Assembly (NCBI GenBank): GCA_036172245.1
Contig: JAYWIR010000024.1
Location: 2,356,001-2,420,000, forward strand
Direction of reading: 5' to 3'
DNA: 64,000 bases
Origin: Raillietiella orientalis
Taxonomy: Eukaryota
In this document: positions 1 to 64,000 of the stretch, piece by piece
Numbering within the stretch: position 1 is the stretch's first letter
Layout of the letters: each line of letters opens with the position of its first letter
Program-made: the position numbers and the translations under genes
The notes under the pieces: generated by a model
Seen by the model: only the letters and a program-made list of their open reading frames with translations
What the model was told of the DNA's origin: nothing
Database searches by the model: none

Positions 1-930
1 CACAAGACTCCCTAATGCAAGAACTGCAACGCCATCCCTTGCCACTTCATGGGAAGGGTGCCACTGTTCCAACACGCTGGGGGACACTTCACCTCCTCCG
101 AAGGTATTCCGAGTAGCTCGCCCCAGAGCAGAAATCCTTTAGGCGGGACACTCGGGGTCGCAGCGCCCGCTAGCTGCCGAGTAGTTGACTCCTTCAATAG
201 TTTTTTCCTGCCTCCGATGAGGCAGGATACTTCCCACAATGGTCGTTCGTTGCTGTGCCTAGCGTTCCTGAGGGAGGGCAGCACGGGAGCAAGGGGGGTA
301 GAAGAAGCCCTCAGCAACTTGCGTGGATTGTTTCCAATCTCCCGCAGGGGGTGTCGGGCGTACGTTCCTCTTCGGAGGCAGTCATCTTCCGCGTCGCTCG
401 AGCTCGAGCTGATCTTTCCCCATGCGGAAACTGCTCCTGAAGCCAGGCAGTGCAGTTCGTGGGGAGGCAGGAGATTCAGTTGTTATCTTGCACCAGGGCA
501 ATTATGTGGAGCAGCTGACGGCTACAATGCCTCAGGCTGTGGTTGAAAGACACGAGGATCGAAGTCAAACCTTCGCAGCCGGTCGCTCTGCTAGCGAGGA
601 GTTGTGCGGGTTCGCACCATGGCGTTCTCCGGAATTTCGCCACAAGGGCGAGTGTTTGAAATTGGATCTGCCTCTTCATGCGTTCAAACGTAAGGAGGCC
701 CAATCCACTGTCCCTGTGTGGAGCTCACGAGTCTTTTAATCGGACAAGGGACCTCCCTGAGGGCTTCCCTTAGGAGGCCCTTGGTCCGTTTTTTGATCAT
801 GGGTGGGGCGAGGCAACCAAAAAGTAGGGAAGGGGGAAGAGGGGAGCCGCGAACGCGTTTCACACCTTGCAAGTAAAACTTGCCGTTGCGGAACCAGCCG
901 AGCGTCCTCTGCACCTTTTGGAGACGGTTG
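1..930 (-). mobile_element. Degenerate L1/Tx1-like non-LTR retrotransposon fragment (RT thumb to C-terminal region), runs off the window start
   Basis: Frameshifted minus-strand peptides (NRLQKVQRTLGWFRNGKFYL; GLLTFERMKRQIQF..TPWCEP; WGELLGIPSEEVKCPPACWNSGTLP..W) align by eye with the ORF2 C-terminus at ~12850-13760. Confidence 0.85.
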
Positions 931-932
931 GA

Positions 933-1860
933 CGGGGATCCCTTCGACCAGGCGCATGAAGTACCTCGGCGTGCCGTTGGGCGACTTCAGTCCAGTAGAA
1001 ACGGACTGCCTTCGGAACACAGAGTGCTCTTGGCCCGTTTCACGGTGGCACGTTGTTCTTGCCGGAGCGGGTCTCCGTCTGGAACACCCTCGTTGCTCCC
1101 CTCCTCCCCCCCTCTTTTTTGTTTGAGCGTCACCCTACTCGGCCAAGCTCCAGGAGCGACGCTTGTTGAGGAACGTTTTGCGGGGATCGGCGAGGTCCAG
1201 CATCCGCCTCAAGGACTTGACGGCTCCGCGTCGGAATGCCGGTTTAGGCATCCCGACGTTGGATAGGACCGGGCTGCATACGCAGTTCCGGATGTTGGCA
1301 CTACTCTGTGGTGTGCACTCGCGCGACTGCTACTGCGACGTTGCACCGTCAGCGAAGGACTGTTTTCGTTGCTGCCGCTTGTCCAGTACGCCACGAGAGA
1401 ACTCGGCTTCCCGCTGAGGCAGCTCGTCTCGCTCCTGGAAGCGCATTTGTGGATCTGCTGCTGCCGAACGAACTTTAAGGCCTGGCGGCAGGAGGTGCTA
1501 TCGTCCTGGGCATCAGGAAGTGCCGCTCATCGAACTTCGGTGCGTGCACTTTTCCCTCTATCTGCCGTTTGAGGATGTGATGCAAGGCCATGGCAAATGG
1601 ACTAGCCTGGCCGCCACGCCCTTTGCCGCAGCGTTGTCTTCCCTGAGGGCTGGCAGACGCCGCCACTCGTAATTGTGTGCAGGAACTCCTTCGGTGGTGC
1701 AAACCCTTGAGTATGCCCCCTGAGGATCTTGTGGGCCCTATCACTTGAGAGGGCACGCCTGTGCTCTTCCATCGGTTGAAATAAAACGTACTTCTACTAT
1801 TGCATTGGAGTTTGCATTGCAATCAGCGCACCCACCTCGCACTTTCTGGAGGAGTTGCAT
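933..1860 (+). mobile_element. Degenerate L1/Tx1-like non-LTR retrotransposon fragment
   Basis: GIPSTRRMKYLGVPLGDF, IRLKDLTAPRRNAGLGIPTL and LLLHW match LGIPTGGYFKYLGVPLGDF, IRLKDMCSPRRDGGLGILTL and LLVLHW of the element at 11517-14169. Many frameshifts. Confidence 0.85.
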
Positions 1861-1936
1861 CCCGGAAACGAGGTGGGTTTTGTCTGTATGAGTAACTTAT
1901 TTTTATATTGTGGAAGTCCTCTCACATTCATTACAG

Positions 1937-2093
1937 TAGGCCTTACCAGCACTCAAGTCGGTATACAAGTGCAAAACAATACGAAAAATGTGTTCCGACA
2001 GGAACACAAATACAATTCAAAAACATCGACTGCAATTACAAATTGTTAAAAAAATTTTTTAAAAGAAAAAAGTCCCGGCTCACCCGGGTGAAA
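1937..2093 (+). mobile_element. Severely 5'-truncated LINE insertion (3' UTR only) with 13-bp target-site duplication
   Basis: Similar to the LINE 3' UTR at ~14270-14435. Flanked by direct repeats ACATTCATTACAG at 1924-1936 and 2094-2106. Confidence 0.85.
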
Positions 2094-3279
2094 ACATTCA
2101 TTACAGAGAGATTTTTCGGGATTCAGGGAGGAATCCACTCCGCGGTCTCTGAGAAGGTGTGGAAAACAGTCCACGCCGACTCGAGCATTTTCCCCGCGAA
2201 AATTCCGCAGCAGGAGATTCCCATCTTCCTCGTTCCGATACGCGTGTCCTGGGAGTGGAATTCTCATGCTTCGCAAGAAGCTGCACGGGTCCTTCGCTAC
2301 CGCCATCTTCCAAAATCAAGGAAACTCCAAGAACTCCCAAGTAGATTGGGGAAGAAACCGGAAATGACCACTGGAGGCGGACACGAGTCAAACACCCTTG
2401 GTTGTTTTGAAAAGAGACTACGGAGGCGGACGTGAATAGAGGGTGTTTGAGGGTGTACGGTTACGGAAAGCCGGCACAACGCTCCTCAGCTCGGTGACGC
2501 ATCCCACTCCTCTCTACGGCAGCAAGGGTGGGCGCGCGCGAGCTGCACGAGTGGTCTTCGTCGCAGGTGCTTCCAGACGTGTGCTTTGCCACGAGGACCA
2601 AAGGACGGACCCCTTCCAGCGTTTTGTTGCCTCCGGCATGCGGAGGGGGGCAAAGTCTTACTTCGCAACGCGCGTCTCCAAGCGTTGAGCAGCGCGCACC
2701 CGTCGCCTTCCGGGTGAGCATGAGAAAAACGAAAACGAGAGTGGGCGCACCGCCTGATCCATCGTGCAACTCGTTTCCACGCATTTCCAGAGCTCCTCTC
2801 AGGTGTCCGACCTCTCTCGCCACCTCCATCTCCTCCATCGGGAGCGGAGCGGGCTCGGCTCCTGCTGAGCGTGCACCCCCCTGCATTCGTTGTGCCACGT
2901 ACCGCGTAGGCGATCGAACGACACCCGGACGTCTACATGAGGTTGGCGGTGAGCCACGGTGTGGACGAGAGCTGCGCGATCCTCGCGTGTGTCTCTGGAA
3001 GCGAACAAAAAGACTTGCGGGGTGCATCCTGCGCCGCACCATCCGTCGCATCGCTCCCTTCTCGCCGAAGGAGGGGAGGAGCGATCGTCAGCCCGCTTGG
3101 TGCGCGAGTCTGAACCGTGTCTTGCGAGCGTGGGACGCTCAAATGACTGCGCGACCAAATGCAAAAGACATGATCCTCCTGGAGCGCCGTGTTCTCTATA
3201 TGGCTCCTGGCTACACCATCCAATTCCCAATCCCCTGCTGCTTGCTTTTCGAATCTCGGCTTCAGCTGGAATGAGAAAA

Positions 3280-3780
3280 TTCCCGAACGTCCTGAAGGCA
3301 CGCAAGCACACACTCCGATTTGCTGTTCAGTGGATGGATTGTATAACGGGAAGCTCGAAGCACTGTACTGAAGACTGGCCGCGTTGGCTGCCATGTGGGT
3401 GCGGTGTCCACGCGTGGTTGGTCTCCAGGATTTGCGAGCTCGACTCCCCACGTGGTAATTGGACGACGAGCATGCGGGTTGCGCCTGGGTTTGGAATCCT
3501 CCTGCAGGATGCTGGACGGTGTTTCGCCTGTTGGGCGGGTGCCGCACTGGAGGAAGCCGGGAACCAGACTTTTTGGGGTCCTTCCAGGAATCAGGAAATC
3601 GGTTCTCTTCCGCAGTTCCCCTCCGGTTTTGCAAATGAAGCCGTCACCCTACCCTCTGAGGAGAACCCTCCATTGCGTACCATGAAGCTGGTTGAAACCT
3701 CTCCAGAGTGTTAGGGAGCTCCCTGCTCCTTTTACAGCAATATGGAAGTGTCCCTTCGGCGATTTTCTCAGGGAATTAAA
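3280..3780. repeat. Diverged segmental repeat, inverted copy at ~33200-33740 and partial copy at ~18440-18570
   Basis: Colinear nucleotide similarity read by eye; no intact ORF. Confidence 0.65.
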
Positions 3781-4186
3781 ATGAAGCGATTCCCTTAAGG
3801 GTTCACCCCAAAAAAGAAATGAGGAATGGCAACTTCCTCATTTCTGGATCCCATGACGACAGGGTATTCCGACTGAATCTTGAGACCAAGTGGTTGTGAG
3901 CGGTGTTCGCTGCAGTTGCCACCAAGCAACAGCAGCATGCACATGATGCATTGGAATTTGCTCCGGGGTGTCTGGATCTGTGTTCGTGTGATTCGTGCAT
4001 CGAATCATTCTCTGCCAGATTCTTTCAACTAGTAATGATGTCTTTACTTGGAGGGGCATTCTTTCGGAAGGCTGTTGGAAGCTTCAAGCTTCCAGAGAAT
4101 GGAAAATGAAAGAACACAGCAACAGTCGTAACCTTCATTCATGGGAGCACTCATCAGTGACCACTCATATTCCGAGAATATCAGTG

Positions 4187-6865
4187 TCACTTTACAAGAA
4201 TCGTGAGGGTTTCGCGTTTCAAATCGATCTGCGTTATCAATTTTGTCATCATGTTCTGAGAAATCGTCCACATTTCCTTGTCCGACCTCAATCCGGTGGC
4301 AAACCCCAGCACTTTGGAGACTCCTCTCTTCATCTGCAAGGGCATACCGACGTAAGACGGATCGCAATATCCCGCCACGACGGTTAAGGGTTATCTTCCG
4401 CTTTGCGTGCGGCATGAGCGAGGAAAAGACAGGCGTGTAAACAACGTGTCAGGCGAGTTCTCGATGTACACGTACCGAAAGGTGTCAGCAACCTCTCAAA
4501 TGTAAACGTACACTCTGAGGAAAGAAAGTGACGCTTCGAAGATAAGGGAACACGCAAGCACGTCGGTGTGAAGAAAGAGTGCAGCTGCTCCTCTCCATTA
4601 GTCGCGAACATCACGGAGCAGAGCTACTTTTGTCACTTCGTTTGACATTGGATACAGTCTGAATCTTTATAAGATGCAGTGGCGTTAACGATAGCAATTC
4701 ATTCGGCACTGCCGATTGCTTAGTGTAATAGTTATCAACTACAATTAGCTGAATGGCTAGTACTGCAATTAGACCGCTAGTTGCCATTACGATTGGCTGA
4801 ATGGTTGCTTATTCATTTGAGTGGAATTTTGTGAATTTTAGCTACTCACCGCCATATGGAACACGTAATCTTCTGGTTTCATCTCAAGCTCTGCACCATT
4901 CATAAATGTGTAGGTTACACTGGGCCATGAATCAAGGTCACCAGCAGGCTGTTGAATAGCTGGAAGCTGCTAGGAATGGAAACTGATCTGGAGACTCACC
5001 CCGTACAAGTGGTCCACATTCAAAGGCACGATGTTGTTCCGGAATTGCTGCATAAACTTGTTACTGACTTGAGCGACTGGAAGAGCTGTATCCAAGTAAG
5101 CAAGGCAAGTCCTCTCACACATTTCTACATTGCCGACCTTGATGCTGGAAAGGACAAACGGTGGCGGTTAGTGTTCTCGGACTGACAGCGTCGGTGGCTG
5201 TGTACTCTCGTGGCTCCCAGCGTTGCATTTTCGAACACGTATAAAAGCGATCGACGTAGAGGGAGTTCCGTGTTTTTCTGCAGCTTGAGGCTAAGGGTGG
5301 ATCACCATTGGGGAATGCGTCTGTAGGGCAACTCCCGCGGTCCGCGGTCGGATAGCCCATGACTAGTGTTGGAAATCGAGAACGCTCCGAGGGCCTTCCC
5401 AGAAATCATGGAGTGGTTCCCTAGGGGCTTCGTTCCCAGCATTGCGAAAGCCCTACTCCACGGATCGCTGAACCCTACTCCACTTGTACATCAGTCGGTC
5501 GCTTGCCCAAAGAAGTCATGTGAGACTCCATGCGGCGGAGCTGACGAGCCATTCCGATGCCTTCAAAGTGGCATCGGAACGGCTTACTCGGAAGACGAAG
5601 TAACGGAAGAAAAGTAGAGGGACGCGAGGAGCTGAAAGCGAGGATGCGAGTTTGTTCCCCAACGGCCGTCTTTCTGGAACCCCACATGTTCGCGCGTCCT
5701 TAAGGATTGAGCTGCAGAATCTAAGGAATGGCGCTGAAGATCCTTAGTTGGCAGAATATTCGAATTCTGCAGCCCGTCTAAAGATCTTCCTACACGCCTT
5801 ACCTCTCGAGCTACCGTGATCAACCTGCACTCGGGAAGCGAACAGCGGGCAGATCACTCCGAGTTCAGACAGTGCAAGAAGGTATGCACTTACCTGCGCA
5901 AATGAATCTTATATTGAGATTCTCTTGTGTTTATCGAGTAACTGGCGCAGAGACTTGGATTTGGAAATGGATACGGCGCTCCCAAAACAACAGTCCCCTT
6001 TCTCTGATTGCTGGATCGAGGTGTATGACGTGTTTGCAGTGTTTTCGAAGGTCTGCTTTACCGATCAAACTCCATATAGGCGACTTGATGCAAGTTATGG
6101 TCCCTCAGAAGAGAACCCAAAGCTGGCGGATTTATTCCGAAGAACCCGTCTACCGACAGAAAATTGATGTAACTGCTTGGTTTCGAGTTTACACTGAAAA
6201 CAGCTATGTTTCTCGTGAAAACGTGATTTCCAACTTTCTGGAACAATACAATTTTAATGCGAGATGTACGCAGATGACCCACAGAGAGAGGCCTTGTTTT
6301 GGCTCGCTCTCACGAAATTTCAACTTTGCAACCATAAACTCACAAAGTTGAACTTGCGCTGATATCCAAGCAGTTTAATATCCAGCAAAGGATACTCCTT
6401 CCGTTGGTCGGTTTCAGGGCTCTTTGGTAAGTGTGAAATATCGTATCTGTGGCGACGTGCTGCGAAGAAACAGAAATTACCCCATGTTCTCCCTCCTAGT
6501 CCAGTCCCACGTACTGCAATAATCCGACGAGCACTCCGAAGATGGAAGCCACACGATGTCAGACCAGCTATCGAAAAGCACACTGTATTTCAGCCTGTTG
6601 CTCCTGAACTCCAGGATGTATGCTCCCTTGAAAAAGAAAAAATCTCCTTTTAGCTCTCTGCATTCCTGAGTAAGACGAGTCCCACATTGTGATAAATCTG
6701 GTTCATTTCGACAGCTTTTACTTCTTCAGAAAAAAGTGATCTGAAATAGAGAGAGAAAAAAAAATGATGGTTCCGACAGAGGCAATTCAAGTGCTAGGAA
6801 TGCGTTGCCAAAACTCACATCGTCAGAGCCAAGAATGAAGCCGCGAGTGCCTTCAAAGCCGCCAT
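4187..6865 (-). CDS. Secreted pepsin-like (family A1) aspartic protease homologue with non-canonical active site, copy 1; 9 exons, 337 aa
   Basis: Manual GT-AG model, all phases compatible, no internal stops: exons 6865-6819, 6740-6686, 6626-6515, 6459-6344, 6237-6062, 6010-5894, 5144-5000, 4948-4850, 4333-4187. Signal peptide-like N-terminus MAALKALAASFLALTISLF. Pepsin landmarks: YSVLFDSWSDIVWLPSSEC....C, DGFFGI, GTVVLG, YKIHLRSIKVG, C...CLAYLDTA, PSVTYTF..G..LEMKPEDY, VLGF...WTI...ITQID. Confidence 0.88.
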
Positions 6866-6900
6866 CCTGCTCGCCTGACCTCTGGATCCGCCAAGGATTG

Positions 6901-6908
6901 CTTTTATG
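6901..6908 (-). promoter_or_regulatory. Putative TATA-like box (CATAAAAG) of the pepsin-like gene
   Basis: The same motif lies ~36 nt upstream of the ATG in all four paralogues (also 22754-22761 minus, 38785-38792 plus, 51782-51789 plus), within a conserved upstream block. Confidence 0.45.
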
Positions 6909-7799
6909 TCTCCAAGGGCACTTGTGAAAATTTCGGAAAATGGAATTTCAAACTGCAGCTGATGTTTCTCTCCCTAGCTCAGCACACCTGAACCGTGCCT
7001 TTGCATATTGATTCCCAGATCGCGTTGCGGTGCCCGGGAATTTCTCAAGACGGAGGAATGTTTCCCTGGGACGATGATCTTGCCAGCGCCGAGGTGCCTC
7101 GAAAGAGGACCGCGTTCGCTTTGAATGGATGCCCTTCGGAGCCGATTCTTGCGAGACGGTGAGGAAACACCCTTAACAACCTCCGAAGAACTCAGGAACA
7201 CATTCCCGGGTGGAGAGCCGCGTGGGATGTCGCGCCATCGGGAGCGGAGTCTCATCGCGAGCGCTGTCGCACCACGAGCTCTATGCAAGGTTCCCCTCGA
7301 AGAGATCAGCAGCATCACCTGATCGTGACCTGCCCAGAATTTAAACTGACCATATTAGTCTCGTCTCGCTTCACCGGAGGGAGCAGCAGGGAATTGGGGG
7401 CCCCTGCAAATACAGGCAAACTGGAATGCCGAGAGAACAAACCCTCGCTCTCCAAGGAAATAAAGTCCACACGAGGGTTGCTTTTGACTGTCCGTTGCCG
7501 CAAAGCCTTCTTTTCCCGAGATCCTCAGAGTGCCCGTGCTCTTGGAAGGTGTGCACCCGGAAGTCCAGGTCTGGCGTGGTCATCCTTGACAGGTGCTTTA
7601 CCGGCATCCCCCTCTCCCGGCGAGCTCTAAGTAAGGATTTTAGAGAAACCGCATGATGTTCCCCTTCCCAGGTCAAGGACTGCTGCCACGCAAAAGTGTC
7701 TGCTTGGTGTCCTTCGACAGACACATAAAGAGTTGCTGTCCTCTGTGAAGGTTCGCATAACATTGAAGCGCATTCTTGGCGAAAGTCCCCGAGGGCAGT

Positions 7800-9157
7800 A
7801 TCGCTTTAGACTGGTGCTTTCCGGTACAGGCAGAGAGCTCCAAACTCTTCATCCAAACTCTTCTCCAAACTCTCCAAACGTTTGACTCACGCTGGACCGA
7901 ATGCTGGCGCCTCGAAACAGACCTTCCACTTCAAAGAGCTTGGAGTTTGGTCGCGACCTTTGGGATCTGAAGTCGGTGGAAAACACAGAACAAAACCCAT
8001 AGCGCTTATGACCGACTCGGAAGGCGGGAACATGAGTGGTTCTTCGTGAAACCGGTCTCCCCGTGTGACTTGAGCTGTGTGGGATCCTCGACTGCTTCTT
8101 AGACTCCAGTTTGCAGGAGGAAGAGATTTTTCTACATCTTCTGCTCTCTTCCTTCTGCAATAAGAAAAATAGCGCCATGGAAAAAAGGTGGATGTGCACT
8201 AGTCGATTCTCCTCCTTAAAATAACCAATCGAGGCTGCAGAGAAGGACCTACGTAAAGGGACAAACAATAACTAGCATTCAGGAAAATTAGGAGTCAGAA
8301 TCTGCAATTGCCAGCGCCTGCAATCGTGATAAAAGATCTTGCACATTCCCAATCAGAAGTGAGAAATAGTGGAGATTGCAGAGGAGGAATCTGAAAGATA
8401 AACAGCACTGCATGTTACGGAAAGGATCATCATATGCATTTAGATAAGCATTTATCTTCGCATCGGATGCCGCAGAAGTCTGTATACGTCTTCTAAACTG
8501 AAATGCATCTTACGCTACCGATGCGTTCTGGAAGACCGAGAGAAACGGTTATACCAGAACTGCCGAAGAAGCACTTCGAGCAGAACGAATCGATGGGAGG
8601 ACCCATAAGAAGGATGTTTGGGAAACTTCCTTTGGTTAACGTCGATATTTCAAGGATCGACAGCGCAGTCCATGAGGATGCGGACATTGCTGTTCAGGGC
8701 CACGCATACGGGTCTTCTCGTTCCTTAAATTCATTATAGATTTTTCACTAAAACATTAAATTCAAAAAGGGAAAGGCAGGGGAAGTAAGCGCTCTTCGAG
8801 GGAAAAATGTTCCAAAGGACACATACTTTCTCCATCCCTGAAAAACGACCAACCTATTGACCAACGACGTGTACAGCCAGCGAAAACACACCAGCTCAGA
8901 CAGAATCCAGGGGATTGTTCTATTCCTCCGAACGACAAGAAATATCCTATGCCAAAAGAACTCAAGTGTCCTTATTGTCCGTACTTCCTATCTGCTCCAT
9001 GCGAATGAAATGAGATGCTTTTTCCTCGTGGTTGATGCCACTGATTAGGATCTGTTCGACAAGATGGGAAAACGCTGCTGAATGAACCGACGCCATGTTG
9101 CCGGTGCAGCAGACTCGAGGTTTTCGATATCGACTTTTATCCTCGTCGGCATCCCTT
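7800..9157 (-). mobile_element. Possible 3' part of an ancient degenerate LINE, interrupted by the Tx1-like element
   Basis: Only weak motifs (ALSILEISTL; AFRVGHKRY, resembling RLRxGH). It is contiguous across the 9158/14436 TSD with RT-like remnants at 14445-15300. Confidence 0.25.
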
Positions 9158-9166
9158 CATTCCAGC

Positions 9167-12100
9167 CACCACCATCAACAGAGTGATGCGTGGAATCGCC
9201 TCTTGCCGGCACTTGCGCATAGCCTGTTGGAATGTCAACGGGCTGCGTGACGAAGGCAAGAGGCGCGGCGTGGTCGACACCCTGAGGCCTTTCGACCTGG
9301 CTCTTCTCCAGGAGACGCACGCGCTCAGAGGAGAGGACGTCCAGGAGATCGAGAGGATCACAGGGGGACCAACCTACTTTGGCGATTAGGCGGAAATCAC
9401 TCCCGTGGAGTGGCCTTCCTGCTGAAGCCAGCCGTCGAAAATGCGCTGCGCAACGTACAGTTCGACGAGGAAGGTCGAGTTGGGCAATTTGTTCTCAAGT
9501 GGTCCGATTCGATCGACCTCGTGGTGACGAACGTGTACGCGCCCAGCACCAGACACAGGTCCGTGGAACGCACTGCGTTCTTCGAAGGCCTGTGGCGAGA
9601 CTGGCTGGCCGAAGCAGGCGTGCGGCGGGGGCATCTGATAGCAGGAGACTTCAACGCTCGTTTGCTGTCAGAGGCGCCCGATACACGAGCTCGAATGGTC
9701 AACGAGATGTGTGCGGCCATGCACACGTGCAACTTGTTGACCGATGGCGCCGAGGTGGCGAACAGAATCGACCACGTATTCCTCGACAACCACCTGTGCA
9801 CGCGGGTGGGGACTCGAGGAGCACTTGCGTCGTATCTGTCCGATCACCCTCGGCTAGTGCTCCATATCCACCCGCGCGACCGAGGTCCACCCTCCCAAGC
9901 GTGGCGCCTGCCGGGAGACTGGTTGCGCCTCGCAGGAGCGCGCGAACACCTGCGTGCATTCCTGCGAGGTTGCGATCTGCAGACTCTCGCTGACTGGGAC
10001 AAAATAAAACGCTCAGTCCGAGAGTTCTGCAACCAGTATCCCCTCCATCAACTTCCTCCAGGTTTCGGTGATGCCACCCGGGTACTCCGGGACGTTTATT
10101 AAAAAACGTTTCATTCGTCATTACAGTACGTGGTACAAGGCCCCACTAACGGCCAATATTCCGTAAGACCTGCCGGGACGCTGGTACGCAGACCAGCGTG
10201 ACTCTACTCAGCAGTGGAAGGGGATGGGGGGAGAAACAAAAAGAAAAATAAATAAGTAAACAAAAAAAAAAAAGAGTTTTTGGAGGGAAGGGAAGGGATC
10301 ACTGTCCACTGGGAGGAGGGTCCATCCTTAGCAGGATACCCTCGAGTTCCTTTTTCAAACTTCCCAGCCGGGGCCATCCACTAGCTCTCCGCAGGAAGCG
10401 AACAGCATAGGGGATGACAGCCATCGCGCTTGAATCCACTCCTTCGTCGCGGGTATCGCTCCAGGCCGCCACGATGCCTCGGATGCAGCAGAGTGCTGCC
10501 ACGGCTGCAGCTGGCTGAAGGGCGTCCCGCACGAAGAGAAGACGGAGAACGTCTCTGGGTTGGCTGCCCAACGGGAGCCCGAGGGTCGTCCCAAACCGTT
10601 CCCAGAGGGGTCGGAGGGCAGCACAGTCAGCAAGTAGGTGGGAAAGCGATTCCCACTCTCCGCACCTGGCACACTGTGGATCCACCGCTCCCCTTGTCCA
10701 GTGGAAGCGGTGTGCGTTGCAGGGGAAACCCCAATGCAACAGTAGCAGCGCCGATTCTTGCCACTTAAAGGGCAGGATCCTCGATTCCAACAACACCAGG
10801 GGCCACTTCATCACATCCGTGGGGATGGCGAGAAGCTCGCCCCAGCGCAAAAGTCATCTCGGCTGGACGCTCGGGGTCGTGGCGTCCGCCAGTTCTCCTG
10901 TTGTCCAGCCGCTCATCATCTTCTCCCTGCCTGCGATTCGGCAGGAGACTTGCCACCTCGGCTTCTGGCTGCCGTAAAGCGCCCTCCGGAGGTAGGGCAT
11001 CGCCGTAGCAAGGGTGGTCGTCTCCGCCCAGGAGCAACTCGCTGGAAATTCAAGTATTTCTCGCAGGGTGCAGTGGGCGTATGGGCCGACACGCAGGCAA
11101 TTCATGGGATCTTCACTCCTCTGGTTTAGCTTAGCCCATGTGCCAGCAGTCTCCTTCAGCCAGGCGGAGGAGTTGGCGGGGCTACAAACCATCCAGCTGT
11201 TCTCCTTTGCCAGGTTTGCCATGCGCCGGAGCATTAGGCCGCATCTTCGGATCTTCCGGCCGGAGCACAGAAGAAAAGACGCGAGTCCTTCGCATCGTGA
11301 CACGACTGGCGAGGAGGCGAGCGGGAATGCACCAAGGGGTGCTCCACATCTTCGCTGCGATGGCGAGGGTGCGCCATTGCAGCTGAATTTCCACGCGCTC
11401 CAGCGTCAGGAGGCTAAGACCGCCGTCCCGACGTGGAGCGCAAAAGTCCCTCAGAGGGACTTGGGGCCTCCCCTTGCCCCAAAGGGCGATGTGGAGGAGG
11501 TGAAGCTGAAGGGGTGAGGAACGACAGGAGCTATCTGCACGCCCGTCGTTTCTCCAACAAGCCCGACGTCCGTCGCCTGGCGGAATTCAAGGCTGGAGCA
11601 GAGAGGCAGGCCTGGCAATCCAAGTCTGCCTGCTTACTGGACGAAGAAGGCCAGGAGCAATCCACTCCAGCGCAGGTTTGCCGCATATTGCAGGATTTTT
11701 ACTCCTCCCTTTACGCGAAAAAAACATCAGAGCGCGTCTTTGCGCAGCGTCTGCTGCCAGAGGGAGCTCCTGCGCTAAGGGAGGAGCAACTTCACCACTT
11801 AGAACAAGAATTCACGATGACGGAGATTATCTCCGCCATCGTGAAACTAAAAAAACATAAAGCACTAGAGGAAGATGGCCTGCCAGCGGAATTCTATCAA
11901 CACTTCGCGACAGAGCTGGTCCCCCTGGTGCACAAATTATGTACGCTGATCCGTGAACGTGGGGATGTCCCCAACTCGTTCCGGTCAGCTAGAGTACGTC
12001 TCCTGCCCAAGGGTGGAGACTTGCGCAACGTTGACAACTGGCGTCCCATCACTATAGTGAATGCGGAGGCGAAGTTGCTTGCCAAACTCTGGGCTGAGCG

Positions 12101-14435
12101 ACTAGGACGGGTAGCGGAATCCGTGGTCAGTCCGGAACAGACTTACGCTGTCCCCGGACGAACCATGGAGGCCAACCTGTTCCTCGCCAGCAGCTGGTGG
12201 CAGTTGCAACAACGCGAGGCTCAGCTAGGTCGTGAGAGTCTTGGACTCTCCACAGATCGGGGGGAGGGAAGCCGAAGGGGTGAAGCGGCGCCCGGAGCCC
12301 TTGCGGTCGCAGTCGATCTGCGTAAAGCTTTCGACAGCGTCGACCAGGAACTCCTCCTGGAGCTTCTGGAACGCATGGGATTCCCGGCCGACTTCCTGGC
12401 CTATCTGCGCTCCTGCTGGCGCTTCGCCTACATCAATATTTGTTTCAGCGGCCGGCACGTGTACGGCGTTCCGGTTCGTCGCGGCATTCGGCAGGGCGAC
12501 AGCCTCAGCCCCCTGCTCTTCAGCATCTACTTTGAGTTGGTGCTGAGAGCATACAGGGAGACTTTGGCAACCCTTCCCGGCTCGTGTCCCGGCACGCCTG
12601 CCGTGTCGGCCTATGCGGACGACCTTCTGCTCCTGCTCCCCGGGTCCACCCCGGCATCGGCGCTCGAGGATTTCTTCGAGTTGCTGAGCCACGGTTCAGG
12701 CCTCGAGGTGAACAGGGCGAAGTCGTCGATCATCTTCACTGACTCGTCGCGGGCAGGATGGCCGGACTGGATCCGCTTGGGGATCCCCACGGGCGGGTAC
12801 TTCAAGTACCTGGGCGTTCCGTTGGGGGACTTCTGCGCTGCAGAAGCCTGGTCCGACCGTCTTCAAAAGGTGGAGTTAGCGATCGGCCCGTTCCAGGACG
12901 GCAAGTTTTATTTGCGGGAACGGGCCGCGGTGTGGAACGCCTTTGCGGCCTCCCTCCTTCGCTCTCTACTTTTTGTGTGTCCCGCCCTTCTCCAAATTAG
13001 GACACGGACAAGGGACCTCATCAGACTCAAAGATATGTGCTCTCCACGCAGGGACGGTGGACTTGGTATCCTGACGTTGGAGCGCATGGAGCGTCAGCTC
13101 CAACTAAGAAAACTTGCCTTCGCGGTAAAATATTGGACAGCACCATGGTGTGCGCCCATACGACTCCTCGCCCACAGGGCAACCGGCTGCGATGGACTAA
13201 CTTCAGCCCTCGTAGCCAACGACGGCAGACTGTACCATTGTGGTTCACAGCTACGTGAATTGGTAGCCCTGGTGAGGAGCAACCCTTGGATCTCCTGCAG
13301 CCCCGCAAACTGGACTACCTGGCTCCAGGAGTCCGTTTCCGCCAAAAATCAACGGCTCCAGAGAGGTGGACTTCTCCTGCCTTCGTCGAGGCAGGAACTC
13401 TGGCCAGCCCCTGCGGGAGATCGTATGCAACCCACAAAAGCTTTTGTGGGTCTCATTCACCCCCCTTGCCCCCGTGCTTCCCTCCCTTATAGAAGCCAGG
13501 GACAGCCAAGAGGAGGCTTGTTACGAAGTGTCCTGCCTCATCGGAGGCAGGAAGAAACCAATGAAGGCGTGGACGTCCCGGGAACTAGCGGACGCTACAA
13601 CCCCGAGTGTCCCGCCAAATGGAATTGTGCGCTGGGGCGAGCTGCTCGGCATGCCTCCGGAGGAGGTGAAGTGGCCCCCGGCGTATTGGGACAGTGGCAC
13701 CCTCCCCTTGGATTGGCAGGAGACGGCGCTGCTTGTGCTCCATTGGGGAGTTCTGAGCAGAGCACGCCTGTCTCACTGGACATGAGGGAGAGTGGAAGCC
13801 CATTGTACAGAGTGTGGGGAAAGGGAGACCTTCCCCCACTTACTCATCGAATATGTTGCCCTCCGCCGAACGTGGTATCGACTCTCGTCGGCCATAAAAG
13901 TAGCGGTGGGCGACCCTAAAAACATTTTTCTTCGCCTCTTGATGCGGAACGCCCTGCCAGGTGCCGCGTGTGTTGCAGTTCTCTGCTGCATACGAGGAAT
14001 ACTGGACAAGTGGTATGCGTCGATAAGAGGCCACAGCAGTCGGAATGCCATCCACTGGGCGGTGATCTCCATGGAGGAGGCTTCCCGTTGGCGCCGGCTG
14101 AGAAAAATTCTGCCAGCACTTGTTAGCATCAGGAATCAGATGCAGAGGCCTTCACTCAGCGAACAGTGATCCCATTCCTTCCCTCTCCCTCCCCATAAAC
14201 AATGTCCCCCAGACGTTTTTTTTGTTTTTTTGTTTTGTTCTTTTTGCTGTCCCCTTCGCGAGTGGGGTAGCCCTTACCGGCACTCAAGTCGGTAAACAAG
14301 TGCAAAAAATATTCGAAAAGTGTTGCGACAGGAACACAAAACAATTCAAACATCGACTGAAATTCATAATTGTGATTTTATATTTTTAAAATAATAAAAG
14401 CCCCGGCTTACCCGGGTGAAAAACCCGGGTGAAAA
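9167..14435 (+). mobile_element. L1/Tx1-clade non-LTR retrotransposon, 5'-truncated just before ORF2 (APE endonuclease + RT + zinc-finger region + 3' UTR), inactivated
   Basis: APE motifs IACWNVNGL, LLQETH, NVYAP, AGDFNA, RIDHVF, SDH (9183-10094, frameshift ~9390). RT motifs WRPIT, DLRKAFDSV, GIRQGDSLSPLLF, YADD, KYLG, GGLG (11517-~13400). Frameshifted C-terminus with CTECGERETFPHL. TSD CATTCCAGC at 9158-9166 and 14436-14444. Confidence 0.93.
10095..11516 (-). mobile_element. 5'-truncated related LINE inserted antisense inside the Tx1-like element
   Basis: Minus-strand peptides RDFCAPRRDGGLSLLTLERVEIQL, WGELL and the CCHC finger CARCGEWESLSHLLADC (ORF 10299-10850). A distinct 3' UTR ends in AATAAA at the junction. 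Confidence 0.88.
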
Positions 14436-14444
14436 CATTCCAGC

Positions 14445-15300
14445 TGTTTGAATAGCGTGGATGCTTGTTCTCGATGACTCAATTCGAAGACTCACTGCCT
14501 CGTGGTGACCGCGACGCACTCCCCAAGAAGTGGAGCCTGAAAGGGTTTCCATATCCCTCCTCCAGAAACCTTCTCCTTGAAGTGGCAAAAGTCCAGAGTT
14601 GCACAGGGAAACGTTTCGTCATCCTTGCCTTTGCAGAGGCTTCTGCTAGTATCGTGTGGTACGCGACATCAAGAACGGAAGTGCAATTCAGGAGATGGAG
14701 AACGGAAAAAATGATTATTCGCATCTGTCTTTGAAATTTCTTTTCGTTTCCGAAGAGGTCTTAACCTCTGCTATTTCCACCTTTCAGTCCGTACGTTCGA
14801 AAATTTCGCGCTCACTTATTCACCTCACGTCCCACTGAGTCTTCAGTCTGCCAATATGCAATGCTCATCTCTTTTCATTAGACTTCCTGATGGGATGGTG
14901 GCTCGATGAGGCTGTGCCCGTTTCTCCACTTGTGAGTGCAAATCCATTACACCGGCGTGCACTTGATCGATTCTGAAAACTCGTGTGCATCTCCCTGAGA
15001 TTCTTGCAGGCTGCAGATGTTGTCGTCACATCCGGAGGAAAGCTGCACCGTACGCTTGCCGTGCGTTCCTTCTAGCAGAAAAGCGAAATTCGCGCCAATG
15101 ACGGATTGGAATGGTTGAGATGTGATGGAAGCAGTAAAAAGGAATGATCTCCGAGGGGCGACTTCACCTGCACTGTTCCACATCACGACTGAGCCTCCAT
15201 ACTTCTCAAATGCTACTTCAAGAACTGTTCACTTTCACCCAAGGAAAGAAATACTGACACGATTGGACTTTGGCTTTATGGTACATGAGATGAGGAGAAA
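14445..15300 (-). mobile_element. Ancient degenerate LINE reverse transcriptase remnant (different family)
   Basis: Ordered decayed motifs on the minus strand: SSGCDDNI (PGxDG-like), HRATIPSGSLMKRDEHCI (YRPISLLS..K..E-like), VLDVAYHTIL (AFDxVxHxIL-like), LGSASRSP (QGS.LSP-like). Confidence 0.4.
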
Positions 15301-16049
15301 ATCCTTTTTTTCTCGCATGAAGAAAGCGTTCTTCTAATGGCTTTCCTGCGTCAAAGGTTGCTAGTCAGGAATGCTTCATTCGGATGCAACGGCCGTTCGA
15401 CTACCGTGGACAGCGGCCATCACCTTTGAGTCTTCACTCCACGAAGCAATCAAAGCCAAGGAAACTATTCGCTTATCCTTAGTTTCACGATCACGAGGGG
15501 CGCTTTATTGAAAGATGATACAGTAAGTTGCTGTATCATCCGATGGCCGGCAAATCGCTCATGGCTGGCGAGCGAAATGAGAATGGCTGATCAAATCCGC
15601 AACTTTGAAAAAGCGTAGCGAGAATAGAAGTGTTTTACGTGAGGGTCGTTCCGCACGATCTTTTTTTCTAGGCAAATACGTAAGCACTCGTGTTGAGTTT
15701 CGCCCAAGTAATCCAAGAGGAAATCAGCCTCCTCTCCCATTCAAAAAAATAAAAGGGGGAAAGTTGGGCAAGTGCACTAAAGATATCCTGTGGCGAAGAT
15801 CGCAGTGAGGACCCGGAACGAGAGGTAATCAAGAGCAGAAGTGAAACGTCCGTAAGAGTGCCTATGAGGGGCAAAGGATGTGCCCGTGGTACATAGGTCG
15901 CAACCAGGTCTGAACCACCAAGCAAAGAAAAACACATTTTTTCCAAAGGGTGGGATTTGATGAAATTTTCGAGAAGAACGTTCGCATTGCGCTGAGGAAG
16001 AAAAATTGCAGCCTTTACTCCAGGCTGTAGCTTGAGTACGGAGATTCAC

Positions 16050-18460
16050 TCACAGACAAAACACGCACACTTACTCACATCAGTCAAAAAGCCCTCTGAA
16101 TATACAAATCACTCTCTTTTCCCCCTCTATCGAAGAACGTGATCCAAATCAGGAGGAATCTGGCTTTTATCCTACGTTTTTCATGTTCCACCTTGGGACG
16201 GCACAGTCTGAGGACAACCCGCTAGATGTCAGAGGGAGTACTATCGCCATCTTCGGGAAGCGGATTACTCCGCTTTCAGACTGCGTGAACCGCTAAAGAA
16301 AAGACAGCAACCTCTCGTCCGAAAAGGCGAACGCAGTTCTGGAGAGAGACAACCAAGCGCAGACAGCAGGAAGGGCGGGTGGGTGCTGGCGGAAACCGGG
16401 TGGGGACATCGTCCGATGGAAAGAACGCCCACCCTCGGACCGTTTGGGCAGACCTCACGCACGCACGTCGAATGCCGACATGCACGCACAAGGCGCGTTT
16501 GACCTGAGGTTGTCTGAGGAAAGTGGCGCGGGTGTGGTTCTTGTCTTGCGCGGTCGCTCCACTTGTTGACCGCGCATCAGCTCGTGGCCAACACGTCCAA
16601 CTCGCGGGCAACGAGTCCAGCTCGCAAAAGGCGCCGTTCTTCGAAGCCACCTAGGAAACGAACCGAATCAAGCCGCCTTTGACCGCGTTGGGGATCATCT
16701 CTGCTTCCCTCGACCCAGCATGCCGTGCCAAGGGGACCACAAGGTGGACCAGACGTCGTAAGATCCGTCCCCTTGGCAGATCAAACTGCACGCCGCAGCG
16801 GGTGGCCGTTCCCAGGAAGCATGCGCAACCCGCATAAGTCGGCACCTACGGAGGTTCTTTTCCCACAGGTTCAGGCGTCTCTTCTGACACCTCTGAGATC
16901 GCGGCCGTGGTGCTCTAGGCGGTGAGCACTGGGAGGGTCCGTGACCAAACGAGCTGAGGCAGCGAGTAGGGCTCGGCACCACCAACACTGCTAATCCAAG
17001 TTGCTGCCAACTCGGCTCGCCTTTAGCGCGCTGGTGTGCTCGTCCAGTCCTGGTCCAGTACTCGTCCACTCAGTTCTCTTCCCAATAGATCCCCCCTGCT
17101 TTCCGAAAAGGGCGCAGCCAGTCGAGCGCTCTGCAAGATCGGAGCATTCGGGAGAAGGCGGCAGAATCGTCGTCTTCACTTCGAAAGAAGTGCCCTTTCT
17201 GAGAACCATACGGGGCGCGGGAAGGAGCTGGTTGGAATCGCCACCAGGTCGCCTCGGAAGCGCGAAAAACCATCGGCCAGCTTCACTCCTCCGGGGAAAC
17301 GAAAAGGCAGAAGTTCCTTTCCGTCCTCACTTGTTGCATCCCGGGTAAGCAGCGTGCTGGGAAAAAATTGGAGCGATAATTCAGCTCGCTTCATTCCCGT
17401 TATCTTTCCGTGCCATTGTGCTCCCAACAAGCCGGAAGGAAGAGGAGCTCAATGTCCCCTCCTTGCACAGATACACAATGCTGCTTGTCCCATTCCATAG
17501 TTCTCGGTGAAGCTGGTTCTCGCCGGCCAGTTGATATCCCAGTGCATAACCCACATCCCCTGATGCATTCGTGAATGCCCTTTCCTTCCTGATATGCTGA
17601 GCCTGCGTCACCTAGCGATCTACGGTCCTTACACAGCCTGGTCGTTTGCTGGATCCCGAGCATCCAAAGAGGATCACCGTCACCGAGCATGCGAGGCGAA
17701 GCGAACAGCCTGTCCTCCCTCCAGACTCCCCTCGTTTCGTTTCCAAGACTCTTCACGGGCCACCCTTGCTTCGTTCGTCTTCTCCCTCGGGCCCAAGCCA
17801 GGTCGAAGAAGCTTAGGGTCCGTAGCAGAAATGGGATGCTTGCGGGTCCACCATCATCCCGTCCACCAGTGTAACGAGCGTTCCGGCAATGAGGAGCGAA
17901 TTGCCTGAGCTGCGGATGGAGAAGCCAAACGTGAAGGACCTTCTCACTCCGTGCGTCTGCTGCGCCTGCGGTTCCTGGCCATTCCGGGTCGACGTCCCTC
18001 AGACAGAGTGGCGTGTTGAGCAACGCCTCCTAGGCGAGTCGTGGGCCGCACGTCAACGACCTTCGAAAAGGTTCGCTGCGGTGCTGCTCCTGGGGGGACT
18101 GCTTTTTCTCTGCTTCCCCGATCGCACCTCCTTGCTAATGCAAGGCTGAAGCGTCCCGGAACACTGAGCAGGCGCGTTTCAGGCCTCCCTTTCTCCATCA
18201 TGAGGACAGTATACCCGCGTTGGCGGTTGCGAGAACGCAGAAGTGCTGTGGAATCCGCGCGTGGAACCAAGGATTGCGGGTTCGAATCCTCACGTGAAGG
18301 ATCGACCTATAAAAATGGTTGCATAGTTGGCTTCCAGTCCTCCTTGCAACACAATGAGAATGACCTATTCTGGTGCAGCACTGGCAAAAGCCTAAAACGG
18401 ATGACTTCGTTGACTGACCGAGATTGGAAGCTAACTCCCTGGGTCACTCCAGGAATCAAG
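16050..18460 (-). repeat. Repeated flanking unit B (decayed, unknown origin), inverted copy
   Basis: Homologous to ~25250-27700, ~34330-36830, ~41860-43600 and ~55140-57740. No reading frame is preserved across copies. Confidence 0.8.
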
Positions 18461-18479
18461 GAACACCGGTTTCATTCAA

Positions 18480-19520
18480 GGTTCCTCTCCAGTTGTGAAA
18501 GCGGCGCCGTCCTTGCCTCATAGAGAAACTCTCCATTGCGCACCATCGAGCTAGTTGAAACCTCTCTCGGAAGATTGCTTCTCCAGACAGTAAGAAAGGC
18601 CCTGCTTCCTTAGGGACTCTCTTCAGAACAGGAAGCAGGTAGCCCGATCCTATCGTGGAAACAGTTGGAAGCTCCGCTTGCGAAAATGCACTCAAATATC
18701 TCTGGTATGCCTGGGAGACAGCTGGGATATTTTTGAGCTCTACAGCGAAACTAGAACTACTTCGACTATTGGAAAAGAAGAGGGGGAACAGTGCTCAGTT
18801 TTCTTGTCGACCCTACGGCTGCAACCACCACTTGGAATTTTCCACTCAGTAATTTCAGGGTGAAGTGTGGCTCACCGGTCGCCTACACGCAGATCGATAT
18901 GACCTATATTTCCAAGGCCAGGACGTGTACGGAGAGCGAGGGTTTCCAACTTCTGGACTTTTAGAAGGATGGAAGACAACAGGTGCAACTTTATCTCCGT
19001 TTCGGCAACTTCTGATATCGCGCGCGCTATAGCGGAAAGATCACCCGAGGTAACTTGAAGAGTCCCTTGATTGCTGCGGGTAAGGTGAGGTGTGATGAAG
19101 AATTGTGATTCATGATTCCGAAAGACGAGACATCTTTCAGGTAAGATCATCCGTTGTTAGAGAGAAAGAAGCGTCTGACAAGGCCGTGGTACAGGAAGCT
19201 GAAAGGGACGACGTCTCCTTGCTCGCTGCGTCTGTTGCTTTACGGAGATAGCGGCGCCGTGATTCCGTTCGCCGAACGGCTGACGTACGCAGGGATGAGC
19301 GTTGGGAACTCAGAGAAGCAGACGGGAAGCAGCTTGCTTTTCGCACCACCGTAAAACGGAGGGGAAAGAACTGGGAAACATCGCTACGAACGCGCCTGGA
19401 GATCCCGAAAGTTCGGCGTGTCCACGCGCAGACATTTGCGATTTAAAGTAGCAGCGAAGAGTCAGTGAGCGCCCCAGGCCAAAACTGCATCCAGTCCGTT
19501 CCTGCTGAGCAGACAAACCT
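18480..19520. repeat. Repeated flanking unit D, inverted copy at ~24090-25170
   Basis: Shared decayed peptides (IPKDE.SFQ; QLLDF*K.GRQ) and colinear DNA similarity. Confidence 0.75.
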
Positions 19521-20095
19521 ACAGATTCGGCATCCGTCTATGGCGAGAGCCCTGGACGCATCCTTCGGCAAACTCTTCTTCCACTTCCATCGATGTTGTG
19601 GCTTTTTCTTTTCCAAGATTTGTACTTTGATACTGCCGTCTCTGATAATCCTGACTCTTGATTCTTTGTCATGATTTCTTAGAGACTCCTAATTGGGTGC
19701 ACTTTGTTCCAAGAGAAAGGAGACAGAACGCTTTCTCTTCTCCCGCTAAAAACAAAATTCCCTTAAGACCAATGGAACTTTGACTGTCTCTTGCGCCCAA
19801 GTGCTTGTTGCTGGTGTTTGCTGGGGTTGCGACCAAGCAACAGCAGCAATCACATGATACGTTAGAGTCTGTTCGGAAGTCACTTGATCACCCCCTACGG
19901 TACACCCTCAACTTGGCTTCCTGCTCACATATGTGTTTTTCTCAATGGTGCCTTCATTTGAAGGGACACTCTATCGGAAGGCTGCTGCAAGCTTCGAGAT
20001 ACCACTGAATGCCAAATGAAAGGACACAGAGGAGGAATTATCTCCTTTAATTGGCATGCAAATCAGTGACCACCCACAACGCGAGCATCTCAGTT

Positions 20096-22718
20096 TCACT
20101 TCACAAGAATGGTGAGGATTTCGCGTTTCAAATCGATCTGCGTGATCAAGTACGTCATCATCTTCTGGGAAATCGTCCACATTTCCTCGTCCGACCTCAA
20201 TTTGCTGGCAAACCCCACTACAGGAACAATTCTGCGGCTTATCTGAAAGAAACATTCCGACGTCAGTGGAACATTAATCTCCCATCACAATGGTTCAGGA
20301 TTTCGTCCACTCTTCCGATTTGCGGGAGACACGAGCGAGGAAAAGACAGGCGTGTAAACGACGGGAGACGCGATTTTCCGGTTCCAACACTCTGAAATAG
20401 TGTCATGGACCGTTCAGATGGGAATTTATAATCTGGGGAAAAGGGAAAGTGACTCTTCGGTAATCACAGAACATGCAAGCACGTTGGTGTCAAGAAAGAG
20501 TGAAGTTGCTCGTCTTTGTTCGTCGGCAACATCACGAAGAAGAGCAGCTTTTGTCTATTCGCTTGCCATTTGGTCCATTGTAACTCTTAAGAAGACTAGC
20601 GGCTTGAACGATAGCAACTCAGTCGGCTCTGCGGATGGCTTAGTCCCATGGTAACTTAGTACAATTGGTTGAATGGTTGCCCATTTATTTGAGTGGAATT
20701 TTGCGAATTTTAGCTACTCACCGCCATATGGAACACGTAATCTTCTGGTTTCATCTCAAGCTCTGCACCATTCATAAATGTGTAGGTTACATTGGGCAAT
20801 GAATCAAGGTTACCAGCAGGCTGTTGAATAGCTGGAAGCTGCTAGGAATGGAAACTGATCTGGAGACTCACCATGTGCAAGTGGTCCACATTCAATGGCA
20901 CGATGTTGTTCCGGAATTGCTTCATAAACTTGTTGCTAACTTGAGCTACTGAGAGAGCTGTATCCAAGTAAGTAACGCAAGCCCTCTCACACATTTCTAT
21001 ATTGCCGACCTTGATGCTGGAAAGTAATAACCGTGTTGATCAAAGTTCTGAACTGCCACCGGTAGCGGCTGTGTGTTGCGATCGCATCCTCTAACCTCAT
21101 CCTTCGAGACTATGCAGAGGTTAAGTATGGATCAGGATAGGGCACCCTCATGTCCGCGGTCGAACGTCGTATTGACTAGCAGTCGGGAATTGTAAGTGAA
21201 CCCTTCGGAGTCACTCCCCCCTGTCTTAGAGTAATTCCCTTGGAGCTTTCCTCTCAGTGATTGAGAGAATGGTCACTTCCAATCTCCGTTCGCCGCTTCA
21301 ACCGTACCACGATCGGACGCGCGACAAAAGAAAAGCCGTATGAGACTCCATGAGGTTGAGTTGGCGAGCGTTCCGATGCTTTCACAGGCTCATCGCCAAG
21401 GCTCCATCTCGGAGGACGGAAAAAGGAAAACCTGAGCGTCATAGAACGACGGAAGCTGCAAGCAAGGATCCCAATTGCATCCCCAACGGCCGCAGTCAGC
21501 TGCGGTCGTCTTTCTGGAATCCTACATGTTCATTGTCCTTGAAGATTGAGCTGCAGCTATAAACAATGACGTAGATGATCCTTAGCTGGCAGAATCCTAG
21601 AACTCGGCAACCGTCAAAAAGTTCTTTCTACACACGCTACCATTCGAACTACTGTCTTCAACTTGCACTTAGGAAACGACGACAACACAAGCAATTCCGA
21701 GTTCAGACTGCAAGGAGGTTTGCACTTACCTGCGCAGGTGAATCTCATAGAGCTGATCTTTCTTCTTGATGGGGTATTTGGCACAGAGATCGGGATTTGG
21801 AAATGGATAGGATTCTCCCAAAACAACACTCCCCTTTTGCTCTCTCCTGGATCGAAACGTTTCACGTGTTTGCCATATTTCGAAGGTTTGCTTTACCGAT
21901 CAAACTGCATGTAGGCGACTTCCTGCAATTTATGGTTCTTCAGAAACGAACTTAAAGACAGCGGATTTATGCCGAAGAACCCGTCGACCAACAGGAAACT
22001 GAAGTAACTGCGTGGATACGGATCTACATTGAAAACTGCGATGTTCCCTGTGAAACTTTCATATCCAAATTTCTGGAACGGATCCGATTTGAATGCCACA
22101 TGTACACAGTTGACCCACGAGAGGGGCCTCGTTTTGGTGCACGAAATTTCAACTCGGCAGCCATAAACTCACAAAGTTGAAGCTGCGTTGATGTCCAGCC
22201 AGTTTAACATTCATGAAAAGATACTGCTTCTCTTGAGTGGTTGCAGGGTTGTCTGGCAACTTCGAAATATCGTATGTTTTTCGATGTTCTGCAAAGAAAC
22301 GGAAATCCCGGATGTTCCCACTCTCAGTCCATTCCCCTTTACCGCAATATTTCGACGAGCATCGTGATGATGGAAGCCACAGAACATCAGTCCAGGTATC
22401 GAACAGCACACTGTATGTTGTGAGGTTGGTCATCATGTCTGCAGTGCATGCCCCCTTGAAAAAGAAAGAATCTCTTGTTATCTCCCTGCATTTCTGAGAA
22501 AGATGACTCCTACATTGGTACACATCAGGTTTATTGCGACAGCTTCTCCTTCTTCATGAAAAAGTGATCTGAAAGAGAAAGAGAGAGAGAGAGAGGGAGG
22601 GAGAGATGATGGTTCAAGCAGAGGGAATTCAAGTGGCGGGGATAATCCAGAATAGTTGCTGGAAAACTCACATCGTCAGAGCCAAGAATGAAACCGCAAG
22701 CGCCTTCGAAGCTGCCAT
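20096..22718 (-). CDS. Secreted pepsin-like aspartic protease homologue, copy 2 (9 exons, apparently intact)
   Basis: Same intron positions and phases as copy 1. MAASKALAVSFLALT..., YSVLFDTWTDVLWLPSSRC, DGFFGINP, CERACVTYLDTAL, ends ...QIDLKREILTILVK*. No stops after splicing. Confidence 0.87.
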
Positions 22719-23204
22719 CCTGCTCGCCTGACCTCTGGATCCGCCAAGGGTTGCTTTTATGTCCCCAAGGGCACTTGTGAAAATTTCGGAAAATGGAATT
22801 CCAAACGGCAGCAGGTGTTTCTTATTCCCACCTCAGGACACCTGCGCCACGTCTTTGCATATTGATTCCCAGTTTTCGAGACACGGTTTGGGAATTTCAC
22901 TAGACGGAGCAGCGGTTCCCGGGAAAGAAGAACCTGTGAACGCCGAGGTGTTTGGAAAGCGGATCACATTCGATTTAACGGAGTCGGCTTGGGAGCCCAT
23001 TCGTGCGAGACGGTAAGGAGAACCTTTTAAGGAGGCAGGGGACTCTTGCATCCTAAAGGTACACTCGATGGAGCTCTGGAACAAGCCTTCGGGTATAGGG
23101 CCGCGTAGGAAAGCTCGGACATCCGCGTTAGTGCACAACGGGCAGGCACATCCTGCTGCAGCATCAGGAAGTCGGAACGTTCCCAGTTTGGGACCAATGG
23201 AAGC

Positions 23205-23420
23205 TGCTGCACACTACAGGCTTTATGCTGTGACCCTTCTGAAGAGAACCCAAAGCTGACAGCTTTATGACGAAGAACCCGTCTATCAAAAATTGATGTA
23301 TTTGGTTGGTTGCGGATTCATATTTAAAGTGGATATTTTTAACGGTAAACTGTGGCGTCCGAATTCCTGGAACGGATCCGATTTGAATGCGACATGTACA
23401 CAAATGACTCCCCATACTGC
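23205..23420 (-). pseudogene. Isolated, frameshifted fragment (intron 4 end + exon 5) of a fifth pepsin-like copy
   Basis: EFGRHSLPLKISTLNMNPQPTKYINF / IDGFFVIKLSALGSLQKGH matches exon 5 of the intact copies, with a frameshift. Confidence 0.8.
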
Positions 23421-23424
23421 TCGA

Positions 23425-24000
23425 GGCGCTCCGCAAAGAGCATCGCTCTTAAAGAGGCAACTGTGTACATCTCTCGGGTTGTGCAGTATAGTCCCAGGGG
23501 TCGTTGCGAAACGTTCCCATAGAAGCCGGAGGAAAGCTGAATTCACAAGCAAGTGCAGGAGAGGTTCTTGGGCTAACGCCTTGCTCCCATTCTTCTCCAG
23601 GGTCCAATGATGTGAATGGGAGTTGCATGGAAGACCCCAGTGAAACAAAAGGAGCGCGACTCCACCCCTATTAGGAGTAAGGTGGAGCTGTCCGTTATTA
23701 TCGCTGGAAGCTGCGGATTTAAATTGATGTCCAGCATCTCGGTCCAGCAGAACAGTAGTTTGAGTGGGACACGGAGCTGAAGGATTGACGAGGTCTCATG
23801 CAACCCACTCACCGAGGTGTAATGTTTCTCCCTCGATGCTTCAGGTGACACCCCATATTACTGGTGAGCCAATGTATGGGATTGTCCACGAAAGGACAAC
23901 GGATGAGAATCTCTCTGGGGAGTCCGCGTTGGTGGCCATGTGGCTACGGTCCCTGTCCCCGTTCGGGGTTACTCTTCTTGAGCCGTTGCCTCAAGAGTCA
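23425..24000 (-). mobile_element. Degenerate 3' fragment of the L1/Tx1-like LINE
   Basis: FHWGLPCNSHSHHWT...LLHLLVNSAFLRLLWERFATT...PRDV aligns with ORF 10299-10850. Confidence 0.75.
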
Positions 24001-25169
24001 GCATGAGCAGAGATGGCAGTGTCAAAATACAAATGCTGGAAAGCAACGCCACAACACTGACGAAAGTGGATGAAAAGTTTACCAAAGATGCGCCCAAACC
24101 TTTCAACTAACGTGGTTCCCGAATTCATTAGCTTGCTTGCTCAGCAGGAACGGTCCAGAAGGAGTTCGGCCTGTTGCACCCACCGACTCTACGCCGCCGC
24201 TTTCAATCGCAAATGTCCGTTCGTGGACACACCGAACTTTCGGGATCGCCAGCCGCGTTCGTAGCGATGTTTCCGAGTTCTTTCCCCCCGGTTTTACGGT
24301 GGTGTGAAAAGCAAGCTGCTTCCAATCTGCTTCTCTGAGTTCCCAACGCTCATCCCTGCGTACGTCAGCCGATCGAGACACAAAAGGAATTACGGGGCGC
24401 GAGATCTCCGAGCAGCAACGGGACTCACGAAAGCAGACGCAGCGAGCAACAAGACATCCTCCCATTCAGCATCCTGCACTACGTCATTCGCAAACGCATC
24501 TTTCTTTCTAGATAGGAATACGCTGACCTGGAAAGATGGTTCGTCTTTCGGAATAGTCAACCGCAATTCCTCATCAAACCTGTTCGGGGTTATTCTTCTT
24601 GTCAGCTTCCTGGAAGAATAATTACAACGGGACACTCTTTCCTGGTTGCTGCAGCAACCAACTGGCCACGTAATCTTTCAGATGAGGTCACATAATCTTG
24701 CTGCGACTCAGCGCACGATATCAGAAGTTGCCGAAACGGAGATGGAATTGCACTTTTTGCCTTCCACACTTCTAAAAGTCCAAGAGCTGGACACTCTCAC
24801 CCTCGCGGTGCATTCTGCAGCCGGGAATGTCGGTCACCTCGATCTCGATGCGCGCGAACGGTAAGTCCCTCTTCACCCTGAAGCCACGGTGGTGGAAACT
24901 CCTAAAGTAGCCATTGGAACAGTAGGGCCGACCGGGAAACTGCGGAGTGTTCCCTCTCAGCTTCTCCAATAGCCGAAAGTCCCTATCGTTCTAGTATACT
25001 TGCAGAGCGGCATGAACATCCCAGCTCTCTCCGAGGCATTTCGGAGAAGTTCGAGTGCGTGTTCACAATTGGAGCTTTCGAATCTTCCCAAGAGAAGAAT
25101 GGGCGTACTGCTGCCTGCTCTGAATAGAGCCCGAAGGAAGCAAAAGTCTCTTTACATTCTGGAGAGGCA

Positions 25170-27700
25170 ACTCCCTGAGAGGGATCTAAGCCAGCTTCAT
25201 GTTTCCAACCGGAGTGAAACCCGAAGGGATTCGGAGCTCTTTGATTCCAGGAAGGACCCCGGAGGGTCAAATTCCAATCATGTCCGATCAACCTGGGCAT
25301 CCGGCTGTCGGCTTTGAATAATCCGAACATCCGAATAATCCGAACCGCGTCTTCCTCCGGGGGAGACTAAAACACCACGAGGTGTCCATTTTGTATGGGT
25401 TGGTCCAACACGCGGAGATTCGAACCCGCAACGCTTCGTGCCACGCTCGGAAACCGCAGCCTTTCTGCGGTCTCACTGCCGCCAACGCGGGCATAGTGCT
25501 CCCATGATGGCGGATTTGAAACGTACGGTCCTTCCACCCTACCGACGCGTTTGCTCAGTGTGCCCGGATGCCTCCACTTTGCATTGGCAAGGCTGGACGA
25601 CAGGGAAAGCAGGAGAAAGGACGTTCATTGTGAAGCAGCACTTCAGCAGATCTTTCCGACTGTCGAGGGGGCGCAGCAGAGAGGCGTTTGCATGCGCTCC
25701 GGAGGCCACCGCATGCCGACAGCGGGTGCGTGCGTGCACGATCCGGAAGATGCTTGCCCCATCGGTTTAAGCTCAGCTTCCATCTTCTCCCGCACAGGCA
25801 GTGGGTTCAGGGCCGACTCCGCCTCGACCACGAGCGCCACCCTTCTCTCCACCAGCACCGTGAGTCTTCGCGTGCACCAATGCAAGGCGCACTCCCTCAG
25901 GCAGCTGCGCGCGACCTGCGGCCGTCGACACGAGTGCGCTGCCCGCCTCTGCACTGGACTCGAACAGGCCCTCCAAGGAAAGGAGCGTTTCAGAGTGGAA
26001 GGAAATCAGCAGGAATTTGGGTTTCTTCCGCCAACACCAGAACTCGTGGAGACACAAACGACACGGGGCCTCTTTCTGTTTCCAGCATCCCGTCATAGTA
26101 CCTCACTCGACATTAGAAGAACTCGGTATCCCAAAGGGACTCCAGTTCTGTTTCTAAGTAAAACACATCCGGGGTTCCGAATCGCAGCCTCGACCACAAC
26201 GCGTGGCTCAACCCTATGTCCTCTGCGAGGCACGCCGACCCGTAGTGGTCGGGAACCGGATGTGCAGTAGGCGTGCGGGGCAAAAAGGTCGTTCGCGTTT
26301 GGCTCCGCGATCCGCAGCACAGATAACTCGCTCCACATTGCCGGAATGGACGGGGACGGGGTGAAGGTGGGCCCGCAAGCAGCCCACTCTTGTTACGGAC
26401 CCCAAGCTTCTTCGACCTCACCTGGTGACCAGCGACGAAGGAGGAACGAAGTAGCGGTTGTCCGTGAACAGTCTTGGTAGCGAAACGGAAGGAGCCTGGA
26501 GGGAGGATGGGCTGTTCGCTTCGTCTCCCAGGATCGGTGCCGGCGATCCTCTTTGCATGCTCGGGATCCTAGAAACGGCCAGGCGATGCAAAGAACGAAG
26601 ATAGCTAGGCGACGCAGCCTCAGCACGTCAGGTAGGAAAGGACTTGCCCGACAGCAATAGGCGGTGCGGTATATAATGTGAGACATCGACTGGTCGTCGG
26701 TAACCAGCTGCTCCCGAACTACGGAACGGGATGCGAAACATTTCGCAGCTGCGAAACGAGTGGACGTTGCGCTCCTTTTCCCTCTGGCACAGCGGCACGG
26801 GAATAATGCGGGAATAAAGCGAGCAGAATTGTTGTTCGACTTTTATCGCAGCGTACTGCTTGCTCTGGATGCAGGAATCTTCGATGGAAACGAACTTCTG
26901 CCCGTTCGGTTCCCGGGAGGAGAAGAGCTGTCCGATGGTACCTCGCGCGGTTCGGAGACAGCCTGGTGGACACCGGCGACTGCTCCCAGCTTATTCCGGC
27001 GCTCCTTGCAGTCCCGATAAACACGTCATCCTGGCACGTCATTTTCGGACAGGTGAATCAGACGGAAGTCCCGACGCGGTCACAGACCGCTCGATCCGTT
27101 TCCCTTTCGAGGTGACTTCAAAGAACGGCGCTATCCGCGAATTGAGCTTGTGGGTCGCGAGATGGTGCGCGGTCAACAAGTGGAGTGATCGCATAAGACA
27201 AGAAGCACACCCGCGCCACTTTGCGCAGCCACCCTCAGGTCAAATAGACTCTGTGTATGCGCGTCGGCACTCCTTCCTTCATGCGTGAGGTCAGCTCCAA
27301 GTGGTCCGAGGGTGCGCGTGCTTTCTTTCGGATGATGTCACCATCCAATTCGTTCCAGCTTCCACCATACTTTCCTGCAGTCTGCACTGGGCTGTCTCTT
27401 TGGTTCACTTTTCGGACGAGCAGTTGCTGTCCCTTCAGCGGTTCACGCAGTTTAAAAGCGGAGTAATCCGCTTTCACTCGCCATCCAGAAACGGGAGATG
27501 GAATTCTCTCTAGCGGATACTCCTCAGACTGCGAGTTCCAAAGGTGGAACATGAAAAACGTAGGAAAACCTCCGGATTCCTTCTGATTTCGATAACCACC
27601 ATCGCTAAAGGAAGGAAAGGGGGTGATCTGAATATTTGAAGGGCATTTCGGCTAATGTTTGTTTGTGTGCTTTTGTCTGTGGCTCAATCTCCGTGCTCCA
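25170..27700 (+). repeat. Repeated flanking unit B
   Basis: ~25170-26620 is near-identical to ~34330-35820; more diverged from the 16-18 kb copy. Confidence 0.85.
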
Positions 27701-29430
27701 TCTGCAACCTGGAGTACGCCGTTGGGCATCTCTCGGACGTGTTCAAAGCTTCGCTTCTTGCATGATTGGGACAAGCAGCACAAGATGCCTCGTGATCCAA
27801 CTTCATCTTGAGCTTGCTATGAAGCAATTCAATCGTAATAAATAATCCTTCAGGATTCTGAAAGAGAAATCGAATGGACCGCTCATCTGAAAATCGAAAA
27901 ACGGACCACCTCAAACAAAGAGCCGGTGGAAGACCAAATTTGCTCAGCAAGAAGAACTTCGAACTTTTTATTATGAGAATACTTCGCGATCAACTCTCCT
28001 CCATGTGCACTCGTCTTCCAGTTTCCCTCTTTGAAATATTCCGCCATCCCTTAGAGTCACCTTCTCGACCCTCTCTAGCGCCTACTTTGGAAGGCTGTCG
28101 GAACGCCAGAAGACGAGATCGCCAGCGCAGATTCGTCCAGCAAATCTCGCGGGATTCTTCTCCGGAGATGTCCATTAGTCTCCTTTCTTCTCCAACCTGC
28201 CGATGGTGGATCAGCCCACTATTCTGGAGCCTTCGCCTGCAAGTTGGTCTTCGTTTCATGATGATGACCATGACAACGATGACCCCGACTCCCTTAAAGA
28301 ACTTTTTCTTTGAAGGTGTAGACGGAAGTTGAAGTCCGTCATTCGAATGTTTGACGCAGATCCTCTTACTCGCTGAGGAGCAGAGCCACATGCTTTGTGA
28401 TGAAAAGTCGGAAGCTGCGGAGTCGCATCGCCCCACTCCGCTCCTTGCATCCTTCGTGTCGCTGTTCATGGGCAGCGTCCCTCCTGTAAGGTGACGGGAA
28501 AGGATTCCACACCTGGAACGCTTGCACGGGAATCCTTTAAAGAATCGACGGATGCGATGTGATTGAGAAAGAGTTGATGCCAAAGCGTCTCTCGCCATTC
28601 TCCCTTCTCGTATCCACATTCTTTGTTTTCTCATCGACACGAAGGATTCCCTCTTCTCGCTTTCCTTGCTGTCCCATATCACAACGTAAGCATTCCCGGA
28701 AAACCATGGCCGCACACAATCGTTAGAGCCCATGGTTGCAAGGTGATCTGTACCTTCTCTCACCCTTGAAATGTCGTCGCATGGCAACTTTGGCCTCTTG
28801 TCTCTGTGCGGAACACATAAGTCACGAGATCCCCCCTTCGCTCGTTCCAGTTTTCCGAATTTACGGTGCATGGACAGCACCCTCAGATCTTGATAACACA
28901 TGCTCGCTGATCACAACCCGAGTCAAAAGATCCACGAAAGACTCGTAAATTAAGATTGCTGCTGCATCACAGATGATTCCCTGAGGAGAACAAGAGTTTG
29001 GAACTCATCTTGTTTGGTCCTCTTGTTCTGTTTTTGTTCTTTCCGAAGGAAAGAGAAACCTGCAGCTCTCTTCGGCGACCATGCTGCTTGAAGAATAACT
29101 CGCAGGAAGCCATTTGACCCTTGCGACCACCAAGAATGCCAGGTCTTCACTGAGGATCCCACCGATAGCTACGAGGTGGCCATCGTTCCCCTCATGGGAG
29201 TTCCTCCATCGCAATGGTCAGGAATGTTCCACCCGACCCATCCGAACGCGAAAGCAGTTGATTTCCTGCGCCGTCTATCTACTTTTCAGTGGATCTACCA
29301 GCACGACATCGCGCCCACTCAAGAAACGGAGGAGAACCCTCTTCCGTTCGCGCACGCGTACGGCAGGAATCGAAGGAAAAAGCATCCGAGGAAGACATCC
29401 CGGAGCGAAAGTGCAGAATGCGAATTGCAG
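27700..29430 (+). repeat. Repeated flanking unit C (copies at ~43480-45060 and partial ~37880-38465)
   Basis: Colinear diverged similarity, including a GAT-repeat tract at ~28258 and ~44031. Confidence 0.75.
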
Positions 29431-30499
29431 GAGTCCGTGTGTTCCTGCTAACCCGTGCTCGATGATCCCTCTGACCGCGGGAGCATGAAAGAGTCCTATG
29501 ACACAGAGACGAAAGCCACTCGGGTGCAGAGCGAGAGGGTGAGTATTTTGAACGCACACTATGAATAGGATGCAGCGGAATCCGCTAGAGATGAATCGAA
29601 CGGTCAGCGTGGGTGAAAAGCAGGGAGCATGCATCGGAGTTACTTGAATGTCCTCAAGGAGCATCCAGCGGCGCATCATCCAGCTTCTCTGAAGCGGCCC
29701 TGCTGCAACCACCCTACGAACCCCCCAACCAAGGTGCTATGGCTGCATCAACGTCCCAAAGTCTGACGTGGGTTCCCTAAAACAAGGACGCAGCGTCATG
29801 CTGGAAAGCGTGTTGCCGAGGATTTCGATAGATTCTCTACGCCTTGAAACCAAAGAGCGGTGAAACCATTAGAGGGAACAGATGCGAAATTCCTCAATTT
29901 GCTGACTTCGGGTCTTCACCGCACTTTCTCCTTTATACATCACTGCTTTTTCTAAAAAAAAAAAAATTCTGCAACAGTAAATAAAGTGCATGCGATACTG
30001 ATGGCAAGTTACAGGGACACGACTTTGCTGCCAAAGAGGAGCGAGTGACCCCAATGTCCTTCGATTGTATCCCGTTGAAACGAAAATTAAAGCACTGATC
30101 ACAAGGCAACAGGTGCGAGAATGTGTTCCTAGGAATGCTCCTGTAAATTTGTGACTCTAGTCCCCAAGGAAGGCCCTTCAAGAATGCGACCGTACAAACT
30201 TTCCTCATGGTGGTCTGTCTGTGGTTGACCCTTTACTTTTCCGAACTGTGCCGTTTTGTCTCTACGCTTTCTTCTTCACATTAGGGAGAAACGTGAGCAC
30301 CCGTTACTTTTCACTCCTATGGCACACGGTGATATTTGTACTTCCTCATCATCATCCTTTTACTTCCTCTACCCTCACAGCCTTCACGAAGAAACTCCCA
30401 ATCGAATGTCTGCCGAGACTCTCATCGCTTTCTTTCTTGGCTCGTTTTTTACTTTTATGGAAAATCTCCTCAACGTTCCGAAACCCAGGGGTCGAGTAC

Positions 30500-30539
30500 G
30501 AATGAGCACCCCATGGTGCTCACCATGGGGTGCTCATTC
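30500..30539. repeat. Perfect 19-bp inverted repeat with a 2-nt spacer
   Basis: GAATGAGCACCCCATGGTG-CT-CACCATGGGGTGCTCATTC. Confidence 0.95.
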
Positions 30540-31701
30540 CTACACCCATCAGACTCACGCTTTGGCCCTGACTCGATGCAGAAGCCAGGTCCAGAAGCTG
30601 AAATCCCTTGAAGACTTTGTCATTTCTAGATGGCATTCCAAAAATACCTCAATCCTCATAGCGTCAATGCCTCTTCGAATAGACAGTAATGCTTAGAGGC
30701 AGCGTTCCGCATCCGATTGGTTGATGCTCCAATTGAGGTGAAATTACGAACCAGCATCTGTTGGTGTGCATGCAAATCCTCATGGCTCACATGCAAGGAA
30801 GTATGTGTCTTCTCCGCGAATCATTCAAATCCGGCAGGTCGACTCGGCAGCTTCCCAGAGAAGAAAGACGTAAAGACATCAGGTTCACAAGAATGGAGTG
30901 TGCCCTTCTCAAGACCCACCAAGCTGGGTCATTCCGGTCACAATCATCAAAGATCAGCGTCTCAATAAACACACTGCAACTATTCCGATGAAGGTGAAAG
31001 AGTCTTCTGAGGGACTTTCAGGGTAGAAGGTCGCCTTCACGAAACGTGCATTGCCAATCCTTCCTAACAGCATGCGTTCAGCCGTTGAAGTCACCGTGCT
31101 GCGCTTCAAATTTTCCCCATCTAATGACTCTGAGAAGCTGCCACGAATTTCGTTCAAGTGTGATCCGAGTTCCTTGCAGACTGTGAACATCATTGTGCCT
31201 TTCTCTCGGATGAGGAATCGAAATTGCCCATCGACAAAGGATGCACAGGAGCTCTTCACGCGAGCCCTCACGTATGCAGCTGCATGAAAGAACGGTGCTT
31301 CCCTCTTCAATTGGATTTGCAGCCAAACCGTCGTGCTGCGGGTTCAAAAACCGCAGGTCTTCGGGTATGGGAGCCCTTCCTCGGAGCACGTATTCCCTTT
31401 GGGTGTTTCCCTTGCTTCACAGAAAGAAGGAAAGCCTCTGAGGACAACACGCATCGGACTGCATGTACCATCTCCAGAGGCGAGCAACTGGAGAGAGGTC
31501 AGCTGGAGGAGATTCGCTTGATGAAACCGGCAGGAAGTTCAGGAGCTTTTGCTCCTTACAAATTCGTTTACTCATCCATCTGTCCTGATCTCTTTACTTA
31601 AGAAAAGGAAAGCGTGCCGAGTGCCGTTCGTTAGATAAATCGATTCACAGATGCCCAAATGGGAGAGCACAAGGAAAAACAAAAAGAAAAAATCACTCCA
31701 C

Positions 31702-31906
31702 CTGCAAATGAATTCCGTTTCCTTCAGGCACATCTCCATGCACTCTTCTTTGGACTCAGCAGGGAACTCTTTGCGTATCACTCCAGCGAGGAAATGGCCA
31801 GATACTCTTTCGAACATCCAAGCTCTGTCGCAGCTCGTGGACTCATCCAAGCATATTTTCTGAGCGTACAGTGTGAAGATAGGGTATTCAGACACGACGA
31901 GGAGAT
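31702..31906 (-). pseudogene. Isolated exon encoding part of a PAN/apple domain (trynity/NompA-like PAN-ZP protein)
   Basis: AG...GT-bounded open exon: LLVVSEYPIFTLYAQKICLDESTSCDRAWMFERVSGHFLAGVIRKEFPAESKEECMEMCLKETEFICR, resembling the FP.FT.YAQK.CL...C.RAW..RV pattern of arthropod PAN-ZP proteins. It could instead belong to a live gene with exons outside the window. Confidence 0.75.
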
Positions 31907-34329
31907 CTGGAATGATTTTAGAGTGACATCAGGAACAGCTAGTTGAACGAAAGGGATCTCGTGAACAGCCTGTCCTTTTTTCGAAAAAGAAATAAAGAGC
32001 AAATATAGCCAAGAGTGGACTGCCAGCGAAGCTTCGTTCCTCGTCCATCTTTGGAAATGACCACGGATACACCATCGGATGCCTAAAAAGGTTCGGCTTT
32101 CATCGAACCTTTGCGTGCCACAAAGTATTCTTTTCACGTTTCCCTCTCTCTACTTTCAATTTCTGTCGGTTCGAAGCTGGTGGGAGGGAAAATGTTGCCC
32201 CGAGGTGCATGCAAACCCTTTTGAACGTCGCTTCATCAACGAGCAAAAGCAGTACAACTCAAGAAAAAGCTCATTCGTCTTGGCGAGGCACTCTGAGCAA
32301 AAGAAATTCTGCTCGTATATTTGCCAATAAGCAGCATCCAAAAAGTGCGAACAAAACTGGGGTGCTGCTGCAAGAGGTCCGCACTCGTGAAACTCGAGAC
32401 TCGTCGGCCACTGCCGATCGAGGCCCACCATTCCCCGTGATTTTTACTTTTCGGGTCCTTCTTCAATCCTTCACACGAGGAAGGAGTTCTCTAGACTTAT
32501 AAAGTGAAGAACTGTACGCTAATCAACCCGTACACTGTTAGACGAAGATTTGCACCTTGCTGGAACAGCTTGGTCGTTGCCTCAAGTTTTCCTTCGAGAA
32601 GAAGCCTCTTCTCCTGCTTGCCATGTTTCTCCCTAGCAACTTCACCGAATGGGCTGTGACGCCCTCCGCTGAAGCCTCTCACGTGTCACGAGGAAATCGT
32701 GACACGTTATGCAAAAGTTTCCCAAGGATCCTCCTGGTGAATTCTCCAATCTTTCGATTCTTCTACTGAAAGCGTGTCTTCGTCACTCATGGCAAAAGCG
32801 TTTCACCAGGTCTTCCAGCAGGCATCAGTAGCGTTCGATGCATTGCAGCTTTGGAAACGTTCATAGAATTGTGTGGCATGCAATGGATTGGATCCTTTCC
32901 TCGATGCACCATAATCCTTTTTGTAACAATCAGCACGGTGTATCTTCTGGATTTTCTTAATTTGATCTCCACTCCTTCTCCCTGATATCTGGAAAAGTAA
33001 AAGAATCCTGCTCACGAATCGAGGCGCTGGCAATTGCGGAATCCGGTTCCTACTTTTCCTTAATGCCCCTTTCCGAACTTCCTTTTGTGGAGCCTCCGTT
33101 TGTTATTTTAAAAAGAACTGCCTGGTCTTTCGGAAGTCTTTCGGAAAGGGCCACTCCACATTTCAATTCCGGATAACTCACGTAAAAGAACCGCTCCTTC
33201 ATACGTCTCTAAAATACCAATGACTGGACGTTTCCAGATTGCTCTGAAGTGAACAGGGAGCTCCTTATCACTCTGGAGAGGTATCTACTACCTCCATTGT
33301 CTGCGACGGTGGGTTCTCCCTTAAGGGAAGAAATACAGCTCCATTTGCAAAAAGCAGAGGCAAACCCCGAAAGGGAACACAGTCCCTGATTCCTGGATGG
33401 ACTACAAAGAGTCCACCTTTCAGCCCGGCTAGTCAAGGAATGCATCCGGTTGCCGGCATTCCCCAGTGCTTCACCCGACCAACGGGCGAATTGCCATTCA
33501 TCATCTTGCAGCAGGATTCGAAAGCTGCGACTCACCCCGCATGCACGGAATCCTTCCATAACGTGTCCAATCCTCAACGCTTCGAGACCAACTACGCTCC
33601 GAGACCGCAGGCACACAGCCTCCAGCGTAGGCCGTCATTCTCAGCACAGTGTTTCCAACGTCCGGTTACACAGTCCATTCACTGCACAGAAAATCCGAGT
33701 GAGTGCTCGCGTTCTTTAAGGAAATTTCGAAAGTTGCGTTTGGAATGTTGCGTGAAAGAGCAACTCGGTGACATGAAAGCAGGAGAAGAAGGGCGATCCA
33801 TCAATGTTCCTTCCTCTCCACCAGAACAGCCACTCCTCGGTCCAGTCAAATTCTTCCTGCTTGCTGTCCGTTTCCAAACTGGGATCACTCCACTCTCCGT
33901 GCCCACGTGCCGACCGGCTGCATCTGATGCGCACTGGTGAGTGACCGCTCTGCTCTTACGTATTCTCCTTTGCCAATGCAGGAAGTCTTCGACTAGCTCT
34001 TTGGCTTTGCGTGACTTGGAAGAAGCAGCCACATTGCGCTCGCCAGAGTGTGACCAGGTATCTCATTCTGCCATGAAATCCGTGCGGAGGTCATCCAGGC
34101 TGAATGCCGATTGCCAGCCACGAACGTAACGTCCTCGTCGAGATGGTTCATTGGATGAAATGGATCCAACATCACAGTTCTCGTTGGAGCAGCGGCAAGG
34201 TGCACCTCGGCGTCCTTCATCTGCATGTCTTTCAAGACAACGAGCCGACGAGAGTCGGGAATTCTTTACTCGTGAAGGAGAGATTGTTCCTGCTAATTCT
34301 GGATTGAAGCAGCTGGGAAACCTCTTACA

Positions 34330-36830
34330 GGGAGACTCCCTGAGAGGGGTCTAAGCCAGCTTCATGTTTCCAACCGGAGTGAAACCCGAAGGGATTCGGA
34401 GCTCTTTGATTCCAGGAAGGACCCCGGAGGGTCAAAGTCCAATCATGTCCGATCAACCTGGGCATCCGGCTGTCGGCTTTGAATAATCCGAACATCCGAA
34501 TAATCCGAACATCCGAATAATCCGAACATCCGAATAATCCGAACCGCGTCTTCCTCCGGGGGAGACTAAAACTCCACGAGGTGTCCATTTTGTATGGGTT
34601 GATCCAACACGCGGAGATTCGAACCCGCAACGCTTCGTGCCACGCTCGGAAACCGCAGCCTTTCTGCGGTCTCACTGCCGCCAACGCGGGCATAGTGCTC
34701 CCATGATGGCGGATTTGAAACGTACGGTCCTTCCACCCTACCGACGCGTTTCCTCAGTGTGCCCGGATGCCTCCACTTTGCATTGGCAAGGCTGGACGAC
34801 AGGGAAAGCAGGAGAAAGGACGTTCATTGTGAAGCAGCACTTCAGCAGATCTTTTCGACTGTCGAGGGGGCGCAGCAGAGAGGCGTCTGCATGCGCTCCG
34901 GAGGCCACCGCATGCCGACAGCGGGTGCGTGCGTGTGCGATCCGGAAGATGCTTGCCCCGTCGGTTTAAGCTCAGCTTCCATCTTCTCCCGCACAGGCAG
35001 TGGGTTCAGGGCCGACTCCGCCTCGACCACGAGCGCCACCCTTCTCTCCACCAGCACCGTGAGTCTTCGCGTGCACCAATGCAAGGCGCACTCCCTCAGG
35101 CAGCTGCGCGCGACCTGCGGCCGTCGACACGAGTGCGCTGCCCGCCTCTGCACTGGACTCGAACAGGCCCTCCAAGGAAAGGAGCGTTTCAGAGTGAAAG
35201 GAAATCAGCAGGAATTTGGGTTTCTTCCGCCAACACCAGAACTCGTGGAGACACAAACGACACGGGGCCTCTTTCTGTTTCCAGCATCCCGTCATAGTAC
35301 CTCACTCGACATTAGAAGAACTCGGTATCCCAAAGGGACTCCAGTCCTGTTTCTAAGTAAAACACATCCGGGGTTCCGAATCGCAGCCTCGACCACAACG
35401 CGTGGCTCAACCCTATGTCCTCTGCGAGTCACGCCGACCCGCAATGGTCGGGAACCGGATGTGCAGTAGGCGTGCGGGGCAAAAAGGTCGTTCGCGTTTG
35501 GTTCCGCGATCCGCAGCACAGATAACTCGCTCCACATTGCCGGAATGGACGGGGACGGGATGAAGGTGGGCCCGCAAGCAGCCCACTCTTGTTACGGACC
35601 CCAAGCTTCTTCGACCTCACCTGGTGACCAGCGACGAAGGAGGAACGAAGTAGCGGTTGTCCGTGAACAGTCTTGGTAGCGAAACGGAAGGAGCCTGGAG
35701 GGAGGATGGGCTGTTCGCTTCGTCTCCCAGGATCGGTGCCGGCGATCCTCTTTGCATGCTCGGGATCCTAGAAACGGCCAGGCGATGCAAAGAACGAAGA
35801 TAGCTAGGCGACGCAGCCGCAGCACGCCAGGAAGGAAAGGGCATGTCCGACTGCATTAGCGGGTGAAGGATATGCTCTGAGATATCGACTGGGCGTCGGG
35901 AACCAGCTGCTGCCAGAACTACGGAACGGGACTCGAAACATCGCTCAGCTGCCAAAGGAGTGGACATTGCGCTCACTTTCCCTCCGCCATGCTGGTTGCA
36001 CAGAGACACGCGAAGAAAGCGGGAATCACGCGAGCAGAACTGTTGCTCGACTTTTTTTTCCAGAACGCTGCTTGCCCGTGATGCAGAAAGTTTGCACGGA
36101 AAGGAACTTCTACGTGTGCGGTTCCCCGGAGAAGTGTAGCTGGCCGACGGTTCCTTGCGTGCTTCCGAGGCAGCCTGGTGGCAACTCCTCCCAGCTCATG
36201 CCCTCGCTCTGCACGGTGCCTAGAAAGGGGTCCTCCTTATGGAAGCCGACGATTTTGCCACCTCATCTCGAAGGCTCCCACCTTGCAGTCCGCTGGACTC
36301 GCTGCGCCCTCTTCGGAAAGCAGGGGGGATCCATCGGGAAGAGGGCTGAGAGGGTGAGTGCTGGAGCAGCGCTGCACGAGCACCCCAGTGCGTTGTCGCG
36401 CCGAGTGTGCACCGCGGGGGCGGAGGAAAACGAGCCGAGTTCGCAGTTACTTGGATCGGCAGTGTTCACGGTGTCCAACCCTACTCGCTGCGTCGCTCGT
36501 TTGGGCACTGCTTCCGCCGGCGCGCGCCGCCTAGCAGACCGCGTCTGCGATCTCGGGAGTGTTAGAAGAGACGCCGGAACTTGTCAGAAAAGAATTGACG
36601 GAGGTACCGAGTCATGCGGACTGCGGATGCTTCCTGCAAGCGGCGATCCACTCTGAGGTGCTGTTTCAGATGCCAAAGGGGCGCATCTCCCGATGCCTCG
36701 ATCACCTGGTTGCTACCCTTGCATGGCATGCTCCGTCGGGTGAAGCAGACGGCAGCCCCGACGCGGTCACGGACCGCTCGATTTGGTTCAGTTCCGAGGT
36801 GGCTTGGAAGAACGGCGACGTCTGCGAGTT
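34330..36830 (+). repeat. Repeated flanking unit B (recent chimeric copy)
   Basis: The 5' part is near-identical to the 25 kb copy; ~35230-36815 is near-identical to ~55845-57408. Confidence 0.85.
34481..34544 (+). repeat. 17-bp tandem repeat (GAATAATCCGAACATCC) x~3.8
   Basis: Read directly; only ~1.8 units at the paralogous site 25316-25345. Confidence 0.9.
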
Positions 36831-36900
36831 GGATTTGTGCGTGCGACGGTCCTCATCCGAGATTTTGCACAAGTGATTCTTGCCCTTGAAGTTCGCTGAT
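36830..36900 (-). pseudogene. Truncated exon encoding the second half of a PAN domain
   Basis: Acceptor TTCTTTCCAG, then (R)SANFKGKNHLCKISDEDRRTHKSN. The phase-2 start is compatible with the end of the 31702-31906 exon. Confidence 0.65.
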
Positions 36901-38827
36901 CTGGAAAGAATCCATCCGCAATAAGAATCCAGTCATCATAAATAAGGATAGGTGCACTCAACGAGCAATAGGAATCGTTACATCAGGAATGCAAACGGAC
37001 GTCCTAACAAAACCTGGATCGATTCGTCGACGAACAAAACGAACCCATCACCTCGATCGAGCAGAGAACCACGAAGAAAAGAAAAGTCCAAGACCTTTTC
37101 TTGTTTCTTGGATGTCCACATAGTCGCCTCTGAGCAAAACCATCCTTCCCTCCACCTGGAAGCCCATGAAAAAACAATGACTTCCCAACACGGATCGCCT
37201 TTCAGCAAAGTAAATGGATCACAGGAAGCCTCCGTGCAACTGATGCTGTTTGCATCCTATGCGTCTTTCCCAAGAGGAACGAACCGATCCAATTCGGACA
37301 AAGAGGGAATCGAGACGAGTACACACCAACACGAAGGAAAAGCTCCTGTGCGTGCTCTCTTGCTCAATCCGAGGACAAATGGTTCTCTGATCCGAAGTGA
37401 GAGAGAAAAGCAGATACGTGAAAGCAGATATGTAACTCGGTTTTCCAGACAAAGCACATCTTCTCCAGTGTGCTCCATTTCAGCAGGATGAGTATTCCGA
37501 AATACAACTAGCGATTCTTTCTCTGAGGAGGAGGGCTTGGGTAGGCCAGCTAGAGAGATTTTCTGTTCTTATTTTCTTCATTCCTCTGAAAGAAAGAGTC
37601 TCTTAAACATGTTCTGGAGCCTCCACAGGCAACAGACTGGAGTCCTCATTCATTGAGCTTCCTTTTCCAAGAACGCTGTTACCATAAAAAGGCAAGTGAC
37701 AATCCTTAAATGCTCAATCTTCTTCAAGCATTTAAGGATTCTGACTGCGTGCTTATCGTTTAAGTTCCCCTTTGCGGTGCGAGAGATGCTGGATGAGATC
37801 TGATCCTGGCAGTGAGCAGAACATCTTCCAACGGAGAATTTTTTTTTTTTTTTTCGAAGAATGCTGCTGCAAGCAACAGACACGAGGGATGCGATGTGAC
37901 CTGGAATGATTTAATAGCAAAACGTCTCTCGTCTTTCTCTTTCCTCGTCCCCACATTCCCCGTTTTCTCATCGATACGAGCGGTTCATTCTTTTCCCTCT
38001 CCGTCGAGTCCGAGGTCAACAAGTTAGCATTGCCGGGAAACCGCAGTCGCACGCGGCAGTAAAAGGCCGTGGTAGGTACGTGCTCAGAATCCCCTTTGAA
38101 ACCTCAAACGTCATCGTATTGCTTTATTGATCTCTTGTGTCCTTGGTGAGTCAAGGGATTCCTCCTAGCGTTTGCCCCTTTTCCAGTTTGATGATCCATA
38201 GGCACCAGCCTTAGTTGATCAAAAGGCTTCTCTCTGATCACAACCCGAGTCAGAAGATCCACATGAAACTCCTAGATTTACTTCCCTGCCACTTCGCACC
38301 CGATTCCGTGCGACGAACAAGTGTTTGGACCACATTCTCATATAGTCCTCATTGTTCCTCTTATTATTATCCTTTTCGTCGGAAAGCAGGAGCTTTGTAG
38401 ATCATTCACGTAGAAGAATGATCTACTGACTGAATAGAAGGCCATTCCACCCTTCCAAAAATAGAAAATGCAGGAATGTATTCCTGAGCTCTTACGTGGT
38501 TGCTCCTTCCCTGCCTCCTTAAGGGTGCCTTCTTACAGTCCTGCACGATGGGCTCCGAAGGCGACTCTGTTAGAGCAAACGCAATCCCCTTTCAAGGCAA
38601 CTCGGCGCTCACAAAATCCTCGTTCCCGGGAACCGTTCCTCCGTCTTGTGAAATTCCCGAGCACCGCAAAACGATCTGGGAATTAATATGCAAGGGACGG
38701 CTCAGGTGTGCTGAAGTGGGGACAAGAAGCACGTGCTGCGTTCGAAATTTCATTTGCCGAAATTTCCACAGGTGGCCTTGGGGACATAAAAGCAACCTTT
38801 GACGGGTCCAGAGGTCAGGCAAGCGGG

Positions 38828-41490
38828 ATGGCGGCTTCGAAGGCACTCGTGGTTTCATTCTTGGCTCAGACGATGTGAGTTTCCCAACAACCATCCTGGA
38901 GCAGTCCTGCCATTTGATGTTCGAACCGTCACTTTTCTGCCTCTCTCTTTCCCTTCCAGATCACTTTTTCCTGTAGAAGGAGAAGCTGTCCTAATAAGCC
39001 AGACGTGCTTTGATGTAAGATTCAGCTTTCTTGGAGATGCAGAGAAATAACAGGAGTTTCTTCCTCGTTCAAGGGACAATACGTTGTGGCGATGTCTACC
39101 AACAAAGATGTATACTTCCAGGTTTTGGATAGCTGGACTGACATCGTGTGGCTTCCATCATCGGAATGCTCCTCGGATTATTGCAGTAATGGGGATTGGA
39201 TCGGGAGGGAGAACATAGGAAGACTTCGCTTTCTTTGCAGAACGTCGCCGCAGATACGATGCTTCAACGTTGTCAAAGAACCCTCCAGCAAACCAACAGA
39301 AAGAGTATTCTTTCGTGGATGTTAAGCTGAATGGAACTCAATACATCTTCAACTTTGTGAGTTTGTGGTTGGGAAGTTGCAACTTCGTGAAGGAAGAGCG
39401 AACCGACGCATCTCTCCTGCATAATCTGCGTTGCATTCAAATCGCATTGCTTCCAGAAATTTTTTGGCCACACTTTCACGAAAAATATGGCGGTTTTCGA
39501 TATAGATCCGCAACCAACCGAATACATCAATTTTCTCGAGAGTGACGGCTTCTTTGGCATAAATCCGCCGAGCTTAAGTTCTTTCCTGAGGGGCCATAAC
39601 TTGGAGCAAATTGCCTACATGGAGTTTGATCGGTAAAGCAAAACTTCCAAAGCACTGCCAACACGACAAACATCTCGATATAGCAAAGATCAAATTGGGA
39701 CTGTTTTTTTGGGAAAATACTATCCATTTCCGGATTTAAATCTCGGCGCCAATTACTCGATCAGCACAACAGAACCTGTCTATAAGATTCACCTTCCCAG
39801 GTATGTGCCCACCTCTACGTAGTCTGCACTCGGAATTGTTTGTGTTGTCTTCGTTTCCTAAGTGCAAGTTGATGACGGTAGCTCGAATGGTAACGTGTGA
39901 AGGAAGAACTTTGTTCGGGTTGCCGAGTTCAAGGATTGTGCCTATTACGGATCTTCAGGGTCATTGCTTAGAGGCGCAGGTCACTCTTAAGGGACGTGCG
40001 AACATGTGGGATTCCAGAAAGACGACTGCAGCTGACTGCAGCCGTTGGGGACGGAATACCGATCTTCGTTCGCTGATTTCCGCGTCCTTTTAGTTTTTTT
40101 CGTTTTTTCGTCCTCCGAGTGAGGGGTCTTTCCCATGTTTCTATGAAGGCATCTGAACGGCTCTTCAGCTCCGCCGCATGGAGTCCCAAAATAGTTTTCC
40201 AGTCAACTAACCGACCGTAGTACGGGTGAAGCGTGGAGGAGAGATCCGAAGTTACCACTCCCGCAATGAGTGGAAGGGAAACTCAAAGGAAACCTCTCTG
40301 GGATTGATTGGAAAAAACGAAGAGCGATTACTAGTCATGAGTCAACCGACCGCGGTCATGAGGGTGCCCTCTCACTCTCCCCAATCCAGATCCATCCTTT
40401 GCGTCATCTAGCGAAAAGACTCGAAACCTCCTTTGCGTCGATCGCTTTTAAAACTGTTCGAAAACGCAATTCTGGACACCATGAGAGGATGCCGTGGCAA
40501 CACAATGCCTTCGACGCTAAAGGTCCGAGAGCAATGATCACCACAGTTTTTCCTTTCCAGCATCAAGGTCGGCAAAGAAGAAATGTGTCAGAAACCATGC
40601 GTTGCTTCCTTAGACACAGCCATTCCAATTGCTCAAGTTAGTAAGGAATTTATGAAGCAGTTCGAGAAGCAAATTAAACCTCTGGGTGTGGACCACTTGT
40701 ACGGGGTGAGTCTCCTGATCATTTCCCATTCCTAGCAGTATAGAGCTATTGAACAGCCTACGAAGAAGTTGGATTCATTGCCCAGTGTAACCTACACGTT
40801 TGTCAGTGGTGTAGTGCTTGAGATGAAACCACAAGATTATGTCATGGATATCAAAGTGAGTAGCCAGAGTCCACAAACTTCAACTCAATTAAATAACCAA
40901 CTATTCAACTAATTGTACTATCAACCATTTAACCATTAGGCTAAGCAATCCACAAGGTCGACTCACTTGCGGTCGTTCAAGCCACTGCATCGTATAAAGA
41001 GTCAGGATGCACCGAATAACAAGCGAAGTGACGAAAGCAGATCTGCTTCGTGATGTTCGCGACGTACAGAGAGAAGCAGCAGAATGAATAATTATGAATC
41101 TCTTGCTTCGTATCGAAGTGCTTGCGTGTTCCGCTATCTCTGAAGCTCCCTTCTCCCCAGAGCGTAAATTGACACTTCGGCGGTTCCTTTCGGTACGTCC
41201 ACACCGAGAACGCGCGTCGCACGGTGTTGACACGCGTCTTTTCCTCGCTCGTGTCTCCTGCAAATCAATAGGGTGGCCATAATCCTCACTCAATCATCGT
41301 GGGGCGAGATTGAGCTCCGACTAACACCGCCTTTTCCTTCCAGGTGAACGACACACTTGTCCCTGTGTTGGGGTTTGCCACCGGATTGAGGTCGGACGTG
41401 GAAATGTGGACTATTTCTCAGAACATGATGACACACCTGATAACGCAGATCGATTTCGAAAAAGACACCCTCACGATTCTTGTGAAGTGA
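38828..41490 (+). CDS. Secreted pepsin-like aspartic protease homologue, copy 3 (9 exons, apparently intact)
   Basis: Same exon structure. YFQVLDSWTDIVWLPSSEC, DGFFGINP, CQKPCVASLDTAIP, ends ...QIDFEKDTLTILVK*. No stops after splicing. Confidence 0.87.
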
Positions 41491-41859
41491 CATTGACATG
41501 CTCGCGTTGTGGGTGGTCACTGATTCGCATCCGTGATTAAAGAATATGATTCCTTCTGTGTGTCCTTTCACTTGGCATTCAATGGCATCTCGAGCTTCCA
41601 GAAGCCTTCTAATAGAGCGTCCCTCCAAATGAAGACCACATTGCGAGAAATACATGTGTGAGCAGGAATCCAAGTTGAGGGTGTACCGTAGGGGGTGATT
41701 CGACGCAGGAGCCAAGAGACGCAAATCAAGTTACCTCCGAACAGATTCTAATGCTTCATGTGATTGCTTCTGCTGCTTGGTGACAACACCAGCAACCACC
41801 AGTAACAAGCACTTGGTCGCAGAAGTCAGTCAAAACTCGCTGTCCTTATGAGGTCTAGC

Positions 41860-44030
41860 AAACGTCCAAGCGGTGCAAGGAACGAAGATCGGTAGACGAC
41901 GCAAGCGCAGCACGTTAGGAAGGGAAGGACGTACAAAATGCATCAGGAGGTCCGGGATATTCGCTGAGACATCGGTTGTCCGTCGGGAAACAGCTGTCCC
42001 AAGAACTACGGAGCGCCACTGGGTGCATCGTGTTTCTGCGAAAGGAGTGGGCATTTCGTTTCTCTTCCCTCCGGTATGCTGGTTGCACATCTACGCGAGA
42101 AGAAATCGGAAATAAAGCGAGTAGAAGTGTCGGGCGATTTTTTTTTTTAGCACGCTGCATGCACAGGATTTAGAAAGAGGGGACGAAAAGCAGCTTCCTC
42201 CTGTTCGGTTTTACGAACGAGTGCAGCTGGCCGGCGGTTCCTCTCGTGCTTCCGAGGCAGCATGGTGGCCACCGGCGACTCCTACCCGCGTATCTTCGCG
42301 ATCCGTGAGGTCCCTAGCAGGGACGCCTCCTTGCGGTAGACAACGATTTTGCCACCTCCTCTCGAAGGCTCCCACCTTGCAGTCCACTGGGCACGCTGCG
42401 CCCTCTTCGGAAAGCAGGGGGGATCCATCGGGAAGAGGGCTGAGAGGGTGAGTGCTGGAGCAGCGCTGCACGAGCACCCCAGTGCGTTGTCGTGCTGAGT
42501 GTGCACCTCGGGGGCGGAGGAAAACGAGCCGAGTTCGCAGTTACTTGGATCGGCAGTGTTCACGGTGCCCAGCCCTACTCGCTGCGTCGCTCGTTTGGGC
42601 ACACCGCGTCTGCGATCTCGGGAGTGTTAGAAGAGACGCCGGAACTTGTGAGAAAAGAACTGACGGAGGTACCGAGTCATGCGGGCTGCAGATGCTTCCT
42701 AGGAACGGCGATCTGCTGCAGCATGCAGTTTCTGCTGCCAAGCGGGCGGATCCCGCGAAGCTTTGATCACCTAGTCGCATCTTTTGCACGGCATCCTCCA
42801 TCAGGTGAAGCAGACGTGAGTCTATCCGCGATCACGCAGAGTCCGGTTCAGTTCGGTTCTGAGGTGCCTTCCAAGAACGGTGCTGTCCGTGAGTTGGACT
42901 TGTGGACCGAGAGCTGGTACGCGGTCAGCAAGTGGAGTGATCGCGTAAGACAAGAAGCACACCCACGCCACTTTCCGCAGCCTCCCTCAGGTCAAATGGG
43001 TCCTGTGTGTGCGCGCTGGCACTCCTTCCTTCATGCGTGAAGTCAGCTCCAAGCGGTCCGAGGGTGCGCGTGCTTTCGTTCGGATGATGTCACCATCCGG
43101 TTCGTTCCAGCTTCCACCATACTTTCCTGCAGTCTGCACTGGGCTGCCTCTTTGCAGACCTTGGTTTGCCCTTTCGGACGAGCTGTTGCTTCTCTTCAGT
43201 GGTTCACGCAGCTGAAAGCGGATTTTACTCCGCTTTCGGGCACCATACCGCAACAGGCGATGGAATTCCCTCTGACATCTAGCGGGTAGTCCTCAGACTG
43301 CGCCATCCAAACGTGGAACATGAAAAACGTCCTAGCTTCTCCGGATTCCTTCTGATTTCGAAAACCTTCATCGCTAAAGGAGGAAAAAAGAAGGTGATTT
43401 GGATATTCGGAGGGTTTTTGGCTACTGTATGTGTGTGTCTGCGATGAATTTTTGTACCTCCAGATGGAGTATGCAGTACGGAGTTGGGCATCTCTCGGAA
43501 TTGTCCAGCGCTTCGCTTCTTGCATCAGCGGAACAAGCAGCGGAAGATGCCTCGTGATCCATCTAGATGTTGCGGCTGATCTGGAGAAATGAAATCGAAT
43601 TGGGAAAATAGCCCTTGAGGACTCTGGAAGAGCAATCGAATGGAATGAGCACATGAAAATCGAAAAAGAGACGATCGCAGCCAAACAGTCAGTAGGAGAC
43701 CAAATTTGCACTACAAGAACCTCGAACTTTTTATCTTTTTATCAAGAGATTTTACACGGTTCACTCTCCGTCTTGTGCACCCGTCTTTCGGTTTTCCCTT
43801 TGGAAGTCTCCTGCCATCCCTTAGGGTCACTTTCTCGACTCGCTCTGGTGCCGACTTCGGAAGGCTGCGGAGCACCAGAGGACAAGATCGCCAGCGCTGA
43901 TTCGCCTCACAGATCTCACGGTATTTGTCTCCGGACATGTTTAGAAGTTTCCTTTCCTCTCCTTCCTGCCGACTGTGGAAGTGTCCACAGTTTTCTGAAG
44001 ACTTTGCCTGCGGGAGTTTAGTCCCGTTTC

Positions 44031-44073
<43 letters not shown>

Positions 44074-45060
44074 CGACGACGGCGGCGGCGATTTCCTTGA
44101 ACAATTTCTTCTGCCTACGTCTTGACGCAAGCTGGAGTCCGTAATCCGCTTGGATGGACACAGATTCGCTAACTCTCTGGGCAACGGAGCCACCATGCCT
44201 CGTGATCAAAACACGGCGCCTCCTGGAAGTTGCGACGTCGCCTTCGTTCCACACCTCTCCTTGCATCTTTCGTGTCGCTGTTCTTGTGCTGAGTCCTCCT
44301 GTAAGGTGGCGGAAAAATTTCCTTCCGTGAACCTCTCCTAAGGGAACGCGGACAAGGTAAGAGGAAAGTGTGCAGTCGTCCCGAGGGCAGCTCGCCGTTA
44401 AAGTTACCACCAAACGCAAAGCAAAGGATTTTCTTTTACTGGGATTGCTGCTCTTCTCTAGCTAAGAGAATTGCGTTCCGCAGCTTCTTACACTTCTCAC
44501 ATCTTTGGAACTCCCAATGGATGTTCGTCTACAGTAACGACGGCAAAAATTTCCTTCCGTTGGCCACTCGCACGTCAACTCCCAGATTAACTTTTCTGCT
44601 ACATCGCAGCTGTTTCACTGAGGAGAAAAGAAGTTTGGACCACATCATTCCTTAGTCCTCTTGTTCTTCTTTTGATTATCATTTTCGTCGGAAATCAGGA
44701 AAGGCAACTTTCTTCGTGGATCATGAACGTAGAAGAATGATCTGCTGACTGAATAGAAGGCCATTCTACCCTTCCGATCATCTAGAATGCCCAGATTTTT
44801 TATGGCAACAGGGTGGCGCGTCGTTCCCATCAGGGCAGTTATTCCATCCAAATGCTCAAGAATGTTCCACTCGACCCATTCGAACAGGAAAACCGCTGTC
44901 TATCTGCTTTTCCATGGATGCACCAGCATGACATCGCAGCCACTCGGGAAACGTAAGAAAACCCTCTTCGGTTTGCGCACGCGTGCGGCAGGCATCCGAG
45001 AAAGGCATCTTGGAACACATCTGCGGAAAGTAAACTGCAGGATCAGGCAGTCCATCTCCA
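41860..45060 (+). repeat. Partial unit B followed by unit C
   Basis: Colinear with ~26570-29430; part of ~42345-42690 is near-identical to ~36250-36620. Confidence 0.8.
44031..44090 (+). repeat. (GAT)n/(GAC)n/(GGC)n trinucleotide microsatellite
   Basis: Read directly. Confidence 0.9.
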
Positions 45061-46299
45061 TCTGCTGACCAGTGCGCAGTGATTTCTCTGAACGTGGGAT
45101 CAAGCAAGAAGCCTGGGCTCAATGAACCAGTGGGGAAAACCAGTGGGGTTCCCAACAAGAGGGTGGGGGTGCTGACTCCGAAAGTGAACTGTCTGCAAAA
45201 GTCTCTTTCGTAACTAGTATATCCCCACTTCTGAACAGCCCCACTTCTCACATCAGCTCGCGCACAGCAACTACCGAAGATGAACAGGAAGACGAGATGA
45301 GGCGAAATCTCCCTCTTGCATTGCTTTCTCCCAATACTGTTTTATACGGGCAGAAATTGGACAGAGAGCTCAAATGCAAGTTCCCGAAGTGCATGGCAAA
45401 AACAGGTGACCGCAAAGGTCTTCGAGCAAAATGGTGATTTCGAAATGTCATTGTTAAAGAGCGATGGCAGCATTGGTTTCATTGAGAACAATTCTCTTGG
45501 GTCAGTTTCTTCTAAAATGAATGATGTACACATCGTATGCAGCAGAATGAATGAAATCGTGTCGGAACTAAGAACCTTGTCAAATTTCAGGACTCAATGA
45601 GGTTCTAAATTTAGCTCATCGAAGTCAAAACGCCCCTTCTAGACGAATAGGACTCGAAGACTATGTCTTTGACTGTGTTTAAGGACATCGTCTATTTCCA
45701 ATGGGTCTCAATTCCCTACTATCAAGGAGGAACGATCTTATAGGATTGTCAATTTTCCTCTTCACTGACAAAATGTTGAAAACGGCAGCCATGTTTTCAC
45801 TTGCACACCTCCTAACAACGAGCGTTGATGGATTTCTAATTTCCCGCGGAAGTGTTAGACTCAATACTCCTTATCTTCTTCATCTATCTGAATGCAACAA
45901 ATCAAAGAAAGCGCGAGTACATTTTTTTCCGCTACAATTTTCGCAAATTCTACTTCAAAACCGGTTGTGGCTGCGCATTCCCCACAGGCATTTCCACTGA
46001 GATCTTTGTTTTTCGTTGCGGGAGGCGTAGTCAACGGAAACGAAGTGATGAAGGATTAGAAATTCGACAACGCGTCGATCTCGCGCAGTTTCCATCCTTG
46101 GAAGGTTTCTTAGGACGAACCAGAAATTCCATCGGATCATCAGTGGCACCTTTTCCAAAGGATCGCACATACCAAGAAGCGAAAAGACAATCCGATCTTC
46201 CTCACAGACCAAGAAGTCTACCCGTAGCTTACCTTCAAATTGCATGTCTGCTGCTTTTCAGGTAGCTTTGGTGATTTCATTTAGGCCCGAATGCACGAG

Positions 46300-49200
46300 A
46301 GATCACTTTCATTGATTGAGATCACTGGACAAAGTTAGTGAACTGCTCCATTCTGTCCGTTCTTTATAAGATTCGGTTAGAGCACAGTTAGTTCATTGAC
46401 CGACCAATTTTGTGTGTTGAAACACTCCTGAAAGATTTGCATCTTCTGTCGAATAACCGTGCATCGATAATGGTAAATTATCATTCGGCAGAGACATGTA
46501 AATAGGCAATCTCTCTATTTGGGTGGTGTGGCTGGTTTAGATTAGTTTCTTTCGGGATTCCATGGAACTTTAGAAAATGCTCGGATTCTCCAGAGGCAAG
46601 TATCTGAAGAGTACGATAGAAGCACAAAACGACGTGGGTTCAGAGACCATTTCTCCACAAACGAAGAAAAGGCAGATTTTGAAAAATGACGGGAAGCGAA
46701 TGCAAAAAAATGGGGACTTTATTTTCCAACGGTTCGGACTTTATTTTGGAAAAGGAACGAAGAAGCAGATCCGGCCAGTAAGCGAGAATCTATGCCAGAA
46801 GCGAACGATAGGCATCTACTCTTCCCTGGACCAACGTCCATCGCTGGAATGAGTCCGTCTTTCAAGGTGAGCGAATCAGCTATCTTCGTTCGCTCAGCAT
46901 TCCAGGCCAACACTCTTCCTGGTTTCCTGAGCTGATGTATGTGTCGCAAGCCTGCATCCAGGAGTTCTCGTTTGGGGAAGTTACAGACGACCACAGGAAT
47001 TTGCCCTATTCCGTAACCTTCTTCTCTCTTTCCTTCATTTCTACACCTCCCAAATAGGTTACCCCATGAAAGGACTTGGAATGAATGCGTGAATTGAGTT
47101 ATTAAAAAAATGCAGATTTGAGGAGATCTTGAAATGGAAGCGACCTCGAAAGTAAGAGCCTTGCTGAGTCAGTTTTCTGTGAGCTTCTTACGCAGAGTGT
47201 GCATCACACTCTTCATAGCAGATGTTCCAAATTCACCCTAGGAAATGTTTGATCCATGACAAGACAACATCGCGAACAAAGACAATAGATGAACAGCGGA
47301 TTCTTGACGTCCAAATGCACACATGGGTTTCCATCTCTATGAACTCGCAACTAACTACAGCTCGGATTTTAGAGCATGAAGGACTCAACGCTTCAAATTC
47401 TGTGAAATTAAAGGAAAATTGAATCTTTATTGCGGACCTTGAATTCATCCTTTATCCCTGCATCAAAATCTGCAGTGAATTATGCGTTCCCCTTCGTTCA
47501 TCAAAGGTCTTGGATTCTGACTTATGTGCTCGTGGCAGCACGAGGAATGAGGCGGTTGGCTACGAGCACTCAACCAATGTCACGTTAAAAAGCATCGGTA
47601 AAAGATCAAAAATGTTTGAAATGCATTTCCACGCCGGACAGAACCCGGATTTCTGCCTTGGCGTGTACCCAAAACAGGAACGGATTTTTTGCTACGTTGA
47701 GGAACCCTTTTGATGATGGTTTGTCTTCTTCTGACATCCAAGATTTAGCAACATCCTTTGCTTGGTACTGTTCTGTATGAATTCGGCAGCAGTCATCTGC
47801 GAAAGTGTAGCAGTTCTCTAGTTCCTTGTTTAGAATTTTGGATCCCTGTTGTCTTTTTTTCCTTTCTCCACAGCCTCTATTTGTTATTTTCATGGAAGGG
47901 ATTGCCTGGTACACCTCGAATGCCTATCGAACAAATTGAGTAATGGGCAGTCATCTTAGGAGAGATCCAAGAAATTTGGAAGGACTTTCTTGTCCTTGTT
48001 TCTGAACAGCGGCCACTATGTAAACGCCCTGGTGTCCACTATTTCCAGTGCACCAGTAATGGCCATCCGTCTTTGGAAAATGGCGTCGGGAACCTCAGGT
48101 GTTTCTGTCATTCCCTCTTCCACACGTCGATCACTGGAAACATGGCGGGAACTGAGGTCTCTGAACCTCTGCCGGAATGCATCTTCTTTCTCCAGCATAC
48201 TCAGTGTATCTGACCAACATCATCGACACTCTATGTCACCGCAGCCTGAAGCTTCTGTGGAGACATTCAAAAGAAGTTGCACAATGGCAAAAGACAAACC
48301 TAAGTTTTATCGAAGCAAGTACGAACAGGATCACCGATTTCACGGAGATCCGTGTGAAGGAGAGCGGTTTGTTACTAATAATCAAAAGTTCACTTGTTGG
48401 TCCGCACGCGTCTTCTATTTTCTGTGCTTCTCTTCCAGCTTCCTTTTTTTTCCCGAGTTCTCTATTTTTAGGCTCACCAAGTGCCAAAGAACCGTTCGCC
48501 TCCTCAGGGGGACCACACTGGGTTCTGTAACGCATTCCACGGCACCAGAAGATGAGTGTTGGTTCTTTAGGTTAGGGGATAACCTTAAAGACACCACCCT
48601 ATGAATCCAAGAAGGCTCCGGAGGATGGAGCCTTTAGCTCTTACGCTTGGTAGGAAACCCCTAAAAGACCCTCTCTCTAATTCTCTCTGGAAAGGATTTT
48701 CGGGAGGGCCCACTCCTCATTTCTTCTTCAGGGAACCGCTCCTTGTTACTTGTCTGAAAACAGCACGAAGGGATGTTTTTAAATCTGCTGGTCACTCTGT
48801 GATGACTTTCAAGACGACTCCTCCCATTCCTTTGACTCCTAGAAGAAAATCCAACAGCCATCTCTCTTCCTTGAACCCGCCATTCTTGCAACCCTCAGAA
48901 CCATAGGCCTTGAAATCCAATCTGCATCCGTTATCCCCATCAATCGACCCTTAGATCACTCGACACATTCTCATCGCCGTACTTTCGCCAATCCCATCGG
49001 AAAAACGTATGAATGTTCGCCAGTTCGAGCTTCCAGAAACCACCTCGCAGGTTCTATATATGCGAGAACACCATTTCCGTTCCAATGCGCCATTTCCTGC
49101 TCCTTGTAAATTTTTAACTCCCCCGACGGCTCGTCATTCCTCTCCCAATCTCCATTCCTGATGATCCTATTATCAAATATTGCCCTAACGGCGCGAATGC

Positions 49201-51000
49201 AGACAGGACCATCTCTGAGCATCCGAATTCTGCTGCACTTTCTCGTCTTCCGACTCGCCTCTTCTGATGCCGTTTCTGGGACTTCGTAGTAACAGAGCAG
49301 TGCCCAGAGTAACTTCTTTCTCGTCTCCCTGAAGCAATCAAATCCGGTTTTGACTTTTGGTTTGTCCTCTTGACGTTCCAGTTGGCAGCTACCAACTCCT
49401 GCAGTTCCAGCGTAGACTTTTTGATCCGGGTGATTTCCCTGCCATGTTTCTCAGTGATGCTTGTTGGTTTATTGACGCACCTGTTGAAGATGTGTGCCAG
49501 AGACTCTTCGCAACTCCCACGCAGACTATCGGTCCGTCTCTCATTGATGGTGCAGGCAGAAGGTTGTGTCGCGCTATATCGGGAAATTGGAGTCAGCTAC
49601 GGAAAAGTGTTCGTCGTTCAGCCACCACTCACCAACGACTTTTCCTTTATCCAGCCTCACGGTCCTCCAGCTACTATTCATGACTCTCTCCCTAGCCTTT
49701 ACTGATCACAACAAACCCTCTCCTCTTATGGTCCCAATTCATTTGCTCTTCGTTCTTTCCCAGTGTGTCCAAACACCAACTGAGCTGTCGTGAAACCATC
49801 GCAAGAACCCATGTTAACAGAGACCGACTGGCGTCCCATGTCGGGGAAACACACCGGCCCAGCTAAGGGGGAAGCCAGAAGCTGTTTTGCATGTCATTAT
49901 GCATCAATTGAAAAGATCATCGGTGCCATCTGCAAGCGCATGAGAACAGATAATTCGATCAAGGCGTTCGCTGCTCCAGAGAATGATAAGAGCTGATGGG
50001 ATTGGAATAATGACTCCTGGGGCTTACGATACGACGTGGCTTGAATGAGAGAAGATGGCACGTGTTCTCCCGTAGGCAATGTCATCTCGGGATACCGATG
50101 CTTCCCAGCATCGGCAATCCTCGCTACCACGACTGTTGGCTTTCACCCTCGAGTGACCTGTGAGGTCGTCTTCGGAAATGCCATATCCGGAAGTTGACGC
50201 TGCAGCCGAATCTAGTGAGCTTTTCGACAGTTGCGGGACGCTTAAGGACCTGAGTCGGAAGACGGTGATGCCAGGCAGCAATGCTGAGGTAGCTGAAAAC
50301 CAGAATTTGTTCGATTGTTTTTCTATGCAAAGAGGGGGAGGACACTTTGGTGTCCTCCCCCTCTTTGCATAGAAAAACCATGTCGTCAGTCAGGGAAGCG
50401 GTGATCTTCCTGCAGACACGACGAGGAGATGAAACATCTATCTTTCCTCCAATGCCCTAGGAGAATGAGGACGACATGCGTTCCCCTGCAGTGTTGTCAG
50501 CGGTTCTCTGTCTTCCTGTGAATAGATGGCACACGTGGTCTCCTCAGAATCGGCTGCAGAGAGAATACATGCGGACGTGCTGTTGCTGAGGCAGTCAGGT
50601 TTCTGACGTCAGGTTCACTCAGCACGATTGCGCATCGTTCCCTCATAGGAGAACTCAATGTTCTGTGTTCGAACTCATGGAACGGGCATCGCACGCAACT
50701 ACATGGTGATGAAGCCTGTGATTCCTTCTTCTTTGGATTTCAAGTCATTATAGAAGGGCTCGTTTTTCTTTTCGTCCATAGAGATTGTCCCTTCAACCAT
50801 TTTTCAGGAAATCCAGATAGCTTCCGCTCGCGTGTTCCCTTTCTCGAATTTGCTGAAGGCACCCGTCTTCCCATGCCCTGGAAGACCGGTAGATCTCCAA
50901 TGTGATCATCTAGAATTCATGCTTGGATTGGGCCGAAGAAGCGCCGCGGTTGACAAGTTCTCACCTTCGAATGAGCCACCACGGACCCATAGGTGCAAAC
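46300..51000 (-). mobile_element. Ancient, heavily decayed Ty3/Gypsy-like LTR retrotransposon internal region
   Basis: Decayed motifs in Gypsy order on the minus strand: gag-like LPVFQG (~50880), PDAIFQRRM (~48070, RT palm), RVLS....KHF.SFTDA..RDIG.VL (~47570-47640, RNase H), FLKFHGI......PHHPN (~46520-46580, integrase). No LTRs identified; boundaries approximate. Confidence 0.45.
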
Positions 51001-51824
51001 GGGGGCCAAGAAAATCATCAGGAAGTAGTCATATGGGTCCTCCTACGCCCTCGAGAGCCACGTGGCGTGCATATCTCGTTGGCGCATCAGAGTCAAGTAA
51101 AAAGCATTGTCCCCTCAGCCAGGGTTCTCCATCCCATAGATGTCCCGTAGCGTGGACTAGTCAGGTCATCATCCTTCGTAGAGAGAATATTACCACCACC
51201 TGTGCTTGGAACATTCGGCACTGAGGCTGTCGTCCTGAAGATGATGTACGTCAGCGGTGCTTCGCTTCGTCAAGGAGGTCGCGGTTTCGGAACGCAGGAT
51301 GCTCGTTAGAGTACACTTCTCTGGCCACTCTTCCACGGAGAGCGGAAAATCAACCACGTACAGATGAATCCACTTGGGAGTTTCTGGAAAGATTGCATGG
51401 AGGAGAATGCCTCCCGAGGGCGACTGCGCTCCCGACGGCGGGACATCCTACGCGGCCCTCCACCTGAGAATGTGTTCCTGAGCTCTTTCGAAGCTGCTCC
51501 TCGGATGGAAGATTCCCTAGCCTTTTCAAGGGTGTTTTCTTACCGTCCTGCTCGAATGGATTCCTAAGGGCTCCCCACTAATGCGATCCTCTTCCAAGGC
51601 ACTTCGGCTCTCACAGAATCCTCGTTCCCTCTTTTTTTCGTCCTCCATCCTCAGAAATTCCCAAACACCACATCGCGAACCGGAAATCAATATGCAAAGG
51701 GGCGGCGCAGATGTCTGTGGCGAGAACACCTGCTGCGTTCGAAATTTCATATGCCGAAATTTCCACAGGTGCCCTTGGGGACATAAAAGCAACCTTTGAC
51801 GGGTCCAGAGGTCAGGCGAGCGGG

Positions 51825-54501
51825 ATGGCGGCTTCGAAGGCACTCGCGGTTTCATTCTTGGCTCTGATGCTGTGAGTTTTCCAACAACCATTCTGGAACA
51901 TTCCTACCATTTGAATTTCCCCTGTTCAAACCATCATTTCTATCTCTGTCTCTCTTTCTTTTCCAGATCATTTTCTGCTGAAGCAGCAGCTGTCAAAATG
52001 AAGCAGATTTTTCACAATGTGGGACTCATTTTTCTCAGGAATGCAGAGAGATAACAGGATATTCTTTCTTTTTCAAGGAAGAATACGTTGTGAGCATGTC
52101 TACCAACAACGTGGAATACTTCCAAGTTTTGGATAGCTGGTCCGACATCGTGTGGCTTCCATCATCGAAATGCTCCTCGGCTTATTGCAGTAATGGGGAC
52201 TCGACCGAGAGGAAGGACATAGGGCGATTTCGCTTTCTTTGTAGGACGTCGTCACAGATACGATGCTTCAAAATTGCCAAAAAACCCTGCAGTAAAAGTT
52301 CAAAAGGAGTATTCATTGCTGGATGTTAAGTTGAATGGATATCAACACATCTTCAACTTTGTGAGTTCAAATTTTGTCAGGAGAAAGCGAATCGCCTCTC
52401 TCGTGAATGATTTGCATACATGTTGCATTGATATGGCATCCTTTTTAGCAATGTGGTGACCACATTTTCACGAAAAATGTAGCGGTTTTCGATATAGATC
52501 CGAAACCAACCAATTACCTCACTCTTCTGGTGAACGACGGCTTCTTAGGCATAAATCCGCCAACTTTGAGTTCTCTTCTGAGGGACAGTAAACTGGAGCA
52601 AATCGCTTACATGGAGTTCGATCGGTAAAGCAAACCTTCGAAAGTATTGCCAACATGTCTAATATTTCGATCCAGCAAAGAGAGAAAGGGGACTGTTGTT
52701 TTGGGAGAATCCTATCCATTTCCAAAAACAAAGCTCTGCGCCAACTATCGAATGCGAAAAACAGAACCTCTTTATAAGATTGAACTGCTCAGGTAAGATG
52801 CTTGCACCTCTTTGCAGTCTGAAATCGGAATGTCTGTTCGCTGTTCGTTTCCTAATTGCAAGTTGATGACGGTAGCTCGAATGGTAACATGCGTAGGAAG
52901 ACCTTTCAACGGGTTGCAGAGTTCAAGGATTCTGCCAACTAGGGATCTTCAGCGTCATTCTTTAGAGGGGCAGCACATTCTTTAAGGACGCGCGAAAATG
53001 TGCAACTCCAGAAAGACGATCGCAGCTGACTGCGGCAGTTGGGGATGGAAGTCGGTTCTTCGCTGCTCCTCGCGTCCCTCTAGTTTTCTTCGTTTTTTCG
53101 CCCTCCGGGAAGGAGCCTTTCCGATGCTCCTATGAAGGCATCGGAACGGTACTTCAGCTCCGCCTCACGGAGTCTTACATGACTTTTCTATTACCGCGCG
53201 ACCAACCGAAATACGGATGAAGCGGGGATCCGGGATCCCAAGTCACCACTCTCTCAATGGCTGAGAGGGAAATTCCGAGGGAACCACTCCATGATTGCTA
53301 AGAGCGACCCGAAGGGTTCACTCACGATTCCCAACGGCTTGTCAATGGGGCATCCGACCTCGGACACGAGGGTGTCCTACCGATGCATTCCCCAATCTTC
53401 ATGCATCCTCAGCCTAATCTTGCGAAAAAACTCGAACCCCTTTCTGCTTCGATCGCTTTTATGGATGTTCAAACACGCAACACTGGGTGAGAAGAGAGGA
53501 TGCCGTGGCAACACACAGCCTCCAATGTTAAAATTAAGAAAGCAATGACCACCACAGTTACTCTTTCCTAGCATCAAGGTCGGCAATGTGGAAATGTGTG
53601 AGAGAGCTTGCCTTGCTTACTTGGATTCAGCTCTTCCAGTCGCTCAAGTTAGTGACAATTTTATGAAGCAGTTCGACAAGAAAATAGAATCTCTGAGTGT
53701 GGACCACTTGTACGGGGTGAGTCTCCAGATCATTTCCCATTCCTAGCAGTATCGAGCTATTGAACAGCCTACGAAGAAGTTGGATTCATTGCCCAGTGTG
53801 ACCTACACGTTTGTCAGTGGTGTAGTGCTTGAGATGAAACCACAAGATTATGTCATGGATATCAAAGTGAGTAGCCAGAGTCCACAAACTTCAACTCAAT
53901 TAAATAACCAACTATTCAACTAATTGTACTATCAACCATTTAACCATTAGGCTAAGCAATCGACAAGGTCGACTCACTTGCGGTCGTTCAAGCCACTGCA
54001 TCGTATAAAGAGTCAGGATGCACCGAATAACAAGCGAAGTGACGAAAGCAGATCTGCTTCGTGATGTTCGCGACGTACAGAGAGAAGCAGCAGAATGAAT
54101 AATTATGAATCTCTTGCTTCGTATCGAAGTGCTTGCGTGTTCCGCTATCTCTGAAGCTCCCTTCTCCCCAGAGCGTAAATTGACACTTCGGCAGTTCCTT
54201 TCGGTACGTCCACACCGAGAACGCGCGTCGCACGGTGTCGACACGCGTCTTTTCCTCGCTCGTGTCTCCTGCAAATCAATAGGGTGGCCATAATCCTCAC
54301 TCAATCATCGTGGGGCGAGATTGAGCTCCGACTAACACCGCCTTTTCCTTCCAGGTGAACGACACACTTGTCCCTGTGTTGGGGTTTGCCACCGGATTGA
54401 GGTCGGACGTGGAAATGTGGACTATTTCTCAGAACATGATGACACACCTGATAACGGAGATCAATTTCAAAAAAGACACCCTCACGATTCTTGTGAAATG
54501 A
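51825..54501 (+). CDS. Secreted pepsin-like aspartic protease homologue, copy 4 (9 exons, apparently intact)
   Basis: Same exon structure. MAASKALAVSFLALMLSFSAEAAA, YFQVLDSWSDIVWLPSSKC, DGFLGINP, CERACLAYLDSALP, ends ...EINFKKDTLTILVK*. Confidence 0.87.
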
Positions 54502-55139
54502 CGCTGCCATCCTTGGTTTGTGAGTTGCATCCGCAATTAAAGAATACGATTCCTTTTGTGTGTCCTTTGAGTTTCCATTCAGTGGCATCTTGAATCTTTT
54601 AGCAGCCTTCCAATAGTATCCCTCCAAATAAAGACATAATTGCGGAAACCACATGTGTGAGCAGGAATCCAAGTTGAGTGTGTACCGTAGGGGGTGATTC
54701 GACGCAGAAGTCAAGCAACGCAAATCAAGCTACCCCCGAACAGATTCTAACGCTTCATGTGATTGCTGCTGTTGCTTGGTGACAACCGCAGCAAACAGCA
54801 AACCAACAAAACTTCCTGTCTTTATGGTAATTTTGTTTCAAGCGAGAGAAGAGAACGAACTTTTTCTTTTCTCGCTTGGTGCAAAATGCACCCAATGAGG
54901 TGTCCCCTGGAAACCATGACAACGACTGAAGAGTCCGCATGAGCAGAGATGGCAGTGTCAAAATACAAGTGCTGGAAAAGATAACGCCACAACATTGATG
55001 AAAGTGGAAGAAAAGTTTGCCAAAGGATGCGCCCAAAGCTCTCACCAAACATGGTTTCCGAATCTGTTAGCTTGCTTGCTCAGCAGGTCCGGAAGTAGTT
55101 TGGGCCTGTAGCTCTCGCTGTCTCTCCGCCGCTGCTTTC

Positions 55140-57740
55140 AAGGACCCCGAAGGGTCAACTTCCAATCACGGCCAGTCAACGGGGACATCCGGTTTTCGGC
55201 TTTTGCCAGTGCTGCACCGGAATAGGCCACCAACCAGCCTAGTCCTGAGGGGGGGACTGGAAACAGACGATGCACTTATTTGTAGGAGTCGATGCTCCAC
55301 GTGAGGATTGGAACCCCCAACGTTTGGTGCCACGCACGGAGACCGCAGCCTTTCTTCGGTCTCACGGTCGCCAAAGCGGGCATAGTGTCCTCATAATGCC
55401 GGACTTGAGGCGTAAAGTCCTTCCTCCTTGCCGGAGCGCCTGCTCAGAGTACCGGGACGCCACCCTGTTGCATTGGCAACGTTGTTCGATAAGAGAAGCA
55501 GGAGAAAGGACGTCCAGTGTGGAGCATCACTGCAGCAGATCTTTCCGACTGTCGAGGGAACGCAGTTGACATGCTATCCGGAAGGCACCACATTCCGGCA
55601 GCGGTTGCGTGCGTGCTGGTGCGAGGTTACGGGCAGTGAGGTCAGTGCCGACTACGCCGCGACCACGAGCGCCACCCCTCCCGGTGCCGGCACCCTGAAT
55701 ACCAATGCAAAGCACACTCTCTCAGCCATCTGCGGCCTTCTACACGAAATCGCTGCCCGCTGCTGCACCGGACTGGAACGAGGTCACCCAAGGGGAGCTG
55801 AGTTCCAGAAAGCAAGGAAATCAGCAGGAAATTTGGATTTCTTCCGCCAACACCAGAACTCGTGGAGACACAAACGACACGGGGCCTCTTTCTGTTTCCA
55901 GCATCCCGTCATAGTACCTCACTCGACATTAGAAGAACTCGGTATCCCAAAGGGACTCCAGTCCTGTTTCTAAGTAAAACACATCCGGGGTTCCGAATCG
56001 CAGCCTCGACCACAACGCGTGGCTCAACCCTATGTCCTCTGCGAGTCACGCCGACCCGCAATGGTCGGGAACCGGATGTGCAGTAGGCGTGCGGGGCAAA
56101 AGGTCGTTCGCGTTTGGCTCCGCGATCCGCAGCACAGACAACTCGCTCCACATTGCCGGAATGCTCGATGCACCCGTGGACGGGATGAAGGTGGGCCCGC
56201 AAGCAGCCCACTCTTGTTACGGACCCCAAGCTTCTTCGACCTCACCTGGTGACCAGCGACGAAGGAGGAACGAAGTAGCGGTTGTCCGTGAACAGTCTTG
56301 GTAGCGAAACGGAAGGAGCCTGGAGGGAGGATGGGCTGTTCGCTTCGTCTCCCAGGATCGGTGCCGGCGATCCTCTTTGCATGCTCGGGATCCTAGAAAC
56401 GGCCAGGCGATGCAAAGAACGAAGATAGCTAGGCGACGCAGCCGCAGCACGCCAGGAAGGAAAGGGCATGTCCGACTGCATTAGCGGGTGAAGGATATGC
56501 TCTGAGATATGGACTGGGCGTCGGGAACCAGCTGCTCCCAGAACTACGGAACGGGACTCGAAACATCGCTCAGCTGCCAAAGGAGTGGACATTGCGCTCA
56601 CTTTCCCTCCGACATGCTGGGTGCACAGAGACACGCGAAGAAAGTTGGAATCACGCGAGCAGAACTGTTGCTCGACTTTTTTTTCCAGAACACTGCTTGC
56701 CCGTGATGCAGAAAGTTTGCACGGAAAGGAACTTCTACGTGTGCGGTTCCCCGGAGAAGTGTAGCTGGCCGACGGTTCCTTGCGTACTTCCGAGGCAGCC
56801 TGCACGGTGCCTAGAAAGGGGTCCTCCTTATGGAAGCCGACGATTTTGCCACCTCATCTCGAAGGCTCCCACCTTGCAGTCCGCTGGACTCGCTGCGCCC
56901 TCTTCGGAAAGCAGGGGGGATCCATCGGGAAGAGGGCTGAGAGGGTGAGTGCTGGAGCAGCGCTGCACGAGCACCCCAGTGCGTTGTCGCGCCGAGTGTG
57001 CACCGCGGGGGCGGAGGAAAACGAGCCGAGTTCGCAGTTACTTGGATCGGCAGTGTTCACGGTGTCCAACCCTACTCGCTGCGTCGCTCGTTTGGGCACT
57101 GCTTCCGCCGGCGCGCGCCGCCTAGCAGACCGCGTCTGCGATCTCGGGAGTGTTAGAAGAGACGCCGGAACTTGTCAGAAAAGAATTGACGGAGGTACCG
57201 AGTCATGCGGACTGCGGATGCTTCCTGCAAGCGGCGATCCACTCTGAGGTGCTGTTTCAGATGCCAAAGGGGCGCATCTCCCGATGCCTCGATCACCTGG
57301 TTGCTACCCTTGCATGGCATGCTCCGTCGGGTGAAGCAGACGGCAGCCCCGACGCGGTCACGGACCGCTCGATTTGGTTCAGTTCCGAGGTGGCTTGGAA
57401 GAACGGCGCCGTTCACGAGTTGGACTTGTTGGCCACGAGCTGATGCGCGGTCAACAAGTGGAGTGATCGCACACCACAAGAAGCACATCTCCGCCGCTTT
57501 CCGCAGCCATCCTCAGGTCAAATGCGCCTCATGCTTGAGCGTCGGCACTCGATCTGCGTGCCTAAGGTCGGCCCCAAGCGGTCCGAGGATGGACGTTCTT
57601 TCTATCGGACGATGTCCCCACCCGGTTCCTGCCAGCAACCACCCGCCCTTCCTGCTGTCTGAGCTGGGTTGTCTCTTTCCAGAACTGTGTTCGCCTTTTC
57701 GGACGAGCGGTCTCTGTCTCCTCTTCAACGGTTTGAACCG
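55140..57740 (+). repeat. Repeated flanking unit B, last copy; ends at the compositional boundary
   Basis: Homologous to the other B copies; similarity stops at ~57735. Confidence 0.85.
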
Positions 57741-60700
57741 TTCAGTTGTATATCGTTTGTAGGAACGGTAAGTTTGAAAGAATAGTTGTATCAGTGACAG
57801 GTTTAGGAAAAGCATAAGAAATAAGTAGAGCAGGAATTTCAACGGTCTGTTCGTTGCAATTGTGATTAGGGGAATTTGTTCATCAAATTTCACTCATCTG
57901 AAAACCGGACTTTTTATGCATTCGTGTTGCTGTTTTGGTTGTTTGAAAGTCCTTTTAATGTTCAACCATTTTGCTATGATGAGTTGAGCCAAAGTCCGCT
58001 ACTATATGAAGATAGTAATGGATTCTGGTGCTAAAATTTGACTTGGTTTTTCCTGTTTTAGATTAGTGAACAAAAGGTTTTGGATTTCAATATAAACCAT
58101 TCACAGTTCAGCGCCATAATGAATCATAATGTGATGGGCGTCACAGAGGCGGCATCCTGGCGTGACGAGCAGTGTAGTACGACTAAGGGTGAGATTCGTC
58201 GAAGACGCTTCGGGTAACCTTATTTCATCAATCTACAAAATCATCAGTTTGTTATTTAACTGTATATAGAAAAAGTATTGCAAAGATAATTGGGGTGAAG
58301 GGATGGACAGAGGTCTCTGTAAGTAAGTGTACATCTTAAGGTACACGCTGGAACGCAAACCGAGTCCTCTAGCCAGCATGTCCGTCCCTCATTTAACAGC
58401 AGATGCAAAGGGTGGGGCAAACTCGTATAAAAGATTCTGAAGAGAAGGCATGCGAAACGATGGGAGAATGCATGGAGAAATCAAAGGCAAATGAATCCTG
58501 CTAGCACTGGATGGCTCAAAAGCAAGAATATGTAAACCGAGAATTATTCTGCGTTCGTGTAGAACCCGAAAACTTTTGGAAAGTGTTGCCACATAAACCT
58601 AGAAATAGGTACATTGCTGAAATCAGATCTTTAGGAAAGGACAAATAATTCAGGTTAACTAAGCAGTGATTCCTGAATTTGTTACAATTGAAATAAATTG
58701 TCCCGTTTATTTTGATATGTGGTTTTAAGCACACACGATTATTATGTGATGTATTTTTAAACATTTGATTAAGAACCCTCCAAGTTATCAGCTACTAGGC
58801 TTTAGAAATGAATGAATTTTCAAGTGCACCAATAACGCGTATCTTTGGATTTGCAAGTGGGGGACAAAAGTGCAGTTTAATATTAGGAGCATATGTGGCA
58901 CACCTATGTAAAATGATTGGGTGCACACGAACGTTTTAACCATACTTCAGACTTTATTCGAAAATGCTATTCCTGTCAAAATTGCTACTTCTACATTTTT
59001 GTTCTTTAGATGGAGGAAATCACATTCTCTAAAGTAGCACTCCCTTTACTAGTCGAAAAACTACAAAAAACATCAAAAGGAGATTACCAGACCTACTGTA
59101 AGAACGTTAGTTGCGTTCGCTGAAACTGCATAAATGAAACATAAAACTAGGTGTTCGACAGTGCATACAATAAGTATAGTGATTTTATCTTAGCATTACA
59201 GGAATCCACGCAAGTATTAAAGGGCAGCCATAGGGTGTTGGGTTCATAGAATACTCGTGTGAAGCATAATAACGATAGCGTGCAACACTGACGGAGCGTA
59301 AACAAAAGAATTAAACGCTTGAGGCAAGCGCCAAAGAAATGTGCTGCGTATCAAATTGCGATAGAATGCTTGGAAGGAAAGACTTGATTGATACCTCCAC
59401 GAAATCGTAATGTTTCCGTTTAGATGGTGATGAATTTATAGAAGGATCGATTGAAGACAATATTTTAGTAACTTAACAAAAACACAATAATGCTATGGTC
59501 GAGTGAATCACTAATACGAAGTAAATTTTCAAATGTAAATTTGCTTTTTTAAAAACAGAAGCCTTAGTGCAGATATACGAATTAAGAAAGGAAGCAATTT
59601 AATCTTTATACACACTCGTTAATGTAAACAATTAAAACGTACACTTTTGTTTTTTTTAATATGAATGTTGCTTTCAGTTTTGACAGTAAGGTTTAAGGGC
59701 TTAGGATGACTCCATCAATAACTGTATGCAACTGCAAGCTGCCAGCTTGGCTGAAATATCAGGTTCTATGAATGTCACATTACTTGAAAAATCACATCAA
59801 AAACAGAAACAGTGAAATGCATTTGGATTTCAGTTCCAACACATACTTCACAAGTGATGATTTAATGAGTAATTCGAATATCACTGAAAAAATGAAAAAG
59901 AAAATGGAGCAAATTCATAATTAGAACATGTGCATTTAATTAATCATGCATTACAACATAAACTATCATTTCTAACTTGTGAACTGTTGAAATAATGTTC
60001 CAAGAACCTGCATAACTGAAACACTCTTGTCAGTAACTAAATTAACCTTTGCATGTAGATGCATTGTTAAAAACACAGCATATAAAAAAAAAATATAAAA
60101 TTTGATCACACAATAAGCATTTCTTTCTCAACTCTTTCTCCTTATTACTTCTGGCTTGAAACAACTACATAAACTACTAATTATTTTGTTCATCTCAAAC
60201 CTTTCAACAAGTGAACTGTTGCAAATTTTAATTGATGAATTCAAATTTGAGTGGTTATTTTTAGGCTTGCTATGTGGGTCTTCAAGGCACTGGGCAAGCT
60301 ATCGAATGTTTGAACACAGATTCAGATATTATCCTCATTGTGTACATAGATCACTTTTCTTATTATTCAGATGTTGCTTATATTTTCCAGGGAAACAATT
60401 TAAAATAAAAAGTTTTCTTGAAGAGCACTAGCTGTTCACTACTTTTTATCTAAGCACTTCAGTAGAAAACATCTTACACAGATATACATATCAATTACAT
60501 CCTATCAATAACCAATCTACTTATTTTATTAATTTTGTTGATTGTTCTTCATAGTGTACAGGAACAAAAGTTTGTGTTCGTACATTCAATTCAATTTGAT
60601 AAGTAGTAAAAATCCAACAATGACATGAAGTGCTTACTGCATGCAATGAAATCCAGCATAGACTACTTAAAACATAACATTTTATTTAATCTCAGAAAAA

Positions 60701-60785
60701 AAAAATTTTAAGAAAAATAATCACTGTTTTCTTAATATTCTTAACAAAAAGATTATTAATTAATAAATTATTAATTACGTCTAAT

Positions 60786-61382
60786 TTAATTTTTTTTTTT
60801 TTTTTTACAAAGTCTCTTGTGCTTCTGAATCATATCATAAAGAATTTCCAGACCTTCATCTAAACCTTCACCAGTTATTGCACAACTAGGCTGTACATGC
60901 CAAATGCGATTAACACCTAATTCACTGAGTCCAAGAAGTTTCTCGATTTCAGCAGGTAGTTTGGCATTAGGAAGGTCCTGTTTATTGGCTAAAATTAATA
61001 AAGGGACACCATTATTCTCAGGCTGAGTAGCAACTCTAATGAGTTCAAATTTGGCTTCTTCCATTCTTTCATGATCAATACAATCAACTATAAATACAAT
61101 GCCATCAGTTCCTCTGGTGTAACTTTTCCATAATGATCTTAGCTTCTCTTGACCTCCAACATCCCAAATTAAGAAGCTTATACCTTTTGCTTTCCCAGCA
61201 GTACCTTTGACTTTTTCACAATTGAAACCTATTGTAGGAACTGTATTGAGGTACTGATCAAATTTCATTCGATATAATGCAGTTGTTTTTCCAGCTGAAT
61301 CTAAACCAAGCATAACTATGTGAACATAATCTTGATTTAACACATCTAAAAAGAGGGAACCTCTTGATATTCCAGTTCCCAT
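60786..61382 (-). CDS. ARL4: ADP-ribosylation factor-like protein 4 (ARF-family small GTPase), intronless CDS
   Basis: 198 aa. N-terminal MG myristoylation site, GLDSAGKTT, PTIGFN, WDVGGQEKLR, NKQD, CAITGEGL and the basic C-terminal tail typical of ARL4. Probable 5' UTR intron acceptor near 61490. Confidence 0.95.
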   Translation of the reverse strand: MGTGISRGSLFLDVLNQDYVHIVMLGLDSAGKTTALYRMKFDQYLNTVPTIGFNCEKVKGTAGKAKGISFLIWDVGGQEKLRSLWKSYTRGTDGIVFIVDCIDHERMEEAKFELIRVATQPENNGVPLLILANKQDLPNAKLPAEIEKLLGLSELGVNRIWHVQPSCAITGEGLDEGLEILYDMIQKHKRLCKKKKKN

Positions 61383-64000
61383 GATTTAAACAAATGGGTG
61401 ACATAGCTTATTAATGTCTGTAATTGCATTTCTGACATCTCCAAAACTTCCTTTTATTGATGCTTGTACCATCATAGTTCACACATCTGCTATAAAAAGA
61501 AACTTTTTGAAAAAAAAAAAAACATCATTTGACATTGCATAATTATCAAATAACAAGTGTCCCTTCTCATTGACAAAAACGATTTTGCATGCTGCACCAT
61601 TCGTATGCATAAAAAACACCCTGTTAAAACTGGAGTGAACACACTCTTATGACGCATCCGCATTTATGAATTTTCTTACAAGTTCTCGTTAAAGATTTCC
61701 GTTACCATAAATCCCAACGAAGGTACTCGTTCGTCGAAAGTACCTGCAAGGCAAACTCATCCTGATGAGAAACGTGCCAAAAACACCAGACTTTCCACAC
61801 GGGATCCATACGATCGTATGGCAAAGAACCCAACTTGCATTCCAAGTACGCGGTACATTTCCTAGCACTGATAAACAGACAGGTTTGCTTTCTGCCATCC
61901 CCCCAAAATGAGCTTTCGATTTTCACGGGCAGATTTTTCGGTTATATGCCCCGACCGCAAACTTCTCGCATGCAAAGACCTCGTTCTTTGGCGGTTCAGA
62001 CCGTGTTTACAAACCAGTTGACACAAATTGCATCGATTATTCCTCGTGATTCCTGTACCATTAATCCAGGCTATTATTTCTCGAAAACAAATGTTCCTGC
62101 AAAGTCGAGTAAGAGCGTTGGCACTTCTGCAAACTTTTATACGCAAATCAAAATTGCAGACTCTTGAGAAACTTTTAAACAAAACTAGGGTAAGTGTTGC
62201 CATGCATATTTTGTTAAACATAAATAACAAGCGTAAATACAGTATAATATAGATAGCTGTCGACATAGATAACTGTTAACACAGATAAGTATACAGCATT
62301 TGTCTGTATCGTTTCTTGCAGAAATTTCACCAACTAATATTCCAACAAGTTAGCATGCATAACAATGCGTGACTACTAATGAAAAGTTGTCGATATTTTA
62401 CTTGCATTTCGAATGCTTAGTGAGAGCAAAGATGTGTCAAAAGCAGCGAAGTTAGAGAAAGTCTATTGTACTTGTCACCAAAAGGATAAATGATTCTCGA
62501 GAATGCACGAAATTGACTATAAAATACAACGAAATGAGCAAACCATTTATCGAAAGTTATTTATCGATAAGTTTGACTGAAAAGTTCCAGTGCACCTCTG
62601 AAAGAACGAAATGAAAGTATGAATTGATAGAGTTGTTATCCAGAATTATTATTATACCTTTTCAAATAAAAGTTAGAATGTTAATAAAAATTAGAAAAGT
62701 TACCCGATGCCTTTTCAAATGAAGTTAGAATTATTAATTCTCCCGTGGCAAAGTTTTAACCACAGAAATACATCGAAACCTATAGAAGCTAGATGTGAAA
62801 AATTGAATAAATCCAGAACACTCTGAAGGATTTTTTATTCAGCAACAAATAAGATATTATCCTGATAATCACTGATAATGTAAGAAGCATGGAATTAATC
62901 CACCATATAGCGATTGAGTAGGAATAGCTTTAAGTTGAAGACTTCAGAAGTCCTCATGTGGAAACGAAGTCATTGCAACGAAACTCTGAAGTTTCAAATA
63001 AACGTTAGGATATAGTGTACATCATTTGATGTTTACTTCTGTGCACACTGATATGGAATGGTTTTTAAGAAAACATCTTCACTCGGTACGAAACGGTCAC
63101 GAAATGTGATTACTATTGAGTTCCATTGCTGATTTCTGGTGTTGCGAAACTTAAAATTCCTCATTTATTCATTGAGACTATGATCCAGTTCTCTATGTGA
63201 TGGAAGCTATATGAATATCAGTTTCTGTTATATCTTTCATTCTCCGAATTAACTGAGAAAAACTCATTTGATGCTTCGGTTTAAAATATTAACGAGTAGG
63301 CAGCAGTAACTGTATCAGCTGGCTTTCAAAGTACATTTTGTTTTGAAGGATGCCTAGAAAGTCTTAATATCCAATTTACATCCAAAAAAAACTCATGTTT
63401 ATTCGAGAGGAAACCTTGTGTTTATTTGAATAATCAAGAAACATATATATTAATTTCAATATATTTATTTTATAGATATCTTTCAAAATAATTTCTCTTC
63501 ATCCTGGTTTCGAGGAAGTGGTAATTCATTGAAAACTAGAAACTGAACGAAAGAATAATTTTTTGACGACTAATGCAAAACAAACTAACAAAACTCTTCA
63601 TGTCAAAGAGCAAATTCAAAAGGTAGGATAGAATTCGTCTTTAAATTTTTACAGAGGCCATTAATTACTTGTCAAAGAGCTTTTGTGTTCAGAATAACGA
63701 TTTCCTATTTCAGCATCTCACAGATTTTTTATCGCTGAGTCATCCCTGGATCCATTCCACTCACGTGTGGTACTGTATCACAGCACCACTACTGGTTCCT
63801 TTTCTACTTGAATTTCTAAATTTTCTGAATTGTAGTACTTCTGTGGGGTCGGACTTTCGATTTCCTGTACAAAGTGAAAAATTCCCGGACTCTGGTAGAC
63901 ATCATACCTTAATGGAATTTGAAGATTATGGATAACAATTGCTTATCCACCTAGTAGGGGAATTCCGTTTTCTTTCGAAGGTTAGGTATAAGGTACATAG

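Follow-up and report, generated by a model that had tools for sequence, protein, structure and literature searches.

Four pepsin-like genes in a 64,000-nt stretch of the Raillietiella orientalis genome (the window; contig JAYWIR010000024.1) raise the question of whether they encode working proteases or proteins that have kept the fold and lost the activity. The four paralogs (g1–g4) lie two per strand and have nine exons each, and the interval 4187..54501 runs from the g1 stop codon to that of g4. All 32 introns (eight per gene) have GT–AG borders and all frames are open, in agreement with the four intact nine-exon genes described in an earlier sequence-only reading of this locus. That reading had given open proteins of about 336–337 aa; the open frames stood, but the length did not, as the spliced products measured 343–344 aa (Table 1). 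The mismatch probably stems from exon 2, whose borders were placed by the conserved splice signals (GT/AG) only. In g4 this exon carries a single 3-nt in-frame deletion. A TATA-like octamer of identical sequence was located at an equal distance from the ATG in all four genes. Three genes have an ATTAAA hexamer resembling a poly(A) signal downstream; none was present in the 87 nt examined 3' of g1.

Table 1. Positions of genes, motifs and other features in the window.
Feature	Position	Strand	Details
g1	4187..6865	-	344 aa; 9 exons, all introns GT..AG, frame open
g1 exons	6865-6819, 6740-6686, 6626-6515, 6459-6344, 6237-6062, 6010-5894, 5144-5000, 4969-4850, 4333-4187	-	
g2	20096..22718	-	344 aa; 9 exons
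g2 exons	22718-22672, 22568-22514, 22454-22343, 22288-22173, 22072-21897, 21846-21730, 21016-20872, 20841-20722, 20242-20096	-	
g3	38828..41490	+	344 aa; 9 exons
g3 exons	38828-38874, 38960-39014, 39074-39185, 39241-39356, 39457-39632, 39684-39800, 40561-40705, 40736-40855, 41344-41490	+	
g4	51825..54501	+	343 aa; 9 exons
g4 exons	51825-51871, 51967-52018, 52078-52189, 52245-52360, 52449-52624, 52676-52792, 53572-53716, 53747-53866, 54355-54501	+	
TATA-like box, g1	6901..6908	-	CATAAAAG; 43 nt 5' of ATG; consensus match only
TATA-like box, g2	22754-22761	-	CATAAAAG
TATA-like box, g3	38785-38792	+	CATAAAAG
TATA-like box, g4	51782-51789	+	CATAAAAG
Poly(A)-signal-like hexamer, g2	20046-20051	-	ATTAAA
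Poly(A)-signal-like hexamer, g3	41536..41541	+	ATTAAA; 46 nt 3' of stop
Poly(A)-signal-like hexamer, g4	54536-54541	+	ATTAAA
N-lobe motif, g1	6564..6572	-	DSW; Asp53; Trp replaces A1 Gly; aligned to A1 profile D-T-G
N-lobe motif, g2	22392..22400	-	DTW
N-lobe motif, g3	39128..39136	+	DSW
N-lobe motif, g4	52132..52140	+	DSW
Flap, g1	6380..6394	-	YPLLD
Flap, g2	22209-22223	-	YLFMN
Flap, g3	39306-39320	+	YSFVD
Flap, g4	52310-52324	+	YSLLD
C-lobe motif, g1	5084..5092	-	DTA; Asp226; Gly to Ala, next Thr to Leu
C-lobe motif, g2	20956..20964	-	DTA
C-lobe motif, g3	40613..40621	+	DTA
C-lobe motif, g4	53624..53632	+	DSA
Gene-conversion tract g3/g4, end of exon 7 to exon 9	g3 40680..41487, g4 53691-54498	+	10 differences/866 columns
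Gene-conversion tract g1/g2, intron 7 and exon 8	g1 4809..5000, g2 20681-20872	-	6 differences/191 columns
Near-identical promoter and exon-1 tract g3/g4	g3 38734..38868, g4 51731-51865	+	4 differences/135 columns
Decayed exon 5 of a fifth copy, immediately 5' of g2	23176..23372	-	5 tblastn matches, 34–43% identity, E down to 1e-4
Arf-family gene	60786-61385		Intact, intronless

The four proteins are homologs of the pepsin family (A1, PF00026) along their full length, as the sequence-only reading had proposed. An hhalign comparison of the four-protein family with 28 A1 proteins yielded a probability of 98.1% (E 8.4e-14, 289 columns, residues 40–339). The reference set consisted of full-length proteins from metagenome loci, all 28 matching Pfam Asp (PF00026); its N-lobe motif is invariant by retrieval design, while no such preselection applies to the C-lobe Gly and Thr. 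With an HMM built from this set, the spliced proteins scored 25.3–37.5 bits, compared with at most 3.3 bits for 1000 shuffles. At E<=10, a profile of exon 3 matched 58 PDB sequences, each of them pepsin-family (A1), the top match being 5n7q_A, ‘putative cathepsin d’ (E 4.3e-6). By itself, exon 7 aligned to the catalytic motif of the C-lobe (E 0.0018), and no A1 chain was matched when exons 5, 7 and 9 were searched singly against the PDB. In a Pfam scan of single exons rather than of the spliced protein, exon 3 scored 11.1 bits (g1) and 13.8 bits (g2) against PF00026, with a gathering cut-off of 19.9; the remaining 32 exon pieces gave no PF00026 match, and no piece matched TAXi_N or TAXi_C. The ‘putative cathepsin d’ entries 5n7q, 5n70 and 5n7n, which we take to be the enzyme IrCD1 of the tick Ixodes ricinus, share the stretch ‘..WLPSS.C...YC’ and the first disulfide with the N-lobe exon. 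They differ in having D-T-G twice, a prosegment, three disulfides and activity.

The N-terminus is short. The N-lobe Asp is at residue 52/53, compared with a median of 92 (range 53–140) in the 28 A1 proteins, and residues 6–19 have a mean Kyte–Doolittle hydropathy of 1.98–2.33 in the four proteins. With this Asp following so closely on a putative signal peptide of some 20 aa, no space is left for a prosegment; the sequence-only reading had likewise seen no propeptide, and the putative signal peptide, recognized by its hydrophobicity, appears to lead straight into the mature domain. Incomplete gene models would offer another account, with a normal prosegment encoded by an exon missed either upstream or within one of introns 1 and 2, and the products being zymogens with odd motifs. 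Exons 1 and 2 are indeed short (47 and 52–55 nt) and backed solely by a conserved ATG, GT and AG, and the first 39 residues are unanchored by homology since the hhalign match begins at residue 40, but the HMM alignment of g4 extends back to residue 31, over the exon 2/3 junction. We consider a missed exon very improbable, given that a stop follows immediately beyond exon 1, that reading through exon 2 likewise hits a stop, that introns 1 and 2 (78–103 and 59 nt) are too short for a 40-aa exon with its splice signals, and that the layout is identical in four copies.

The catalytic Asp was present in both lobes of all four copies and the motif Gly was replaced in all of them, by Trp in the N-lobe and by Ala in the C-lobe. 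In g1–g4, L/L/I/L take the place of the Thr that follows the second motif. In the flap, the Tyr that is near-invariant in A1 proteins was kept throughout, the next A1-invariant Gly has become P/L/S/S, and a near-invariant Gly two positions further on has become I/V/V/V. The Gly-Asp of the C-terminal ‘hydrophobic-hydrophobic-Gly-Asp’ loop has become S-Q. Of the 22 aligned columns that do not vary among the 28 A1 proteins, 7 are conserved throughout the cluster. They include the two Asp, the Trp that follows the N-lobe motif and the D-G..G of the N-lobe loop; the Ser/Thr following the N-lobe motif was likewise retained in 4/4. Cys pairs 66/71 and 217/221 are present in every copy, and both Cys of the third A1 disulfide are replaced in every copy, by K/P/P/P and A/A/T/T. 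The sequence-only reading had thus described the D[ST]W and D[TS]A motifs, the flap Tyr without Gly-x-Gly and the loss of one of three disulfide pairs correctly.

The residues that no copy has lost (the two Asp, the Ser/Thr following the N-lobe motif, the next Trp and the flap Tyr) and the selection on the frames speak for atypical but active aspartic proteases, for example digestive ones, that would use the two Asp in a rearranged site and manage folding and latency without a prosegment. Unusual A1 sites can be active: haemoglobin is described as still being cleaved by BYC and by a Plasmodium enzyme, each without a catalytic Asp (PMC6345952), so motif loss is no proof of inactivity. Such activity is nevertheless unlikely here, considering that Gly→Trp and Gly→Ala fall at two positions invariant in the 28 A1 proteins (an invariance preselected in the N-lobe), that the losses extend to the flap Gly, the C-terminal Gly-Asp loop and the Thr that follows the second Asp, and that Bla g 2, which has catalytic-triad substitutions, is reported as inactive in standard milk-clotting and haemoglobin assays (PMC3423599). 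The predicted proteins lack the D-[TS]-G pair, flap Gly-x-Gly, prosegment and full set of three disulfides of an active A1 peptidase, and their residues point to a catalytic centre disabled within the A1 fold.

Comparison of exons and introns showed that the reading frames are kept by selection. The exons contained no frameshift in 1032–1035 nt per pair and one 3-nt in-frame indel overall, whereas the introns had 15–33 indel events per pair in 1507–1603 aligned nt. When scaled to exon length, the intron rate predicts approximately 10–23 events per pair, against the 0–1 seen in exons. There was no stop in the frames despite 153–272 differences per pair, and in simulations 0.9–5.9% of CDS copies remained open after 75–125 random substitutions. 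The dN/dS ratios were 0.59–0.76 across pairs, with bootstrap fractions at or above 1 of 0–0.042. Constraint on the amino acid sequence is weak, as these ratios are high and the bootstrap 97.5% limit reached 1.04–1.05 for g1/g3 and g1/g4. The results support the selection that the sequence-only reading had deduced from the intact frames.

Segments have been exchanged between copies (Table 1); the divergence of intron 8 was 1% in g3/g4 and 25–29% in the other pairs. Together with dN/dS values whose upper limits lie around 1 in two pairs, such gene-conversion tracts would fit copies that are unexpressed or recently silenced, their frames being open through recent duplication and conversion and not through selection on a product. 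The divergence K of exons (0.17–0.32) is close to that of introns (0.19–0.34), repeats and LINE remains lie all round, and one copy is already reduced to an exon-5 relic. However, the tracts span just 135–866 of about 3000 columns, and the deficit of exon indels, the only one being in frame, and the absence of stops are at odds with silencing, as random substitution closes most frames. Intact splice dinucleotides (64/64) and the identical TATA-like box in all four genes also make silenced copies a distinctly unlikely explanation of the cluster.

The family is expanded, as the sequence-only reading had claimed: four intact copies are accompanied by the relic of a fifth, of which no exon besides exon 5 was found. 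The decayed surroundings of that reading were roughly confirmed, as the flanks consist of LINE pieces and repeats; an exception is an 833-aa RT frame that is still open, and another is the intact Arf-family gene. The latter had 62–74% identity to the best 120 matches listed, and the organism-named matches among those listed were nearly all from arthropods of many classes, except for one brachiopod and one annelid, which places the cluster in an arthropod genome.

Bla g 2 keeps both Asp, has changed residues at the Gly positions and lacks a prosegment; its changes are milder and affect the same two positions as the Gly→Trp and Gly→Ala replacements. It also carries additional disulfides and binds zinc at a dedicated site, in contrast to the cluster family, in which one pair is lost. 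No Bla g 2 chain was among the 58 PDB sequences matched by the exon-3 profile (E<=10), which argues against close kinship. Searches found no close relative, and no published counterpart was found for Trp at the N-lobe Gly position. The suggestion that the cluster is undescribed may therefore hold for the four-gene family, but not for its kind, since secreted inactive A1 proteins of arthropods have been published, among them Bla g 2, Per a 2 and Lma-p54 of cockroaches (PMC9541408). These resemble the cluster proteins as secreted arthropod A1 look-alikes with substituted catalytic triads, and their physiological function is described as still unknown (PMC9541408, PMC3423599).

RmPAP of the tick Rhipicephalus microplus has a signal (M1–A20) followed directly by the mature chain (R21–K361, 341 aa); according to the same account it shows no proteolysis but binds haemoglobin, and a non-proteolytic binding role was proposed (PMC6345952). 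Compared by description, not sequence, RmPAP resembles the cluster proteins as an arthropod A1-fold protein in which a predicted 20-aa signal leads directly into a mature chain, some 340 aa long, and in its altered catalytic centre. In RmPAP, as described, the second catalytic Asp is Pro, whereas the cluster keeps both Asp and alters the adjacent Thr and Gly (the latter to W and A). The PAGs of ruminants and pigs are likewise an A1 family of many nine-exon genes, expanded in tandem and accompanied by pseudogenes, and many members are thought to be inactive with the peptide-binding cleft kept, as outlined in PMC6221303 and PMC11431107. In contrast to the cluster proteins, they are mammalian and placental, keep the prosegment and three disulfides (three pairs in BuPAG 7) and mostly keep D-T-G, by the account in PMC6221303. 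They are related to the cluster family only by common A1 membership.

We favour, with a probability of roughly 0.6, the interpretation that the four genes are a lineage-specific arthropod family of secreted, non-catalytic A1 pseudo-proteases of the Bla g 2, RmPAP and PAG kind; secretion, lack of activity and a role in binding, or in inhibition as the sequence-only reading had also suggested, are what we infer. The hydrophobic stretch of some 20 aa at the N-terminus would direct the chain into the secretory path, and the mature pepsin fold would begin right after the putative signal with no zymogen step, as fits a protein needing no latency. All four have lost the two glycines that let the active-site loops pack, along with the flap glycines, the C-terminal loop and the Thr that follows the C-lobe motif, so that the cleft can probably no longer hold water and substrate in place for hydrolysis and would instead be a putative binding site for a peptide, a protein or a small ligand. 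The copies arose by segmental duplication and evolve fast at the protein level, with selection holding the frames open and gene conversion exchanging segments. The cluster would then add to the known cases in which proteases have probably become binding proteins.

The window was found to contain four paralogous pepsin-like genes (g1–g4), two per strand, located by a six-frame motif scan together with tblastn, for which frames of the first copy that resembled exons served as queries. Exon borders were set from the DNA alignment of the four units, giving nine exons per gene and introns that begin with GT and end with AG in 32 of 32 cases. The spliced frames were open over 344, 344, 344 and 343 codons. 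These models bear out the intact four-gene cluster of the sequence-only reading, and the stop codons of g1 and g4 are the exact limits of the span it reported. Its protein length of 336–337 aa was slightly short, a mismatch most likely located in the short exon 2. Pairwise protein identity was 58–73%, and the units are segmental duplicates of ~3.3–3.5 kb with a DNA identity of 71–82%. Apart from an exon-5 relic (see table), no further copy was traced in the window. Additional exons in introns 6 and 8, indicated by stop-containing early tblastn hits, were dropped, conservation there being no better than in other introns. The intron after the first catalytic motif lies 61 nt past the Phe codon in phase 1; in eight genomic A1 (pepsin family) loci from metagenomes, of unspecified taxa (L005, L011, L019, L025, L055, L080, L108 and L120), an intron lies 54 nt past the first-motif Phe codon in phase 0. 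Intron 2 measured 59 nt in all four genes (6685–6627 in g1), with no indels in any pair and 12–31% site differences; so short an intron may be held at this size by a lower limit on length.

Features located in the window, in order of position
Feature	Position	Strand	Remarks
Inverted partial LINE copy	7-933		matches 13751-12851
g1, pepsin-like gene	4187-6865	-	nine exons
LINE endonuclease frame	9251-10102	+	283 codons; between g1 and g2
Inverted partial LINE copy	10474-10951		matches 14000-13526
LINE reverse-transcriptase frame	11418-13919	+	833 codons; other frame than endonuclease
~2 kb repeat	16016-18000	-	
g2, pepsin-like gene	20096-22718	-	nine exons
Exon-5 relic of fifth pepsin-like copy	23176-23372	-	decayed; directly upstream of g2
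~2 kb repeat	25170-27004	+	
~2 kb repeat	34335-36838	+	
g3, pepsin-like gene	38828-41490	+	nine exons
~2 kb repeat	41855-43436	+	
g4, pepsin-like gene	51825-54501	+	nine exons
~2 kb repeat	55140-57733	+	
Arf-family GTPase gene	60786-61385	-	intact, intronless, 199 codons; Pfam Arf E 1e-57

The intergenic space of the cluster holds LINE remains. The ~2 kb repeat occurs downstream of g2, g3 and g4 and in two more copies without a gene, 92% identical. It could belong to the duplication unit or represent a separate repeat element; its 257-codon open frame had no Pfam match. A search of the window against Rfam gave zero matches.

Homology to the A1 family was tested exon by exon and with the full-length proteins spliced from window coordinates. 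When the exon-3 sequences of g1–g4 were combined into a profile, it matched 58 PDB sequences at E ≤ 10. All 58 are pepsin-family chains, aligned in each case where the first catalytic motif and the first disulfide lie; 5n7q_A (‘putative cathepsin d’, E 4.3e-6) ranked highest. In the exon-wise Pfam scan, the Asp model (PF00026) was hit only by exon 3, in two copies and below the cut-off. Exons 5, 7 and 9, searched singly against the PDB, found no A1 chain (exons 5 and 7: zero matches; exon 9: two weak, unrelated matches), and exon 5 gave no lead in the ESM Atlas, where the best score (0.75) fell on an unrelated viral cluster. To obtain reference A1 genes, metagenome contigs were searched for a degenerate DNA pattern encoding the usual N-lobe motif, which yielded 28 complete intron-less frames, all matching PF00026. 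Under an HMM of these references, the g1–g4 proteins scored 37.5, 31.5, 28.0 and 25.3 bits, compared with 3.3 bits for the best of 1000 shuffled versions, and the alignments began at the first motif and extended as far as the C-terminal strand. With hhalign, the four-protein alignment matched the references over 289 columns (probability 98.1%, E 8.4e-14) at 17% identity, indicating a very divergent family. Of the single exons, exon 7 aligned with the second catalytic motif and its Cys pair (E 0.0018), exon 5 with the expected D-G..G loop (E 0.091) and exon 9 in the wrong place (E 0.26). The full-length HMM and hhalign results establish the predicted proteins as A1-fold homologues across the whole chain.

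The first catalytic Asp is residue 52 or 53 in g1–g4 and residue 53–140 (median 92) in the references. The mean hydropathy of residues 6–19 was 2.0–2.3, with an acidic stretch next, and this N-terminus looks like a signal peptide. Without a 20-residue leader, the Asp would be mature residue 32–33, as it is numbered in mature pepsin. Read-through of exons 1 and 2 ran into stops, and introns 1 and 2 are both too short to hide an exon. A prosegment is therefore not encoded, as had been claimed from the sequence, and the same two observations make it very improbable that the gene models are incomplete.

Judged against the 28 references, none of the four copies has lost either catalytic Asp, the Ser or Thr two places past the N-lobe Asp, the Trp that follows, the Tyr of the flap or the N-lobe D-G..G loop. 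All four also share a set of replacements, which confirms the altered catalytic motifs described earlier: Trp stands in for the Gly of the first motif and Ala for that of the second, the Thr behind the second motif has become Leu or Ile, the flap Tyr is no longer followed by Gly, the Gly-Asp of the C-terminal loop is Ser-Gln, and both Cys of the third disulfide are replaced. Seven of the 22 aligned reference-invariant columns were kept; that the first motif never varies among the references is due to the motif-based fetching. In the A1 fold, the motif Gly positions are the meeting place of the two active-site loops. A Trp at the first of them would be expected to take up room that catalytic water and substrate need. 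No precedent for this Gly-to-Trp change at the first catalytic motif was found in the literature or structures compared. Five of the six residues that PMC6221303 lists for the catalytic hydrogen-bond chain (Asp32, Asp215, Ser35, Trp39, Tyr75 and Thr218) are present in g1–g4, Thr218 being the one absent.

Across the six pairwise comparisons, the exons contained no frameshifting indel and one 3-nt in-frame indel, whereas the introns showed 15–33 indel events per pair, corresponding to an expectation of ~10–23 when scaled to exon length. Exon sites differed by 15–26% per pair, yet there were no stops; with 75, 100 and 125 simulated random substitutions, 5.9%, 2.5% and 0.9% of frames were still open. 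It is quite improbable that genes with exons so free of frameshifts and stops, beside introns with so many indels, are silent copies. A TATA-like octamer was present 43 nt 5′ of the ATG in all four copies, and ATTAAA 35–46 nt 3′ of the stop in three. Frame and signals are conserved. Pairwise dN/dS was 0.59–0.76, with bootstrap fractions at or above 1 of 0 to 0.042 and upper limits of 1.04–1.05 in two pairs. The amino-acid sequence is under either weak constraint or partly diversifying pressure, as judged from four sequences that undergo conversion. Gene conversion is visible in g3/g4 between the last part of exon 7 and the stop codon (10 differences in 866 columns) and in g1/g2 around exon 8 (6 differences in 191 columns); outside these tracts, divergence was 15–39%.

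A word-index protein search with exon 7 gave five candidates, none of which scored, and one with the exon-3 alignment gave 35, none scoring at E ≤ 10; both results are weak evidence. HMMER with the exon-3 profile against 1.84 billion representatives returned a single match, P0001, a protein of 2393 aa. Its 21 matching stretches all fell on profile positions 27–37, and it was taken as a repetitive chance match. Ordinary A1 proteins were absent from this result because they score too low under a 37-position profile. The search with the Arf-like gene, in the same collection as the word-index searches, served as a control for database coverage and taxon. The best matches listed were ARL4-type proteins from arthropods of many classes (62–74% identity), so the database covers arthropod proteomes. 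The host is accordingly placed among the arthropods, with no close relative in this collection. The gene itself sits in an AT-rich stretch (GC 0.34 vs ~0.5 elsewhere). Short exon queries detect only fairly close relatives; within that range, the g1–g4 family is lineage-specific.

We hypothesize that the products of g1–g4 are non-catalytic binding proteins, with a probability of roughly 0.6. The leader, the missing prosegment and an intact scaffold with both Asp, in which the glycines involved in packing and further supporting positions are replaced, point to secreted pseudo-proteases, as do identical replacements in four otherwise fast-diverging copies. This interpretation, already put forward in the sequence-only reading, is supported as far as sequence goes. 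The cockroach protein Bla g 2, whose catalytic triads carry substitutions, showed no activity when assayed by milk clotting or on haemoglobin (PMC3423599), and inactivity is likewise noted for the arthropod A1 proteins Per a 2 and Lma-p54 (PMC9541408). The tick pseudo-aspartic peptidase RmPAP is described in PMC6345952 as having a mature chain that begins right after a 20-aa signal, a layout like that of g1–g4, and as binding haemoglobin without proteolysis. The same paper reports that BYC cuts haemoglobin despite missing one Asp; g1–g4 may therefore have residual or unusual activity. That they are odd but active proteases is nevertheless improbable, given the replacements shared by all copies. 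Among binding roles, a doubtful but possible one is that of an arthropod counterpart of the ruminant pregnancy-associated glycoproteins (PAGs), i.e. fast-diversifying secreted proteins with ‘frozen’ pepsin clefts. The N-lobe Trp would plug the catalytic centre, and the flap and N-terminal strand, different in all four copies, would set the ligand held, which could be a peptide, haem or a metal, or else a protein such as a foreign protease. Scaffold exons would stay similar through gene conversion, and the exons that set specificity would diverge; digestion, defence and reproduction are candidate settings.

Pseudo-proteases are a recurring, poorly understood outcome of gene duplication, and to our knowledge the natural ligands of Bla g 2, Lma-p54 and RmPAP are unknown or merely suggested. 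With four intact, diverged copies that carry the same active-site changes and show selection on the frame, g1–g4 form a natural series, in which one can ask which parts of a disabled cleft stay (scaffold, both Asp, flap Tyr) and which vary. They are new as a family, with an unusual Gly-to-Trp change, and belong to a kind already known. They open no new category; their value is that of a well-defined new family.
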